DNA of 64,000 nt, from positions 15,914 through 79,913 of the forward strand of contig CAVWLW010000065.1 in assembly GCA_963755715.1 (NCBI GenBank). Reading direction: 5' to 3'. Positions 1 through 64,000 of the stretch are shown here, one piece after another (the first letter of the stretch is position 1; every line of letters begins with the position of its first letter). This stretch comes from an uncultured delta proteobacterium. GTDB taxonomy: Bacteria > Desulfobacterota > Binatia > UBA9968. Below the pieces are notes generated by a model that saw only the letters and a list, made by a program, of their open reading frames with translations, was not told the DNA's origin and made no database searches. Both the position numbers and the translations under genes were made by a program.

Positions 1-2
1 GC

Positions 3-1136
3 ACCAAAGGGGCGCGGGTCACTTCCCATGTGTCGCTTCCGGGCCGCTACATGGTCTTTATGCCGGGCACCAAACATATCGGTATCTCGCGACGGATCGA
101 GAGCGAGGAAGAGCGCAAACGGTTGAAAGAAATCGCCCAGGCGCTCAGGACTGAAGAGGGCGGATTCATCCTGCGCACGGCTTGCGAAGGACGGAGCAAG
201 AGGGAGATCCAACGGGATCTAAGCTTTCTTACGAAGCTATGGAGCCGCATTCACAAAAAAGCCGAGTCCGCGCCGTCGCCGTCGCTGATTCATCAAGACC
301 TCGATTTGATCGTGCGCACAATCCGCGATTTCTTCAGCGCCGACACCGAGCGGGTGGTCGTCGATTCACCGAGAGACCATCGGCGCATCACCGACTTCGT
401 GCGCAATTTCATGCCGCGCCTCAAGTCGAAAATCGTGCTGTATGCCGACAAAGTGCCGCTCTTCGAGCAACAGGGGATCGAAGAAAAAGTCGCCAAGGCG
501 TTGGAGCGCCGAGTCTGGCTGCGTTCGGGCGGCTCCATCGTCATTGAGCGCACCGAAGCGCTCACCGCGGTGGACGTAAACACGGGCCGATTCGTCGGCA
601 AGCGCAATCAGGAAGAGACGATTTTTAAAACCAATTTGGAAGCGACGCAGGAAGTCGTACGCCAATTGCGCCTGCGCAACGTCGGCGGCATTATCATTAT
701 CGATTTCATCGATATGGAGAAGGAAGGGAACCGGAAGAAAGTCTACGATGCGCTCAGAGAGGCGCTCAAAAAAGACAAAGCGCGCACCAATATTTTAAAA
801 ATTTCCGAGCTCGGTTTGGTCGAGATGACTCGGCAACGAACGCGCGAAAGCTTGGAGAATCAGCTGCTCCGGCCTTGCCCTCATTGCGACGGCCGCGGCC
901 GGATCAAATCCGCGCCGACGATCGCCTACGACGTCTTGAGAGCGATTAAACGCCAGCACTCACAAGTCGAGGACGGCAAGAATATCGTTGTGCGGCTGCA
1001 TCCGGATATCGCGAATTTTCTCTACGACGAGAAAAACAACAGCCTGGAAAATCTCGAGCGCGAGATCAACCATCGCATCATCATCAAAGCCAGCCAGGAC
1101 TTACATCAAGAGAAATACGAGATCACCGAAGCCTAA
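3..1136 (+). CDS. rng: Ribonuclease G/E family, 5' end outside the window
   Basis: Frame is open from the window start (TKGARVTSHVSLPGRY). Motifs DVNTGRF, RLRNVGGIIIIDFIDM, LVEMTRQR and CPHCDGRG are present. Confidence 0.93.
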   Translation, partial: TKGARVTSHVSLPGRYMVFMPGTKHIGISRRIESEEERKRLKEIAQALRTEEGGFILRTACEGRSKREIQRDLSFLTKLWSRIHKKAESAPSPSLIHQDLDLIVRTIRDFFSADTERVVVDSPRDHRRITDFVRNFMPRLKSKIVLYADKVPLFEQQGIEEKVAKALERRVWLRSGGSIVIERTEALTAVDVNTGRFVGKRNQEETIFKTNLEATQEVVRQLRLRNVGGIIIIDFIDMEKEGNRKKVYDALREALKKDKARTNILKISELGLVEMTRQRTRESLENQLLRPCPHCDGRGRIKSAPTIAYDVLRAIKRQHSQVEDGKNIVVRLHPDIANFLYDEKNNSLENLEREINHRIIIKASQDLHQEKYEITEA

Positions 1137-1269
1137 CCTCAATTTTTCGGCCACGGATGAACGTCGGCGTCGCGCCGAAGCTTTTTCACATCATGAGCTT
1201 GTATGTGCGTGAAAACCGCCGTGCTCCGTTGCGGTTTTGCTTTCGTGGTTGGACGCGTGCCAAAAACAC

Positions 1270-1302
1270 ATAGGGGCGGGTTTGTTTGAAACCCGCCCCT
1301 AT
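1270..1302. repeat. REP-like palindrome or bidirectional terminator between convergent genes
   Basis: ATAGGGGCGGGTTT-gtttg-AAACCCGCCCCTAT, a perfect 14-bp stem. Confidence 0.7.
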
Positions 1303-1345
1303 CGTGACTCAAGATGATCTAATGCGTTTACTGCGATTGTCTCAC

Positions 1346-1855
1346 TCAGTGGTATTCCACGCCGGGTAAAGGATTGGCAACCGCTTCTTCCAACGTCGTG
1401 GCGCGCTTCCACTCGTTTGCCGGGCGGCTGCGGCCGTCGGTGCCGATTTGATCCATGGCCGCGTAGATTTCGATCTTGTAACCGTCGGGATCATAGAATT
1501 CGAGCCCCGGATTGCCGCCAGGACCGCGGCGTCCTTCGTAAAAAATCGTCACGCCCTTCGCTTTGAGAAAATCGCGGATCTTGAAAAGCTCCGACACGGT
1601 AGCGACTTCCAAAGCCATGTGGTCGAATCCCACTTGGCCGCGCTTGGGCAGTTCACTTTTCTCCGTTGCCTGGACTAACGCGACGGTGTGGTGGTCGGTG
1701 GTGTTACGGAAAAACATCATCCCGCCCTCGTTCCGGTCGGAAAACTTAAAACCCATGACGTCGGTCCAGAACTTCGTGCTGCGCTCGATGTCGCTAACCG
1801 TGAGCACGACGTGACCGATTTTCTTGATTTTGATCGGAGATTTTTCTTCTGTCAT
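1346..1855 (-). CDS. VOC/glyoxalase (extradiol dioxygenase-like) protein
   Basis: IGHVVL...DHH...DHMALEV...DPDGYKIE; AAGGAG RBS before the ATG at 1855. Confidence 0.88.
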   Translation of the reverse strand: MTEEKSPIKIKKIGHVVLTVSDIERSTKFWTDVMGFKFSDRNEGGMMFFRNTTDHHTVALVQATEKSELPKRGQVGFDHMALEVATVSELFKIRDFLKAKGVTIFYEGRRGPGGNPGLEFYDPDGYKIEIYAAMDQIGTDGRSRPANEWKRATTLEEAVANPLPGVEYH

Positions 1856-1978
1856 AAAATGCTCCTTTCGGTTGTTAAGATTGGCGCGGTTGTATGCCGC
1901 CAAAGCTACCGATTTTCTAGCACGGAATGTCGGCTTAAGGCAAAGCGGAAAGAATCGGGGATTAGCCGGTCGGCAAGA

Positions 1979-2380
1979 TCAGCCGCGCGTGAATTTAGCG
2001 ACGATCTTGCGGCTGTAGTTGCGCACCGAACTTAGGTCCAGCGAGCGGCGCTTGAGCATATCGAGGCGGATCATTTTCCATTGAATGCTTTTGGCCAGCG
2101 CGCGGCGCTCGCCTTCGTCTTCGACGTGTTTGATCAGGTCCTCGAGCGTATGAATGTCTTTCAGTAGTTCGACTTCGGGCGGCAAGACATGGGCGTTCTT
2201 GAGCACGTGATAGCCGATCCGTAGATCTTCGGGCACCCAGCTTAGGTCTTCCAATTCCAGCGGTTTGCCTTTGCCTGGAAGGTTATCAAATGCGCCCTCA
2301 CGCTGTGCTTCGAGAATGCGTTGTTCGGCGATCCTGTGCATAAACGACACGGCGCCCGTTTGTTGTGGCGGTCTTTTCAT
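1979..2380 (-). CDS. DUF1992 (DnaJ-family-associated) protein
   Basis: IAEQRILEAQREGAFDNLPGKGKPL and LKNAHVLPPEVEL; the true start may be slightly downstream. Confidence 0.85.
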   Translation of the reverse strand: MKRPPQQTGAVSFMHRIAEQRILEAQREGAFDNLPGKGKPLELEDLSWVPEDLRIGYHVLKNAHVLPPEVELLKDIHTLEDLIKHVEDEGERRALAKSIQWKMIRLDMLKRRSLDLSSVRNYSRKIVAKFTRG

Positions 2381-2384
2381 CCGC

Positions 2385-3648
2385 TTAGCTCCTTCGACTG
2401 ACCGATCTTTCCGCTTGCATTGCCGCGAGCTCTTCCGGCGGCCGGACGTGGCGGAACATCAGAAAAAATGCCACGTCGTTGACCAATTGTAACCCGCCGC
2501 CGATGAACAAGGGAAGCGTCAAGCGAAACGGTTTGCATGAGATAAGTCGAAATGGTCGGGCTGATGCCGAACGGCACGATGCGCGCCAAGCTGGTGACGC
2601 CGGCCGCGGAGCCGCGTTCGTTGGATTGGACCATCGCCATGGTGAACGAAGCTCGTAAAGGATTGTCCATGTAAGCGAAAAATGACCGAATGACAATGAG
2701 CGCGGCGGCCACGTTAAGAATCGAGGCAAATGGTAGGCATAGCCAAATCAGCGACGCCAAACCGTGGGAAAATGCCATGGTTTTGACGACGCCGATTTTG
2801 CTCGCGATCAGCGGCGCGCTGAGAAACGACAGCGCCGCGAGAAAATAGGAAGCAAAGAAAATCACGCCGAGAGATTTGAGCTCGACGCCGAAACGAAGAA
2901 AGAACCAATAAGCGACCAACGAACCCGCCATACCGGCGCCGAAGTTGTCGACGATTGCAAGCAAAGACATCTTGGTGACAAAGACACCGGTGCTTTTGGA
3001 CATCTTTTTTTCGGCAGGCCTGGGTTGGTGTTCCTCCTCGCCGATGGCCCGATACACGAACAGGAGCGCGACGCTAAAAAGTATGGTCAAGCCGAAAAGC
3101 GGCTTGTAGGAGTCGACCGCGTTCCAGCCCTTTGTTTCTTGAAGAAACTGCGGCAGGCCGCTGGCCAACGCGCCTAAAGAGCCCATGATCGAGCCGACGC
3201 ACGAATTGACCGCGAAGATCTGATTGCGATTCTCCGGCCGGCATTTCTCGGCCAGGAGAGCTTCTTCCACCGGATTGAACGGACCGCCGCCCGAGCCGCC
3301 GCCGCCGGATCCGCCGGCGCCGACGTTCGCGACGATAACTGCAGCCAGAATAAAGAAGAGACTGCTAAAATAAATAAGGATGAGGTTGGACAGGATCGTC
3401 AGAATCGCAAGCAGCATCAAAATTTTTCTGCGACCGACCCGATCCGACAAATATCCCCAGAGCGCCGTGAGCACGGCGCCGCTCAGATACGCGACGGTGA
3501 AAATGACCCCGATCATCACCGGCGTATATCCAAGCCGGTCGAGATAGATGGCGAACACGACGTTCAAATACGAAAAAGCGAAGGCACGGATGCCGCGCGA
3601 GGCCATCAGCAACTTGGCATCGCGGTGTAAGTTTCGCAGCAGTCCCAT
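2385..3648 (-). CDS. MFS transporter, paralogue 2 (frameshift near 2520)
   Basis: Motif A GYLSDRVGRRKIL and many TM helices. The C-terminus continues in the 2385..2729 frame (LPLFIGGGLQLVND), matching the neighbouring paralogue. Confidence 0.85.
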
Positions 3649-3650
3649 AA

Positions 3651-4907
3651 TCAAGCCGTCGCGGTTTGCGGCGTAGCCCCTTCTTCTTCGGGCGGTTTCA
3701 CGTCGCGGAACATGAAATAGAAGACGCAATCGTGAAAGAACTGCAGGAAGCCGCCGATAAATATCGGCACGTTCAACGTGAACGCCTGCATTAAGTACGC
3801 CGAGATCGTCGGACTGATCGCCACCGGAACATGCCGTGAGAGAGTGGTGAAGCCGGCGGCGGAGCCGCGATCTTCGGGCCGAACGACGCCCATGATGAAG
3901 GAACTCCTGAGTGGACTGTCCATATAAGCCAGATAGGAGCGAGCGATTGTCAGGGCGGCGGCGATCGCAAACGTCGGCGCCAGCGGCAGGCAGAGCCAAA
4001 TTGCCGACGCCAAACCGTGGGAGAAAGCCATGGTTCGGACTACGCCGATTTTGCGCGCGATGATCGGCGCGGTTAAAAACGACATGGCGGCGAGAAAGTA
4101 AGATAAAAAGAACATAAAGCCGAGAGACTTGAGCTCAACGCCGTAGCGCAGAAAAAACCAGTAGGAGATCAGCGGGCTGACCAATCCGCCGCCCAAATTA
4201 TCGATCATGCCGAGCAGCGACATTTTAAGCACGAAGGCGTTGGCTTTGGTCACCATTGGTTTCTTCGCTCGTTTTTTGGCGACGTGATGCTCGTCGATTC
4301 GCGAGTAGGCAAAGATCAGCACGGCGCTAAAAACGATCGTTAACGCAAAGAGCGGCTTGTAAGAAGCGATCGGTTGCCAGCCCCAATTTTCCTGTAAATG
4401 CTGCGGCAAACCGCTCAACAGCGCGCCTAAGGCGCCCATCATCGAGCCGACAAAGGCATTGGCGGCGAAGACTGCGTTACGGTTCTGCGGCGTGCATTTT
4501 TCTGCGAGCAGGGCCTGCTCGACCGGACTCATGGGGCCGCCGCCTTGGCCGCCACCGCCCGAACCCCCGGCGCCCACGTTGGCGATGATGACCGCGGCGA
4601 TGATGAAAATCAGATGACTGGAAAAAATGTAAATAAGGTTAGACGCGATGGTGAGGACGGCCAAAAGCATCAGAATATTTTTCCGGCCAAATCGGTCCGA
4701 CAGATAGCCCCACACGGCGGTTAAGACAGCCGCGCTGGCATACGCCGTGGTGACGACAAAGCCAACGGTGATCGTCGAGTAACCGAGCTGACTCAAATAA
4801 ATCGTGAAAATGACGCCCAAATAGGAGAACGCAAAGGCTCTGACGCCGCGGGAGATCATCAAGATTTTCGCGTCGCGCTGCAAATCCCCGAAGAAATGTC
4901 GGATCAC
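3651..4907 (-). CDS. MFS transporter, paralogue 1
   Basis: GYLSDRFGRKNIL; about 12 hydrophobic segments. Confidence 0.9.
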   Translation of the reverse strand: MIRHFFGDLQRDAKILMISRGVRAFAFSYLGVIFTIYLSQLGYSTITVGFVVTTAYASAAVLTAVWGYLSDRFGRKNILMLLAVLTIASNLIYIFSSHLIFIIAAVIIANVGAGGSGGGGQGGGPMSPVEQALLAEKCTPQNRNAVFAANAFVGSMMGALGALLSGLPQHLQENWGWQPIASYKPLFALTIVFSAVLIFAYSRIDEHHVAKKRAKKPMVTKANAFVLKMSLLGMIDNLGGGLVSPLISYWFFLRYGVELKSLGFMFFLSYFLAAMSFLTAPIIARKIGVVRTMAFSHGLASAIWLCLPLAPTFAIAAALTIARSYLAYMDSPLRSSFIMGVVRPEDRGSAAGFTTLSRHVPVAISPTISAYLMQAFTLNVPIFIGGFLQFFHDCVFYFMFRDVKPPEEEGATPQTATA

Positions 4908-5855
4908 TGCGGCCTCGCCGCGTTGTAATGGTCGCGCTCGAAATCGAGCTCGGTATAGATTCCCAAGGCGTGAAGCGCGTCGTTGGCTTCATCCAATGAC
5001 GAACTCGTACGCACGGCTTGCGCCGGGCGCGAAAGGCTTTCATATAATTTTTCCGGCGACATGAAAAAAGTCAGGGTGGTGAGCGGCGTAAGCTTGAGAG
5101 TGCGCCGATCGCCGCGAATGCGCTTTGTTCCCCATGCGCCGCGGAAACATTCCACCGGGATGGCGCTCGCTTCGGTGGGCACGGTTTTGATGACCTCCTC
5201 GATTTCGGCGGCGATTTTTGGCGTGAGCGCCCATGCGCCCTGCAACCCATTGACAGCGGCGAGTTTGCTCAGCGCCGCTTCGATTTCATCCACGGTCAAC
5301 TCGCCGTCGCTGCCGTAGCCAAACACGCCCCATAAGGTGCGGCGGCCGCGTTTTGCCAATTCCGCAAACGCGGCCAACATGATCGAATCTGCCAACGGAC
5401 TGCGCAATCCGGGCTCATGACCTTGCGCCAGCGAATCGCCGCCAACGTCGATGCCGACCAGCAAGTCCGCTTGGAGTTCTTGCATCGCGATTTCAATTCC
5501 ATCCACCACGCCGGCGGCGCCGCCGTTGATGTCGATCAGTAAAACTCGCCTGGCCGATCGCCGCCGCCATTCTCGATTCGGCGAAATAAACACCGGTATC
5601 GGTTTGACTATCGGCATTCGCCATCCAGGCGAAAGGATGCAGCACCCGAACGTTTCGTGTTTCGCTAAGCTTTCGTGGCCCGGGTATCGGATCGTAGACG
5701 TTTCGTTCCCAGGAAAGACCGCCGAGGATGAATTCCAAGCCGCAAAATTCAAGGAAGCGCGCAGTCGCCAAGGCGCCGACCACGTCGCCGCCGCCACCGA
5801 CGCCGATAACCAGGGCGCGCGACGATGCGCGGATGAGAGTTTCCAACGATTGCAT
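4904..5855 (-). CDS. DUF1152 family protein (frameshift near 5547)
   Basis: N-part IGVGGGGDV in the 5493..5855 ORF; C-part IDVGGDSL, SPLADSIML and GYGSDGELT in the 4904..5902 frame. Confidence 0.78.
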
Positions 5856-5896
5856 TTATTATGTTGTTCAGGCTGGCTCTTCGACGTCTTAATGGC

Positions 5897-5958
5897 TGTC
5901 ATCCTGAACGACGTGAAGGATCTCGGCCGAGATTCTTCGCCTGTGGCTCAGAATGACA
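5897..5958. repeat. REP-like palindromic element (GTCATCCTGA...TCAGAATGAC type)
   Basis: TGTCATCCTGAACGACGTGAAGGATCTCGG/CCGAGATTCTTCGCCTGTGGCTCAGAATGACA, an imperfect inverted repeat. Confidence 0.75.
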
Positions 5959-6013
5959 CGCCATCTTTGCCATACTCTCGTTTGCCTTTGCTCGCGTAAT
6001 TCTCGAATGATCA

Positions 6014-6568
6014 TCATTTCGGAATATGCGTATCCTGTCCCGGCACAGGATTAGCAATTGCTTCTTCGAGCGATTTGACGCCGTGCCATTCGTTGGACGG
6101 CCGCACGCGGCCGTCACTGCCGACTTGATCGACACCCCAGTAAATTTCTAGAGAATGATTGTCCGGGTCGCGAAACTCCACGGCGATCTGACAGCCGGCG
6201 CGGCGGCGGCCTTCAAAGTCGATCTTGGCGCCGCATTCACGCAAGCGATCGCGCGCGTGCAGGACTTCGCCGAGCGTCGGCACCTCGAAAGCGAGGTGAT
6301 GTAATTCTCTATTCGCGTTCTTGCCGTCACCGGCGCCGACGAGAGCGAGGCAATGATGGTCCGTGTTACAACGCAAAAACACCATGCCGCCGGGCATCAT
6401 CTCTTCCGGATAAACGTCCGAGACTTTGAAGCCCAGAACCTTCGTGTAAAATTCGGTCGAACGTTCGAGATCCGAGACTTGCAAGACGACATGACCGACT
6501 TTGCTGATGTGAAAATCCATGCCTTTCGGCGGCGTCATACTTTTCAGCTTTTCGATATTGACGGCCAT
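6014..6568 (-). CDS. VOC/glyoxalase protein, paralogue of 1346..1855
   Basis: VGHVVL...DHHCLAL...HHLAFEV...DPDNHSLE; shares the C-terminal RPxNEW...LEEAxANPxPG with 1346..1855. Confidence 0.88.
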   Translation of the reverse strand: MAVNIEKLKSMTPPKGMDFHISKVGHVVLQVSDLERSTEFYTKVLGFKVSDVYPEEMMPGGMVFLRCNTDHHCLALVGAGDGKNANRELHHLAFEVPTLGEVLHARDRLRECGAKIDFEGRRRAGCQIAVEFRDPDNHSLEIYWGVDQVGSDGRVRPSNEWHGVKSLEEAIANPVPGQDTHIPK

Positions 6569-6624
6569 AACGATTCCTCCATCTCTGAGTCAGCTCCGCA
6601 GCGATGAATCGGCAAAGGCCGCGC

Positions 6625-7422
6625 TCAACTCGCCGGCTTTGGCATGAGATTGTTGGCGCGCAGGAAATCAATGACAAACTCGTCGAAACTGGCAGGATCT
6701 TCGATGTTACAGGCGTGACCCGTCTTCGGTAACACCTTGTGCACGGCGCCAGGAATGAGCGACGCCGTCAGTTTTCCGCCTTTGAGAGAATTATCGTACT
6801 CACCGTTGACCACCAGAGTCGGCACTTTCATCGTGCCGAGCCGAGGCGTCATGTCGAGACCGCCGCGGGCGCGAAAAATCTGGCCGATGGATTCACCCGA
6901 GAGCCACGGGTCGCGTTCAACGAACGTGTTGAGCAGATATTTACCTAACTTTGAATCGGCGAACTCGGGCGCCACCAAGTCGCGCAGATGTTGGATGTGA
7001 TATTTCTCGATGCCGACTTTTGTGTAGCCGTGGATGCGTTCTTCGATCGATCCGCCCGGTCCGCTGCTGCCACCGACGAGAATAATCGCTTTGAAAATCT
7101 CCGGGTGATCGAGACCTAACAGAATCGCCATGCCCGAGCCGACGCTGACGCCGCCGAGGATCGCTTCCTTGACGCCCTGGTCGCGACAAACAGCGAGCAC
7201 ATCATCCGCCATGTCTTTTAGGCTGAACGGTGTTTCAGGTTTGTCCGAGCGCCCGTAGCCACGAATGTCGATGGCGATGACTTTGAAGTAGGTGGAAAAG
7301 TGCGCGATCTGGTACATCCAGAGGTTATGATCGAAGGGATTGGCATGAACCATGACGAAAGGAAAACCTTCGCCGGAAACTTCGTAATAAATCTTAAGTC
7401 CGTTGGCGGTGCTGTAGGGCAT
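6625..7422 (-). CDS. Alpha/beta hydrolase (enol-lactone hydrolase-like)
   Basis: DIRGYGRS, nucleophile elbow GVSVG, GEYD and GHAC. Confidence 0.88.
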   Translation of the reverse strand: MPYSTANGLKIYYEVSGEGFPFVMVHANPFDHNLWMYQIAHFSTYFKVIAIDIRGYGRSDKPETPFSLKDMADDVLAVCRDQGVKEAILGGVSVGSGMAILLGLDHPEIFKAIILVGGSSGPGGSIEERIHGYTKVGIEKYHIQHLRDLVAPEFADSKLGKYLLNTFVERDPWLSGESIGQIFRARGGLDMTPRLGTMKVPTLVVNGEYDNSLKGGKLTASLIPGAVHKVLPKTGHACNIEDPASFDEFVIDFLRANNLMPKPAS

Positions 7423-7597
7423 AGATATTGGGTTTTGAATGCCAGAGATATGGCAATTGGTGTAAAAACTCTTATCTGGAGCGCCAATCACTTGTCAAGA
7501 AATGAAACTTTCTCATGCACCGAGCTTCACTTGCGGACATACATTTCGCTTGTTATGTGGGTAGGCGGCTCAGGGTGTTCATGAATCAAGCCGAGGA

Positions 7598-8545
7598 GTG
7601 TTTTTTACTATAATGACGTTGCTTTTATCGGTCCTCGTTATTTTCTTTGGTTGGCGCTTGCAGCCGCTCGCTGCGCAGGAATTACAAAAAGTCCGCATCT
7701 CCTATTCGAGCCGCAGCAATTCGACCACTGTTTACCAAGTCGCTTTGGCCAGAGGTTTCTTCAAAGAAGAAGGACTGGAAGCGGAGATGATTCAAATGAA
7801 TCCGCGCCTCGGCGGTCTGGCGGTGATGAACGGTGACATCGAGTTCACGACGACGTTCGGCACCACGCTGCGCGGTATTATCCAAGGCTTGCCACTCAAA
7901 TTTGTCGCCATATCCGTTCGCAAGACCGATCATTTCTTAATCAGCCGCCCCGAGCTAAAGACGATCCAAGACCTGCGCGGTAAGCGCCTCGGAGTCTCGA
8001 CGCTATTTGGCACCGATCAACTGGCCGCCGAGGACATGATGCAGTCCAAAGGGTTGAACCCGAGCGCCGTGCAGGTGGTGGCCTTGGGCGATGCCCCAGT
8101 GCGGGTCCAAGCCTTGCGCGCAGGCATTGTTGAAGTCATCGCGATGAACACTCCCTACGATATGGTCTTGATGAAAGACGGTTATAACGCTCTTGCCGGG
8201 CCGCAAGATCTCAAGCGTGCGCTGCCACTGGCGGGCTTGGCAGTAAAAGATAGTCTGCTTAAGGAAAAACCTGCTTTGATCAAACGCGCGCTGCGCGCGG
8301 TTTTAAAGTCGCACCGATTCATTTTCGACAACAAACAAGAAACCACCCGCATCATGATGCAGTGGTTGAGCCAGCCGCCGGATATCGGGTCGCGCGGCTA
8401 TGAGCTGGCGTTACTGGCCCTTTCTCGGAACGGCGAGATTCCCGACTCCGACTTGGAATTGTTAACGGAGAAAAAACGGCCGTTGAACGAAGTCCGCGAT
8501 TACAGTTTGCTACGCGAGGCGCAGAAAGAACTGGGCATGCGTTGA
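7598..8545 (+). CDS. NitT/TauT-type ABC substrate-binding protein
   Basis: Signal peptide, GFFKEEGLE and DLRGKRLGVS. Confidence 0.85.
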   Translation: MFFTIMTLLLSVLVIFFGWRLQPLAAQELQKVRISYSSRSNSTTVYQVALARGFFKEEGLEAEMIQMNPRLGGLAVMNGDIEFTTTFGTTLRGIIQGLPLKFVAISVRKTDHFLISRPELKTIQDLRGKRLGVSTLFGTDQLAAEDMMQSKGLNPSAVQVVALGDAPVRVQALRAGIVEVIAMNTPYDMVLMKDGYNALAGPQDLKRALPLAGLAVKDSLLKEKPALIKRALRAVLKSHRFIFDNKQETTRIMMQWLSQPPDIGSRGYELALLALSRNGEIPDSDLELLTEKKRPLNEVRDYSLLREAQKELGMR

Positions 8546-8586
8546 TCAGGATTGCATCCGACAGATTCGGTTAGGAGCGAATCGCC

Positions 8587-9600
8587 ATGATGAGAAAGAC
8601 TCGCGGTTTCGTCAATCGGTGGCTGTTTCTTCTAGTGACCGTAGTGCTTAGCTTTAGCCAAGCAGGCGTGGGACTTTGCGCCGATGACAGCTTATTTTCC
8701 GAGGCGCGCCGAGAGCGGGGAACCGTGCGTTGGTACACCGCCTTGAACGTCAATGGAAGCAAGCCCCTCGCCGATGCTTTCGAGAAAAAATATCCGTTTC
8801 TAAAAGTTGACATCAATCGGCTGAGCAATGAACGCATCATGAACCGAATTTTCGCCGAAGCGAAATCGGCGGCGCCGCAATTCGACGTCACTTCGTTCGC
8901 TTACTTGCCCTTGCTGGCGGAGAAAGGTCTTTTGGCCAGTTATCAAAGTCCCCAGACCAAAGCTTACCTGGAGGGATTTTTTGATCCCAAAAGCCATTGG
9001 ACGACGATGTATTCGAATCTTATCGTGTTGGGCTACAACACGCGTCAGGTCAGTGCTGCCTCGGCGCCGAAGGACTGGCCGGATCTCCTCGCTTCGCAGT
9101 GGAGCGAGAAAATCGGCATGGATCCCGAAGTCGGCATCTGGTACGGCGCGATGCTGCACTACATGGGGAAAGAAAGAGGAGAGAAGTTTTTTCGCTCGCT
9201 GGCGCAGCAGAAAATACAGTGGCGTCGCGGCCATTCTTTGCTCGCTCAACTGATGACGGCCGGCGAGTTTCCGCTCGCGCTCGTCTATGCCTTCAACATC
9301 AGCCAATTGCAGCAAAGCGGCGCGCCGGTGAAGTGGGTGACCTCGGCAAAACCGATCGTTGCTACCACCAGCGGCATCGGCATTTCGGCAAAGACGGACG
9401 CGCCGGCATCGAGCAAGCTGTTCATCGATTTTGCGCTCTCTTTGGAAGGCCAGAAAATAATCACCGAGACCGGGCGTTTTTCCGCGCGGAAAGATTTACA
9501 GACCATCGGCGATCTCAAGACCTATGCGGTCCCTGATGCGGTGGTGCTGAATCTTGAAAAGTACTTGCAAGAATTCACCCAACTATTTCGCCCGAAATAA
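8587..9600 (+). CDS. Fe3+/thiamine-type ABC substrate-binding protein
   Basis: Signal peptide, WYTALN, FEKKYPF, YNTRQV...PKDWPDLL and KLFIDFALSLEGQ. Confidence 0.83.
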   Translation: MMRKTRGFVNRWLFLLVTVVLSFSQAGVGLCADDSLFSEARRERGTVRWYTALNVNGSKPLADAFEKKYPFLKVDINRLSNERIMNRIFAEAKSAAPQFDVTSFAYLPLLAEKGLLASYQSPQTKAYLEGFFDPKSHWTTMYSNLIVLGYNTRQVSAASAPKDWPDLLASQWSEKIGMDPEVGIWYGAMLHYMGKERGEKFFRSLAQQKIQWRRGHSLLAQLMTAGEFPLALVYAFNISQLQQSGAPVKWVTSAKPIVATTSGIGISAKTDAPASSKLFIDFALSLEGQKIITETGRFSARKDLQTIGDLKTYAVPDAVVLNLEKYLQEFTQLFRPK

Positions 9601-9639
9601 CCGGGCAATTACCACTGGACCAGTCGAAAGGAAAACCGC

Positions 9640-10716
9640 ATGCAAGATCTGAGTACAAAATCCGCCTATGAGCTGAAGACCCCCTATGCTTTTTGGCAAG
9701 ACGGAGAAGGAATTCCGGCCTACGGCGGCTACTGGATCGAAGACGTTCGAACCGTCGAGTTGGCAGATTGGCAAAGGACGGGCGGGCGCGGCGCGTTCGT
9801 CAATCTCAACGGCGCGGGCATGAACTGCGACGCACATATAAATGAAATACCGGCAAAACAGCAGCTAAAGGCGGAGCGGCATCTCTATGAGGAAATCATT
9901 TTTATTTTGAGCGGCCAAGGTGCGACCGTGATTTGGAACGATGGCGGACCAAAACACACCCTCGAGTGGCAGGAGGGAAGTCTTTTTTCACCGCCCCTGA
10001 ATGCTTGGCATCAACATTTTAACGCCGATGCTGCCAAACCGGCGCGCTTCATCTCGCTGACCAGCGCGCCGCAGGCGATCAATCAATTCCGCAATCTCGA
10101 TTTTATTTTTAACAACTCGTTCATATTCGCGGATCGATATCGTGGCGAAGCCGGCGAATTGACGAAGGCGGGTCAATACATTCAAAAAGGCGTCAAGCCG
10201 GGGCGCGTGTGGGAGACTAACTTTGTCGCCAACCTATTGGAGTTCCAGCCCAAGGAGCACTCGGCGCGAGGCGCGGGGACTCGGAATAGTCTCTTCGAGT
10301 TTGCCGGCAACACCATGAGCGCGCATCTGTCGGCGTTCCCTGCGGGGAAGTATAAAAAGGCGCACCGTCACGGGCCGGGCGCGCACATCGTCATTTTATC
10401 CGGCAACGGTTATTCGCTGATGTGGCCGCACGATACCGAACCCCAACGGATCGACTGGCGTCCGGGAAGTTTGGTCGTGCCGCCACTCGATTGGTATCAT
10501 CAACATTTTTGTCCGGGACCCGAAGCGGCACGGTTTATCGCCCTAAAGCCATGGGGATTTAAGTATTTGGTCGACGACCTTGCCAAGTCGGACAAGGACG
10601 AAAACGAAGGCGGCACGCAGATCGAATACCAAAATCAAGATCCAAAAATTCACCGGATCTTTGTCGACGAGTGCACCCAGCGGGGCGTGCTTGCGCAGAT
10701 GCCGATGTTCGCTTAA
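9640..10716 (+). CDS. Bicupin protein (gentisate 1,2-dioxygenase-like fold)
   Basis: Two cupin motifs: RHLYEE...WHQH and HRHGPGAH...WYHQH. Confidence 0.8.
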   Translation: MQDLSTKSAYELKTPYAFWQDGEGIPAYGGYWIEDVRTVELADWQRTGGRGAFVNLNGAGMNCDAHINEIPAKQQLKAERHLYEEIIFILSGQGATVIWNDGGPKHTLEWQEGSLFSPPLNAWHQHFNADAAKPARFISLTSAPQAINQFRNLDFIFNNSFIFADRYRGEAGELTKAGQYIQKGVKPGRVWETNFVANLLEFQPKEHSARGAGTRNSLFEFAGNTMSAHLSAFPAGKYKKAHRHGPGAHIVILSGNGYSLMWPHDTEPQRIDWRPGSLVVPPLDWYHQHFCPGPEAARFIALKPWGFKYLVDDLAKSDKDENEGGTQIEYQNQDPKIHRIFVDECTQRGVLAQMPMFA

Positions 10717-10786
10717 TCAGGCAAATATCGACGCGCCGAGCTGCGGGCGCAGAACCGAACTTCATTTCTGATGGAGAAAAAAGAAC

Positions 10787-11491
10787 ATGGCTTCTATGAA
10801 CTCACTGAGGGACGAACTTAACCGAATGGCGAATCTGCAGTTTGAGACGCCGGAATTCGAGCGCCTGCTGTCCGTTCGCTTGACGCTGCCGCGGGCGCGT
10901 TTTTACATCAAGCACAATGCTTACTACAACAAGAACCGCCGCGACTGTTGGGGATTCGTGCTCGGCGCCGCTCCTTTGGACGTCAAGAAACTCGTGTGGA
11001 AACACGAGGAGGACGAGCTTATCACCGACAAGCGGGAAGGCGAGGATCACTATTCGTTGGTCGTGAGGCAGGCGCAGATGGTCGGTGTGACGCGCGAGGA
11101 AATCGAACAATCGGAACCCATACCCGGGGCGCGCGCCGCCCAATACGCCTGGCTTCATATCGCGCGCAACCGGCCGTGGTTGGAGGCGTTCACCAGCTCA
11201 ACGATGCTCGAGCGACGCAACAATGGCGAAATCATCAAAGGCGGCGGTCTGTCGGCGCGCATCGCCAAGCGTTGGGTGGAAGACTTGGGCGTTGCCATTG
11301 AAAAGGCGCCGTCGCTCAAGGTTCACGCGGTTGCCGATGTGGAGCACGCCGATATGATGTGGGAAGTTTTTGAAAATCATGCAGCGAGCGATGAAGCGCA
11401 GCGCGCGGTTCTTAGCGCTGCGCACGACTGCATGGAGATCGATCGCGCCTATCGCGGCGCTCTTGCCGACGCCATGCTCAGGATCGATTGA
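10787..11491 (+). CDS. Heme-oxygenase-like dimetal oxidase (PqqC/TenA/CADD superfamily)
   Basis: Helical protein with an EDE...DH and E...HAVADVEH ligand pattern. Confidence 0.7.
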   Translation: MASMNSLRDELNRMANLQFETPEFERLLSVRLTLPRARFYIKHNAYYNKNRRDCWGFVLGAAPLDVKKLVWKHEEDELITDKREGEDHYSLVVRQAQMVGVTREEIEQSEPIPGARAAQYAWLHIARNRPWLEAFTSSTMLERRNNGEIIKGGGLSARIAKRWVEDLGVAIEKAPSLKVHAVADVEHADMMWEVFENHAASDEAQRAVLSAAHDCMEIDRAYRGALADAMLRID

Positions 11492-11560
11492 GCCGCTGCG
11501 CAATTGCGGAGTTTGGGGTCTCTCGGTAGTTACCCCTCGCCTTCAGACGAAGAGAAGTTT

Positions 11561-11644
11561 CGTCGTGCCGGCGCAGGCCGGCATCCAGGTTCGTTTCAGT
11601 GGCAGTTCAAAGGTCCCTGGATTCCGGCATCCGCCGGAATGACG
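11561..11644. repeat. Palindromic repeat family A, copy 1
   Basis: CGTCGTGCCGGCGCAGGCCGGCATCCAGG...CCTGGATTCCGGCATCCGCCGGAATGACG; related copies at 32372, 36676 and 52806. Confidence 0.85.
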
Positions 11645-11710
11645 GAAGGGAGAACTGTCGACCCAAGTCAACGCCTATAACCTCGACTTTTAGCCGAAGG
11701 GCCATTTAAG

Positions 11711-12415
11711 TCAGGGGACCTTTCTCGGCCGCTCTTGTTTGATCTTCTCTTTAACTTCTTGAAGCTTCATCACGTCGGTGTATTTGTGGTGCATGTCGAA
11801 GAGATTGACCTTGTGCGACAGCGGACTGCGATCGAAGACGCATTCTTCAACGATCGACACGTGATAGCCGAGCGAGTATCCATCGACGCAGCTGGCACGT
11901 ACGCAGCCGCTGGTGCTTTCGCCGCAGACGATCAAACTGTCGACGCCGAGTTGCGTCAGATGAGCGACGAGCGGCGTGCCGAAAAAGCCGCTGGCGCGTT
12001 CTTTGAAAATGACCACATCGCCCGATTCGGGTTTGAACTCTTCCTTGATCTCGAATGCTTGCGGATCGATCTTGACCCGTTGGCGATTGGTCGCATGAAC
12101 GGCGCCGGGTTTCGCTTCTTTGCGGGTTTCGGTGGTCGTATAAAAGACCGGGATTTTCAGTGATCGCGCCAACGCAAACAGCTCTTGCGTCGGTTTGATC
12201 GCGTTGTGCGCATAAACACCACACGAGCTTTTGTAGGTATCGACGAGCTCATGCGGCTCTTTGGCGCCGCCTTCATACGCGAGATTATAAAGATCGATGG
12301 CCAAGAGCGCCGGTCTTTGACCGATATAGGTTTCACGATGGTACGGAGTATAGGTTTTTAATATCTCCGGCGTGACAACGTCTTTCCAACAGTGATCTTC
12401 GAATTCGGCTGTCAT
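11711..12415 (-). CDS. Isochorismatase-family cysteine hydrolase
   Basis: Catalytic triad in ALLAIDL (D), KERASGF (K) and GESTSGCVRAS (C). Confidence 0.9.
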   Translation of the reverse strand: MTAEFEDHCWKDVVTPEILKTYTPYHRETYIGQRPALLAIDLYNLAYEGGAKEPHELVDTYKSSCGVYAHNAIKPTQELFALARSLKIPVFYTTTETRKEAKPGAVHATNRQRVKIDPQAFEIKEEFKPESGDVVIFKERASGFFGTPLVAHLTQLGVDSLIVCGESTSGCVRASCVDGYSLGYHVSIVEECVFDRSPLSHKVNLFDMHHKYTDVMKLQEVKEKIKQERPRKVP

Positions 12416-12599
12416 GATTTTTCTCCTTGTCGATGGATTCCGCGATTGACGGATCGCGCGAGTATCTTTTCCTCTACCTGGTGCCGAGCGGTGTTGTCAA
12501 GGAATAGAAAAGACAAAGCATGCGAATGGATTGACACGCCAGCGCTCGTCGGTTAAATGGTTGCGGGCGGAAATTTCGGGATGCGCAAAGGGGATCGAT

Positions 12600-14331
12600 A
12601 TGTCAAAGCATAAAAACAAAGCCAACTCCGGCTTGCGGAACTCGACGCTCAACCGGCGACAGTTCATCAAGCTAGCCGGCGTGTCGGCCGTCTCGGTCGG
12701 TGCGATGTCTTGGCCCCGGGCGCCGATCTTTGCCGCTCAACCGTCGCGCAAGCGAATCGTCATTCACGGCGAACGCCAGGTGACCAGTCTTGGATACCAC
12801 AACCGGCGTGAAACCGAACATGTCTCGATGGTCGATGCCGGGCTCGTCGGACAAAACCCTGTGACGCTAGAGCGCGTGCCGATGCTCGCCGAAGAGTTGC
12901 CGTCGGTGAAAAAGGGCACCTGGAAAATCGACATGCAGAAAAAGACCATGGTCACGGTCTATAAACTCCGGCCCAATCTCAAGTGGCATGACGGCAAGCC
13001 GTATACTTCGAAAGATTTCGAATTCGGCTGGCAGATCTCCAAACATCCCGGAATTTCCCATGCCCGATCGGCTCGTGCCGGAGTTGATTTCTAAGATCGA
13101 AACGCCGGATGACCGCACGATCGTGATCCATTGGAACGATCTCTATAACGAGGCTTACGCAATCCAATATACCCACGTGCGCGCGTTTCCGCGTCATCTT
13201 TTGCTCGACGCGTTCAGCGGCGGCGACATGAAAGCATTCGCCAATCTGCCCTTCTGGAACAAAAACTTCATCGGCGCGGGCCCCTATCGCGTCGCCGAGT
13301 GGGACGCCGGCACACGCATGGAGCTCGAAGCATTCAAAGATTTTCCCCTTGGCCAGCCGAAGATCGAGCGCATGACCTACAAAACGGTGGAAGACAGCAA
13401 TACCAACCTCGCCGCCGTGCTCGCCGGCGAAGTGGATTTTTGCATGCGCAGCACGATTTCGTTCGACGGCGCGATGATTTTGCGTGACCAATGGGAGAAG
13501 GCGGGGAAGGGAAAGATTTTGATTAGCCCAGCGTCCTGGACATGGCTGAGTCTCAGCCGCGACAATCCATTTTTCAGCGACGTCCGGGTACGGCGCGCAC
13601 TGCTGCATGCGATCGATCGCGATGCGATGGTGCAAAATATTTTCAAGGGAGAAAAAGTGGTGTCCGATTTGCCGCTTTCCCGAGTGCGCAAGAGTTATAA
13701 AAAGGCGTTGGCCGCCTCGACCGTCTACAAATTCGACGCCGAGCGGGCAAAAAAGCTGATGGCGGAGGCGGGCTGGAAACCGGGAGCCGACGGGGTTCTC
13801 ACCAATGCGAAAGGCGAGCGCATGGAATTCGAGTTTCGCGTCACCGCGGAGCGGCGCGATCACGAACAGGCGCAAGCGATCATCGCCGACTACTGGAAGA
13901 AGGTCGGTGTTCGGACCAACATCAAGAATATGCCGAACCGGCTGCTCAACAGCGCCGATAACCGCAACCGCTGGCCCGGCGCCTACATCGGTTCGCATAA
14001 CGTCACGGTTGAAGAGTGGCAGGAGCGTTTTCACAGCAAAAACATCCCGACGGCCGAAAATAAATATGCTCCCGAGAACGTGTCGGGCTGGAATGATCCA
14101 AAAAAAGACGCGATCTTGGACGAGCTCAGCTCGATCATTTCGCCCGCGCGCTCGGAGCAGTTGCAGATCGAATTTTGCAAGATGTTCAGCACGGCGCTGC
14201 CGCATCTGCCGCTAAGCTATTCACCCGAGGTGCTAGTCGTCAAAAAAGGTCTGACCGGCATCACGCCGCGGCAAGAGAGTGGTGGGCAGAACTCGAGCAG
14301 CTGGAACACGTATCAGTGGGACAAAGTTTAA
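12600..14331 (+). CDS. Tat-exported family 5 (Opp/Dpp) ABC substrate-binding protein (frameshift near 13045)
   Basis: NRRQFIK Tat motif and KWHDGKPYTSKDFEF in the first frame; GAGPY and DVRVRRAL in the second frame. Confidence 0.85.
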
Positions 14332-14336
14332 GAGAA

Positions 14337-14389
14337 CAAACGTTCCAGAAGTTCCAATCGTTCCAGCCGTTCAAAACGTCGAAAACGTC
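14337..14389. repeat. Degenerate 9-bp tandem repeat
   Basis: cgttccaga/agttccaat/cgttccagc/cgttcaaaa; a 17-bp core recurs inverted at 46143..46159. Confidence 0.6.
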
Positions 14390-14444
14390 GGGCGCGATTG
14401 ATCACGCGTTAAATCTAGAGGCGTCTGCTAAAAAATAGAAAATC

Positions 14445-15416
14445 ATGCTTTTGTACGTGATTCGGCGACTCCTGCAGATCGTGCCACTGTTGCTGGTTAT
14501 CTCGGCCCTGATTTTCGCTCTGCTCTATGCGATGCCGGGTGATCCGCTTTATCGCATGCTGCAGGACATTCCGCATCTGCGGCCGGAGGATTATGAGCGT
14601 TTACGCAAGCTCTACGGTTTCGACGATCCTTTCTATGTGCAGTATTGGAAGTGGCTCTGGCAGTTGCTGCAATTGAACCCCGGCTATTCGCGCGAGTACG
14701 GCCAGCCGGTTTTCGAAATTATCTGGCCGGCGCTCAAAAACACTCTGGTGTTGACGGTGTTGGCGGTAGTGATCGGCAAAACCATCGCCATTCTCCTGGG
14801 CATTTTTTCCGCCGTGCGCCAGTATTCGCTCGGCGACTATTTTTTAACCGGCGCCACTTTCATTGCCTACTCGGTTCCTGCTTTTTGGCTCGGTCTCATG
14901 TTGATCATCGTCTTCTCGGTCAAGCTCGGTTGGTTGCCGACCTCGGGTATTGTCAATGCTGATTTCACGCCGGGAAGTTGGGAGGCGACCGTCGACTGGT
15001 TAAAGCATTTGATCTTGCCCGTCGCCGTGTTGGCGATTTCTGAAATTATTCAAGTGCAGCGCTTCATGCGCTCGAGCATGCTCGAAGTGCTGCGCCAGGA
15101 TTATTTAACGACCGCGCGCGCTAAGGGATTGAGCGAAATCATCGTCGTCGGACGACATGCTTTAAAAAATGCGCTGATCCCAGTGGTCACTATTATCGCG
15201 GTCACGATGCCGCGCGTGGTCGGTGGCTCCACCGTCGTCGAAACTGTCTTTGCCTATCCCGGCATGGGACGGCTGCTTTACACTTCGATCATGGGTAACG
15301 ATTACGTCGTCGCGATGACTGTGGTCATGATCATCGCCGTGACCGTGGTGTTTTTTAATCTGCTCGCGGACATTATTTATGGCTGGCTCGATCCAAGAAT
15401 TCGCTATCAGAGCTGA
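14445..15416 (+). CDS. Opp/Dpp ABC permease (OppB-like)
   Basis: DYLTTARAKGLSE EAA loop, HALKNAL and DPRIRY. Confidence 0.92.
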   Translation: MLLYVIRRLLQIVPLLLVISALIFALLYAMPGDPLYRMLQDIPHLRPEDYERLRKLYGFDDPFYVQYWKWLWQLLQLNPGYSREYGQPVFEIIWPALKNTLVLTVLAVVIGKTIAILLGIFSAVRQYSLGDYFLTGATFIAYSVPAFWLGLMLIIVFSVKLGWLPTSGIVNADFTPGSWEATVDWLKHLILPVAVLAISEIIQVQRFMRSSMLEVLRQDYLTTARAKGLSEIIVVGRHALKNALIPVVTIIAVTMPRVVGGSTVVETVFAYPGMGRLLYTSIMGNDYVVAMTVVMIIAVTVVFFNLLADIIYGWLDPRIRYQS

Positions 15417-16292
15417 AGCGGCGCCAGCGCCGACGTTGACCTCTGGCTATTGGCGCGTCGTTTGGCAGCGCTTTAAGCGCCACCGGATCGCTTACGTCGG
15501 CTTTTTTTTCTTTGTTTTTTTGCTCTTTCTGGTTATTGCGGGACCGTACATGGCGCCTTACGAGCTCGATCAGATTTCCTTGTCCGAGCGCATGCAGATG
15601 CCGTCGCTCAAGCACTGGCTCGGCACGGATGAGTTGGGACGAGATACCTGGGTGCGCATCATGCACGGCGGGCGGGTTTCCCTCGCCGTCGGGCTCACGG
15701 TCGGCCTCAGCACGGTGATTCTTGGCGGTTTGATCGGCATCCTCGCCGGTTATGTCGGCGGCGTTTTGGACAACCTGCTCATGCGCCTGGTCGACACGAT
15801 TTACACGATTCCGCGCATCGTGCTGTTGTTGGTTCTGTCGAAATTGGCCGGACCCGGGTTGCTCAATATCATCCTCATTCTCGTCGCGCTGGAATGGACC
15901 AACGCGGCGCGCCTGGCGCGCAGCGCGGTGTTATCATTTCGCGAGCAGGAATTCGTCCTCGCGGCGCAATGCTTGGGCGCTTCGCGCTGGCGCGATCATG
16001 CTGCGTCATCTGCTGCCGAATTCGCTTGCGCCGCTGATCGTCGCCGCGACTTTAGACGCCGGCGCGGCGATCCGCGCTGAAACGACGTTGAGTTTTCTCG
16101 GCCTGGGCATTCAGCCGCCGACGCCGAGCTGGGGCAACTTGCTCACCAACGCCGCGACCAATATCTTTCATCGCGCCGTTGCAAGTTTTTCTGCCTGGAC
16201 TTTTTATTTTCTTTGCTTTGATGAGCTTCAATTTGCTCGGCGACGCGCTGCGCGATGCGTTGGACCCGCGCCTGGCCGAACGCGGCAAGTGA
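15379..16292 (+). CDS. Opp/Dpp ABC permease (OppC-like; two frameshifts near 15990 and 16170)
   Basis: [46 protein letters not shown] and LRDALDPR spread over three frames. Confidence 0.85.
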
Positions 16293-16315
16293 ACTCTCGT
16301 CGTGGCGCGTGGCAA

Positions 16316-17359
16316 TTATTGCTTCGCCGCGCCCAGGCTCTGCAAAAAACCCGACGTCTTGAGATAATCCGCGAAAGAGTTGTCGAAAAATTCTCCGGCG
16401 CGCGCGTCTTTGGCGCGCGGGAACTCTTTTTCATCCAGGTACATCAATTGGCCTTGTATCGGCTCGCTGTGCACCGCAAGGTTGGCGTCCCAGTAGGGCG
16501 CGAATTGCTCATAGGTGCCGTCGATGATGTTAGCGTCGTTGGTGTCGGTGAATTTGCCGATCGCCTTTTTCGCTACCGCGGGATTTTGCCGCGCCAGCAT
16601 CGTCGCTTCGGCGGTGGCTTTCATAAAGGCGTAAAGCAAATTCGGGTTCGACTTGATGCTCTTTTCCGTGGTGCCGTAAGCGAGATGGAGGCCAGGTACG
16701 TTGATCTGCGCGATGTCGATCAATAGACTGAGTCCGGCGTCGCGCGCCTTCAAAGTATTCGGCGCTGAGAGAGTTCCGGCTGAAGTCTTGCCATTGATTA
16801 TCGCGGTCAGAATGGCAGGGATACTTTGGACGTAGATAAAACTTACGTCTTTCTCCGAGATCACGCCGGTTTTCTTGATCGCTTCGCGCGCGGCGATCTC
16901 GGTCGACGTGCGCGGCGTCGTCACGGCGATGATTTTGCCTTTCAGGTCCGCGAGAGCGCCGACGCCCTTTGCGCCCCATAATTGAAAGATGAAGCGTTGC
17001 AGCGAGCCGCCGATGTACTTCACCGGAACGTTTTGCAGGCGCGCGTTGACGAGATCCGGGCCCGAAGAGATCACATCGACCTCGCCGGCGACCAGCGCTT
17101 GCAGCGCAACTTGCGAGTTGAGGAGTTTTAAACTCGCGTCCAGGCCGTGTTTTTTGAAAAGCCCGGCTTCCTGCGCCACCCACAGAGGGGTGAACGCGCC
17201 GCTCGCCTGTGTGTAAGAGACCGTGAAGTTGCTTTTTTCGGGCTTGCCGCCGAGCTGCGCACCGGCACGGGATGAAAGTGAAAAGACGGCGAACACAAGC
17301 GCCAATGAAAACCAAAGTTGCCGGTATCGGCGCTCTTTGTTTCGTCCCATCGTGACCAT
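16316..17359 (-). CDS. NitT/TauT-type ABC substrate-binding protein
   Basis: Signal peptide, GLFKKHGLD and DLKGKIIAV. Confidence 0.85.
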
Positions 17360-17575
17360 GGCTCACCTCCTGGTTGGCGTCTCGATATCAGAAGAGCAAA
17401 GCTGGCGTCAAATGGCTCGTGCCTGGTGGATTTACCATTGAGAGGTGATTTTGATGATGGGCAGGAGCAGAGTGCCCAGCGCGCGAGAGTCAGTGGTTGA
17501 CAGTCAACCGGTTCTCTCTGTAGATTTTCTTGAGAATTCGCGATCTGAGCGCAAACGCGACGGAGGAAGCACAAA

Positions 17576-18892
17576 ATGGCAGAAACCAAAGCAGAGAACG
17601 CAGGGCAGAGCGCCTATCAAAAATTGCTCGATGATTTGCCGCGCACCGGGCCGGGGACTCGCGGCGGTGAGATGCTCAGGCGCTATTGGCATCCGGTGTG
17701 TTTGTCCTCGAGCCTCAGCGACATTCCCATTGCAGTTCGGATGCTTTGCGAAGATTTGGTTGTGTTTCGCGATGGCCAAGGACGGCCCGGTTTGTTGGGC
17801 ATCCGCTGTCCGCATCGTTTGGCGTCGTTGGAGTATGGCCAGGTGCAAGAAGACGGGCTGATGTGTTCCTATCATGGCTGGAGATACGACGTGAAAGGGC
17901 GGTGCATCGACCAGCCGTTGGAGCCGCGCGACAGCACTCTCAAAAACAACATCCGCCATCTCTGGTATCCGATCGAAGAGTGGGGCGGTGTGATCTGGAC
18001 CTACATGGGACCGGAAAAAGAAAATCCGCCGCCGCTGTCGAAGATCGACGTGCTGGCGCGCACCGATGGCGAACTGAAGCTTGTCGACGGCGACGTGCGC
18101 AATTACAACTATCTCAACTGGATGGAAAACTTCGCCGACATGGGGCACGCGACGGTGCTGCACGGACTAGTCGTGCGCGATCTACCGGAAGCGCTCAAAC
18201 CGTACAACGACTGCAGTATTAAAAACTGGACGCCGCTGCCGCTGGAGCACGTCGAGACCGACTACGGCATGAAGACGGTATCCGTGCTCGACACCGGCGA
18301 CCCGGAAATTAAGTTCGTTAATACTTGGGCGCTGGCGATGCCGATTCACTGGAGATTCTCAGGTCTCCGATCCGGTTTTCCCCCCGATTTTACGGACGAA
18401 CGCCAAGAAGGCGGCGGTATGATTCGCATCATCGATGACACGCACTTCGAGCTGATTCGTTACAGCCTCACGCGCAAGGGAAATTTCACGGGCGGCTGGC
18501 TGTTCGGCTTGCCAAGCGACCTGAAAGGCACGGCCGAGCAAAAGGCGCACGACAAGCGAAAATATAAAGGTTGGGAGGGAATACCTGCGTTAGAAGATCT
18601 CGTGTTGCAGGAATCGCAAGGCGAGATTCCCGATCGTCGACTCGAGCATCTGGCCAGCTCGGATCGCGGCGTCATCATGTTGCGCAGAATCTGGCACAAG
18701 GCGATGGCAGATGTCGCCGCCGGTAAAGACCCGAAAGGCGTAAGTCGCGGGGTCAATGGCATGCTCGAAGTGGATACCTTTCACGGCCACGTCAAGGCGA
18801 GCGAGCTAAAGATCGGTCCCGAGAACATGCCGTCTTCGACGGACGGCAGAGGACTGATTCGCGATAAGAACGGCGATCTGGTTTTTGCGTGA
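17576..18892 (+). CDS. Rieske non-heme iron oxygenase (phthalate 4,5-dioxygenase-like)
   Basis: Rieske CPHR...CSYHGW; mononuclear Fe ENFADMGHATVLH...ED; EHLASSDRG. Confidence 0.9.
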   Translation: MAETKAENAGQSAYQKLLDDLPRTGPGTRGGEMLRRYWHPVCLSSSLSDIPIAVRMLCEDLVVFRDGQGRPGLLGIRCPHRLASLEYGQVQEDGLMCSYHGWRYDVKGRCIDQPLEPRDSTLKNNIRHLWYPIEEWGGVIWTYMGPEKENPPPLSKIDVLARTDGELKLVDGDVRNYNYLNWMENFADMGHATVLHGLVVRDLPEALKPYNDCSIKNWTPLPLEHVETDYGMKTVSVLDTGDPEIKFVNTWALAMPIHWRFSGLRSGFPPDFTDERQEGGGMIRIIDDTHFELIRYSLTRKGNFTGGWLFGLPSDLKGTAEQKAHDKRKYKGWEGIPALEDLVLQESQGEIPDRRLEHLASSDRGVIMLRRIWHKAMADVAAGKDPKGVSRGVNGMLEVDTFHGHVKASELKIGPENMPSSTDGRGLIRDKNGDLVFA

Positions 18893-18937
18893 GAAAATAA
18901 TCAAGCCGCACGGATCAAGATCGGCCGCGACTGCGGT

Positions 18938-20074
18938 TCACTTCTTGTAACTGATTCGATAGATAGCGCCGGCTTCATCATCGGAGACGAGCAAGGCGCC
19001 GTCGGGCATAACGACCACATCGACGGGCCTGCCCCAAGCTCGGCTTCCTTGCAGCCATCCTTCGGCGAAAGTCTTGTACGATACGGCTCGGTTACCTTGT
19101 AGCTGCACAAGGGTGACGCGATAGCCGATCGGCGTGCTGCGATTCCATGAGCCATGCTCGGCGATGAAGATCTGGTTTTTATATTCCGACGGAAACATCG
19201 AACCGGTGTAAAATCGCATGCCCAGCGCGGCGACGTGCGGACCGAGCTTTTGCGCCGGCGCGGTAAATTCGCTGCAGGGACGCTTCTTGCCGAACTCAGG
19301 ATCGGGGATATCGCCGCCATGACAGTAGGGGTAGCCGAAATGCAGCCCCGGCTTCGGCGCATGATTCAATTCATCCGGCGGAACGTCGTCTCCCTGCCGA
19401 TCCCGTCCGTTGTCGGTGAACCAAAGCTCCTTGGTCTGTGGATGCCAATCAAAACCGACCGTATTGCGAATGCCGCGGGCAAACACTTCGACACCGCTGC
19501 CGTCGGCTTTCATGCGTTTGATTAGCGCATAGCGATCCGCATCGGGCTCGCAAATATTGCACGGCGCGCCGACCGGTATATAAAGCCGCTCGTCCGGACC
19601 AAAAGCGATAAATTTCCAGCCGTGTTGCCGATCGGCTAGGAAAACTATTGTTGACCGACGACAGGTTTGGGGACATCGTTCAGCCGAGATTCGATGCCAT
19701 CGTAGCGCAGCACTCGACTGATTTCCGCGACGTAAAGCGCGCCATCTCTGAATGCCACACCGTTGGGCGTATTGAGTCCCTGGGCGAGCACCATCGGTTT
19801 TTTGTTCTGCTCGCCGCCGCGCGTTTGAATCGCATATACCTTGCCTGCTTTTTGAGTGCCGATGAATAGCGTGCCGCTCGGACTAAGAGCTCATGGATCG
19901 AGCACCAGGTACTTCGGCATACAGGCTGATCTCGAAGCCGGGCGGCAATTGAATTTTGTCCAAAGGAAGTTTTTCGGCGCCAATCGAATCAGCCTTCATC
20001 CACAACAGAATCGAAACGAACCAAGACGGCGACGCCAAAATGCGGACAACGTAAACTTGTTTGTTTTCATTCAT
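18938..20074 (-). CDS. PQQ-dependent sugar/sorbosone dehydrogenase family (several frameshifts)
   Basis: LPPGFEISLYAEVPGAR, PNGVAFRDG, GAPCNIC, GIRNTVGFDW, AEHGSWNRS and GRPVDV across frames. Confidence 0.85.
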
Positions 20075-20122
20075 TTCTCTCCGGCCGAGGATCATTAAAA
20101 ATTCAAACCGCTGGAGCGAACC

Positions 20123-20138
20123 GCAACCCGCATGCCAA
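20123..20138 (-). promoter_or_regulatory. Sigma-54 (-24/-12) promoter
   Basis: TTGGCATGCGGGTTGC on the minus strand, about 50 bp upstream of the PQQ dehydrogenase. Confidence 0.65.
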
Positions 20139-20267
20139 GAAGCTGATTGCCGTACGTATATCGCAACTGATGGAAAATTCTGGCTATCGATTTGTACTGA
20201 CTAAAAGCACGTCCCAAATTCGCGACAGACTAGCGCGCAAAAATCTCTGCATATTGAAATTCTCTGT

Positions 20268-20930
20268 CTAACTCAATGGCGATTCGGCGTAGTGGTCGAG
20301 TAAATCGGCGGGATCGCGGTACACAACGACGCAACCCGCCTGGCGCAATTCTGCTTCTTGCCAGCCGCCGCAGAGTAAACCGACGGTGGTTAGATTTACC
20401 TTGGCCGCCGCCTCGACATCGTAAGGCGTGTCGCCGACGACCATGACTTCTTTGGCTGCTATCCCAGCCAACTTCTTCAGCGCTGCTTCAAAGATATCCG
20501 CATGGGGTTTGGATCGCTCGGCATCGTCGGACGAGGTTTCAGCGTCGACCAGATCATCGATCCGTGCGATTTTCTTGTAACTAGCGAGCTCATCTTCCTT
20601 AGCCGAAGACGCGAGCGCGATGCGCTTGCCGCCGTGTCGGATCCGCTCGAAAAGCTCGCGCACTTTTGGGAATGCTACGACGCGCGGCATATATTGTTTT
20701 TTAAAAAGCGCGCCACGATACTTGTCCAATATGGCGCCGAACTCATCGAGCTCACGCTTGGAGAAAAAAACCGGCAGCAACTGATCGGCGCCTTTGCCGA
20801 TCTGTCTGCGTAGTGCCTCCAGGTCGACTTCTTTGCCGAATTTCTTGAACGCTTCTTGCCATGCTTCGGCGTGTAGATCCACCGAATCGACAATCGTTCC
20901 ATCGACATCGAATACGACTGCTTTGATCAT
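20268..20930 (-). CDS. HAD-superfamily hydrolase
   Basis: FDVDGTIVDS, KPHADIF and VGDTPYD. Confidence 0.92.
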   Translation of the reverse strand: MIKAVVFDVDGTIVDSVDLHAEAWQEAFKKFGKEVDLEALRRQIGKGADQLLPVFFSKRELDEFGAILDKYRGALFKKQYMPRVVAFPKVRELFERIRHGGKRIALASSAKEDELASYKKIARIDDLVDAETSSDDAERSKPHADIFEAALKKLAGIAAKEVMVVGDTPYDVEAAAKVNLTTVGLLCGGWQEAELRQAGCVVVYRDPADLLDHYAESPLS

Positions 20931-21028
20931 ATTTCTTGTTCCTCAGCGGAATGAGAGAGCAAACGATAGACCAAACGCCGCGGTGTGAGTCGGGTGTGGC
21001 ATTCGAATTGCTGTCCCGCATCATCATC

Positions 21029-21538
21029 ATGATTCGAAAGCTATTGAGGGCTCTAGTCCGACGACCTACGGTAGGGGGCATTGTTTTTCTTGCAGCCATG
21101 CTGTCGGCAAATGCCATCACGAGCGCGGAACCTGTCGGGAAAAATCCCGACAATCATGAGTCGCTTTCGAAGATTGTCGAAAGCCTCAAGTCGGCCTGGA
21201 ATAAAAATGATGCGGATCGCATCGCCGAACTTTTTCTTCCCGATGCAATTTTGGTGTTGCCCACCGGCTCTGTCACCCGCTCCCGTTCCGAAATCAGGCA
21301 GCGCGTTATCGCCGAATGGCGCGGTAAGTTGAAAGACTCTCAATTGAGCTATGCCGTGGAAGATGTTTCCCTGCTGGATAACGATACCGCGGTTGTCACC
21401 GGAAAGTATCGGTTAAGCGGAGTGAAGATCCTTGGCTTTGATCAAGCGCCGGAAGGACCTTTCATCTTCCGCCACAAGAAACAGCGCGGTCGCTGGATGA
21501 TCTCGAAAGCGGAGATTCTTGGCCATAAGGCGAAATAG
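21029..21538 (+). CDS. Secreted NTF2-like (SgcJ/EcaC, DUF4440) protein
   Basis: Signal peptide, AWNKNDADRIAELFLPDA and GRWMIS. Confidence 0.72.
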   Translation: MIRKLLRALVRRPTVGGIVFLAAMLSANAITSAEPVGKNPDNHESLSKIVESLKSAWNKNDADRIAELFLPDAILVLPTGSVTRSRSEIRQRVIAEWRGKLKDSQLSYAVEDVSLLDNDTAVVTGKYRLSGVKILGFDQAPEGPFIFRHKKQRGRWMISKAEILGHKAK

Positions 21539-21574
21539 ACATAGATCGAGGTCCAAAGAGATAAACACAGGTTG

Positions 21575-21866
21575 GTGAAAATCAAAGCCCTGAAGAATTG
21601 GCCACCTCAGGAGTGGAGATCTGAGGCGCAGACTCTCGCCCCGGAAAATGCCCTCGATGCCGCGGACGTGAGCGCCTCGGTTGAAGTAAACCAGCCCGGC
21701 GTGCTTATTTTATCCGTCACCCATAATGACCATTCGTTACGGCGCTTCACTTTCCCTTCTGGCGCAACTTGCGACTAAGGTCGCGCTCATCATCAGCGGC
21801 GTCAGCCCAAACAAGCCGCTGCGGGAAATCGGCGAGCTGGAAATGGATTCCGAGTTGTCCCAATAA
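21575..21866 (+). CDS. Small hypothetical protein (probable frameshift near 21735)
   Basis: Coding-like text KIKALKNWPP... continues in a shifted frame to LREIGELEMDSELSQ*. Confidence 0.35.
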
Positions 21867-21935
21867 TTCCCTACGCTCTAGCAAGGTCCGGGCGTTTAGG
21901 TATCATCGAGCAATCCTAGGAAAAGGGGGCGAGAC

Positions 21936-22895
<960 letters not shown>

Positions 22896-22951
22896 GGAAT
22901 CTCGCACCAAGGTCGATATTCGTTCAGGCAACACAACATTCTCTCGTGAAT

Positions 22952-24283
22952 CTAGCGTGCCGCCTGGGTTCGGCCGATTTTCTGGCAATTTTCCAATTCC
23001 CGGAGTTTTTTTGTTAGAAACGTTTGTTCCGACTCGATCGTGACCAGCTCCAGGGCTTGACGAAAATAATTGGCCGCAGCCTCGCGATTGTCCAGACGCG
23101 TTTCGAACTCACCCAGAGTCGCATAGAGCAGATAATAAGAGTTCAACTGCTCCCGTTTGTGGATCGCTTCGATCGCTTCGATGCCGGTTCGCGGACCGTG
23201 AACGGCGGCCACGGCCACGGCGCGATTGAGCGCCACCACGGGAGAATCGTCGATCTCGATCAAGCGGTCGTAGAGCGACAGGATACGCGGCCAATCCGTG
23301 GATTCGTAATCCTGCGCCGCGCAGTGGCAGGCGGTGATGGCGGCTTGAAGATGATACTCGCTGGCTTCGTCGCCGGCGGTAGATTGCATCAGGTGATAGA
23401 AGCCGCGCGCGATCAACGACTGATCCCATTGTGAGCGGTTCTGCTCCTCGAGGCGAAGAATGTTTCCTTCGGCGTCCACTCGCGCCGGCAGGCGCGCGCC
23501 GTTCAAGAGCATCAGCGCCAGGAGCGCGTGCGAACGCGGTTGATTACCCGCGGGGTGTTCGGCTACCAACGCTGTCAGCCGTATCGCTTCATGACAAAGT
23601 TCGGCCCGGATCAAATGCTCGCCGCCTGAAGCTTTGTAACCTTCGTTGAAAAGTAGGTAAAGCGTTTGCAGCACGCCGTCCAAGCGCCGGGTCAGTTCTT
23701 CCCCGCTAGGAATTTCGAAAGCAATGCGCGCGTCACGGATTTTTTGCTTCGCCCGCGTCAACCGCTTGGCGATCGCCGCTTCAGAGGTGAGAAACGCCCG
23801 CGCGATTTCTCCGGGACTGAAACCGCAAAGGGTTTTGAGCGCGAGCGCGACCTGCATCTCCTGCGGAATGAGCGAATGGCAACACGTAAACATCATGCGC
23901 AAGCGGTCGTCTTTGATTTGATTTTCGGCAGTCGTGGAGCCTTCGTCGGTGGCGTCTTCGGAGACTTGCTCCATTAAGTGGGCGATTTCGGCTTCCTTGT
24001 TGCGGAAAACTTTATCGCGCCGGATGAGATCGAGGGCCAGATTTTTTGCCACCTGGGTGATCCAAGCGGAAGGATTTCTCGGGATGCCGTAGTAGGGCCA
24101 AGTCTGTAACGCCCGCGCCAACGTTTCTTGCACCACGTCCTCGGCACGGTTCAGGTGCTCGATTCCGAAAATCCGCGTCAAGGTCGAGATTATCTTTCCC
24201 GCCTCGTGACGGAAAAAATGCTCCACCACCTGAGTAACTTCCCCAGGTGGCGCAACCGGAGCCGTGGTTTCAGAAATCGTCAT
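22952..24283 (-). CDS. ECF42-type sigma factor with TPR-like C-terminal extension (sigma 1)
   Basis: Sigma2 AEDVVQET...WP..G.P.NP.AW, DDRLRMMFTCCH, sigma4, YLLFNEGY and SPVVALNRAVA; lies downstream of a DGPF gene. Confidence 0.9.
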   Translation of the reverse strand: MTISETTAPVAPPGEVTQVVEHFFRHEAGKIISTLTRIFGIEHLNRAEDVVQETLARALQTWPYYGIPRNPSAWITQVAKNLALDLIRRDKVFRNKEAEIAHLMEQVSEDATDEGSTTAENQIKDDRLRMMFTCCHSLIPQEMQVALALKTLCGFSPGEIARAFLTSEAAIAKRLTRAKQKIRDARIAFEIPSGEELTRRLDGVLQTLYLLFNEGYKASGGEHLIRAELCHEAIRLTALVAEHPAGNQPRSHALLALMLLNGARLPARVDAEGNILRLEEQNRSQWDQSLIARGFYHLMQSTAGDEASEYHLQAAITACHCAAQDYESTDWPRILSLYDRLIEIDDSPVVALNRAVAVAAVHGPRTGIEAIEAIHKREQLNSYYLLYATLGEFETRLDNREAAANYFRQALELVTIESEQTFLTKKLRELENCQKIGRTQAAR

Positions 24284-24340
24284 TGTCGAAGATCGGTTTC
24301 GCGAACGCGTTTGTAGACGATGTTAGAATTTGTTCCTATT

Positions 24341-24520
24341 TTATTCTTGCTCGTATGCTCGCTTTAGACCTGCTATGTCGAGTTTATTCATTTGCATCAT
24401 GGCGTTCATGACTCTTGTCGATTTGCCTGGATCCTTGTCGTGTAACAAAAATAGAGGTTAAAAATTCGCCGCCTCTTCGGCTTTGCCATCGAACCACAAG
24501 AATGGGGTGATTTTCTGCAT
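24341..24520 (-). pseudogene. Internally deleted 3-dmu-9_3-mt/VOC gene
   Basis: [20 protein letters not shown] joined to [32 protein letters not shown]; these match the two ends of 40680..41153. Confidence 0.85.
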
Positions 24521-24547
24521 AACTTTTTAATCCTGCTGACCGGAAGA

Positions 24548-24955
24548 TTATGCGCTTGCCCGCGCCGGTTGCGCGTTGCTCGGGCTCAGCGCTAGCGGAC
24601 ATTCAGGAGCGACGGGTCGCACTTCCACCGACGCGCCGTAGTTCAGGCCGGGAAAGTTCTTGGCAATCTCCGTGGCTTCGTCCAAACTGCCGACTTCCAG
24701 CAAGAAAAAGCCGCCGATCGCTTCCTTGGATTCGGCAAACGGACCGTCAGCGACTGAGCGACCCTTCTTCTGGGAAACAACTTTGCCCTCTGGAAAGAGA
24801 GGTTTGCCGACTTTGGCCTTGCCCTCTGCGGTCAAGCGGTCAAGCCAGGCGTACATTTGTTTCACAACCTCCTGAATCTCTTCCGGGGAAAGGCCCTTGT
24901 GCCAATCTGTGCCACGGAATAGCAAGATGTATTCTGATTTTGCCGGTGCGCTCAT
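24548..24955 (-). CDS. YciI/DGPF family protein
   Basis: DGPFAESKEAIGGFF and VEVRP. Confidence 0.9.
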   Translation of the reverse strand: MSAPAKSEYILLFRGTDWHKGLSPEEIQEVVKQMYAWLDRLTAEGKAKVGKPLFPEGKVVSQKKGRSVADGPFAESKEAIGGFFLLEVGSLDEATEIAKNFPGLNYGASVEVRPVAPECPLALSPSNAQPARASA

Positions 24956-24999
24956 ATAGATCTCCTTATCAAGTAATGGTTTTTATTGGCCTACAACAA

Positions 25000-25029
25000 T
25001 ACGACGAACGGGCAAGCGGCTGCAGGACA
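25000..25029 (-). promoter_or_regulatory. ECF promoter class B, TGTCCT-N17-CGTCGTA
   Basis: Upstream of the yciI/VOC remnant/sigma 1 unit; the motif recurs five times with the same spacing. Confidence 0.8.
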
Positions 25030-25060
25030 CTCTATTAATTTTTTTTGGAACTTTTACCGA

Positions 25061-25636
25061 TCATTTGCCGAGCTTCATCGCTTTGGGGCGCGCCAGGAGA
25101 CGATCCACGTAAGCCTCCAGCTTGGGCCGGTCCGGCGGTTTGCCCCACATTCGCTTCCAAATAAACATAGAGCCGATCATGATGTCAGCAGCGGTGAACC
25201 AGTCGCCGAACAGGTAAGGTCCGTTGCCCAGTTCGCTTTCGATCACGTCCTTGGCCGCTTCGAACTCCGTCCAGCCGCGTTGGGGCAACGTTTGTACATT
25301 CAACAAAGCGTCGCCCATGGCGGGCTCGAGTTGCGCGGTCGAGTAGACCATCAACGAGAGGTAGCGGCCGCGTTCCGGCGCGTCGATTTTGGGCGCGAGG
25401 TTGGCTTGCGAAAACTTGTCGCCGAGATACAGGCAGATCGCCGTGCCCTCGAAGATCTTCGAGTCGCCATCGACAAGCGCAGGTAGCTTGCCAGCCGGGT
25501 TGATCTTAAGAAACTCCGGCGTCTTGTGTTCACGCTTTGTGAAGTCGATGGGAACGATCTCATATTCTGCGCCGCACTCGTCAAGCATCCACTTGGCGAT
25601 TACAGCCCGGCTCTGAGGATTGTAGTAAAGCTTCAT
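25061..25636 (-). CDS. Glutathione S-transferase family
   Basis: SRA, INPAGKLPAL and FTAADI. Confidence 0.9.
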   Translation of the reverse strand: MKLYYNPQSRAVIAKWMLDECGAEYEIVPIDFTKREHKTPEFLKINPAGKLPALVDGDSKIFEGTAICLYLGDKFSQANLAPKIDAPERGRYLSLMVYSTAQLEPAMGDALLNVQTLPQRGWTEFEAAKDVIESELGNGPYLFGDWFTAADIMIGSMFIWKRMWGKPPDRPKLEAYVDRLLARPKAMKLGK

Positions 25637-25850
25637 CGCAGCACCTCTTAATTCAAGAACAAGAGTGGGATGGAAAGAGTTCAGTCTGTGAAAGAAGCGC
25701 GCGAAAATCAACCCATCACTGAAAACTTAATCTTGCGAAAAGTCTTTCGGTGAATTGCGAGTCTCCGGTATGTGGTTTCTCGAGCAACGCCGGCTTATCG
25801 CTGTGTGTTCTGAAAGCCGGAGAAGGAGAGATGGCTGCTTCTTCGCGCGC

Positions 25851-26624
25851 TTAGTTCTTTAGCCTATACCCCGTCTTGAAAATCCAGCCCACTATCGCCA
25901 GGCAGATCACGAAAAATCCCAGCGTCATCGCCAGAGCTAACTGCCACGCTCACGTCGGACGATTCGTAGAAGCTCCAGCGGAATCCGCTGATGAGATAGA
26001 CGACCGGATTGAACAGCGCGACCGTGCGCCACCCCGGCGGCAGCATATCAATCGAATAAAAGGCGCCCCCTAAAAAGGTCAGCGGCGTCACGATCAGCAT
26101 GGGGATGAACTGCAACTGCTCGAAGCCTTTCGCCCAAATGCCGATGATGAAGCCGAACAAGCTGAAAGTCGTCGCCGTTAGCACCAGGAATGCGATCATC
26201 CAGAATGGATGCAGAATTTTGATCGGCACGAACAGTGACGCCGTGGCCAGAATGATCAGTCCCAGAGTGATCGACTTGGTCGCCGCGGCGCCGACGTAGG
26301 CGAGGACGATTTCTAGATACGACACGGGCGCGGACAAGAGTTCGTAGATCGTGCCGGTGAACTTCGGGAAATGGATGCCGAATGAGGCATTGAAAATGCT
26401 TTGGGTGAACAATGACAGCATGACCAGCCCCGGCACGATGAAGGCGCCGTAGACGACGCCATCGACCTCGGTCATGCGCGAGCCGATCGCGGCGCCGAAG
26501 ACCACGAAATAAAGCGAGGTTGTGATCACGGGCGTCACGAGACTCTGCCAGAGCGTGCGTAGGGCACGCGCCATCTCGAATTTGTAAATCGCCCAGACGC
26601 CGTACCTGTTGAATGCCAACGAGC

Positions 26625-26628
<4 letters not shown>
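25851..26628 (-). CDS. ABC-2 permease, YadH-like (frameshift near the 3' end)
   Basis: [18 protein letters not shown] and [12 protein letters not shown]; ends [10 protein letters not shown] in the shifted frame. Confidence 0.88.
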
Positions 26629-27551
<923 letters not shown>

Positions 27552-27895
27552 CGCGCGGTTTTGGCGAGATTGCAAAACGGCTCGCGCGCCGGACGCGCCT
27601 GCCGTTTGTTCGTGCCTTCCAGCACCACCCAGTGGTAACATTATAGACAACGCAATGACTCCCGACCGAAAGCTTCATCGCATCACCTCTCATAGAGAAC
27701 AGGAAATGCAATTTATATTAGTCTGTGGGAGAAACTTGCCTAAATCAACTCCAGCGCTGATCTTCGTTTGTCTTTACAGCTTCAACGCGCAGCTTTATCA
27801 TCGCTAACTGATACGCAGCATTAGAACAAAAGCCGATCCGTATCTTTAAAATATTTAACCTTGCGCTTTCTAAAAGCGAGAAAAGGAGATCCACG

Positions 27896-28660
27896 ATGAC
27901 ATTGAACCATTCGATTCACGCGCTGATGGTTGGCATGAGTGAAAACTGGTGGCGTGCGGGGATCATGCCTTGCGTGCGGAGCGATTTGGAACGGGACAAA
28001 CCGGTGGCTTATATTTTTTGGCTCGTCGAAGGTCCCAACGGCCCGGTGGTTGTCGACACCGGATATCATCCCGACTACGTCGCGCCGGAATGGGCTAAAG
28101 GGAAAAATTTTATCGATGCGCCGACTCTGCTCCGAGAGCTAGGCGTCAAAGCGGAGGAGATCAAGACCGTCATCGTCACGCATTTTCATCAAGATCATTT
28201 TACCGGCTTCGATTATTTTCCCGGCGCCAAATTCGTCATGCAGCGCGCCGAGCTGGATTTTTGGACCGGACCGCTCATGCGCCACGAGATCTTCGACAGG
28301 CAAATCCGTCCCAAAGTGCGCCCAGCGCTGGAACGATTGAGGCAAGAAGGGCGGATCGAATTAATCGACGGAGACGTCGAGCTTTATCCGGGACTGGAGC
28401 TTCTCAAGGCCGGGGGGCACACACCTGGATCGCAGATGGTGGCGCTGCAAACGGCAGCGGGCAAGGCCGTCCTCTGCGGCGACATCGCGTACACTTATAA
28501 AAATGTTCGCGATCGTCACCCGGTGGGTTGGTATTACGATTTGGGCAATACTGTGGTTGCGCTCGAACGCGCTCTTTCCACCGCCACTCGGCCTGATCTC
28601 GCTTTTCCTAACCATGATACGGAAGTCATGGAAGGTAAGCGCGTCGTCCGCGTTGTCTGA
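27896..28660 (+). CDS. Metallo-beta-lactamase fold, N-acyl-homoserine lactonase family
   Basis: DTG, THFHQDH, GHTPGSQ, GD and PNHD. Confidence 0.85.
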   Translation: MTLNHSIHALMVGMSENWWRAGIMPCVRSDLERDKPVAYIFWLVEGPNGPVVVDTGYHPDYVAPEWAKGKNFIDAPTLLRELGVKAEEIKTVIVTHFHQDHFTGFDYFPGAKFVMQRAELDFWTGPLMRHEIFDRQIRPKVRPALERLRQEGRIELIDGDVELYPGLELLKAGGHTPGSQMVALQTAAGKAVLCGDIAYTYKNVRDRHPVGWYYDLGNTVVALERALSTATRPDLAFPNHDTEVMEGKRVVRVV

Positions 28661-28827
28661 CGAAGTCCCTGGCAGTGGCTGAGGATATCAAGAATTTACG
28701 AAACGGCACCTTCCTTGTGTAGATTTTTTGGTTTGTTAGTAGTTTTGAGCTATGGTTGCTGGTGCTCATGGTTGTGACGCCATTTTAAGCTTAAAGTTCA
28801 ACGGCTCGTCGAAAAACGAGAAGAAAA

Positions 28828-30463
28828 ATGACAGAAAAAATACTTGTCGTGCAAGGTGGAAAACTGATCGACGGCACCGGCCGGGCGCCCGTCGAGAATT
28901 CCATCATCGTGATCCAGGCAGGCAGGTTCCAAACAGTCGGCAGGAGCGCCGAAGTCTCTATTCCCGCCGACGCTGAGGTCATTGATGCCAGGGGCAAGAC
29001 CGTCCTGCCTGGCTTCATCGATGGTCATGGCCACTTGGAGGATTTTCACGGCGAGCTTTATCTCCATTTAGGAATTACTACCTGCGCCAATATCGAACTG
29101 TACCAAGACGGCCCGTGGACGCGAGCGCAAAAACAGGGAACCGCTCTGGGAAAAATTCGCGGTCCACGGATTTGGATGTCGGGCCGGGCGATCGGCGGCG
29201 TCAGCACCGGACATGACGCTTTCGGCTCGCGGACCGCGCGCGATAACATCATCGTCACGACGCCGGAAGAAGTGCGCCGAGCAGTGCAGCGCAAAAAGGA
29301 ACTTGGCTGCGATATCCTCAAGGTCAATGAATTTCTCTCCATGGACTTGGTGAAGGTTGCTTGCGACGAAGCTCATCGGCTCGGTATGCCCGTCGCCGCG
29401 CACAGTTGGGATGTGGTCGGCTCCGCCAATGCGGGCGTTGACGCCATCGAGCATATCTGGTCGGTAGGTTACAGCTCCATTCCCTACGCTCCCGCCAGGC
29501 GCAAACTCGCCGAGGATCGACTCGGCGGCGTCATCGATCAAGAGCTCGCCGGCGCTTACTATCAGACGGAAAATTACGACGCGGTGATCGGCGCGATGGT
29601 GGAACACCAGGTCGCGTGGACTCCGACCATTGCCAAATGGCTGCGGCCGCTTTCGTCGAACGCCGAACGCTTTCAGAAAAAGAGAAAACGAGATCTTGAA
29701 CGATCCCAATGCCGATCTTCCTGCGGCGGTGCGCGCGGTCACCGACAATTCTTATGACAAGTTGTTCAAGCGCTACACGCCTGCGCAGCGCGATCAAGCC
29801 AAAGTCGGTTATGAAAAAGCCAAGGAATTTATCCGGCGCTTCGTCGAAGCAGGCGGCATTCTGAAAGAAGGCTCGGACCCGCCGCGCGGTATGGCGGCCT
29901 TGTTGATGCATCAGGCGCTGGCGATGGACGTGGAGGCCGGCGTGCCGCCGATGACCGCGATCCAAGCGGCTACGCTCAACGTCGCGAAGACTTTCAAGAA
30001 GGACAAAGACTACGGCAGCGTCGAGGTCGGCAAGGTCGCGGATCTTTCCATCGTCGAAGGTGATCCGCTGCAAGACATCTGGCTGACGCAAAACGTTAAG
30101 ATGGTCATCATGGACGGCAAGGTCATCGATAGCGGATTTACGAAATACAAGAATCCGATCGCGTCATTCTATTCCTACCAGAGCTTGCCGCTGGATCTGG
30201 AAATAGCGCCGCTGTTTCTCATCGAGGGCTCCGGTCCGACGACATTGAAGGTGCGGGGGCAGGGCGGCATGTGGCCATTCCACCATGTAATGCTGAACGG
30301 CGAGCCGCTGCCGACGAGCTTTGTCTCGAAGGACGAGCTTAAGGCGACCATTCCACCCGAGGCAATTGCAAAGGCGGGCACGTACGTCGTCACGCTCAAG
30401 TGCGAAGGGGAAGCGTTCCCCGAGTCCCATCGCGCCCATCTCGTGGTGGGGTTTAAGCCATAG
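28828..30463 (+). CDS. Amidohydrolase family protein with C-terminal Ig-like extension (frameshift near 29680)
   Basis: PGFIDGHGH, VAAH, IEH, GSD and GSVEVGKVAD; the shift sits at an A-rich run. Confidence 0.8.
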
Positions 30464-30560
30464 CATTTGTGTTGTCGGTAAATTCTATGACTCGGTGATC
30501 TCTGAAGGCTGCACTCGCCTCCTTACGCGCGAACTACGTCTTGAGCAAGGTTGCTGCTGG

Positions 30561-31778
30561 TTATCTTCGGGCTTTTCGGCTTGACGCTGACAGCAGTCCG
30601 ATGGCCGCGATGATACATATGGCGGCGGACACTGCCAGCGTGTGGTCGATGCCGATGATCGCGGCAGCGCTGCCGATCGCGAGCCCTCCAAGCGACCATA
30701 ATCCGATGTCCATGAAGAACAGACTCAGAACTCGGCCGAGCAAATGCGGCGGCGTTTCCACTTGAATCGCGGTATTCGAAGCGGCGCGACCGGCGACTTG
30801 GCAACCGCCAACCAGAGCCAGGAACACCAAGGACAAGAAAAAGGAGTGTGAGAAGGTAAATAAGCCGAGGAAAAGGCCGAAGCCGGTCACGCAACAGCAG
30901 ATCCAGAAAATCCCCGGGCGAAAGCTCCGCGTGGAGGCGAGGGACAAAGCCGAAACGATGGCGCCGGCTCCCGGAGCGGACATTAGAAGCCCGAACCCGG
31001 TTGGTCCGACATGCAAGATATTGGTCGCGAACATCGGGATGAATCGCGAATAGGGCGCGCCCACGAGCGCAACGATATAAGAAAGCGAAACAATCGAAAA
31101 AATCCGGCGGTTGTTGCGCAGATAACCGTAGCCCTCTTTGATTTCTTTCCATACGCCCTGCTTATGGGTCGGCGCTTCCCAGCGCGGCAATTTCATTAGA
31201 TAGAGATTCCAGATGAGGGCCACGAAGCTAAGAGCATTGAGAAAAAAGCATCCAGATATCCCGAGGAACGCAATAATGGCTCCTCCCACGGAAGGGCCCA
31301 AAATCTTCGAGAGATTGAAGAAAGACGATTGAAGTCCGATGGCATTGAGCAATTCTTCTTTGGGAACCATGCCGTTAACCAGCGACTGGCGCACGGTTTG
31401 ATTGATCGTGTCGATACAGCCCAAAAAAAACGCCAAGACCGCGATGTGCCAAAAGAGAATGACTTTGAAATACACGGCGAAGCAATAGACGATTGCTTGA
31501 ACCATCGCCAAGCTTTGAGTGATGATCAGCACTCGCCTGCGGTCGAAGCGATCCGAAATGGCTCCGCCGATGGCGCCGAGAAATAATCGCGGCACGGTAT
31601 CGAAAAAACTTACCAAGCCAAGCAAAAAGGGCGAATGCGTAAGCTGCCATACGAGCCAGCTTTGGGCGATGCTCTGCATGAAGTCCCCGGAGGTCGAAAT
31701 AACATTGCCCTCCACGAGCAGGCGAAAATTTCGATGTCTGAGGGAGCGAAAAGTTGAGAAATCGTAGATGCTGCGCAT
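30561..31778 (-). CDS. MFS transporter (MFS_3/H+ antiporter-like)
   Basis: GAISDRFDRRRVL; about 12 TM segments. Confidence 0.88.
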   Translation of the reverse strand: MRSIYDFSTFRSLRHRNFRLLVEGNVISTSGDFMQSIAQSWLVWQLTHSPFLLGLVSFFDTVPRLFLGAIGGAISDRFDRRRVLIITQSLAMVQAIVYCFAVYFKVILFWHIAVLAFFLGCIDTINQTVRQSLVNGMVPKEELLNAIGLQSSFFNLSKILGPSVGGAIIAFLGISGCFFLNALSFVALIWNLYLMKLPRWEAPTHKQGVWKEIKEGYGYLRNNRRIFSIVSLSYIVALVGAPYSRFIPMFATNILHVGPTGFGLLMSAPGAGAIVSALSLASTRSFRPGIFWICCCVTGFGLFLGLFTFSHSFFLSLVFLALVGGCQVAGRAASNTAIQVETPPHLLGRVLSLFFMDIGLWSLGGLAIGSAAAIIGIDHTLAVSAAICIIAAIGLLSASSRKARR

Positions 31779-31913
31779 TACGTGCCGAGTTGTCTGAAGA
31801 CTTTCAAATTCAGTGTGACGGTAAAAGGGGCAGAAAGCAAAGACCGGCTGACTCGCGGTCTGATAAAAACGCTTTTGCGCTAAAACTCTAAAGTCCGAAT
31901 ACCCACGCCACCG

Positions 31914-32318
31914 CTACTCCACGATCTCATCATAGCCTCGCCCAAGGAACTGGACGAAGCAGAACCCGTGGCCGAAGGGATCGGCCATGAGAGCGAGCTT
32001 GCCCCACTTGTGCGTGGCGATGGGCTGCTCTAGCTGCGCTCCAGCCGATAGAGCTCTCTGAACCGCCGGTTCGATTTCATCGACCACAAAATCAAGATGG
32101 ACCGGCGTCCAATGGCGCTGGTAACTTCGACGCTGTGAGGTTGTTTCTGAAGCGAGTGTGCCAGGTATTTTGACGAGCAGGTAGATTGGCGCCGAACTTC
32201 CGAGCATCTCTACTCCAAGGGCTCCGAAGCGACGGCCGACCTTTAACCCAAACGTATCTCCGTAAAAGCGGACTGCTTTATCGAGATCGTCAACGTCCAG
32301 ATTTATCAAAAGATCCAT
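31914..32318 (-). CDS. VOC family protein
   Basis: VHLDFVV and DPFGHGFC. Confidence 0.85.
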   Translation of the reverse strand: MDLLINLDVDDLDKAVRFYGDTFGLKVGRRFGALGVEMLGSSAPIYLLVKIPGTLASETTSQRRSYQRHWTPVHLDFVVDEIEPAVQRALSAGAQLEQPIATHKWGKLALMADPFGHGFCFVQFLGRGYDEIVE

Positions 32319-32371
32319 GACATATATTCGCGTCCTCACCTAGAGTTGGCATAGAAGGCTCGTTCTTTCCC

Positions 32372-32480
32372 CGTCAGGCCGATAAAAACCGGCATCCAGA
32401 AAGGGCGTATGCCATACGCCCCTACCTAAAATCCTGGATTCCGGGTCGCGCTAGCTATCGCCAGCTTGCCCGGAATGACG
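32372..32480. repeat. Palindromic repeat family A copy with a nested REP hairpin
   Basis: CCGGCATCCAG...CTGGATTCCGG...CCGGAATGACG enclosing GGGCGTATGCCATACGCCCCTAC. Confidence 0.72.
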
Positions 32481-32560
32481 CCCGTCCAGCAAACTTCTGA
32501 AGTTCCCCATGAACCGCCGCCGGTCATCCGCGGCAACGAAGGAATCGGCGTCGCTTGATT

Positions 32561-32620
32561 TCACAACGACCGTCCGTCGAAGTGTTGGAGTGGGAACGCT
32601 TTCTAGGTCGATTCCTCGAG
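32561..32620 (-). pseudogene. 3' remnant of a second GFA gene
   Basis: IDLESVP..QHFDGRSL* matches the end of 33007..33354. Confidence 0.7.
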
Positions 32621-32980
32621 CACGGACAAGATATTGCCGGCGGGATCTTTGAACCACGCGATCAATGGTCCGCCACCGCGAAAGATTCCCTTCTCATCTG
32701 TTTTGAGCTCACCCTCATAGCGTTCGAAGCGCACACCTTTCTTTGTTAGCTGGTCCACGGCTTCCTCAATATTGCCGACCGGGAAATTGAGAATAGTGAA
32801 ACTTGCCGGAGCGTGGTTTGGCTTGGGGTAGACGAGCACCTTAGTGCCGCCCGCGAAGTGCAGGTTCAATAGCCCATGAGTTTCAGAAACCTCCAACCCG
32901 AGTGTTTTGCCGTAAAACTCCTTCGCCTTTTGGATGTCGTTTACCGAGAAACCACTAAATGCTTTAGTGTCTTTGAACAT
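32603..32980 (-). CDS. VOC family protein
   Basis: [15 protein letters not shown] and [11 protein letters not shown]. Confidence 0.9.
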
Positions 32981-33006
32981 AGCATTACCTCCGTGTGTCG
33001 CCGATT

Positions 33007-33354
33007 CTACATCGATCGTCCGTCGAAGTGTTGAACCGGAACGCTTTCCAGATCGATTCCTTCGAGGCAGCGAATATTGATTGCGGCCATCCGATTGCCT
33101 TTGGGATCGGTGCCTTCTCCGTACGGATGAATGCCGCACGTCTGACAAAATCGGTGCTTGATAACGTGCTTGTTGAACGTGTACGTGCCGATGTCTTCTT
33201 CCGCTGTGAGCGCATGCAGCTGTTCACGCGGCACAAACCACAGGAGAGATCCTTTGCGGGAACACATCGAGCAATTGCATGCCATCGCGCCACTAAGTTC
33301 GCCTTCCACCTCGAATGCAACCTTGCCGCAGTGACAGCTACCTTTATAATTCAT
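33007..33354 (-). CDS. GFA family (Zn-binding, glutathione-dependent formaldehyde-activating-like) protein
   Basis: GSCHCG, CNCSMC and FCQTCG. Confidence 0.92.
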
Positions 33355-33427
33355 GTGAGGTTCTCCTTTTGCTCTGCTAGCAGTTCGCTGATAACCGAGC
33401 AGCGCCCAAAGAAGCGCCGCTCGCCGC

Positions 33428-33829
33428 TTATTGAACCGCGCTTGGTTCCATATAGATCAGTTCCCAAATGTGACCATCCAAATCCTGAAATCCATGGCCA
33501 TACATAAAGCCGTGGTCCTGCGGCTCATTGTAGGTCGTTCCTCCGGCGGCGACTGCTTTTCGAACCATCTCATCGACCTTTGCTCGGCTTTCCATGGATA
33601 AGCACACCAGCACTTCAGTGGCTTTCTTTGCGTCGCAAATTTCCTTTGGAGTAAAGGTCTTGAACTTCGCTTCAGTTAACAGCATGACGAAAATATCGTC
33701 AGTCACGATCATGCACGTGGCCGTCTCATCGGTAAATTGCTGATTAAAAGTGTAGCCAAGCTTGGTGAAAAACTCGATTGACTTGTTGAGATTTTTCACT
33801 GGCAGATTCACGAAAATTTTTGTCGCCAT
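33428..33829 (-). CDS. VOC family protein
   Basis: IFVNLPV and FQDLDGHIWE. Confidence 0.9.
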   Translation of the reverse strand: MATKIFVNLPVKNLNKSIEFFTKLGYTFNQQFTDETATCMIVTDDIFVMLLTEAKFKTFTPKEICDAKKATEVLVCLSMESRAKVDEMVRKAVAAGGTTYNEPQDHGFMYGHGFQDLDGHIWELIYMEPSAVQ

Positions 33830-33866
33830 GTTTTCTCCTTGTGTAGATTCATTACACTACGAACTA

Positions 33867-34043
33867 TCAGCGGAACGGCCGCATAATGCCGCCGTTGATG
33901 CCGCTCGGGCCGCCGGTTTCGACCCGGTGGTAATTCATTTCGGCAATGTGCCGAATCTTGCAGTCGAAGGTCTTTCCGTAGAACTCCGACAGTTTCGCCG
34001 GCTCCTTCGATAATAGCTGCCAGTGAACAACCGGTTTGCCCAT
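33867..34043 (-). pseudogene. Truncated VOC gene, N-terminal half only (58 aa)
   Basis: MGKPVVHWQLLSKEPAKLSEFYGKTF...GGPSGINGGIM then stop; AGGAGA RBS. Confidence 0.7.
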
Positions 34044-34110
34044 GACGATCTCCTTTCTTTTTTGAGGGTTTACGATTTTATCGCTACAGCGTTTTGATTT
34101 GTTTCATTAA

Positions 34111-34140
34111 TACGACGAATGAGCGCGTGGCTCCGGGACA
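34111..34140 (-). promoter_or_regulatory. ECF promoter class B, TGTCCC-N17-CGTCGTA
   Basis: Upstream of the VOC/VOC/GFA/VOC run. Confidence 0.8.
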
Positions 34141-34335
34141 CCTGGGATAAATGTTTCAGGGCTACTTAATAAATTGTGCAGGATTAAAAGAAGAATTAAA
34201 GGAGGGTGCCGGGGAAAATGGACGGGCCGAGAGAAAAGAAAATTTGACTCATATAGAACGTTGAGTCCATATATTTCATTGATTAAGGCGCGGTTTAGGG
34301 TACTCTCAAAGAAACCTGTAAGGAGTAGCTTTTGT

Positions 34336-34935
34336 ATGAAATTGAAAACCCGGTTGTTTTTATCAATTGTCGCGGTTTTGACGTTGTTTTGTGTTGGCAA
34401 ATCGGCCAACGCAGGCGAGCCGACTGAAGCCATTCGCGGCGCTGTGAATCAAGCCGTCGAGATTCTGAAGGACGCCAAGCTCGACAATCAAAAACAACGA
34501 GGTCAAATCATCGATCGATTGCGGCAAATTGTTTATCCGTTATTCGACTTCAATGAGATGGCGATGCGCTCGCTAGGGGCAAATTGGCGCCCCCTGAATC
34601 CGCAGCAGCGGAAGGAGTTCGTTTCGACTTTCACGGCTTTGCTGGAAAAGACCTACGCGGACCAAATCGATCTCTACCACGGCCAACAGGTAGTTTACAC
34701 CGGCGAAAGCATCGACAGTGATTACGCGCAAGTCGATTCCCGTATCATCGACAAGAACGGTCAAACGTATTCCGTCGTTTACAAGCTGCATAGAGTCGAT
34801 GGCAAATGGAGAATCTACGACGTCGTCGCGGAGAATATCAGTGTGGTCAACAACTATCGCGCGCAGTTCAATCGGGTGATTGCCAAGTCCTCATTCGAAG
34901 AACTCTTGAAAATGATGAAGCAGCAGGCGAGTTAG
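34336..34935 (+). CDS. mlaC: MlaC/Ttg2D phospholipid-binding protein
   Basis: FDFNEMAMRSLG and WRIYDVVAENISVVNNYRAQF. Confidence 0.88.
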   Translation: MKLKTRLFLSIVAVLTLFCVGKSANAGEPTEAIRGAVNQAVEILKDAKLDNQKQRGQIIDRLRQIVYPLFDFNEMAMRSLGANWRPLNPQQRKEFVSTFTALLEKTYADQIDLYHGQQVVYTGESIDSDYAQVDSRIIDKNGQTYSVVYKLHRVDGKWRIYDVVAENISVVNNYRAQFNRVIAKSSFEELLKMMKQQAS

Positions 34936-35012
34936 CGCGGGAAATCAAGGCAAGTCTGGTCCGGGTTCCGCCTCCAATCGGCAGCCAAGGCGAATCGAGA
35001 TGCCCCGACCCC

Positions 35013-35501
35013 TCAAGTCGCCGGCTGCTCCAATGCGAAAGCGATTTGCCTGAGCACATTTTTTTCTGCCTCTGAGACTCGCTCACCGCCGAATCCGAAG
35101 ATACCGCCTTCGTTTGACGCTTCGGCGACCCGCCGGCCAATGGCTAATAGCCATTTTTTAAACTCATCTGCTTCCTCGGGCTTGACCTTGCGCTTGAGGA
35201 GATCGTTCACGGCTCGCACGTGACTTAGCGCCGACTCCTTACACTGCTCCGGATCTTTTAATCCTTGGGGAGGTTCTGGTTTCGTTTGGCGCGCCTTTAG
35301 ATCGGCGGCCAACTCGGCAATAAGCGGATTGGAGCTACCTTTTTGCAGCATTTCCGCCATAGCCATGCCCATGGATAACATCTCTTTCATCACGCCCCAG
35401 GGTCCATTCGGACTCGCACAGGTAACCGCCAGTCCAACCATCGGCGCAGCGGCGACAATTGTTTTCCACTCTTCCGGCGTGAAATCAGCTTTGCTTGCCA
35501 T
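35013..35501 (-). CDS. Conserved hypothetical helical protein
   Basis: VAEASNEGGIFGFGGERVSEAE; AGGAGG RBS. Confidence 0.75.
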   Translation of the reverse strand: MASKADFTPEEWKTIVAAAPMVGLAVTCASPNGPWGVMKEMLSMGMAMAEMLQKGSSNPLIAELAADLKARQTKPEPPQGLKDPEQCKESALSHVRAVNDLLKRKVKPEEADEFKKWLLAIGRRVAEASNEGGIFGFGGERVSEAEKNVLRQIAFALEQPAT

Positions 35502-35723
35502 CGAAATTGCCTCCTGCTTCTGGCGTTGTGAATACTGCGGCACGCTGTGTCTAAATAATACGATGCACTAACCATCTGTCGATATCTAGAGCAGAACCCA
35601 CTTCGAGAGGGAAAGCGGGTACGAACTCTTTTCTTAATCGGAGAAAGGGGATCGATGCAGCATTTATCATAGCAGATCCGGGTGGTGCGCGGAGGCCTGC
35701 GGTTGCTGCTGGTGGAAGTCAGA

Positions 35724-36465
35724 TTATTTTACGCCGTACTTGTCGTGGTGACGGACCCACATGTCGCCCTGTTGGTTGAGATCTTCGGTGCCGCTCCAAC
35801 CCTCCTGTCGGCCAAGCGGCGTCAGATCGAGATAGTTATAGGTGCCGATGAGCAGATCGCCGCCGCGCGCATAAGTCGAGTAGGTGTGAAAGACGTCGTC
35901 GCCCTCGCGCACGAAAAACGCTCAAGCCCGGCAGCTCGCCCTTCGTGAACCAGGGCATGCCGGCTTTCTCGTGCGCCGCCTTGTCCCGGTAGTTGTATTC
36001 GACGGGCGCGACGTTCTCGTCCAGGGTGACATGGAAATCGTAATTGAAGTCGCTGCCGAACGAGGAGTACCAGGGGAAGCTCCAACCCATCTGCTTTTTA
36101 AACGGCTGGATTTTGGCGAGCGTCGCGCGCGAAACGACAGCCAACGAGGTGTCGCGCGCGTGCAGATGGGCGAGGTGGCCGATGTTGTCGACCAGAAACG
36201 AGCACATCGGACAGCCCTCGTCCCAGCTGGGGTCGAACATGAAGTGGTAGACGATGAGCTGGCGTCGTCCGCCGAACAAATCGAGCAAGCGCAGTTTCCC
36301 GGCCGGGCCCTCGAAGACATACTCTTTGTCGATCTTGACTCTCGGCAACTTACGGCGCTCAGCGTTCAGCGCGTCGCGCTGGCGGGTGAATTCCTTTTCT
36401 TTGGCAAGCAGCTCCTTGCGGGCGACAAGCCACGCATCTCGCGAGACGACTTTCGGATAATCCAT
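35724..36465 (-). CDS. DUF899 thioredoxin-like protein (frameshift near 35915)
   Basis: YHFMF...GCPMCSF, SDFNYDF, then HTYSTYARG and [10 protein letters not shown] in the shifted frame. Confidence 0.88.
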
Positions 36466-36609
36466 TTTGCTCTCCTTTTTTGAGTTCGATAGGCTTCGCG
36501 GCGATATTCGCGGCACGATGAGCGCATTCGCTCGACGGAGGTCGCGCCGCGACTTTCAGTTAGACGGTCATAATGGCCGAGGCATATCGAGATCATTTCG
36601 TTCTATCAG

Positions 36610-36639
36610 TACGACGGATGAGCAAAACATTTCAGGACA
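36610..36639 (-). promoter_or_regulatory. ECF promoter class B, TGTCCT-N17-CGTCGTA
   Basis: Upstream of DUF899. Confidence 0.8.
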
Positions 36640-36675
36640 ATTGCCTTGATTTTTTTTGGCTGCCAAGTGAAAGCT

Positions 36676-36828
36676 CGTCATGCCGGCAAACGCCGGCATC
36701 CAGGTTCGTTTTCGAGTTCAAGTTCGAAACCCGCCTGGATTCCGGCTTCCGCCGGAACGAGAGGAACAAGAGTCGACTTCCAGTCGACAAATTCAGAACC
36801 CCTCGGTTTGGAACCGAGGGTCGTTCAG
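36676..36828. repeat. Palindromic repeat family A copy
   Basis: CGTCATGCCGGCAAACGCCGGCATCCAGG...CCTGGATTCCGGCTTCCGCCGGAACGA plus a tail; nearly identical to 52806..52900. Confidence 0.85.
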
Positions 36829-36865
36829 AGGCTACCGCAAGCGACGCAACTGGATTGTTCGATCT

Positions 36866-37276
36866 TCAGGCGGCCTGCTCGCAGTTAACCATCCACGGAA
36901 TCCCGAATTGATCGACAAGCATTCCGAAACGCACGGCCCAGAAAGTCTTCTGGATCGGCATTTTCACTGTTCCGTTTTTTGCCAATGCGTCAAATATGCG
37001 TTCCGCGTCTGTCGGGTCGTCGATGCCGACCGTCACAGAGAATCCTTTTGATTCTTCATAGCGGTCAGGTGGAGCGTCGGAACCCATCAACACCTCGTCA
37101 CCGACGATTAGACGGGCGTGGAGGATCTTATTGCGCCATTCGGCTGGCACTTGTTCCTCCGCCGGCGTACCCACATGTGTGACCATTGCGACGATTTTGC
37201 CGCCAAGGCACTGCTCGTAGAACTTGAACGCTGCCTCGCATTGGCCGTTGAAAGTAAGATAAGAATTCAATTTCAT
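36866..37276 (-). CDS. PhnB/YjdN-like VOC protein
   Basis: YLTFNGQCEAA, LMGSD and GMLVDQFGIPWMV. Confidence 0.9.
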   Translation of the reverse strand: MKLNSYLTFNGQCEAAFKFYEQCLGGKIVAMVTHVGTPAEEQVPAEWRNKILHARLIVGDEVLMGSDAPPDRYEESKGFSVTVGIDDPTDAERIFDALAKNGTVKMPIQKTFWAVRFGMLVDQFGIPWMVNCEQAA

Positions 37277-37386
37277 AATGCGCTCCTTTGACTAATGGGT
37301 CATCCAGAAAATCCGTTTGCGTGAGGGTCGCCGGAAATCTTGAGGTTCCACGAAGTCGACACTCGACTGACTCCGCGCTCTAACTG

Positions 37387-37416
37387 TACGATGAACGAAG
37401 CCCGAAGAAATCGACA
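37387..37416 (-). promoter_or_regulatory. ECF promoter, hybrid TGTCGA-N17-CATCGTA
   Basis: Upstream of the PhnB-like gene; class A -35 with a class B-like -10. Confidence 0.65.
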
Positions 37417-37487
37417 CGGCAGACGATCTTTTTTCTACAAGCTATCGAAGATTTGCTCAGACCGTAGATTTTTCATCCTTCGAGCGC

Positions 37488-37865
37488 TCAAGATCGGGTC
37501 GAGGGAGGCGTCAGCCGCCAGCGGCCGTAGGCGACGAAGGCCGCGAGAATCCCGACCACCAGCGGGATCGGCGCCGATGCGAAATCACCGGCCGCCAGCG
37601 TGTACACGGTGGCGCCGATCATAACGATCACCAGCCCCGTGGCGGCCAACGGTGTCAGAGCCGGCCGTATGCGCAGGAGCCAAGGGAGGATCACTCCGAT
37701 CGCGCCGAGCACCTCGACGATGCCCGTGAAACGGAGGAACCACCCCGGCAACGGTATCGGCATCTGCTTCGTCATTTCCTCGATCGGTATGACTAGCTTC
37801 ATTCCTCCAGCGAACAGAAAGATAGCCGCGAGCAGCGCCTGAGCGATCCATAGTGCAATGTTCAT
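37488..37865 (-). CDS. DoxX family membrane protein
   Basis: LWIAQALLA..F..AG.MK, EVLGAIGVILP and AYGRW. Confidence 0.88.
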   Translation of the reverse strand: MNIALWIAQALLAAIFLFAGGMKLVIPIEEMTKQMPIPLPGWFLRFTGIVEVLGAIGVILPWLLRIRPALTPLAATGLVIVMIGATVYTLAAGDFASAPIPLVVGILAAFVAYGRWRLTPPSTRS

Positions 37866-38099
37866 GATCGGTCTCCTTCGTTGTGATTCGCAGCTGTTAT
37901 TGCTCTACACTGCGGAATACTTACTGTTATCGATTCTTCTCCGTTACGTGCTTGTAATAAAGTTCAACGATCTGTGAATTATGAGTTTTATCTTTGATCA
38001 ATCTTAGTTTAATGCCGTGACGCGAGTCTTTAAACACGGCGAACATGAAAATTTATTTTCAGCGGGTAACCGCAACACCGATGACGATTTGTGCGAAAA

Positions 38100-38549
38100 C
38101 TAGTTTCCTTTGAAGCCACTGCGCAGTGGAATGAGCGCGCGCAACCGGTCATCGCGCACGTAAAGCCCGCCCCAAATCAGCACTGCGATATAGACTGGGA
38201 ACAATGTGTGGCTGAAGAGCGGGCTTCCCACGCGCACATGCGTGGCGATGGCGCCGCCGAGATAGCCGGTTAGCAGAATCGCGCCGAGAATAGCCGTGCG
38301 CGGAATCATGTAAAGAACAGTGCAGGTAAGGAGGACGATTCCAAGACCGAGCAAGACGCTTTCGGGATAGCCGAGCTGAACGGTGCCCTCCACGACCGGT
38401 GCGGGTTTCACCAGTTTTCCGACGCCGTCTACGAGCAGGAACAGGGCAGGGAGACCGCTCATAATGCGTCCGGTCCAGAGCCTCCCCTTGGAGAGGGGCG
38501 TGGATTGAGCATCTGCTTGGCGGGCGTGCATTGTCGTAGTTGCTTCCAT
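38100..38549 (-). CDS. DoxX family membrane protein
   Basis: LGYP, PRTAILGAILLTGYLGGAIATH and WGGLYVRD. Confidence 0.88.
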   Translation of the reverse strand: MEATTTMHARQADAQSTPLSKGRLWTGRIMSGLPALFLLVDGVGKLVKPAPVVEGTVQLGYPESVLLGLGIVLLTCTVLYMIPRTAILGAILLTGYLGGAIATHVRVGSPLFSHTLFPVYIAVLIWGGLYVRDDRLRALIPLRSGFKGN

Positions 38550-38678
38550 GGCGTCTCCTTTCAGCTTTTCGTCCTAGGGTTACCAGATCTTTTTGACACT
38601 TTCGGATGGATCCTCAGTGGAATTTATTTGTGTTGTAGTCATAGCTTTCTGGTTGGCGATCTTCTTCCGGTCCAATTC

Positions 38679-38708
38679 TACGACGAGCGAAATGAGCTCT
38701 TCAGGACA
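38679..38708 (-). promoter_or_regulatory. ECF promoter class B, TGTCCT-N17-CGTCGTA
   Basis: Upstream of the DoxX gene at 38549. Confidence 0.8.
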
Positions 38709-38733
38709 TCTCATGTTTCGTCTTCGTGCGCGC

Positions 38734-39093
38734 TCAGGCGTCGACCAGGACCTTGAATCCGCCCCAGAACATGCGCTTGCCATCGAACGGCATCGACTTT
38801 GGATCCATCATCTTTGCCAGGCGCGGGTCCTTCATGACCTTCGCGTTGACACGGTCGCGATGCGCACGCGACTTGAACACAATCCACGAGAACACCACCG
38901 TCTCGCCGGGCTTGAGCTTGACGCTCTGCGGGAACGACGTGCGCTTGCCCGGCTTCACGTCGTCGGCGACGCACTCGGTGAACTCGAGAGCGCCGTGATC
39001 GCGCCAAACTTTTCCAGCCTTCTGGGCCATGCGACGATAGGCCTGCAGCTTCTTTTTCGGCACCGGCAAAACGTAACCATCGACGTAGCGCAT
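38734..39093 (-). CDS. DUF1428 (YbaA-like) protein
   Basis: YVDGYVLPVP, ETVVFSW and MPFDGKRMFWGGF. Confidence 0.9.
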   Translation of the reverse strand: MRYVDGYVLPVPKKKLQAYRRMAQKAGKVWRDHGALEFTECVADDVKPGKRTSFPQSVKLKPGETVVFSWIVFKSRAHRDRVNAKVMKDPRLAKMMDPKSMPFDGKRMFWGGFKVLVDA

Positions 39094-39157
39094 AAAAATC
39101 TCCCTTGGTTTGCTGAAAAAATATAGAAACAGATCACTATCGCGATGCGACGAATCT

Positions 39158-39454
39158 CTAGCCGCCGGCGATTGCCCCCACGATCATAAAGGGCTCGGCG
39201 CCACTCGCGACAGCCTGGGGCAGCGGCGCGTCCGGCGCTTCGTGGGAGAGATCTTCCCCGCACGCGAAAAATCGCACGAATGCTCGGCGTTTTTTCGTGG
39301 TGTGGTCGCGGATCGTGCCGCGCAACATCGGATAACGAGCCTCGAGCGCGTCGAGCACCGAACGCTGCGTGACCTCACCCTCGACGTCGAGCTTCACCTC
39401 GCCGTCGACTTGCGCGAGCTTGCGCAGATGTGCTGGGAGCGTGACACGGATCAT
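39158..39454 (-). CDS. MoaD/ThiS ubiquitin-like protein
   Basis: 98 aa ending AIAGG; overlaps the stop of the upstream gene (ATGA). Confidence 0.88.
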
Positions 39455-40638
39455 GGCAGCGTCTGGACCTCGACGGACACCACGGCCGGAAGATCGCGGA
39501 CAATGGGCGCCCAGTTGTCGCCCGCGTCGGCGGATGCATACACCTGCCCGCCGGTCGTGCCGAAGTACACGCCGCACTTATCGAGCGAGTCGACGGCCAT
39601 GGCGTCGCGCAGCACGTTGACATAGCAGTCGCTCTGCGGCAGGCCTTTGGTGAGCGCTTCCCACTCGTTGCCGCCAGATCGGCTGCGGTACACGCGGAGC
39701 TTGCCGTCGGGCGGAAAATGTTCCGAGTCGCTCTTGATCGGCACGACGTAGATGGTCTCCGGCTCATGCGCATGAACGTCGATCGCGAAGCCGAAGTCGG
39801 TCGGCAGATTGCCGCTGATCTCATGCCACGACTCGCCGGCATCGTCGCTGCGCATGACGTCCCAGTGCTTCTGCATGAACAGCACGTCCGGGCGCGAGCG
39901 ATGCATCGCGATGCGATGAACGCAGTGGCCGATCTCCGCGGTCGGATCAGGGATATAGAGTGAATGCAGGCCGCGGTTGATCGGCTGCCAAGTCTTGCCG
40001 CCGTCATCGGTGCGAAACGTGCCAGCCGAAGAGATGGCGACGAACATTCGTTCCTGGTTACTTGGATCGAGAAGGATGGTGTGCAGGCACATTCCTCCGG
40101 CGCCCGGCGCCACATTGTCACCTGAACCGTGGCCTCGCAGGCCGGCGAGCTCGCGCCACGATTTGCCACCGTCGGTGGAGCGGAACAGGGCAGCGTCTTC
40201 GACGCCGGCGTAAACCGTGTCGGGATCAGTCAGCGACGGTTCGAGATGCCAGACGCGCTTGAACTCCCACGGATGCGCCGTGCCGTCGTACCATTGGTGC
40301 GTGGTGAGCGGCTTGCCCGTTTCGGCGGATGTATCGTAAACAAACTTGTTGCTCTCGCCCTTGGGCGTGCCGTCCGGGGCGGTGGTCGGTTCGCCTGGCG
40401 GCGTTCCCGGTTGGTGCCATGTCTTTCCGCCATCATCTGAGCGTTGAATGATCTGCCCAAACCAGCTGCTGGACTGCGACGCATACAACCGGTTCGGATC
40501 CGCTGGAGATCCCTTGAGGTGATACATCTCCCAGCCGGCAAAGTGGGGGCTGCTGACCTCCCATTTTTCACGCTTTCCGTCCGACGTGAGAATAAATGCG
40601 CCTTTGCGCGTGCCTACCAATACTCGTACTCCGCTCAT
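39451..40638 (-). CDS. BNR/Asp-box beta-propeller (sialidase-like), no signal peptide
   Basis: Repeated SxDGGxTW Asp boxes. Confidence 0.88.
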
Positions 40639-40679
40639 GTCTTTCTCCTTATTGATTGAGTTTCGCGCGCCGCGTTATT

Positions 40680-41153
40680 TTATTGTTGCTCGTTTGCTCT
40701 CTTCAGACTTGCGATGTCGAGCTTGTCCATTTGCAGCATGGCGTTCATAACTCGCTTCGATTTCTCGGCATCCTTGTCTTGCAGCAATTGACCCAGGACG
40801 GTCGGCACAATTTGCCACGACACGCCGAATTTATCTTTAAGCCAACCGCATCTCTGCTTTTCCCCGCCCTCGGAGAGCTTTTCCCAGAATTTATCGACCT
40901 CTTCCTGCGTCTCGCAATGCACGAAGAACGATATGGCCGGCGAGAAGGTGAACATGGGACCGCCGTTCAATGCGATGAACTCTTGTCCCTGGAGTTCGAA
41001 GGTCGCGGACATGACCGATCCTTTCGGTCCGGGTCCTGCCTCGCCAGAGCGCATCATGCTCACAATCTTTGAGTTTGGAAAGATGGAAGTGTAGAAGTTC
41101 GCGGCCTCTTCGGCTTTGCCATCGAACCACAAAAACGGTGTGATTTTTTGCAT
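40680..41153 (-). CDS. VOC protein (3-dmu-9_3-mt family)
   Basis: [14 protein letters not shown] and [14 protein letters not shown]. Confidence 0.92.
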
Positions 41154-41176
41154 ATCGTTTTATTCCTATGCTGATT

Positions 41177-41587
41177 TCAAGGCGCAACCGTAACCATCCA
41201 GCCGACGCCGAAGCGATCTGCAACCATGCCGAAGCAGGGCGACCAGAAGGTTTTGCCGAGCGGCATTTGCACCTGCCCGCCTTCGGCCAGCGCGGCGAAC
41301 TTTCGTTTCGCGTCGGCTTCATCAGCCGCCGTGAGCGATAATGAAAATCCCTGAAAATTTGTCCCTTCGCTGCAACCGTCGGAGGCCATCACATTAGCGT
41401 TGCCGATGCGCAAGGTCGCGTGCATGATCTTGTTCTCCCAGCCCGGCGGCACCATCCCCGGCGGCGTGGGTTCCGGACTTTCTTTGTAACGCATCAGCAT
41501 CAAAACCTCGGCGCCAAGCGCCTTTTTGTAAAACTCGATCGCCTCTTCGCAGCGGCCGTTAAAAAATAGATAGGGTTCGATAGCCAT
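41177..41587 (-). CDS. PhnB/YjdN-like VOC protein
   Basis: PYLFFNGRCEEA, MASD and DRFGVGWMV. Confidence 0.9.
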   Translation of the reverse strand: MAIEPYLFFNGRCEEAIEFYKKALGAEVLMLMRYKESPEPTPPGMVPPGWENKIMHATLRIGNANVMASDGCSEGTNFQGFSLSLTAADEADAKRKFAALAEGGQVQMPLGKTFWSPCFGMVADRFGVGWMVTVAP

Positions 41588-41674
41588 AATCGCATCTCCT
41601 TTTTGTGGGTTGGTATTTCTTGATCGTTCTAATGGGTTTTTTAAACAGGCACGACGCCGAGCGACATCGCTCGC

Positions 41675-42055
41675 TCACGGATTCTCGGCGGCATTGACCT
41701 TTGCGGTAGATTCCTCGTCGAGGGCGCGGATCTCGAAAGTCGCCACGCGAATCCCCGGATGTTTCGACATCAATTCGGTTGCGTGATTTAGATCGATGGC
41801 ATCGAGCAAGAGAACACCGCCGATTTGTTCCTTGGTTTCAGCGTATGGGCCGTCGGTGATGGATACCTTGCCATTCCGGTAGCGCAAAGTTCTCGCGTTT
41901 TGCGCATTTTGCAGCGCCTCCAGGCGAACGAAATGACCATTCCTTTTAAGGACGTTGTCGTAAGCGAAACATTCCTTGATGAAGGTCTCACGCTCGCTAT
42001 CAGACATGACGTCGAACTTTTGTTCATCTATGTGTGACAGACAAAGAAGCTTCAT
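41675..42055 (-). CDS. YciI/DGPF family protein
   Basis: [13 protein letters not shown] and FEIR. Confidence 0.88.
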   Translation of the reverse strand: MKLLCLSHIDEQKFDVMSDSERETFIKECFAYDNVLKRNGHFVRLEALQNAQNARTLRYRNGKVSITDGPYAETKEQIGGVLLLDAIDLNHATELMSKHPGIRVATFEIRALDEESTAKVNAAENP

Positions 42056-42091
42056 AATCTTTTCCTTGCGGCATTTACCTACCGATATCCA

Positions 42092-42120
42092 GTAGTCGTT
42101 CAGCCGCCACGGAATCGACA
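42092..42120 (-). promoter_or_regulatory. ECF42 promoter class A, TGTCGA-N16-CGACTAC
   Basis: Upstream of the DGPF gene at 42055; the spacer is one base shorter than in the other copies. Confidence 0.72.
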
Positions 42121-42165
42121 TCCTAAACTAAAAATATTCGACCCAACGGCAGCTTTTACGGTAAT

Positions 42166-42522
42166 TCAGCACTCCAACTCGGCAATGCAACGCACTTCGA
42201 CCGTGCCCCCCGCCGGAAGCGTCGGGATGCGCGCCGCGATCGACATCGCCTCGTTCAGATCCATGCAATCGATAAGGTGGTAGCCGCCGAGTTGCTCTTT
42301 GGTCTCGGCGAAGGGCCCATCGGTAAGTACTGTCCTGCCGTTCTTCATGCGCACTGTCTTCGCTGACGGCGCCGGGTGGAGTTTTGCTCCGCCGCGGAAG
42401 TGGCCAGTGTCGACGAGATTCTGTACCCAATCTCCATAGTCCTGCATAATCTTGTCCTTCTGCGCGCCGGGTAAGTTGTTCCAGGCAGTCTCGTCGAAAC
42501 AGCACATCAGCATATATTGCAT
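42166..42522 (-). CDS. YciI/DGPF family protein
   Basis: [14 protein letters not shown] and VEVR. Confidence 0.9.
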   Translation of the reverse strand: MQYMLMCCFDETAWNNLPGAQKDKIMQDYGDWVQNLVDTGHFRGGAKLHPAPSAKTVRMKNGRTVLTDGPFAETKEQLGGYHLIDCMDLNEAMSIAARIPTLPAGGTVEVRCIAELEC

Positions 42523-42631
42523 AGTGATCTCTCCATTCTGAAACTCGGCAGTAGCAGAGCGGCATAAAGCTGCTTCTGCACAAACCCCAGATGATTTAGC
42601 TTACCGAGTGGCGAAACTTCCCGACATGGGT

Positions 42632-43510
42632 TCACGCTTCGAGCGGAATCCAAATCTCCATTCCGCCCATACCGGTTTTGGGATTGAACTCTTCGGTGTA
42701 GCGCTCGAAGCACGGGGCGCTCGCCACTTTGAGCCCCGCTTGGGGCACCCACTCGTTCCATATTTTGTCGATAGTATTGCCGATGGCAGAGACATTGTCC
42801 GGGTGCGTGAAGACCGCATATTCGCGGGCGGGGAGTCGTACGGTCGCGAACTCAGCCGGGAGTCCCTTGGCGTCCTTCACTTCGACACCCGAGAGATACT
42901 CGAATCCACGCCCCGGCGATACGTTCCAACAAACGCCGTAGGAAACTTGACCCATCTGTCCGGGGACCTTGCCGATTTTCGGGGCAAACCGTTCCCATTG
43001 TGCGGGAATCTTGGCCCGGGTTTCGAACGTGTAGCTCTCGTTCAAACCGGCGACAACGATCTCCTTGGCATGCTCAAAGCGGGGTGCTCCGAGCCCCAGC
43101 GCCTGGGCGCGAATGCTGGCTTCTTGCCTGCGCAGTTCCGGCGTAAACTCGGCGCCGAAATCTTCCGCCTCGAAAAGTGGGCGAATCTCGACCTCGCCAT
43201 CCTCGTTGTACGGATTGGGGCAGCGCTTGACCCACTCGATCGCCTCTTCTTTGGACTTGCACTGCCATAGCCAGTAGCCGGCGATCAGTTCTTTGGTCTC
43301 GGCGAAGGGCCCGTCGATCACGGTGCGCTGGCCGCCGGAAAACCTGACACGCGCGGCTTTGGAGGTCGGATGCAGTCCCTCCCCAGCAAGCATCACGCCG
43401 GCTTTCACCAGCTCTTCATTGAATTGGCCCATCTCGGTGAGGAGTCGCTCGCTCGGCATCACGCCTGCTTCCGAGTCCTTAGTGGCCTTGACCAAGATCA
43501 TGAATCGCAT
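42632..43510 (-). CDS. YciI/DGPF domain fused to a GyrI-like effector-binding domain
   Basis: N-terminal DGPFAETKELIAGYW; C-terminal IPAQWERF, YAVFTH, FERYTEEF and EIWIP. Confidence 0.88.
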   Translation of the reverse strand: MRFMILVKATKDSEAGVMPSERLLTEMGQFNEELVKAGVMLAGEGLHPTSKAARVRFSGGQRTVIDGPFAETKELIAGYWLWQCKSKEEAIEWVKRCPNPYNEDGEVEIRPLFEAEDFGAEFTPELRRQEASIRAQALGLGAPRFEHAKEIVVAGLNESYTFETRAKIPAQWERFAPKIGKVPGQMGQVSYGVCWNVSPGRGFEYLSGVEVKDAKGLPAEFATVRLPAREYAVFTHPDNVSAIGNTIDKIWNEWVPQAGLKVASAPCFERYTEEFNPKTGMGGMEIWIPLEA

Positions 43511-43580
43511 CGTCGTATCTCCTTCTGTCTTTTTGATCGGCCGCGCCGTGGCTCTGGGGTTAAATCACTGCTGATATTCC

Positions 43581-43610
43581 TTAGTCGATCGGCTCGGCGC
43601 AAAATCGACA
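43581..43610 (-). promoter_or_regulatory. ECF42 promoter class A, TGTCGA-N17-CGACTAA
   Basis: Upstream of the DGPF-GyrI gene. Confidence 0.8.
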
Positions 43611-43615
43611 GCCGT

Positions 43616-44002
43616 TCACTCTGCGCCGGGCGTGTTAAGTCCGAGCGCGAGCGTCTGCGCATCCTCCGCGATCGGCCGCACCTCGACGCAGCCGAAGCGC
43701 GCGCCCGGGATCTTGGCGGCTACCCGGATCGCCTCGTTCAGATCCCTGGCCTCGATGACGTAATAGCCGCCGAACTGCTCCTTGGTCTCGGCGAAAGGTC
43801 CGTCGGTTGTCGACACCTTGCCGTCGCGCACGCGGACAGTGATCGCCGTATCGGCGGGGGTCAGCCGATTGGCGCCGATAAAGTGACCGTTTCTTTTGAT
43901 GTCGGCCGTGAACTCAGCGTACTCCTGGAAGTGCTGCTCCGCATCGGCCGGCGCCATTTGCTCCATCACGGTCTCGGCGCAGATCAGGCAAATGAATTTC
44001 AT
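43616..44002 (-). CDS. YciI/DGPF family protein
   Basis: DGPFAETKEQFGGY and VEVRP. Confidence 0.9.
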   Translation of the reverse strand: MKFICLICAETVMEQMAPADAEQHFQEYAEFTADIKRNGHFIGANRLTPADTAITVRVRDGKVSTTDGPFAETKEQFGGYYVIEARDLNEAIRVAAKIPGARFGCVEVRPIAEDAQTLALGLNTPGAE

Positions 44003-44156
44003 CTCGTCTCCTTTTTTTGTCGAACGGCGTCAATCAACCAACGACCCACAGCCCACGTCGCCGGCATTTCGTCGTGGCCCGAGGACTTAGGGATGTTCAG
44101 GCGCGCTGGGAGCATCAGGATGGTCACGTTGATCTGCGAGAACCGGGTTTCTCACA

Positions 44157-44549
44157 TCATTCGCCCTTTGAACGGCGCCGCTCACTCTCGTGGATCATTT
44201 CGGTCAAGTCCTCAGCCGGCCGAATCTCGAAGGGTCCTGCCTTCACACCTGGATGCTTCGACATCAACTGGATGGCGTGGTTAAGGTCTTTGGCCTCGAG
44301 CACGAGGATCCCGCCCAACTGTTCTTTCGTCTCGGCATACGGGCCATCGGTGATGGACACCTTGCCGTTCTTCCATCGCAGCGTGGTAGCGTTCCCAGCG
44401 CCTTGGAGCGCTTCTCCACCAACAAAGTGACCTTTTTTTCGCAGCACGTCGTCGTAGGCGAAGCACTCATCGACCATGGCGTTCCGCTCGGTTTCGGACA
44501 TCGTTTCCCACTTCTTCTCTTCCATGTATCCAAGGCATACGTATTTCAT
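44157..44549 (-). CDS. YciI/DGPF family protein
   Basis: [13 protein letters not shown] and FEIRP. Confidence 0.9.
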
Positions 44550-44588
44550 AATTTCCTCCTGATCGTATTTGATTGGTCGTTTCACCCT

Positions 44589-44618
44589 GTAGTCGTTCAG
44601 GCGAGCCCAGAATCGACA
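44589..44618 (-). promoter_or_regulatory. ECF42 promoter class A, TGTCGA-N17-CGACTAC
   Basis: Between sigma 2 and the first DGPF gene. Confidence 0.8.
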
Positions 44619-44649
44619 ACGGGACTTTAGAAAAACTGCTTTCGCGGTC

Positions 44650-45924
44650 TCAGCCCGGCAGTTCGGCTAGACGCCGCTTCAGAAACCGCCGCTCCGGCTC
44701 CTGCTCCGTGAGGCTCAGCGCTCGTTCGTAGGAGGCTCGGGCTTCCGCGATTCGCCCCAACCGCCGGCAGAGATCCGCCCGCGCTGCATGGGCGAGGTGG
44801 TAGCCGGAAAGATCACCGCGTTCCAGGATCGCGTCGATCAGCGCAACTCCCTCAGACGGACCGTCGCGCATCGCCACCGCCACCGCCCGGTTCAGCTCGA
44901 CCACGGGCGACGGCTCCGCCAGCGCTAGCAGGTCATAAAGCGCGACGATCTGGGTCCAGTCCGTGGCGGCGGCGTTGGCCGCATTAGCGTGCACGGCTGC
45001 GATCGCTCCTTGGACGGTGTATGGGCCAACCTGGTTTGCCGCCAGCGCCCGTTCCACCAGCGCTGAGCCCTCCGCGATCTGATCCCGGTTCCAAAGCGAG
45101 CGGTCCTGGTCGTTAAGCAGGATCAACTCCCCGCTCGACGATGTGCGCGCGGCGCGGCGCGAGTCGTGCAGCAGCATCAGCGCGAGCAGTCCCAGCGCTT
45201 CCGGCTCCGGCAGCAACTCCACAAGCAGCCGACCGAGGCTGATCGCCTCGCTTGAAAGATCGTGCCGCGTGAGTGCCGCACCGGATGACGCGGAATATCC
45301 CTCGTTGAACACGAGGTAGACGACCCGAAGCACGGCATCGAGTCGGTCCGGCAGCTCGGTCGCCGAGGGTACCTCGTAGGGAATGCGCGCGTTACGAATC
45401 TTTGCTTTGGCGCGGACGATGCGCTGCGCCACCGTGGCCGGCGATGAAAGAAACGCGCGCGCAACCTCCTCCGTTGTCAGGCCGCAGACTTCGCGCAGCG
45501 TCATCGCCACTTGAGCGTCCGGCGACAGGGCTGGATGGCAGCAGGTGAAGATGAGGCGCAGCCGATCGTCTTTGATGCTTTCGTCGTTCCACGCCTCGGG
45601 ATCATCGGTGTCCGCCACGAGTCGCTTGTCGATATCGTCCGGCAACGGCGTGAATCGGCTGCGCCGGCGAATTGCGTCGATCGCCTTGAAACGGCCGGTC
45701 GACACGAGCCAGGCGCGTGGATTGGCGGGGACACCATCGCGCGGCCATTGCTCCAAAGCCGCCCTGAAAGCGTCGTGCAATGCCTCTTCGGCGATATCGA
45801 AGTCGCCGAGTAGGCGGATTAACGTGGCGAGGACGTGGCGCGAATCGGAGCGGTAGACGGCGTCCACCGTGTTGCGCGCGTGTTCAGGCGCGATGCCTAA
45901 GCCGGTTTGTGGGTCGCGATCCAT
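44650..45924 (-). CDS. ECF42-type sigma factor with TPR-like C-terminal extension (sigma 2)
   Basis: AEEALHDAF...[32 protein letters not shown] and [11 protein letters not shown]; adjacent to five DGPF genes. Confidence 0.92.
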
Positions 45925-46177
45925 AACATGTTGCCTCTCATTTAAGGTTAGCGTGGGGTAGCGACTCAGAGCGGAGAATCGCTTTGGCATTTTCCGCCCA
46001 TCCGATCGCACTCTAAACTCTGCCAATTTTCTCGCAATCGGTGCCAAAATCAATGAGGGAAAGTAAATTGGCGGCGAGGCGAGTCCCATGAAACGATAGA
46101 GGTCTTATCGAAGACAAACCAAACGGATTCGCAGCGCAACGATTTGAACGGCTGGAACGAATTAAACGACTGTTGTT

Positions 46178-46449
46178 TCAGCGCGCAACCAGCAACGTGG
46201 GATCTGCGCAGTGACCCGCCGATCCTCGGGTTCGGCGGCGCTTTCGAACACGACTACCGATTTCCGCGCTCGGTGAGTAGATATTTATGAAAGTTAAAGC
46301 GCGGCGGCTTCCAGTCGTCGCCGCGAGTCAGGAAAGAGCCGGTTTGCGTTTCGCTGACGACCGAGGTCTTCGCAAACACGGAAACATGGTTGCCCTAGTA
46401 ACCGGCAGAATCGCGCGATCTCCTGGTTCGATCCCGGCTCCTGGCCGCC
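46178..46449 (-). pseudogene. Degraded glutathione peroxidase remnant (C-terminal part)
   Basis: GGQEPGSNQEIARFC, VFAKTSVV and PRFNFHKYL in shifting frames; N-terminus absent. Confidence 0.75.
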
Positions 46450-46451
46450 GA

Positions 46452-47081
46452 TCACGGCTTGATGGCGGCGAAAGCTTCGGCGATGCGCGTCGGCGCATTT
46501 GGGCGGGCGTACATCCGCTTCATGTAGGTGAGCAGCTGCGGGCAATCGTCGAGCAACTGGTCCTCGTTGGCCCAGTCGAGCGTGTATGCCATCACAAAAT
46601 CGGCGACCGTCACATTGTCGCCCACGATGAACTGCCGCCGTTGCATGTGCTCCTCTAACACAGATGCCATGGCCTTGAACTCCTGGCTGGCGGGGACCAC
46701 GTCCGCCGGCAAGCGCTGCTCTTCCGGATACAGCATCGTGTTGCGAGCGATGCGCCAGAGCGGCTGCTCCAACTCCGTCGCCGCGAACAGAAGCCAGCGG
46801 TTGACCTGCGCCCGCTCCTTAAGGTCGGTGGGGATCAGGCCTTTGTTGGAATACTTGTCGGCCAAGTAGAGCACGATGGCCACAGACTCGGTCAACACGA
46901 GGTCGCCGTCGACGAGCACTGGAATTTTGCCTGCGGGATTGATCTTGAGAAACTCGGGGCGCTGGTGCTCGCCGGCTAAGAGGTTGACGCGAATGGGTTC
47001 GAAATCCACGCCCAGCTCCTGGAGTGTCCAGCGCACGCGGATCGATCGGGTAGGGCCAAACTCGTATAGTTTCATCTTCAT
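46452..47081 (-). CDS. Glutathione S-transferase family
   Basis: TRS, INPAGKIPVL, ESVAI and TVADF. Confidence 0.92.
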   Translation of the reverse strand: MKMKLYEFGPTRSIRVRWTLQELGVDFEPIRVNLLAGEHQRPEFLKINPAGKIPVLVDGDLVLTESVAIVLYLADKYSNKGLIPTDLKERAQVNRWLLFAATELEQPLWRIARNTMLYPEEQRLPADVVPASQEFKAMASVLEEHMQRRQFIVGDNVTVADFVMAYTLDWANEDQLLDDCPQLLTYMKRMYARPNAPTRIAEAFAAIKP

Positions 47082-47149
47082 CGATACCTCCTTCTTCGGC
47101 CGCGCTTTGCGGCCGATCGCGATGTTTGAACCTAAGTTCTCGGCGAGCG

Positions 47150-47349
47150 CTACGGCTTCAAGTCGATCGCGGCTTTGAAGCTGCCGTCCATGTAGAAGGG
47201 GACCGAGCTACGCTCATGTGTGATCGTCCACTTCCCGTCGATTTTACGGAAGCCGAGGGTCTCGCGAAACCACAAGTCCACGTTCTGTCCGTCTAGTCGT
47301 TGTTGCCATCAGCCACGTCATCTTCGATGGGTTTACTGGTTGCCGTCAT
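47150..47349 (-). pseudogene. Internally deleted YybH/SnoaL-like (NTF2) gene
   Basis: RBS plus MTATSKPIED start, then DLWFRETLGFRKIDGKWTITHERSSVPFYMDGSFKAAIDLKP*. Confidence 0.75.
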
Positions 47350-47385
47350 TTTTTCTCCTCTCTAGCTTTTGTCTCGTTTCATTAA

Positions 47386-47415
47386 TACGACGAACGAGAA
47401 AATACCCTCGGGACA
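47386..47415 (-). promoter_or_regulatory. ECF promoter class B, TGTCCC-N17-CGTCGTA
   Basis: At the upstream end of the island. Confidence 0.8.
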
Positions 47416-47642
47416 TCATGCAGCGATTAAATTGTAAATCGCGTGCCAGTGCAAAGGCGGCAGCAAAAATAATTGCGACGTCGTTAGAAGCAAGTCCTGT
47501 ATGGATTTTTATAATTGCTAATCGGAAAAATCCTTCAACTCAGCACTGCCAGTTTTTATTTTCCATCCTTTGGGGCGATGCGACGAGTTGAAAACTCCTT
47601 CATATTTAGTGTCTTCCAAATGACCTAAAAAATTCTAGGCTG

Positions 47643-47658
47643 TTGGCATATGCATTGC
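47643..47658 (+). promoter_or_regulatory. Sigma-54 (-24/-12) promoter
   Basis: TTGGCATATGCATTGC upstream of the ABC permease. Confidence 0.65.
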
Positions 47659-47798
47659 GGCTCTGCTGTCAGAAGATTTTCGGCCTTTCATCTGTGCGCA
47701 ACCCCCAAGTAGTCACGTGTGTGATGATCCAAAGTAAACGGTGAATCGGTTGATTAAACCGAAGGAAATGAAGATCTACAGAAAAGGAGGGCAAGACT

Positions 47799-48650
47799 AT
47801 GGCTGACCAAAATATGGCTGCCGAAGAGACCTTATTAGACGTCCGAGTAGCGGAGGCTTCCAAACTCTATAAGTTCTATCTCAACCAGGAGAAGTTGATT
47901 CTTGGAACCCTCTCCGTAAGTCTTTTTCTTCTCGTCTGGGAGCTGGTCGGAAACGTATTTCAACTTATCAATCCGATGTTTATGAGCGCCCCATCGCTCA
48001 TCTGGAAAGCCGCTGTGCAGCTATTCGGCTCGGGCGAGATTTGGAATGATCTTAGCGTCAGCGGCATCGAATTCGGGTGGGGATATTTCTTATCGATTTT
48101 TGTTGGTGTCCCCTTTGGGATCGCTATTGGTTGGTACAAGAAGTTCGCTTATATCTGTGATCCATTCGTCAACGCGATGAACGCAACGCCGCGGGTTGCG
48201 CTTTTGCCTCTGATCATTATCTGGTTGGGCATCGGCATTCTTTCCAAGATCGGAATTATTTTTCTCGGCGCGGTATTCCCCTTGATCATCAATACGCGAG
48301 ACGGTGTGAAGACCACGCCTGTCAGTCTCCTCAACGCCGCGAGAAGCTTCGGTGCTTCGGAATGGCAGTTATTTAGAAGCGTGGTAGTGCCCTCGACGGT
48401 GCCATTTATCCTCACGGGATTGCGGTTGGCGATCGGCAGGGCGCTCATCGGTGTCATGGTTGGCGAGCTGTACGCCGCGACTGCCGGGATTGGATTCATG
48501 ATCACAGTAGCCGGCGCGACGTTCCAGACCGACAAGGTTTTTGTCGGCGTCCTTATATTTGCGCTCAGCGGCATGATCGCTACGGATGTTATCGATAGGA
48601 TAGAGCGGAGATTCGATAAGTGGCGACCTAAGGTAGGGTCGGATGAGTAG
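47799..48650 (+). CDS. NitT/TauT-type ABC permease
   Basis: NATPRVALLP, AARSFGAS EAA loop and GELYAATAGIG. Confidence 0.92.
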   Translation: MADQNMAAEETLLDVRVAEASKLYKFYLNQEKLILGTLSVSLFLLVWELVGNVFQLINPMFMSAPSLIWKAAVQLFGSGEIWNDLSVSGIEFGWGYFLSIFVGVPFGIAIGWYKKFAYICDPFVNAMNATPRVALLPLIIIWLGIGILSKIGIIFLGAVFPLIINTRDGVKTTPVSLLNAARSFGASEWQLFRSVVVPSTVPFILTGLRLAIGRALIGVMVGELYAATAGIGFMITVAGATFQTDKVFVGVLIFALSGMIATDVIDRIERRFDKWRPKVGSDE

Positions 48651-48740
48651 TTTCGGGGGTGAATCGCGAGGGGCCGTTTCATTTGCACATTGGTGTGAGG
48701 ATGGAGACGTTGCTTCGGACGTTGGCAGCGCGGTGTCCGG

Positions 48741-49445
48741 TTATGGTGTGTGGGCTAGCTCGAGGAATTCCGCGGCCAGCTTCGGACCGATGCCTTCATC
48801 CTCGTGTTTGAAAAATACATACGCATGATCCCACGGCTGCGAGAGGATTCGCCCTTTCCAATTTAATAAATCGGCGCGGCTGTATTCCGAGCGCCGCAGC
48901 CGGACGTAGCCCCATGTTGCAGTGGCGATCAGATTAGAAGTTTCGCTCTCATCCATTTCGGCCATACAGAGCGCGCAATTGTGCTCCCGTAGGGAGGCGA
49001 AGACCTCGTCATCGAACCAGGAAAGATGGCGGAACTCAAAAGCCACCGCTCGGTCTGCGGGCAAAATCGACAAGAAATTTTGCAACGTATCCAAGTTTTT
49101 TCGCAGATACGGCGGCAGCTGGAAGAGAACTGCACCTCTAGTCGAGCCCAACATTGTTTCTGCACGGAAAAGATATTCGACTTCGCTTGCCGCATCTTTG
49201 AGTCGTTTCACGTGGGTAATTTTCTGCGGCGCTTTAAGAACAAAGCGAAACTCGGCCGGCACCCGTTCGGCCCACGTCTGCAGCACGCTTTCTTTCGGCA
49301 GTCTATAAAATGTGTTGTTGATCTCGACCGCAGGCAGCCGCGCGGCGTAGAATCGCAGCATCTCTTTCGCCGCGAGGCGCTCGGGATAAAAGTTTCCGAG
49401 CCACGCTTTGTAGCTATAACCGCTGGTCCCTACCCATAATTTCAC
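48741..49445 (-). CDS. DUF72 (YecE-like) protein
   Basis: GTSGYSY, VEINNTFY, FQLPP and FEFRH.SW. Confidence 0.92.
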   Translation of the reverse strand: MKLWVGTSGYSYKAWLGNFYPERLAAKEMLRFYAARLPAVEINNTFYRLPKESVLQTWAERVPAEFRFVLKAPQKITHVKRLKDAASEVEYLFRAETMLGSTRGAVLFQLPPYLRKNLDTLQNFLSILPADRAVAFEFRHLSWFDDEVFASLREHNCALCMAEMDESETSNLIATATWGYVRLRRSEYSRADLLNWKGRILSQPWDHAYVFFKHEDEGIGPKLAAEFLELAHTP

Positions 49446-49649
49446 GGCCTCTCGCGCCTCCTGTCAAAAACCAAGATCCCGGATCTTGTGCTTGAATCAT
49501 ACCATCTACGGCTGCCGCTTTATAATCGGCGATCCCCATTCGGTCGCGTGTTATTCCGGTTGGCGGCCGAACCCTTGCATAACACTCTAATCCATTAAAC
49601 TGTTGTTTCCGACTTTACTTCACTAAACTAGCCGTTAATCTGAAGCGCT

Positions 49650-50502
49650 ATGGTTACGATAGTCTTTGCACTTCTCTCGGCGACTTTGTATGGCAGCGCC
49701 GATTTCCTCGGCGGCTTGGCGACGCGGCGATCTTCGGTGATGCCGGTGATGATCTTCTCCCAACTTGCCGGACTGATCATGCTTCTCCTGGTGTTGCCGT
49801 TCTTGCCTCCCGCAACCGCGACCCACGCCGACTTCGCTTGGGGCGCGCTGGCGGGTGGGGCGCTCGGCGTAGGATTGATGCTTCTCTATCAGGGGCTCGC
49901 GACCGGTAAGATGAGCGTGGTCGCTCCCGTCACCGCCGTCTTGGCAGTTGTGGTGTCGGCAGTCGCGGGAATCGTGCTCGGAGATCGTTTGTCGATGGGC
50001 GCGTTCTTAGGCGTAGTGCTCGCCATCGGTGCAATTACGCTGATCAGTCAAGACGGAGCGCAGAAGGCTACGAGGGAGCGAGGACTGGGCATCGCGCAAG
50101 GTCTTGCCTGCGGCGCTTTCAGCGGGGGTCTTGATCGGCGTGTTCTTCGCTGCGCTCAAACAAAGCAGCCCCACCTCCGGCCTGTTGCCGCTCGTTTCGG
50201 CGCGGCTGGCCGCGCTTGTCGTCCTCGGTGCCGTCACCTTCTGGCGACGGCCGCCGTTGCGCGTCGGTCGCGACGCGGTGTGGCTGATCATCGTCGGCGG
50301 CGCGCTCGACATCTTGGCAAACGTGCTCTATCTGCTTGCCACGCGTCTGGGCATGTTGACCATCGCTGCGACACTGACCTCGCTTTATCCCGCGAGCACG
50401 ATCCTTCTCGCGCGCTTGGTTCTCGGTGAACGGCTCCGCCGTATTCAAATTACCGGCTTGGCGTGCGCAGGAGTTGGCGTCGCACTCATCGGCGCAGGCT
50501 GA
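49650..50502 (+). CDS. EamA/DMT transporter (frameshift near 50100)
   Basis: YGSADFLGG, MSVVAP and TSLYPASTILLA..VLGERL. Confidence 0.85.
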
Positions 50503-50621
50503 TGACCGAGGGTGTTCATGGGGAAATTTTTTGCCGACGCACGAGGATTGCCGCGTACGATTACATGATAAAGCAAGGCCCGGCGCAAACACTCTGGGCG
50601 CCTGCTGATGCTCTTTGAGAC

Positions 50622-51635
50622 TTACTTTAAAGGGACTTGAAACAGTCCCTTTTGCTCCAACTTGCGAACCGTTCGGTCGTCGATAAGATCTTCGGCGCGC
50701 AGCCCGCGAATCTTTTCGTTGCTCGCGCCTAGCAGTCGAATCGTATTGCGCACGCCATCCGCGCTCGGATAAATCTTCTGCTCGTAAAGCGTCTTGATGA
50801 CTTCATACCCTTCGGTTGTGTCCTCGGGTTTGGACAAGCGCAAGCCTTTTGCGAGGCTGCGCATGACCGCGGCCTTATTAGCCGGCTCCCGGATAAAGGC
50901 GATCGCCTCGACGATGGCGGTCAATACCTTCTCGGCGACATCGGGATATTGGTTCACAAAGCTGCGCCGGGCGAAGACCGTTGTGCCTTGATACGGAATA
51001 CCCAAATCCGGCAAATCGGCCAAGACGCGATACCCTTGCCGTTTCAACGCCGTTGCGTAGGAATAGGTTGAGAGTTGCGTCGCGTCGATGGTGCCGGTGG
51101 TGATTGCTTGAGCGCGCACGGCATCGTTGCCGATCACACGGATGCTGATGTTGTCGCGCTTGGGATCGAGACCCCAATGTTCCAGCGCGAGCATCGTAAA
51201 TACCCAATTGCCGCCGCCGATGCTGGTAACGCCAATGGTTTTGTTTTTGAGATCAGCGGGCTTTCTGATATCGGGAGCCGTGACAATCGTGCCGGTCAAT
51301 TTGTTCACCAAACCGGCGATGAAAGCGAGATCGAGCCCGCCAGCCATCGCGCCTAGAATCGCGCCGGACGTCGAGCCCGTATTGATCTGTGAGTCACCGT
51401 GCGCAATCGAAGCCAGTGCCACCGGCGCGCTAGCAACATAGACTAGATCCACGTCGAGCCCCTGCTTGCGAAAGAGGCCTTGATCGCGTGCGACAAAAAG
51501 CGCGCCTTCGCGTTCGCTCAAGATCGCATAGCTGATCACGATTTTGCTTGGTGCTGCAGCAGCCCGAGAAGAAGTCGTCCAAAACGGAAACGCCAAAAGT
51601 GTTGCGATTAGAAATATCAAAGATGTTTTTGCCAT
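50622..51635 (-). CDS. NitT/TauT-type ABC substrate-binding protein
   Basis: Signal peptide, GLFRKQGLD and DLKNKTIGV. Confidence 0.85.
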   Translation of the reverse strand: MAKTSLIFLIATLLAFPFWTTSSRAAAAPSKIVISYAILSEREGALFVARDQGLFRKQGLDVDLVYVASAPVALASIAHGDSQINTGSTSGAILGAMAGGLDLAFIAGLVNKLTGTIVTAPDIRKPADLKNKTIGVTSIGGGNWVFTMLALEHWGLDPKRDNISIRVIGNDAVRAQAITTGTIDATQLSTYSYATALKRQGYRVLADLPDLGIPYQGTTVFARRSFVNQYPDVAEKVLTAIVEAIAFIREPANKAAVMRSLAKGLRLSKPEDTTEGYEVIKTLYEQKIYPSADGVRNTIRLLGASNEKIRGLRAEDLIDDRTVRKLEQKGLFQVPLK

Positions 51636-51828
51636 TCGCTTAGTTTGCCTCGTTCCTATCAAAGCACTGCGCGTCGCCTGCGAGCGGCGAACTTTTATGC
51701 TCATTCATCTTGTCTGCAATTTTGATTTTCGCAGCTTAACAGTTGGCGAGAAATCTTGAAAGTCGTAAGTGACTTTGCAAGCGACCCTTGTGTCTTCTCG
51801 GATCTATTTTTTTCAATTTGTTATCAGC

Positions 51829-52713
51829 TTATTCAAACCGAAATGACGCATCCGTGCCGGTCACCGCGCCCTTGAGCGATAAATTATTGAGTGTGCCTTT
51901 GAATTTGAGGTCATCGATGGTGTAGACGCCGTCAAAGCGCAGTGCTCTCGGCAAAGACTTTCTGAATTGCGGCAGAACGGCATTGACCTTTCCCAGATCG
52001 AGGGCATCAACGTGGATGTCGCCATCGAGGAGAACGTTGCGATAATCAGAATTTTCCGCGATAGGACCGACACGGCTCTTAAACTTTACGTTGGGTTTAG
52101 CGGCCATGACCGCAGCCTCTAGCTCGATGTCAAAGGGCTCGTCCCATTCGAAGTCATTCACTTTCAGGTTGATCTGCGTCGCCGTTAGCTCGCCGCCGTT
52201 CTTGAGATCGCGATAACGCAGCGTGCCATCCGAAACATTCATCGATGCAATCAAAAACAGCAGGCTGTTTTGCTTCTTGGCAGATGCGTTTTTGCCACTC
52301 TCCGCGCTCTCCCGGTCGGTTTTCTCATTGCGAGCGCTGCTCGCGAAGTTGTATTGCCCTCTGCCATCGCGAACAATCGTTATAAACGGCGACTCAAGCA
52401 CAAGTCTTTTGAACCGGAACTGGCCGATCAACAGCGGCAGAAACCGAAAATCTACGCGAAGATCCTTAGCGAGCAGAAAGGCGTCGGCGGAAAAGGCCGG
52501 ATCGTCGGCCATGGCAAAATTTACCAAACGAGCGCCAACCGGGCTGAGCGTCACCTCGATCTTGTCCACGGTAATCTTGCGCCCGAGTGCCTGCTCCAGC
52601 CGGCTGGTCAGATAATCTTTATTGCGCCGAACCAGGAAATTGACGTTCAACACCGCGAGAATCAAAACGCCACTCAAAGCCAACGCAACAGCGCCGATGA
52701 TCCGTTTACGCAT
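51829..52713 (-). CDS. AsmA family protein (short)
   Basis: N-terminal TM helix, LEQALGRKITV, ADDPAFS and a beta-rich body. Confidence 0.78.
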   Translation of the reverse strand: MRKRIIGAVALALSGVLILAVLNVNFLVRRNKDYLTSRLEQALGRKITVDKIEVTLSPVGARLVNFAMADDPAFSADAFLLAKDLRVDFRFLPLLIGQFRFKRLVLESPFITIVRDGRGQYNFASSARNEKTDRESAESGKNASAKKQNSLLFLIASMNVSDGTLRYRDLKNGGELTATQINLKVNDFEWDEPFDIELEAAVMAAKPNVKFKSRVGPIAENSDYRNVLLDGDIHVDALDLGKVNAVLPQFRKSLPRALRFDGVYTIDDLKFKGTLNNLSLKGAVTGTDASFRFE

Positions 52714-52805
52714 AGGCAGCTTAGTTTGATATCCCTTTCGAGGATGGTTGAAATCCCTCGCCCCTTCGACCGTGCTCAGGACATGCTTCAGGCGAAGTGA
52801 GAGTT

Positions 52806-52900
52806 CGTCATGCCTGTGCACGGCATCCAGGTTCGGTTCAAGTTCGAAAACCGCCTGGATTCCGGCTTCCGCCGGAACGACAAAAACAAGAGTCGACGAC
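52806..52900. repeat. Palindromic repeat family A copy
   Basis: GGCATCCAGGTTCG...GTTCAAGTTCGAAAACCGCCTGGATTCCGGCTTCCGCCGGAACGA; preceded by a CCCTTCGACCGTGCTCAGG REP-type half at about 52762. Confidence 0.85.
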
Positions 52901-53084
52901 TCGCCCGCGCCGCAGCTTCAACGTACCCGATTACACGTTGTCGCGATACAAAGCGCAACCGCAATGACCCGATCTCTGCAATCGGAATTATCCCGAGCAC
53001 TTGACTCATCCGTGGCCGCGCGGTTAAAAAGTCGCTAGCACGTCACCGCGCATTTACTCCTTACCTGCGGAAAGGAGTCCTATT

Positions 53085-53645
53085 ATGTTTGAAACCGAGC
53101 GATTCATCCAGGATTGTCGCGATGGTCTTCGCGATCCAAACCCACACGCCGCGATGCGAGAGATTGTCGCGCGAGCGGTGAGCGAACCGGGCCAGGTTTT
53201 GAAGTCGCTGGGCGAGCCAAAGCTTTCGGGTATCCAGACGCTTTACCGATCCGATACGCTGACGATTCTCAACGTTCTGTGGGGACCCGGCATGACTTTG
53301 TACCCGCATGATCATCGCATGTGGGCGGTGATCGGGATCTATAGCGGGCGCGAAGACAATGCGTTTTATCACAGGAGCGAAAGCGGTCTCGTTTCACACG
53401 GCGTAAAGACGCTCAGCCTCAAAGAAACGATTCCTCTCGGTGAAGCGGTAATCCACGCCGTGACGAATCCGCTCGATCGGATCACAGCAGCGCTCCACGT
53501 CTACGGCGGCGACTTCTTCGCCGTGCCGCGAAGCGAGTGGGACCCGCAGACGTTCCAAGAGCGGCCTTTCGATATCGAGCACGCCCGAGAGGTGTTTGCG
53601 GAAGCAAACAAACGTCTTGGTCATTCCGAGTTGGAAACCGACTAA
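53085..53645 (+). CDS. Cupin, cysteine dioxygenase-like
   Basis: PHDHRMWA, IHAVTNP and ALHVYGGD. Confidence 0.82.
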   Translation: MFETERFIQDCRDGLRDPNPHAAMREIVARAVSEPGQVLKSLGEPKLSGIQTLYRSDTLTILNVLWGPGMTLYPHDHRMWAVIGIYSGREDNAFYHRSESGLVSHGVKTLSLKETIPLGEAVIHAVTNPLDRITAALHVYGGDFFAVPRSEWDPQTFQERPFDIEHAREVFAEANKRLGHSELETD

Positions 53646-53930
53646 CGGAAATAAAAACTTCAGATTGCTTCCCCGACGAATCACGCAATATCGCAAAGGT
53701 AGAACTTGACGGGCAGAACCTTCGGGGTCGAGCTTCGATTTCTTTCAGTTGCTGCGCGCATCTTAAGCTTTGCGTAGAATCCAAACTTCGATTCGACTCC
53801 ATATCTGCGACGAATAAAATGCAAATCTGAAAAACAGCAAAGTTAAAGATCTGGCCCTACTGACGCCATAAATCGGCGCCCAACAAACGGGCAGAGGAAA
53901 AAGATTTTTATGACTGAACCAGCGGGCGCT

Positions 53931-54041
53931 CAACCCGCCGATCTTCCGGTCGAGCTGCCGAAGAAGTTCGAGTTCGTGATTAAGCTGAAGGCGGCTCAAG
54001 CCAATCGGTCTCCTGGCGAGAGCGGATAAGTGATGAAGTAA
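53931..54041 (+). pseudogene. C-terminal remnant of an ABC_sub_bind-type substrate-binding protein
   Basis: PADLPVELPKKFEFVIKLKAA..IGL..LARADK. Confidence 0.65.
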
Positions 54042-54212
54042 TCCAAGAAAAACGACGGGGGCGATGCTAGGATTGAATTGAATGCGCCGACTACACAATC
54101 GCGGTGAGACCTATTGAACCATCCGGTTCAGATTTTTCACGGTATTCGAAGAGATCAATGAACTGCTCCCCCATTCTCAGGACAAGGCTCTTTTGAAGTT
54201 TTTTGCTCCGGC

Positions 54213-54836
54213 TCAGAAAATACCGCGCCCCCGGATAGTTGCGGTATTTCCCGCGTTTGCGTTATAGAAATAACCGTAAATAATTGCGCCTCCGGCAATG
54301 TAGACGGTTTTTTCCGCTTCCAAACCTATCCCTGATCCGTTTCCGTGCACACCGGGCCCGAAATAGAGAATATTCGGATCCGAAGGTCTTGGCACGTTTT
54401 GCTCCCTAGGGTTCGCAAGAGATGAAGATTGTGTCGGTCGTCGCCGTTGATCTCTAATGATAGGTTAGCAGGATGAGAAAGAGAAAAGCTGATAGTGTCG
54501 GCGTTTATAGTCGGCTGGATATTATGCCGCAAAGGACGGATGGTAACGGTTGATACCGGAAAACAGCCGAAGCTTATCTGCACATTGACCGTACCGCTGA
54601 ATTCAAAATACGCATCGCCGCAACTTCATAACTGATGGGTTCATGGTGTATATCCTGAAAATTGCCTAGAAACCTTAACACTGATAGAAGTCGACATGCT
54701 GGCCGTGCGGTAACCGCAAAATTAGAAGATACAAGGAATGCCATCTATGGCGCCGGGTACGTTACTACCGATGCATCCGCATGCGCAGCGAACAAAACGG
54801 AGCCGATTATAATAAGGCCGATGATAAGTTGCGCAT
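54213..54836 (-). pseudogene. Degraded secreted beta-helix glycoside hydrolase (GH28/GH49-like) fragment
   Basis: Signal-like LIIGLIIIGSVLFAAHA-VVTYPAP, TIRP, LSLEING..HNLHL, YFGPGVH, TVYIAGGA and IRGRG, with stops and frameshifts. Confidence 0.6.
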
Positions 54837-55194
54837 GCCACTTATGTGACACTCACTCAAGTATGTGTTTGAAAAAGTCATTAGGTTGATAATCTCCGAT
54901 TCTGACTTGGTTGGATGAATTCGCATAGCATGAAAGCTTAATAAGGATCTTGCACACCCATGAGCTGCGTAATTCTTCGAGCGTAAGTAATGGAGCAAAA
55001 ATGCCGTATTTAAGAACGCAAAAAGCGCCCACAAGCAGCAGATTTTATCCCATAATCTTTGTTTCCGACTATCTCGGAGAGTCTTTTAAGTTTTCTCACT
55101 TTGTCTGACACTCACCTGGCGCGATGCTCTTTACCGCAGACGAGTGGTTTGCGTCACTTGAAATCGATTTGATCCCTGACCATCTACCCAGCCA

Positions 55195-56214
55195 TTAACG
55201 ACCTTTGAATGTTGCGCGGAATTCCTTTGCAAGATCATTGGCTTGATCGGCCAAAGACAGATCCGTGGGGATCAGCTTTAATCCTTTGGTAAGCTCGGGA
55301 GGATCTGGCGGCACATCGGGGCGGGATGAAATCCGGCTGCGATCGCGCAGGATCGTTTGAGCTTCTTTCGATAGCAGAAAATCAAGGAACAGGCGCGCCG
55401 CATTGGGGTGGGGCGCCCGCGCGCTGACGGCCAGCGGCTCGACTGTAGTGAGGACGAATTCCATCGGTACCCAATCAACAGGGGCGCCTTTTTTCTTGAA
55501 CTCTTCAGTGTGCGTTCCGTATAAGTTCATGCCCAATGGAATCTCGCCGGACGCTACCCCCTGGACGGCCAGAGTAAAGCTGTTGCGAAGATCCACGCCC
55601 TGAGCTCCCAACCGCCGCATAAAATTCACGCCTTTTTCCCGGCCCATAACCTTCAGCATCATGCCGAAGGTCTCGAAATCTTCGTCGCGGAGAACGATCT
55701 TGCCTTTCCACCTGGGGTTAATGAGCTCCTCGTAGGTGCGAGGCAGTTCTTCTTTTTTGACGAGTTGTGTGTTGTAGACGAGCACCAGCGTGTGAATAAA
55801 AAAGCTTGTCCAGGTGCCGCCGGAGTCTTTCATCGATGCCGGGTAGGCTTTTGATTCAGGCGAAACGTACTTATCGAACAGACCTTCCTTTTTAAGAATA
55901 TTCCCGGCGATGCCCGGTATCTCGATCACGTCGGCATTATAAACACCTGCTTTAGTTTCCGTCAGAATCTTCGTCAGTAAGGCGTCGGTTACAAGTCGAA
56001 GCGTTTCGGTTTTAATAAAAGGATATGTCTGCTCGAACCGTTTGGTGAGTAATTCAGCATCTTGAATCGACAAGGCAGTGTACCAAACGACCTTGCCTTC
56101 CTTTTTTGCTCCTTCGATCAGGCGTTTTGTCTGGTCGGCTTGACCCCATGCAAGCGGCGTATTGGAAAGCGCGATTAAAAAAACTAACGCAAAGAAAGTA
56201 ATTCTAGATTTCAT
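55195..56214 (-). CDS. Fe3+/thiamine-type ABC substrate-binding protein
   Basis: AKKEGKVVWYT, YNTQLV...PRTYEEL and APHPNAARLFLDFLLS. Confidence 0.85.
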   Translation of the reverse strand: MKSRITFFALVFLIALSNTPLAWGQADQTKRLIEGAKKEGKVVWYTALSIQDAELLTKRFEQTYPFIKTETLRLVTDALLTKILTETKAGVYNADVIEIPGIAGNILKKEGLFDKYVSPESKAYPASMKDSGGTWTSFFIHTLVLVYNTQLVKKEELPRTYEELINPRWKGKIVLRDEDFETFGMMLKVMGREKGVNFMRRLGAQGVDLRNSFTLAVQGVASGEIPLGMNLYGTHTEEFKKKGAPVDWVPMEFVLTTVEPLAVSARAPHPNAARLFLDFLLSKEAQTILRDRSRISSRPDVPPDPPELTKGLKLIPTDLSLADQANDLAKEFRATFKGR

Positions 56215-56258
56215 TGTCGGGTATTCCTTCCAGGGCGATTGAACGGTTGGACGATTAA

Positions 56259-57929
56259 TCAGTTTGCCCGGTCGAACACTAAACGGCCATCAACGTAGGT
56301 CTGATCGATTTTTATCTCGCGAATTTTTGTCGATGCCACTGACAGGATGTCGTCAGAGAGAACCGCCATGTCGGCCAGTTTTCCTTCTTCGAGCGAGCCC
56401 TTCTCGTCCTCTTCGAACGCGGTATACGCTCCGTTATAGGTATAAACTCGAAGCGCCTGCAGAACGCTCAGACCTTCTTCTGAATTCAACACCTCGGAGT
56501 TTTCTTCCGGACCGAAACGATGATTGACGAGAATATCGAGACCGATCAATGGATTGTAAAGACCAACCGGCCAATCCGAGCCCCCGGAGATAATCACGCC
56601 GCGTTTGATCAAAGATTTGAAAGGAAAGGCAAACCGCGCGCGGTCCCCCCATTGGCTATAAACTCCTTCACGGCCGACGATTTCCATGAGCACAGGTTGC
56701 GTGTTCCAGATGACGCCTAATTCGGCCATCCGATCCATCGCCTCAGGATTCCAAAGGTAGGCATGCTCGAGACGGTGACGCAGATGGCGATTGGGCGCTT
56801 GCGTGCGCGCGTAAGCGACTGCATCGAGGCCACGCATAATGCCTCGATCGCCATGACAGATGAGACCGGCCTGCCAATTGTTGGAATGAACTTTCAACAT
56901 CAATTGGTTCGCCGCATCCTGGTCGAGTCTGAAGCTACCGTACTGCGTGCCGGTGGGGTCGTTGCTATACGGTTTAGAAAGAGCTGCGGTTTGCCCGATG
57001 ACGCCTCCGTCGATGCCGATTTGGACGGCGCCAAATTTCAGCCAACCGTCGCCAAACCCCGTGGCGAACCCGGTGTCGAACATTTTTCCGCCGGTCGTAT
57101 TCGCTTCCCATTTATCTCCGTAGACTGGATAAGGACCCAATACGACGCGCAGCGGCAGCGGTTGTTCGAGCCGAAGGCGCTGCCACGCAATGGTCTCTAT
57201 TACGTTTCGGATCGCCGCCTCGAATGCCGTAGTGATCCCGTATCGATTTAGTTCGCCGCCGATCCAACGATAGCCTTCGAGCAAATCCTCGACGCTATAC
57301 TTTGGCAGATTCGGCTTTATGAAGACCTCGCGCGTGTTGTCCCACATGGGTCCGAGAGGCCGGCCTTCACGATCGCGTTCCATGGGGCCGCCGGGCGGAT
57401 CCGGCGTATGATCCTCCACGCCGATCCGTCGTAGTCCGCAGGTATTGAAGGTCCAACCCATGCCTTCACGGTTGGCAATACCGACCGGATTATTCGGCGA
57501 GATCGCATCTAGATCGAAACGATTAGGATTGCGCCGGTCCTTCAGGCGAGCCGATTGAAAACCTCGTCCGAGTATCCATTCACCCGGCTGCGCAGCGCGA
57601 GATCGCTCGGCAATTTTTTGAGCGATATCCGAAATTGACGGGCACGCCGCATAGCTACAGTTCACCCATAGGCGCTGCGGCGAGTTCGTCATATGGATAT
57701 GGTTGTCGATGAAGCCGGGAACTAGAGTCCGGCCATTTAGGCTGACGACTTTTGTATCGGGTCCTATGGTTTTTTCAACGTAAGCACGAGTTCCGACGCG
57801 CAAGATTCGATTACGGCGGATCGACAACGCCTCGGTGACCTCGTCAGTTGAATTGACTGTGACGATCCTTCCGTTCACGAAAACGGTATCGGCTTGGGGC
57901 ACTGAAAAGGCTATTTCTGACGTAGACAT
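56259..57929 (-). CDS. Amidohydrolase_3 (YtcJ-like)
   Basis: PGFIDNHIH, HRLEHA, GSDWP and GSLEEGKLAD. Confidence 0.9.
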   Translation of the reverse strand: MSTSEIAFSVPQADTVFVNGRIVTVNSTDEVTEALSIRRNRILRVGTRAYVEKTIGPDTKVVSLNGRTLVPGFIDNHIHMTNSPQRLWVNCSYAACPSISDIAQKIAERSRAAQPGEWILGRGFQSARLKDRRNPNRFDLDAISPNNPVGIANREGMGWTFNTCGLRRIGVEDHTPDPPGGPMERDREGRPLGPMWDNTREVFIKPNLPKYSVEDLLEGYRWIGGELNRYGITTAFEAAIRNVIETIAWQRLRLEQPLPLRVVLGPYPVYGDKWEANTTGGKMFDTGFATGFGDGWLKFGAVQIGIDGGVIGQTAALSKPYSNDPTGTQYGSFRLDQDAANQLMLKVHSNNWQAGLICHGDRGIMRGLDAVAYARTQAPNRHLRHRLEHAYLWNPEAMDRMAELGVIWNTQPVLMEIVGREGVYSQWGDRARFAFPFKSLIKRGVIISGGSDWPVGLYNPLIGLDILVNHRFGPEENSEVLNSEEGLSVLQALRVYTYNGAYTAFEEDEKGSLEEGKLADMAVLSDDILSVASTKIREIKIDQTYVDGRLVFDRAN

Positions 57930-59351
57930 CGAATGATCCTATCCTTGAATCTTATTAGTGGGCCGTGCGTCAACAAGCAATCAAGTATCAAAAACGGCTG
58001 GCAACAAAATCCACGATCAAAGCCAAATCATTTGATACTCCTGTGATGACAACGCGAGTTCCATAACAGAAGCGAAGCACGGAATGCAAGGTGACAAAAT
58101 AGCTTTAAGAGATCGGCTTTCGTGCGAGGGTAAAAATACGGAGGGCGCGCTGCCCTCAAAGCATGACGTAACCAACGCTGAATATAATGCTCAAGTAGAT
58201 TAGCCAGAAGGTCACGAACGGCCAATTGCCGTTTCTTGTGTGGGGGGATTTCATCTCGCTGTCCCCCTTACTGCCAATCTATCTGGCCAACTTCCCGTAA
58301 TTAATCTTTAACAATTCACTTACATGCTGGCAAAATTCTCGACGATCGGAGACAGGCCGCCCGACACAGTCGCTTCCAGCGTACCCAATCGTGAGAAAGC
58401 ACGTATCTGGATTAAGAGTTGATTGTCGTGCGTTTTTGAGGACTCCAATCTCACCGGTTCGATGAATACGCGTTAGCGCCGAATGTCCAAACCCACTCCG
58501 GCGGCTAATTTGGAACAGTTCTAAATGACATAAGAGGGTGTTCGCGAAGTTTCATGTTCACCACCATGCTTAGTTATATGAAGAGAGCCTCAACCAAATC
58601 ATACGGCATTGCGGCATTCGCCCACTTCAATTGCAATCAGAAGATTGCCCAAACAAGAAGGCAATGCCAATTGCTAGTCGTGCTGATCTGAGCCCTTTCA
58701 TGGTCTCGCCTTCGGTTTCAATCGTGTGTATGAGAGTCAAGGCATCACGATATTCTTACCGGTCACGATTGCTGTCTGTCTAATATTAGACCAAATTCAA
58801 AATAAACTATCGTCGTCGAAACGGAATCAACGCGCAGCAGTTGACGTCATTTCAGTCTGCTCGAACGCAGAAATAAGATTTGTCCACAACATCTGTTGAT
58901 AAGTCCTTGATAACTCCCCTCAGTGCCGTGGACAAAGTGGCTATCGATGGGTGTCTCGGCGAATTGCCTAAATTGTCCCCACAGAAACGCGAGCATAAAT
59001 AACCTTGTGAGTCCTTTCTTCATGGTAGACGCCGCGGTGATATCTTCCATGTATAGGCCGCCAGGCGATTCAGCGACTTAATGATAGTGATCCGGAAACG
59101 GCCAAATGTGAATGTTTCGCCGCCCCTGAGATTGAACTGAATTCTCCTACTAACGAATCCTATGAGATTTGATCGTTGCGTCGATCATTTCGATCCCACG
59201 CCAAATTCCGAATTGATCATTCCAATCGCCAAACAACATCTCGTCTCCGTGCCCCGATCGGGAATAAAAGTGAATAGCCAGCGGTATCATAGAAAGTAAG
59301 GCGTTCTTTAGCGGTGCGCTGTTTGCCGTTCCGAGTAACAAGGAGGTTTCC

Positions 59352-60341
59352 ATGTTCCCAAGATCACAATACTTGCTGCGCCGGATCTCGTATACCGGCG
59401 CTATCTTAGCCACTTTGGTGGCAACTCCCATTTTCGCCGCAGGTCCGAAGGCCTACGTTGGCAATTTCAAAGACAACACGATGAGCGTGATCGATGCCGA
59501 CGCCGGCGCAGTCGTTGCGACGGTGCCGGTTTCCACAGGACCGCACGGCATGGCGATAACGCAGGACGGCCGCACCGTCTACGTAAGCGGCGACGGCTCT
59601 TCCTCGGTCGACGTCATCGATACGGCCACCGACAAAGTCGTCAAAACGATCAACGTCGGCAAGGCGCCGAACGGCATTGCGCTCACTCCCGATGACCGGC
59701 TGCTGCTGGTCACGGTCTACGGCGAGGACCGCATCGCCTTCGTCGATACCTCGACACAAACCGTGGTTGCCACAACAGCGGTACCCAAGCCACACACTGT
59801 CGCGATCAACCCCAACGGCAAGCTAGCGTACGTCACGGTACAGGAACCGGGCCACTTCGGGCTCGCCCTCATCGACCTGGCTACGCGCAGTGTGGTTCGC
59901 ACCCTGCCGCTCGATAAGACGCCGCGCGACGCCGAGTTCGGTTACGACGGCAAGTTGTTCTACTTTACCCAGGCCGGGGTCAGCTCAGTCCAGGTGCTCG
60001 ATCCGGCCTCCGACAGGATCGTCGCGCAGATTCCGACGGGCGTATCGCCTCATTTTGTTAGTTATCCGCGCGGCTCGGCGTTCGGTATCGTCGTCGTGCA
60101 GGGGCCGAGCGAGCTGCTCTTGTTCGACCCGGCGACGAACAAGCCGGCGCGCAGCGTGGCGGTCGGCAAACAGCCGCACTGGGCGACCACGTCCAGCGAC
60201 GGCAAAACCACATACGTGACTAACGAAGGCTCGAACGATGTTACCATCGTCGACCTCGCAACTGGCGAGACCCAAACAATCCCTGTCGGCAACGCGCCCC
60301 GTAAGGTTGTCGTGCAGCGCACCGCCGGGAGCGCAAGGTAA
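59352..60341 (+). CDS. Secreted YVTN/YncE beta-propeller
   Basis: Signal peptide; repeated V.vG..P.G.A...DG..YV units and a literal YVTN. Confidence 0.88.
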   Translation: MFPRSQYLLRRISYTGAILATLVATPIFAAGPKAYVGNFKDNTMSVIDADAGAVVATVPVSTGPHGMAITQDGRTVYVSGDGSSSVDVIDTATDKVVKTINVGKAPNGIALTPDDRLLLVTVYGEDRIAFVDTSTQTVVATTAVPKPHTVAINPNGKLAYVTVQEPGHFGLALIDLATRSVVRTLPLDKTPRDAEFGYDGKLFYFTQAGVSSVQVLDPASDRIVAQIPTGVSPHFVSYPRGSAFGIVVVQGPSELLLFDPATNKPARSVAVGKQPHWATTSSDGKTTYVTNEGSNDVTIVDLATGETQTIPVGNAPRKVVVQRTAGSAR

Positions 60342-60605
60342 TCCGATGTTCACAATATTGACGATGCAAATCCAAAAACACTTGTGGCCGTTGTGCGCCG
60401 TGATGGGCATCCTTTTGACTAGCGCTTTCACCCTCGCCGTCCGTGCACCCATGGGACGCGTTAGCGATCGCTGACTACCTCAAATCTATTCCGCCGATCA
60501 AAAATAAGATCAAATAACGGGATCCGCATTTTGAGACAATAGTTGAAAGGAGTTTAAGGACGCGGGCCGAGCGGATCGTCCGGTAAGTGTGATGCTCGCG
60601 GAGGG

Positions 60606-62219
60606 ATGACGATGAGCCCAGGACCAACACGGATCCTCATCTTGGGGGGCGGCTTCGGTGGAGTCTACACGGCGCTAACCCTGGAGCGGCTTCTACGGCG
60701 CGACCTTCGACGTGGGACTGTCGAGATCGCGCTGGTGAACCGAGAGAACTATATAGTCTTTCAGCCGATGCTCCCGGAAGTGATTTCTGGCAGCATCGGT
60801 CTCGTAGACACCATTAATCCAATTCGACGTCTGTGCCCGAACACGAATCTGTATACCCGCCCGATCGAAAAGATCGACATCCAGAGCAAGCGCATCCTCA
60901 CTGGCGCAGGCCTCGGTACGCGGCCTTGTGACATCGAGTACGACCATCTCGTGATTGCTCTTGGCAATGTCACGAACTTAGCCGATCTGCCCGGCCTTGC
61001 AGAGCATGCGCTTCCGTTCAAGTACTTGGGGGATGCGCTCACCCTGCGTAACCGTGTCATCCAGACTCTGGAGGAGGCTGCCATTGAGCCTGATCCTCAG
61101 GTGCGCCGCTCTCTCCTGACGTTTGTGGTCGCTGGCGGCGGCTTCTCGGGTGTTGAGGTCGTGGCCGAATTGAACGATTTCGTCCGCGCCGTTGCTCGGA
61201 ACTTCCGCCACCTAAATACTGGCGACATCCGCGTCATCCTCGTGCATGCAGGCGAACTCATCTTCCCGGAGCTTCCGAGGTCGCTCGCCGAGTTTGCTCA
61301 GCGCCTGCTGAGCAAGCGCGGCGTGGAGATCCGGCTGCGCACGCGTTTGGTCGGCGCCACTGCCGAGGCCGCACTGCTCGAAGGCGAGGAGCGCATCGCT
61401 ACGCGGACAGTCGTGAGCACGGTGTCCTCCGTGCCAAATCCTCTTGTCACAGCCCTGCCCGTCAACAAAGACCGCGGCAGGATTATCGTCGATGGTCATC
61501 TGGCGGTTCCGGACTATCCTGGGGTATGGGCCGCGGGCGACTGCGCGTTTGTCGTCGACGGGGGGAGTGGGGAGCCGTGCCCACCGACGGCCCAACACGC
61601 CATTCGGCAGGCGCGGTGCCTTGCGGAAAACCTCATGGCCACCTTGCGAGGTGCGCCGAAGACGAGGTTCGCGTTCACAGCGCTCAGCAAAATGGCGTCG
61701 CTCGGGCACCGTTCCGCAGTGGGCGAGATCTTCGGGGTGCAGGTCTCAGGGTTCCTCGCGTGGTGGCTCTGGCGGACGATGTATCTTATGAAGCTCCCCG
61801 GGCTCGATCGAAAGATCCGAGTTGCTACGGATTGGACCCTTGATCTGATCCTGCCTCCCGACATCGTCCAGCTCTCAACTGAGAAACCTCTGGCGATCCG
61901 GCGGGAGCACTTCGAGCCGAACGAGACCATCTTCCGCGAGGGCGACTTGGGTGACTCACTGTATATCATTCTTGACGGCGAGGTCGAGATCACACGAGAT
62001 GCTCCGGGTCAAAGCGATGTGCCGCTCGCTCGGCTCGGGCGTGGGGAATGCTTCGGAGAGATGGGATTGGTCAGGCAGATGCCACGGTCGGCGACGGTTC
62101 GCACTGTGACCCGAGTCAACATCTTGGCGATGGACCACTATACGTTCCAAGCCCTGTTTGCGCACCTGCCGCCGCTGCGGCTTTTTTTCGAACAGCTGAT
62201 CCAGCTGCGCTCCAAATAG
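60606..62219 (+). CDS. Type II NADH dehydrogenase-like flavoprotein fused to a C-terminal cNMP-binding domain
   Basis: GGGFGG, GGGFSGVE, WAAGD and PPTAQHA; then IFREGD.GDSLYII..GEV and FGEMGL..MPRSATV. Confidence 0.9.
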   Translation: MTMSPGPTRILILGGGFGGVYTALTLERLLRRDLRRGTVEIALVNRENYIVFQPMLPEVISGSIGLVDTINPIRRLCPNTNLYTRPIEKIDIQSKRILTGAGLGTRPCDIEYDHLVIALGNVTNLADLPGLAEHALPFKYLGDALTLRNRVIQTLEEAAIEPDPQVRRSLLTFVVAGGGFSGVEVVAELNDFVRAVARNFRHLNTGDIRVILVHAGELIFPELPRSLAEFAQRLLSKRGVEIRLRTRLVGATAEAALLEGEERIATRTVVSTVSSVPNPLVTALPVNKDRGRIIVDGHLAVPDYPGVWAAGDCAFVVDGGSGEPCPPTAQHAIRQARCLAENLMATLRGAPKTRFAFTALSKMASLGHRSAVGEIFGVQVSGFLAWWLWRTMYLMKLPGLDRKIRVATDWTLDLILPPDIVQLSTEKPLAIRREHFEPNETIFREGDLGDSLYIILDGEVEITRDAPGQSDVPLARLGRGECFGEMGLVRQMPRSATVRTVTRVNILAMDHYTFQALFAHLPPLRLFFEQLIQLRSK

Positions 62220-62519
62220 CACGGGTCGACGCTGACTCGGTTTCCGGATAAGCGGGTTTGAAAGTGCGTTGACGCCTTCGACAATAGTGAGAATCGCCCT
62301 GTTTCTCGAACATATTAGGAGCGGTTGTGCCGACCAGCATACTCAAGTTAAGCCAAGTGACTAAAAATGGACGTAACGCATGTGTTCGAAGGAATCTCGT
62401 GAAGAAGCGTATGATCTGGTTGAGCGTAACCGCCAGGACGATCATGGCGTTGAAGCTTTGGGCCTCAGTGTAGCGGCGCGATTTAAACACTCTAGCCGGA
62501 CTTGGCATAGGTTAAAGAA

Positions 62520-64000
62520 GTGCTTCGCCATAATCTTGCTTTCAAAGTCACGTTGTTGATTGTCGGTATCCTGATCGCCGGATTCGCCACCCTGCTGGTC
62601 CTCAACATAAAACAAGAGGCCGAAGCTCTTGTAGTCAAAAACCAAGAAACAGCCCGTCTGTTGGCCTCGTCAGTAACGGAGACGATCGAGATCGGAATGC
62701 TTAGAGTACGGCCGGACATCGTCCGGCGACTCATGCAGCAACTGAAAACCGAACTCAAGGATGTCAGGCGCATCGGGGTTTACCGGCGAAATGGCGTTGA
62801 AGCTTTTGCCGACCTCGCAACTTTGGAGGAAGTGAACCGCAAGGTGCATCTCGATCCAGAGCTGGTGAAGAGCATTTCTGCAATGAGTCGGGCGCCCGGG
62901 CCGCCCAACAAAAACCCCTTGTTCCGCCGCGCTGTCGAGACTATTCTTCCCGAGCAAACCTACGAGACCATTGACGGCGCTCGTGTGCTCACTCTTTTTC
63001 AGCCTCTACGGAATCTTAAAGAATGTCAGGATTGTCACGGCACGGATCACGAAGTCCGCGGGGTGCTCCAAATCAGCTTGGGATTGGAAAAGTTGGATGC
63101 GCAACTCCGAGCGGTCCGAAACCGCCAAATTCTCGTAGCTCTTGTGACTATTGTCGCCGTGACCGTGACCCTTTTGATTGCGATGGGTCGTTTGGTGCTC
63201 CAGCCGATTGCCCGCGTGGTAGCAGCAGCGCGGCGGATCGGTGGCGGCGATTTCGAGGCGCGAGTACCTTTGGGCAGTAGAGACGAGATCGGACAGCTTG
63301 GTACAGTGATCAACGATATGACCGGCCGACTTAAAATGGCATACGGGGAGCTAGAAGCAAAGAACAAGACTTTGGATGAGACGCTCCACAACCTGCAGGA
63401 TTCCATGAAGCGAGTGGAGCTGCTGGAACAGTTAAAGGACGAGCTATCGAAGTTCGTGCCCGACTCGGTGAAGCGAATGCTCGAGCAGAACCCAGAAGCC
63501 ACCGAGCTGGAACAACGCGAAAAAGATGTCTCGGCGATATTTCTCGACATCGCCGGTTACACCCGCCTCTCTGAGCAGATGGATACCAGGCAGGTAAACC
63601 GGCTGCTCCAGAGGTATTTCTCCAGCTTCCTCGAAATTATCCATGACTATCAGGGGGACGTGAACGAGACCGCTGGCGACGGGCTCATGGTGATTTTCCA
63701 AAATGATCGCTCAGCCACTGAGCACGCCCTAAACGCTATCCGGAGCGCGCTCGCCATCCAACGCCAGGTGGAAGAGTTAAACCAGGAATTCGCCGGCGTG
63801 TTCCAGCCAATATCGCTCCATATGGGAATCAACAGCGGGCCGGCCTTAGTAGGGGCCAGCAAGCTGACGTCCAGCGCTGGGCCGCGTTGGATCTTTACCG
63901 CCTTGGGGCCCGTCATTAATGTAGCTGCCCGCGTCGCTGGTGAGGCTACAGGAGGCGAGATCCTCATGACTTCCTCCACGGCTGAGCGCGTCAAGGGACA
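62520..64000 (+). CDS. Membrane class III nucleotide cyclase: TM, CxxCH periplasmic domain, TM, HAMP, coiled coil, cyclase; runs off the window
   Basis: My translation from GTG 62520 (absent from the ORF track because no stop is in the window): CQDCH, DEIGQL, FLDIAGYT, NETAGDG, GINSG and INVAAR. Confidence 0.88.
   Translation, partial: MLRHNLAFKVTLLIVGILIAGFATLLVLNIKQEAEALVVKNQETARLLASSVTETIEIGMLRVRPDIVRRLMQQLKTELKDVRRIGVYRRNGVEAFADLATLEEVNRKVHLDPELVKSISAMSRAPGPPNKNPLFRRAVETILPEQTYETIDGARVLTLFQPLRNLKECQDCHGTDHEVRGVLQISLGLEKLDAQLRAVRNRQILVALVTIVAVTVTLLIAMGRLVLQPIARVVAAARRIGGGDFEARVPLGSRDEIGQLGTVINDMTGRLKMAYGELEAKNKTLDETLHNLQDSMKRVELLEQLKDELSKFVPDSVKRMLEQNPEATELEQREKDVSAIFLDIAGYTRLSEQMDTRQVNRLLQRYFSSFLEIIHDYQGDVNETAGDGLMVIFQNDRSATEHALNAIRSALAIQRQVEELNQEFAGVFQPISLHMGINSGPALVGASKLTSSAGPRWIFTALGPVINVAARVAGEATGGEILMTSSTAERVKG

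Follow-up and report, generated by a model that had tools for sequence, protein, structure and literature searches.

The window analysed here, a stretch of 64,000 nucleotides, carries two sigma factors of the ECF42 type (sigma 1 and sigma 2) on its minus strand, together with YCII/DGPF, VOC, GFA, DUF899, DoxX and GST genes and nine intergenic motifs (Table 1). That both sigmas are of ECF type, as a sequence-only reading of this DNA had claimed, was confirmed: each contains Sigma70_r2 and r4_2 about 40 aa apart with no region 3, TIGR02937 scores over its cut-off, and a C-terminal extension of about 240–260 aa with DUF6596 follows in both. The extension of sigma 1 is all-helical in the predicted model, with a consensus TPR protein as its best fold match (E 8.5e-4), and sigma 2 gives a sub-threshold match to Pfam TPR_2. 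The two proteins are 40% identical, are the only DUF6596 sigmas in the genome and are related to RpoE10 of Sinorhizobium meliloti (BLAST E 2e-72 and 37% identity for sigma 1, 2e-102 and 45% for sigma 2; shared tree). A YCII/DGPF gene stands at position -1 of sigma 1, whereas the five YCII genes near sigma 2 come after it; no anti-sigma factor gene lies next to either, the neighbours being CorA, YCII and GST. RpoE-equivalent positions 56, 80, 84, 171 and 172 are occupied by Arg57, Asn81, Asp85, Ala172 and Lys173 in sigma 1 and by Ala56, Phe80, Asp84, Ala167 and Gln168 in sigma 2.

Table 1. Features of the locus in order of their position in the window.
Feature	Position	Strand
Sigma 1, ECF42-type, 443 aa; sigma r2, r4_2, DUF6596 and TPR-like C-terminal part	22952..24283	-
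Lys173 codon of sigma 1, at the RpoE-Ser172 position; proposed TGTCC determinant	23765..23767	-
YCII/DGPF gene (yciI), first of the sigma 1 operon	24548..24955	-
Class B motif, upstream of yciI-sigma 1 by 44 bp, an autoregulatory placement kept in relatives	25000..25029	-
VOC, GFA, VOC and VOC genes after the 58-codon ORF	31914-33829	-
Class B motif ahead of the 58-codon ORF, then VOC/GFA/VOC/VOC	34111..34140	-
Class B motif ahead of DUF899	36610..36639	-
Imperfect "hybrid" site TGTCGAT-N16-CATCGTA ahead of the PhnB-like VOC gene	37387..37416	-
Class B motif, followed by two DoxX genes	38679..38708	-
PhnB-like, 3-dmu-9_3-mt, BNR-repeat, MoaD-like and DUF1428 genes	38734..41587	-
Five YCII/DGPF genes, one a fusion to a GyrI-like domain	41675..44549	-
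Class A motif, spacer 1 nt shorter, ahead of a YCII gene	42092..42120	-
Class A motif ahead of YCII-GyrI	43581..43610	-
Class A motif between sigma 2 and the YCII gene that follows; place conserved in relatives	44589..44618	-
Sigma 2, ECF42-type, about 424 aa	44650..45927	-
Gln168 codon of sigma 2, at the RpoE-Ser172 position	45424..45426	-
Broken SnoaL/NTF2-like gene, then GST gene	46452..47349	-
Class B motif preceding the broken SnoaL gene and GST	47386..47415	-

All nine motifs that the sequence-only reading had listed were found in place, five belonging to class B (TGTCCYG-N16-CGTCGTA) and three to class A (TGTCGAT-N15/16-CGACTA). Its statement that they lie 35–145 bp ahead of a start codon is accurate for eight sites (36–144 bp) and fails for the site at 34111 as a VOC promoter, where the 58-codon ORF follows after 68 bp but the intact VOC gene only after 281 bp. 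A loose B pattern gave 5 matches in the window, whereas shuffles averaged 1.04 and had as many in 1 case of 100, and a loose A pattern gave 11 matches compared to 2.4 (0 of 100 shuffles), three of these 11 being the class A sites of Table 1. Genome-wide, the strict class B pattern was found seven times in 7.4 Mb, five of them within the 24-kb stretch that makes up 0.33% of the genome (reversed-pattern control: 0), and the strict class A pattern seven times, three of them in this stretch (control: 1); three more sites lie on other contigs. When scored with class matrices trained on relatives' sites only, the five B sites reached 32–37 on the B matrix and below -11 on the A matrix, while two A sites reached 34 on the A matrix and below -9 on the B matrix (the 42120 site with its shorter spacer was left out). 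The site at 37387, described as a hybrid of both classes, is present but mismatched at -12, where it is without the G of the CG kept by nearly all family promoters; of three orthologues of its PhnB-like VOC gene, two have a class B-like TGTCCAT..CGTCGTC and one has no site. A dual-input promoter was rejected on the mismatch and the orthologues, and the site is probably degenerate. The description of the 24-kb stretch as an island also found no support: the GC content of the motif-bearing part is 0.52–0.62 compared to 0.49–0.60 in the flanks, and none of the 43 scanned ORFs belongs to a mobility family. A detox role for the stretch is likewise only a suggestion.

The pairing of class B with sigma 1 and of class A with sigma 2 is supported by comparison with relatives, across whose genomes motif class tracks sigma type. 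Strict class B motifs occur in 6/6 relatives with a sigma 1 orthologue versus 2/15 with sigma 2 only; counter to the pairing, they also occur in six family members, mostly fragmented or incomplete, in which no sigma 1 was found (G010, G017, G018, G021, G028 and G035). Class B precedes yciI-sigma 1 in L015, L017, L019 and L069, and as variants in L074 and L079; it also precedes the sigma 1 operon in records from Verrucomicrobiota, Acidobacteriota, Bacteroidota and Myxococcota. This conserved position is one from which sigma 1 would be autoregulated. The genes themselves appear with either class: in genomes with sigma 2 only (L059–L063), GFA, VOC, DoxX and DUF1428 follow A sites, and where only sigma 1 was found (L066 and L067, one genome) they follow B sites. 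Within one cluster the class is kept among sites, and in co-resident paralogues it differs in 10 of 11 pairs (random: 0.70).

In order to relate promoter class to protein sequence, we used a promoter caller blind to the variable bases, which made a call for 141 of 296 ECF42 sigmas and found a site in 142 of 246 yciI-upstream regions, compared to 4.8 in shuffles. In the numbering of Todor et al., base -32 is the fifth base of the -35 box. Lys or Arg at RpoE position 172 goes with C or T at this base (TGTCC/T) in 66/67 cases, one K172 sigma having a G site, and Gln goes with TGTCG in 68/69, one Q172 sigma having a T site; among metagenome sigmas chosen by helix pattern alone, 32 of the 33 called have C or T. 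Position 172 ranks first of 386 alignment columns for the fifth base (corrected MI 0.63, next 0.26), residues 175 and 171 being rejected as determinants at ranks 300 and 157, and as a control of register the following base ranks position 171 first, matching Table S1 of Todor et al. One-mismatch sites of uncalled sigmas are less clean (K: C/T in 26/31; Q: G in 19/21), and Q172 members adjoining the sigma 1 clade retain TGTCG. The change has recurred independently at least four times (the best trees contain 6–8 changes); four independent pairs on well-supported branches are all concordant, which is not significant in a sign test (p 0.125). We consider it likely that residue 172 is causal for the base at -32, through a putative direct contact.

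The earlier claim that changes in the -35 and -10 boxes co-vary holds for this sigma pair only: across the 141 family promoters all four combinations exist (TGTCC+CGTC 57, TGTCG+CGAC 38, TGTCG+CGTC 34, TGTCC+CGAC 4). The CGAC of class A is common to 44/141 family promoters, and class B carries CGTC. A basic residue 56 occurs with T at -11 in 52/52 sigmas and Phe80 with A in 18/18, while sigmas with Arg80 have either base (A in 16, T in 25); phylogenetic support for the -11 rule is weak, since of 9 pairs about 2.6 are concordant, none runs the opposite way and the rest are unchanged. Since the -10 difference follows separate residues in the sigma-2 domain, the two boxes appear to be independent modules.

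From the motifs, their placement and the residue-base covariation we infer promoter activity and the sigma assignment: both classes are very probably ECF42 promoters, each read preferentially by one resident sigma via two separable contacts. Sigma 1 would read class B and drive its own yciI-sigma operon, the units of VOC/GFA, DUF899, DoxX and GST and, on a different contig, an SRPBCC gene, whilst sigma 2 would read class A and drive the YCII array and the genes that follow it, as well as a YCII/DUF899 unit that also lies on a different contig, and would not be autoregulated in this genome. The contact in domain 4 would depend on the RpoE-Ser172 position, where Lys would select C (or T) at -32 and Gln would select G; the contact in domain 2 would pair Arg56/Asn80 with T at -11 (CGTC) and Ala56/Phe80 with A at this base (CGAC). 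For the family as a whole, we lean slightly towards a combinatorial code in which residue 172 sets -32 and a domain-2 pocket sets -11, and in which a repeated Gln/Lys switch insulates co-resident paralogues as non-cross-reacting regulons over gene sets of the same kind, via a contact that the published ECF code lacks.

No class A site lies upstream of sigma 2, which is co-oriented behind a B site both here and in L075, an arrangement consistent with a cascade in which sigma 1 would activate sigma 2 through read-through that starts at the class B motif at 47415 and crosses GST. However, a hairpin (about -16 kcal/mol) lies in the 524-bp gap, relatives differ in the gene that precedes sigma 2, and a B site is absent from most of 16 sigma 2 upstream regions, another conserved sigma-70-like sequence (read by eye) being common to them; a conserved cascade was rejected on these 16 regions, and we regard the cascade as unlikely. 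Slightly less probable again is that the classes are lineage signatures travelling with sigma and cassettes, with both sigmas reading both classes as one merged regulon. TGTC and CG.C are common to the two classes, the target gene families are the same and an imperfect mixed site exists; moreover, the PhnB-like to DUF1428 genes are co-oriented behind class A motifs with intergenic gaps of -4 to 87 bp, and this A-headed run reaches class B genes with no terminator-like site found on the minus strand from 46000 to 36800 (in a scan for sigma-70 promoters and terminators, counts did not exceed shuffles: 7 vs 8.6 and 17 vs 22.5). A lack of selectivity is nevertheless hard to reconcile with the repeated, independent coupling of residue 172 and base; the constancy of class within one cluster also argues against it, as does the strong loss of activity upon single base changes in the ECF systems tested, according to the preprint text of Todor et al. 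(bioRxiv 2020.06.23.168245). We retain preferential reading of each class by its own sigma, although orthogonality at the transcript level is doubtful because class A promoters head the long co-oriented run into class B genes. It is very improbable that some other sigma or regulator reads class B: the assembly, 93.6% complete, may lack a gene, promoters of the ECF41 type are similar to TGTC..CGTC and the -35 predicted for ECF250 is TGTCCCTTT, combined with a different -10 (both in the text of PMC7826278), but class B precedes the sigma 1 operon across phyla, the motif lies upstream of sigma 1 alone among the 18 sigma-r2 matches of the genome, and no other sigma of the genome has the recognition helix of sigma 1 (the ECF41-type TGTCAC gave 39 loose genome matches, none on the sigma contig, and the three inspected were uninformative).

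A single-motif description of ECF42 would miss 67 of the 141 called promoters, in a sample enriched for Lys-type sigmas, so that regulon predictions for such sigmas would fail. The one-residue rule would make the promoter readable from the protein, adds a candidate contact to the ECF specificity code and suggests how ECF42 paralogues avoid cross-talk. Sigma 1 and sigma 2 with classes B and A would form a natural pair of sigma-promoter parts, and the nine candidate promoters with the two sigmas could serve as reporters for seeking the signal that activates ECF42.

Several ECF42 paralogues also occur elsewhere: Sven_0747/4377/7131 of Streptomyces venezuelae, in work by Liu et al. from 2018, are said to target only their adjacent YCII genes, the Streptomyces ECF42 consensus reportedly contains CG(A/T)C, and Pseudomonas putida, with ECF-10, is reported as a further case of several ECF42 paralogues per genome with YCII/DGPF targets. 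ECF42 ranks among the largest ECF groups (10,294 sequences), with TGTCGAT (-35) and CGTC (-10) as consensus in the text of Casas-Pastor et al. 2021 (PMC7826278), the supplement of which describes promoter motifs as common across the group. The present locus agrees with this description in its TPR-extended ECF sigmas, adjacent YCII genes and TGTC and CG.C boxes; class A, combining the consensus -35 with a CGAC -10, is a known ECF42 type, whereas class B combines the consensus -10 with a non-consensus TGTCC -35 that is not mentioned for ECF42 in the text or supplement there, subgroup logos (images) aside. The suggestion that the TGTCC class is undescribed stands in so far as we found no ECF42 description of it in the literature; Dataset S2 of Todor et al., a set of matched promoters, may contain examples. 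For S. meliloti RpoE10, the text of PMC6180224 gives mapped TGTCGG..CGTC promoters ahead of hydrophobic-ligand-binding and glyoxalase-like genes and a small local regulon, lists one ECF42 for the strain and contains one promoter class and no TGTCC; this locus obeys both rules, Q172 occurring with TGTCG and R56/N80 with CGTC. In the code of Todor et al., basic Lys56 goes with -11T (text of bioRxiv 2020.06.23.168245), Ser172 is assigned to -34/-33 and base -32 to 171/175 rather than 172 (PMC7776599 SI). The ECF42 set keeps the rules given there for Asp84 with -13C/-12G, basic 56 with -11T and 171 with -31, but departs from the code at -32, which within ECF42 follows residue 172 and not 175.

Throughout the ECF42 family, the fifth base of the -35 box is predicted by one helix residue of the sigma factor, aligned to the serine in the 'TVRSR' helix of ECF sigmas through mycobacterial SigE and SigL: in 141 promoter calls, Lys at this position was paired with C in 60 cases, T in 5 and G in 1, Arg with C (1), Gln with G in 68 and T in 1, and Ala with G in 4 and A in 1. 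We take this position to be residue 172 in RpoE numbering, after Todor et al. The calls derive from a set of 296 distinct ECF42 sigmas, each collected together with its flanking DNA, and were made upstream of adjacent YCII genes from TGTC and CG.C alone, a procedure blind to the bases that separate the two motif classes of the window, class A (TGTCGAT-N15/16-CGACTA) and class B (TGTCCYG-N16-CGTCGTA). Sites were called in 142 of 246 YCII-upstream regions, as against 4.8 in shuffles, and spacing was identical in 126 of the 141 sigmas; the 155 sigmas in which an adjacent YCII region or a perfect site is absent stand outside the counts, and the G093 locus, present in the set and absent from the calls, supports no claim. 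The residue-base pattern was seen in the first 97 calls, after which metagenome loci were fetched by a Lys-only helix pattern (80 listed of at least 120): 33 of 67 sigmas selected in this way were called, and the base was C in 31, T in 1 and G in 1, and in a phylum sample drawn without residue selection Gln accompanied G in 12 of 12 calls. Residue 172 ranked first of 386 columns for the fifth base (corrected MI 0.63, next 0.26) and residue 171 first for the following base; Table S1 of Todor et al. (PMC7776599) holds the same pairing of residue 171 with the base after -32, which sets the register, with the first T at -36 and the variable base at -32. On trees built without contact columns, the residue changed 8 times in a FastTree tree of 141 rows and 6 times in a quick IQ-TREE tree of 62 hand-picked rows, and four independent pairs on well-supported branches were all concordant (p 0.125). 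Among 11 pairs of co-resident paralogues, a small sample from 9 genomes, 10 combine two different classes, compared with 0.70 of random pairs. The clade that contains sigma 1 of this genus consists mostly of Verrucomicrobiota sequences (support 97-99; unrooted trees), a placement that hints at transfer.

The nine motifs of the sequence-only reading all lie where it had placed them, and the two motif classes are a real feature. Of 7 strict class B matches in the whole 7.4-Mb genome, 5 fall inside a 24.5-kb stretch (0.33% of the genome), and the reversed pattern, used as control, has 0; strict class A likewise has 7 matches, 3 of them in this stretch (control 1), and the three that remain beside the one on contig C36 look like chance. 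Matrices built from 24 B and 31 A sites, all of them from relatives, scored the seven B sites at 30.8-38.4 (next match 17.0) and three A sites at 33.8-34.5 (next 20.0). The supposed hybrid site lacks the G of the CG dinucleotide; in the gene's orthologues, this position carries a B-like site in 2 of 3. In this genus the two classes can also be told apart by the spacer bases right before the -10 box, which read TCGTT for B and CCGAA for A; bases -9 to -7, in turn, vary between sigma clades. Both observations suggest additional specificity positions.

Features of the window and of other contigs of the same genome
Feature	Location	Strand	Remark
Sigma 1	window 22952..24283	minus
Amidohydrolase	window 28828-30463		split over two frames; one base at 29670 absent in contigs of three runs
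Intergenic stretch	window ~32430-32480		matched by many contigs of other organisms, diverging both sides; possibly small repeat or RNA element
58-codon ORF	window 33864-34043		short or broken; behind 34111 site
DUF899 gene	window 35836-36465		aberrant C-terminus
'Hybrid' site	window 37387..37416	minus	ahead of PhnB-like VOC gene
BNR-repeat beta-propeller gene overlapping MoaD/ubiquitin-like gene	window 39158-40638
Sigma 2	window 44650..45927	minus
GST-sigma 2 DNA	window 46170-46455	minus	74-77% identical to end of a glutathione peroxidase gene that precedes sigma 2 in relatives (L028, L016, L063)
SnoaL remnant	window 47150-47349
Class B site	C41, outside window		heads SRPBCC-like gene
Class A site	C36, outside window		heads YCII gene and two DUF899-like genes (names by sequence resemblance)
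Class B site	C53, 12477-12506	minus	top-scoring B; no clear gene behind; opposite 356-aa cupin-like ORF

That motif class follows sigma type is supported among 60 relatives' genomes: all 6 that carry a sigma 1 orthologue have strict B sites, against 2 of 15 with sigma 2 alone (G017 and G021, each of ~710 contigs), counts that carry no test statistic because kin are not independent. A TGTCCTA variant precedes yciI in G031, which has a partial sigma 1, and a TGTCAT variant lies close to the 61-residue sigma 1 fragment of G005. A single B match each was found in one genome among 24 outside the family and in four of the 13 members that lack a clear ECF42 (G010, G018, G028, G035); the latter count against the assignment of B to sigma 1, unless these assemblies are incomplete. 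Genomes with sigma 1 and without sigma 2 (n=5) hold 0-1 strict A matches, counted at any position; similar strings also turn up in ECF42-free genomes. One and the same set of genes (GFA, VOC, DoxX, DUF1428) belongs to A-headed runs where sigma 2 is the sole ECF42 (L059-L063) and follows B sites in G012 (L066, L067).

In the -10 box, -11 is T with a basic residue 56 (52/52) and mostly with Asn80 (17/19), A with Phe80 (18/18) and mostly with His80 (8/10), and mixed with Arg80 or other residues, a rule with weak phylogenetic support. The earlier claim that -35 and -10 changes co-vary fails at family level: all four -32/-11 combinations are found, and thus the two boxes are separate modules. Sigma 1 (Arg57, Asn81, Lys173) very probably reads TGTCC..CGTC and sigma 2 (Ala56, Phe80, Gln168) TGTCG..CGAC. 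Asp84, retained in both, would serve CG recognition, and the lysine could touch the template-strand G opposite the -32 C.

Sigma 1 would be autoregulated: a B site lies 44 bp ahead of the YCII gene that precedes it, and among 18 sigma-r2 matches in the genome it is the only one with a motif of either kind within 900 bp upstream. The upstream region of sigma 2 holds no class A site, and is conserved and common to relatives. Where sigma 2 is divergent from a dehydrogenase-like gene, a TAAACA-N17-TACAAT-like sequence is conserved ~60-110 bp upstream (L059, L060, L062, L071, L020, L021); judged by eye, it is a candidate sigma-70-type promoter. Between 46000 and 36800 the minus strand showed no terminator-like site, so that A-headed transcripts may extend into B genes; strict orthogonality of the two regulons is about as probable as its opposite.

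The two sigmas are the only DUF6596 sigmas in the genome, are 40% identical, and each combine sigma r2 and r4 domains with a long extension, modelled in sigma 1 as TPR-like helices (mean pLDDT 76). Behind sigma 2 comes an array of five YCII genes that includes three A sites; PhnB-like, 3-dmu, BNR-repeat, MoaD-like and DUF1428 genes are next, spaced by -4 to 87 bp. The DoxX, DUF899, VOC/GFA and SnoaL-remnant/GST units are each preceded by a B site. The predicted target functions (glyoxalase-like, GST, GFA, DoxX, SRPBCC) suggest that these genes deal with small compounds that are reactive or hydrophobic. The BNR-repeat and MoaD/ubiquitin-like pair recurs across phyla in ECF42 clusters (L059-L064, L083, L094, L097, L149). 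Of the glutathione peroxidase gene just the 3' end seems left here, as if the B-promoter/SnoaL/GST unit took its place. Since unrelated genes occupy 25.9-31.8 kb and GC content is ordinary, the supposed island is better described as a gene cluster.

No TGTCC motif for ECF42 appears in the portions of the literature searched, including those of the supplements of PMC7826278 and PMC7776599; subgroup logos, Todor Datasets S1-S2, Liu 2018, Wu 2019 and Staron 2009 may record one. The published ECF42 consensus promoter is TGTCGAT with CGTC (PMC7826278), and mapped promoters of S. meliloti RpoE10 read TGTCGG..CGTC (PMC6180224). Class A therefore combines the known -35 box with a common -10 variant.
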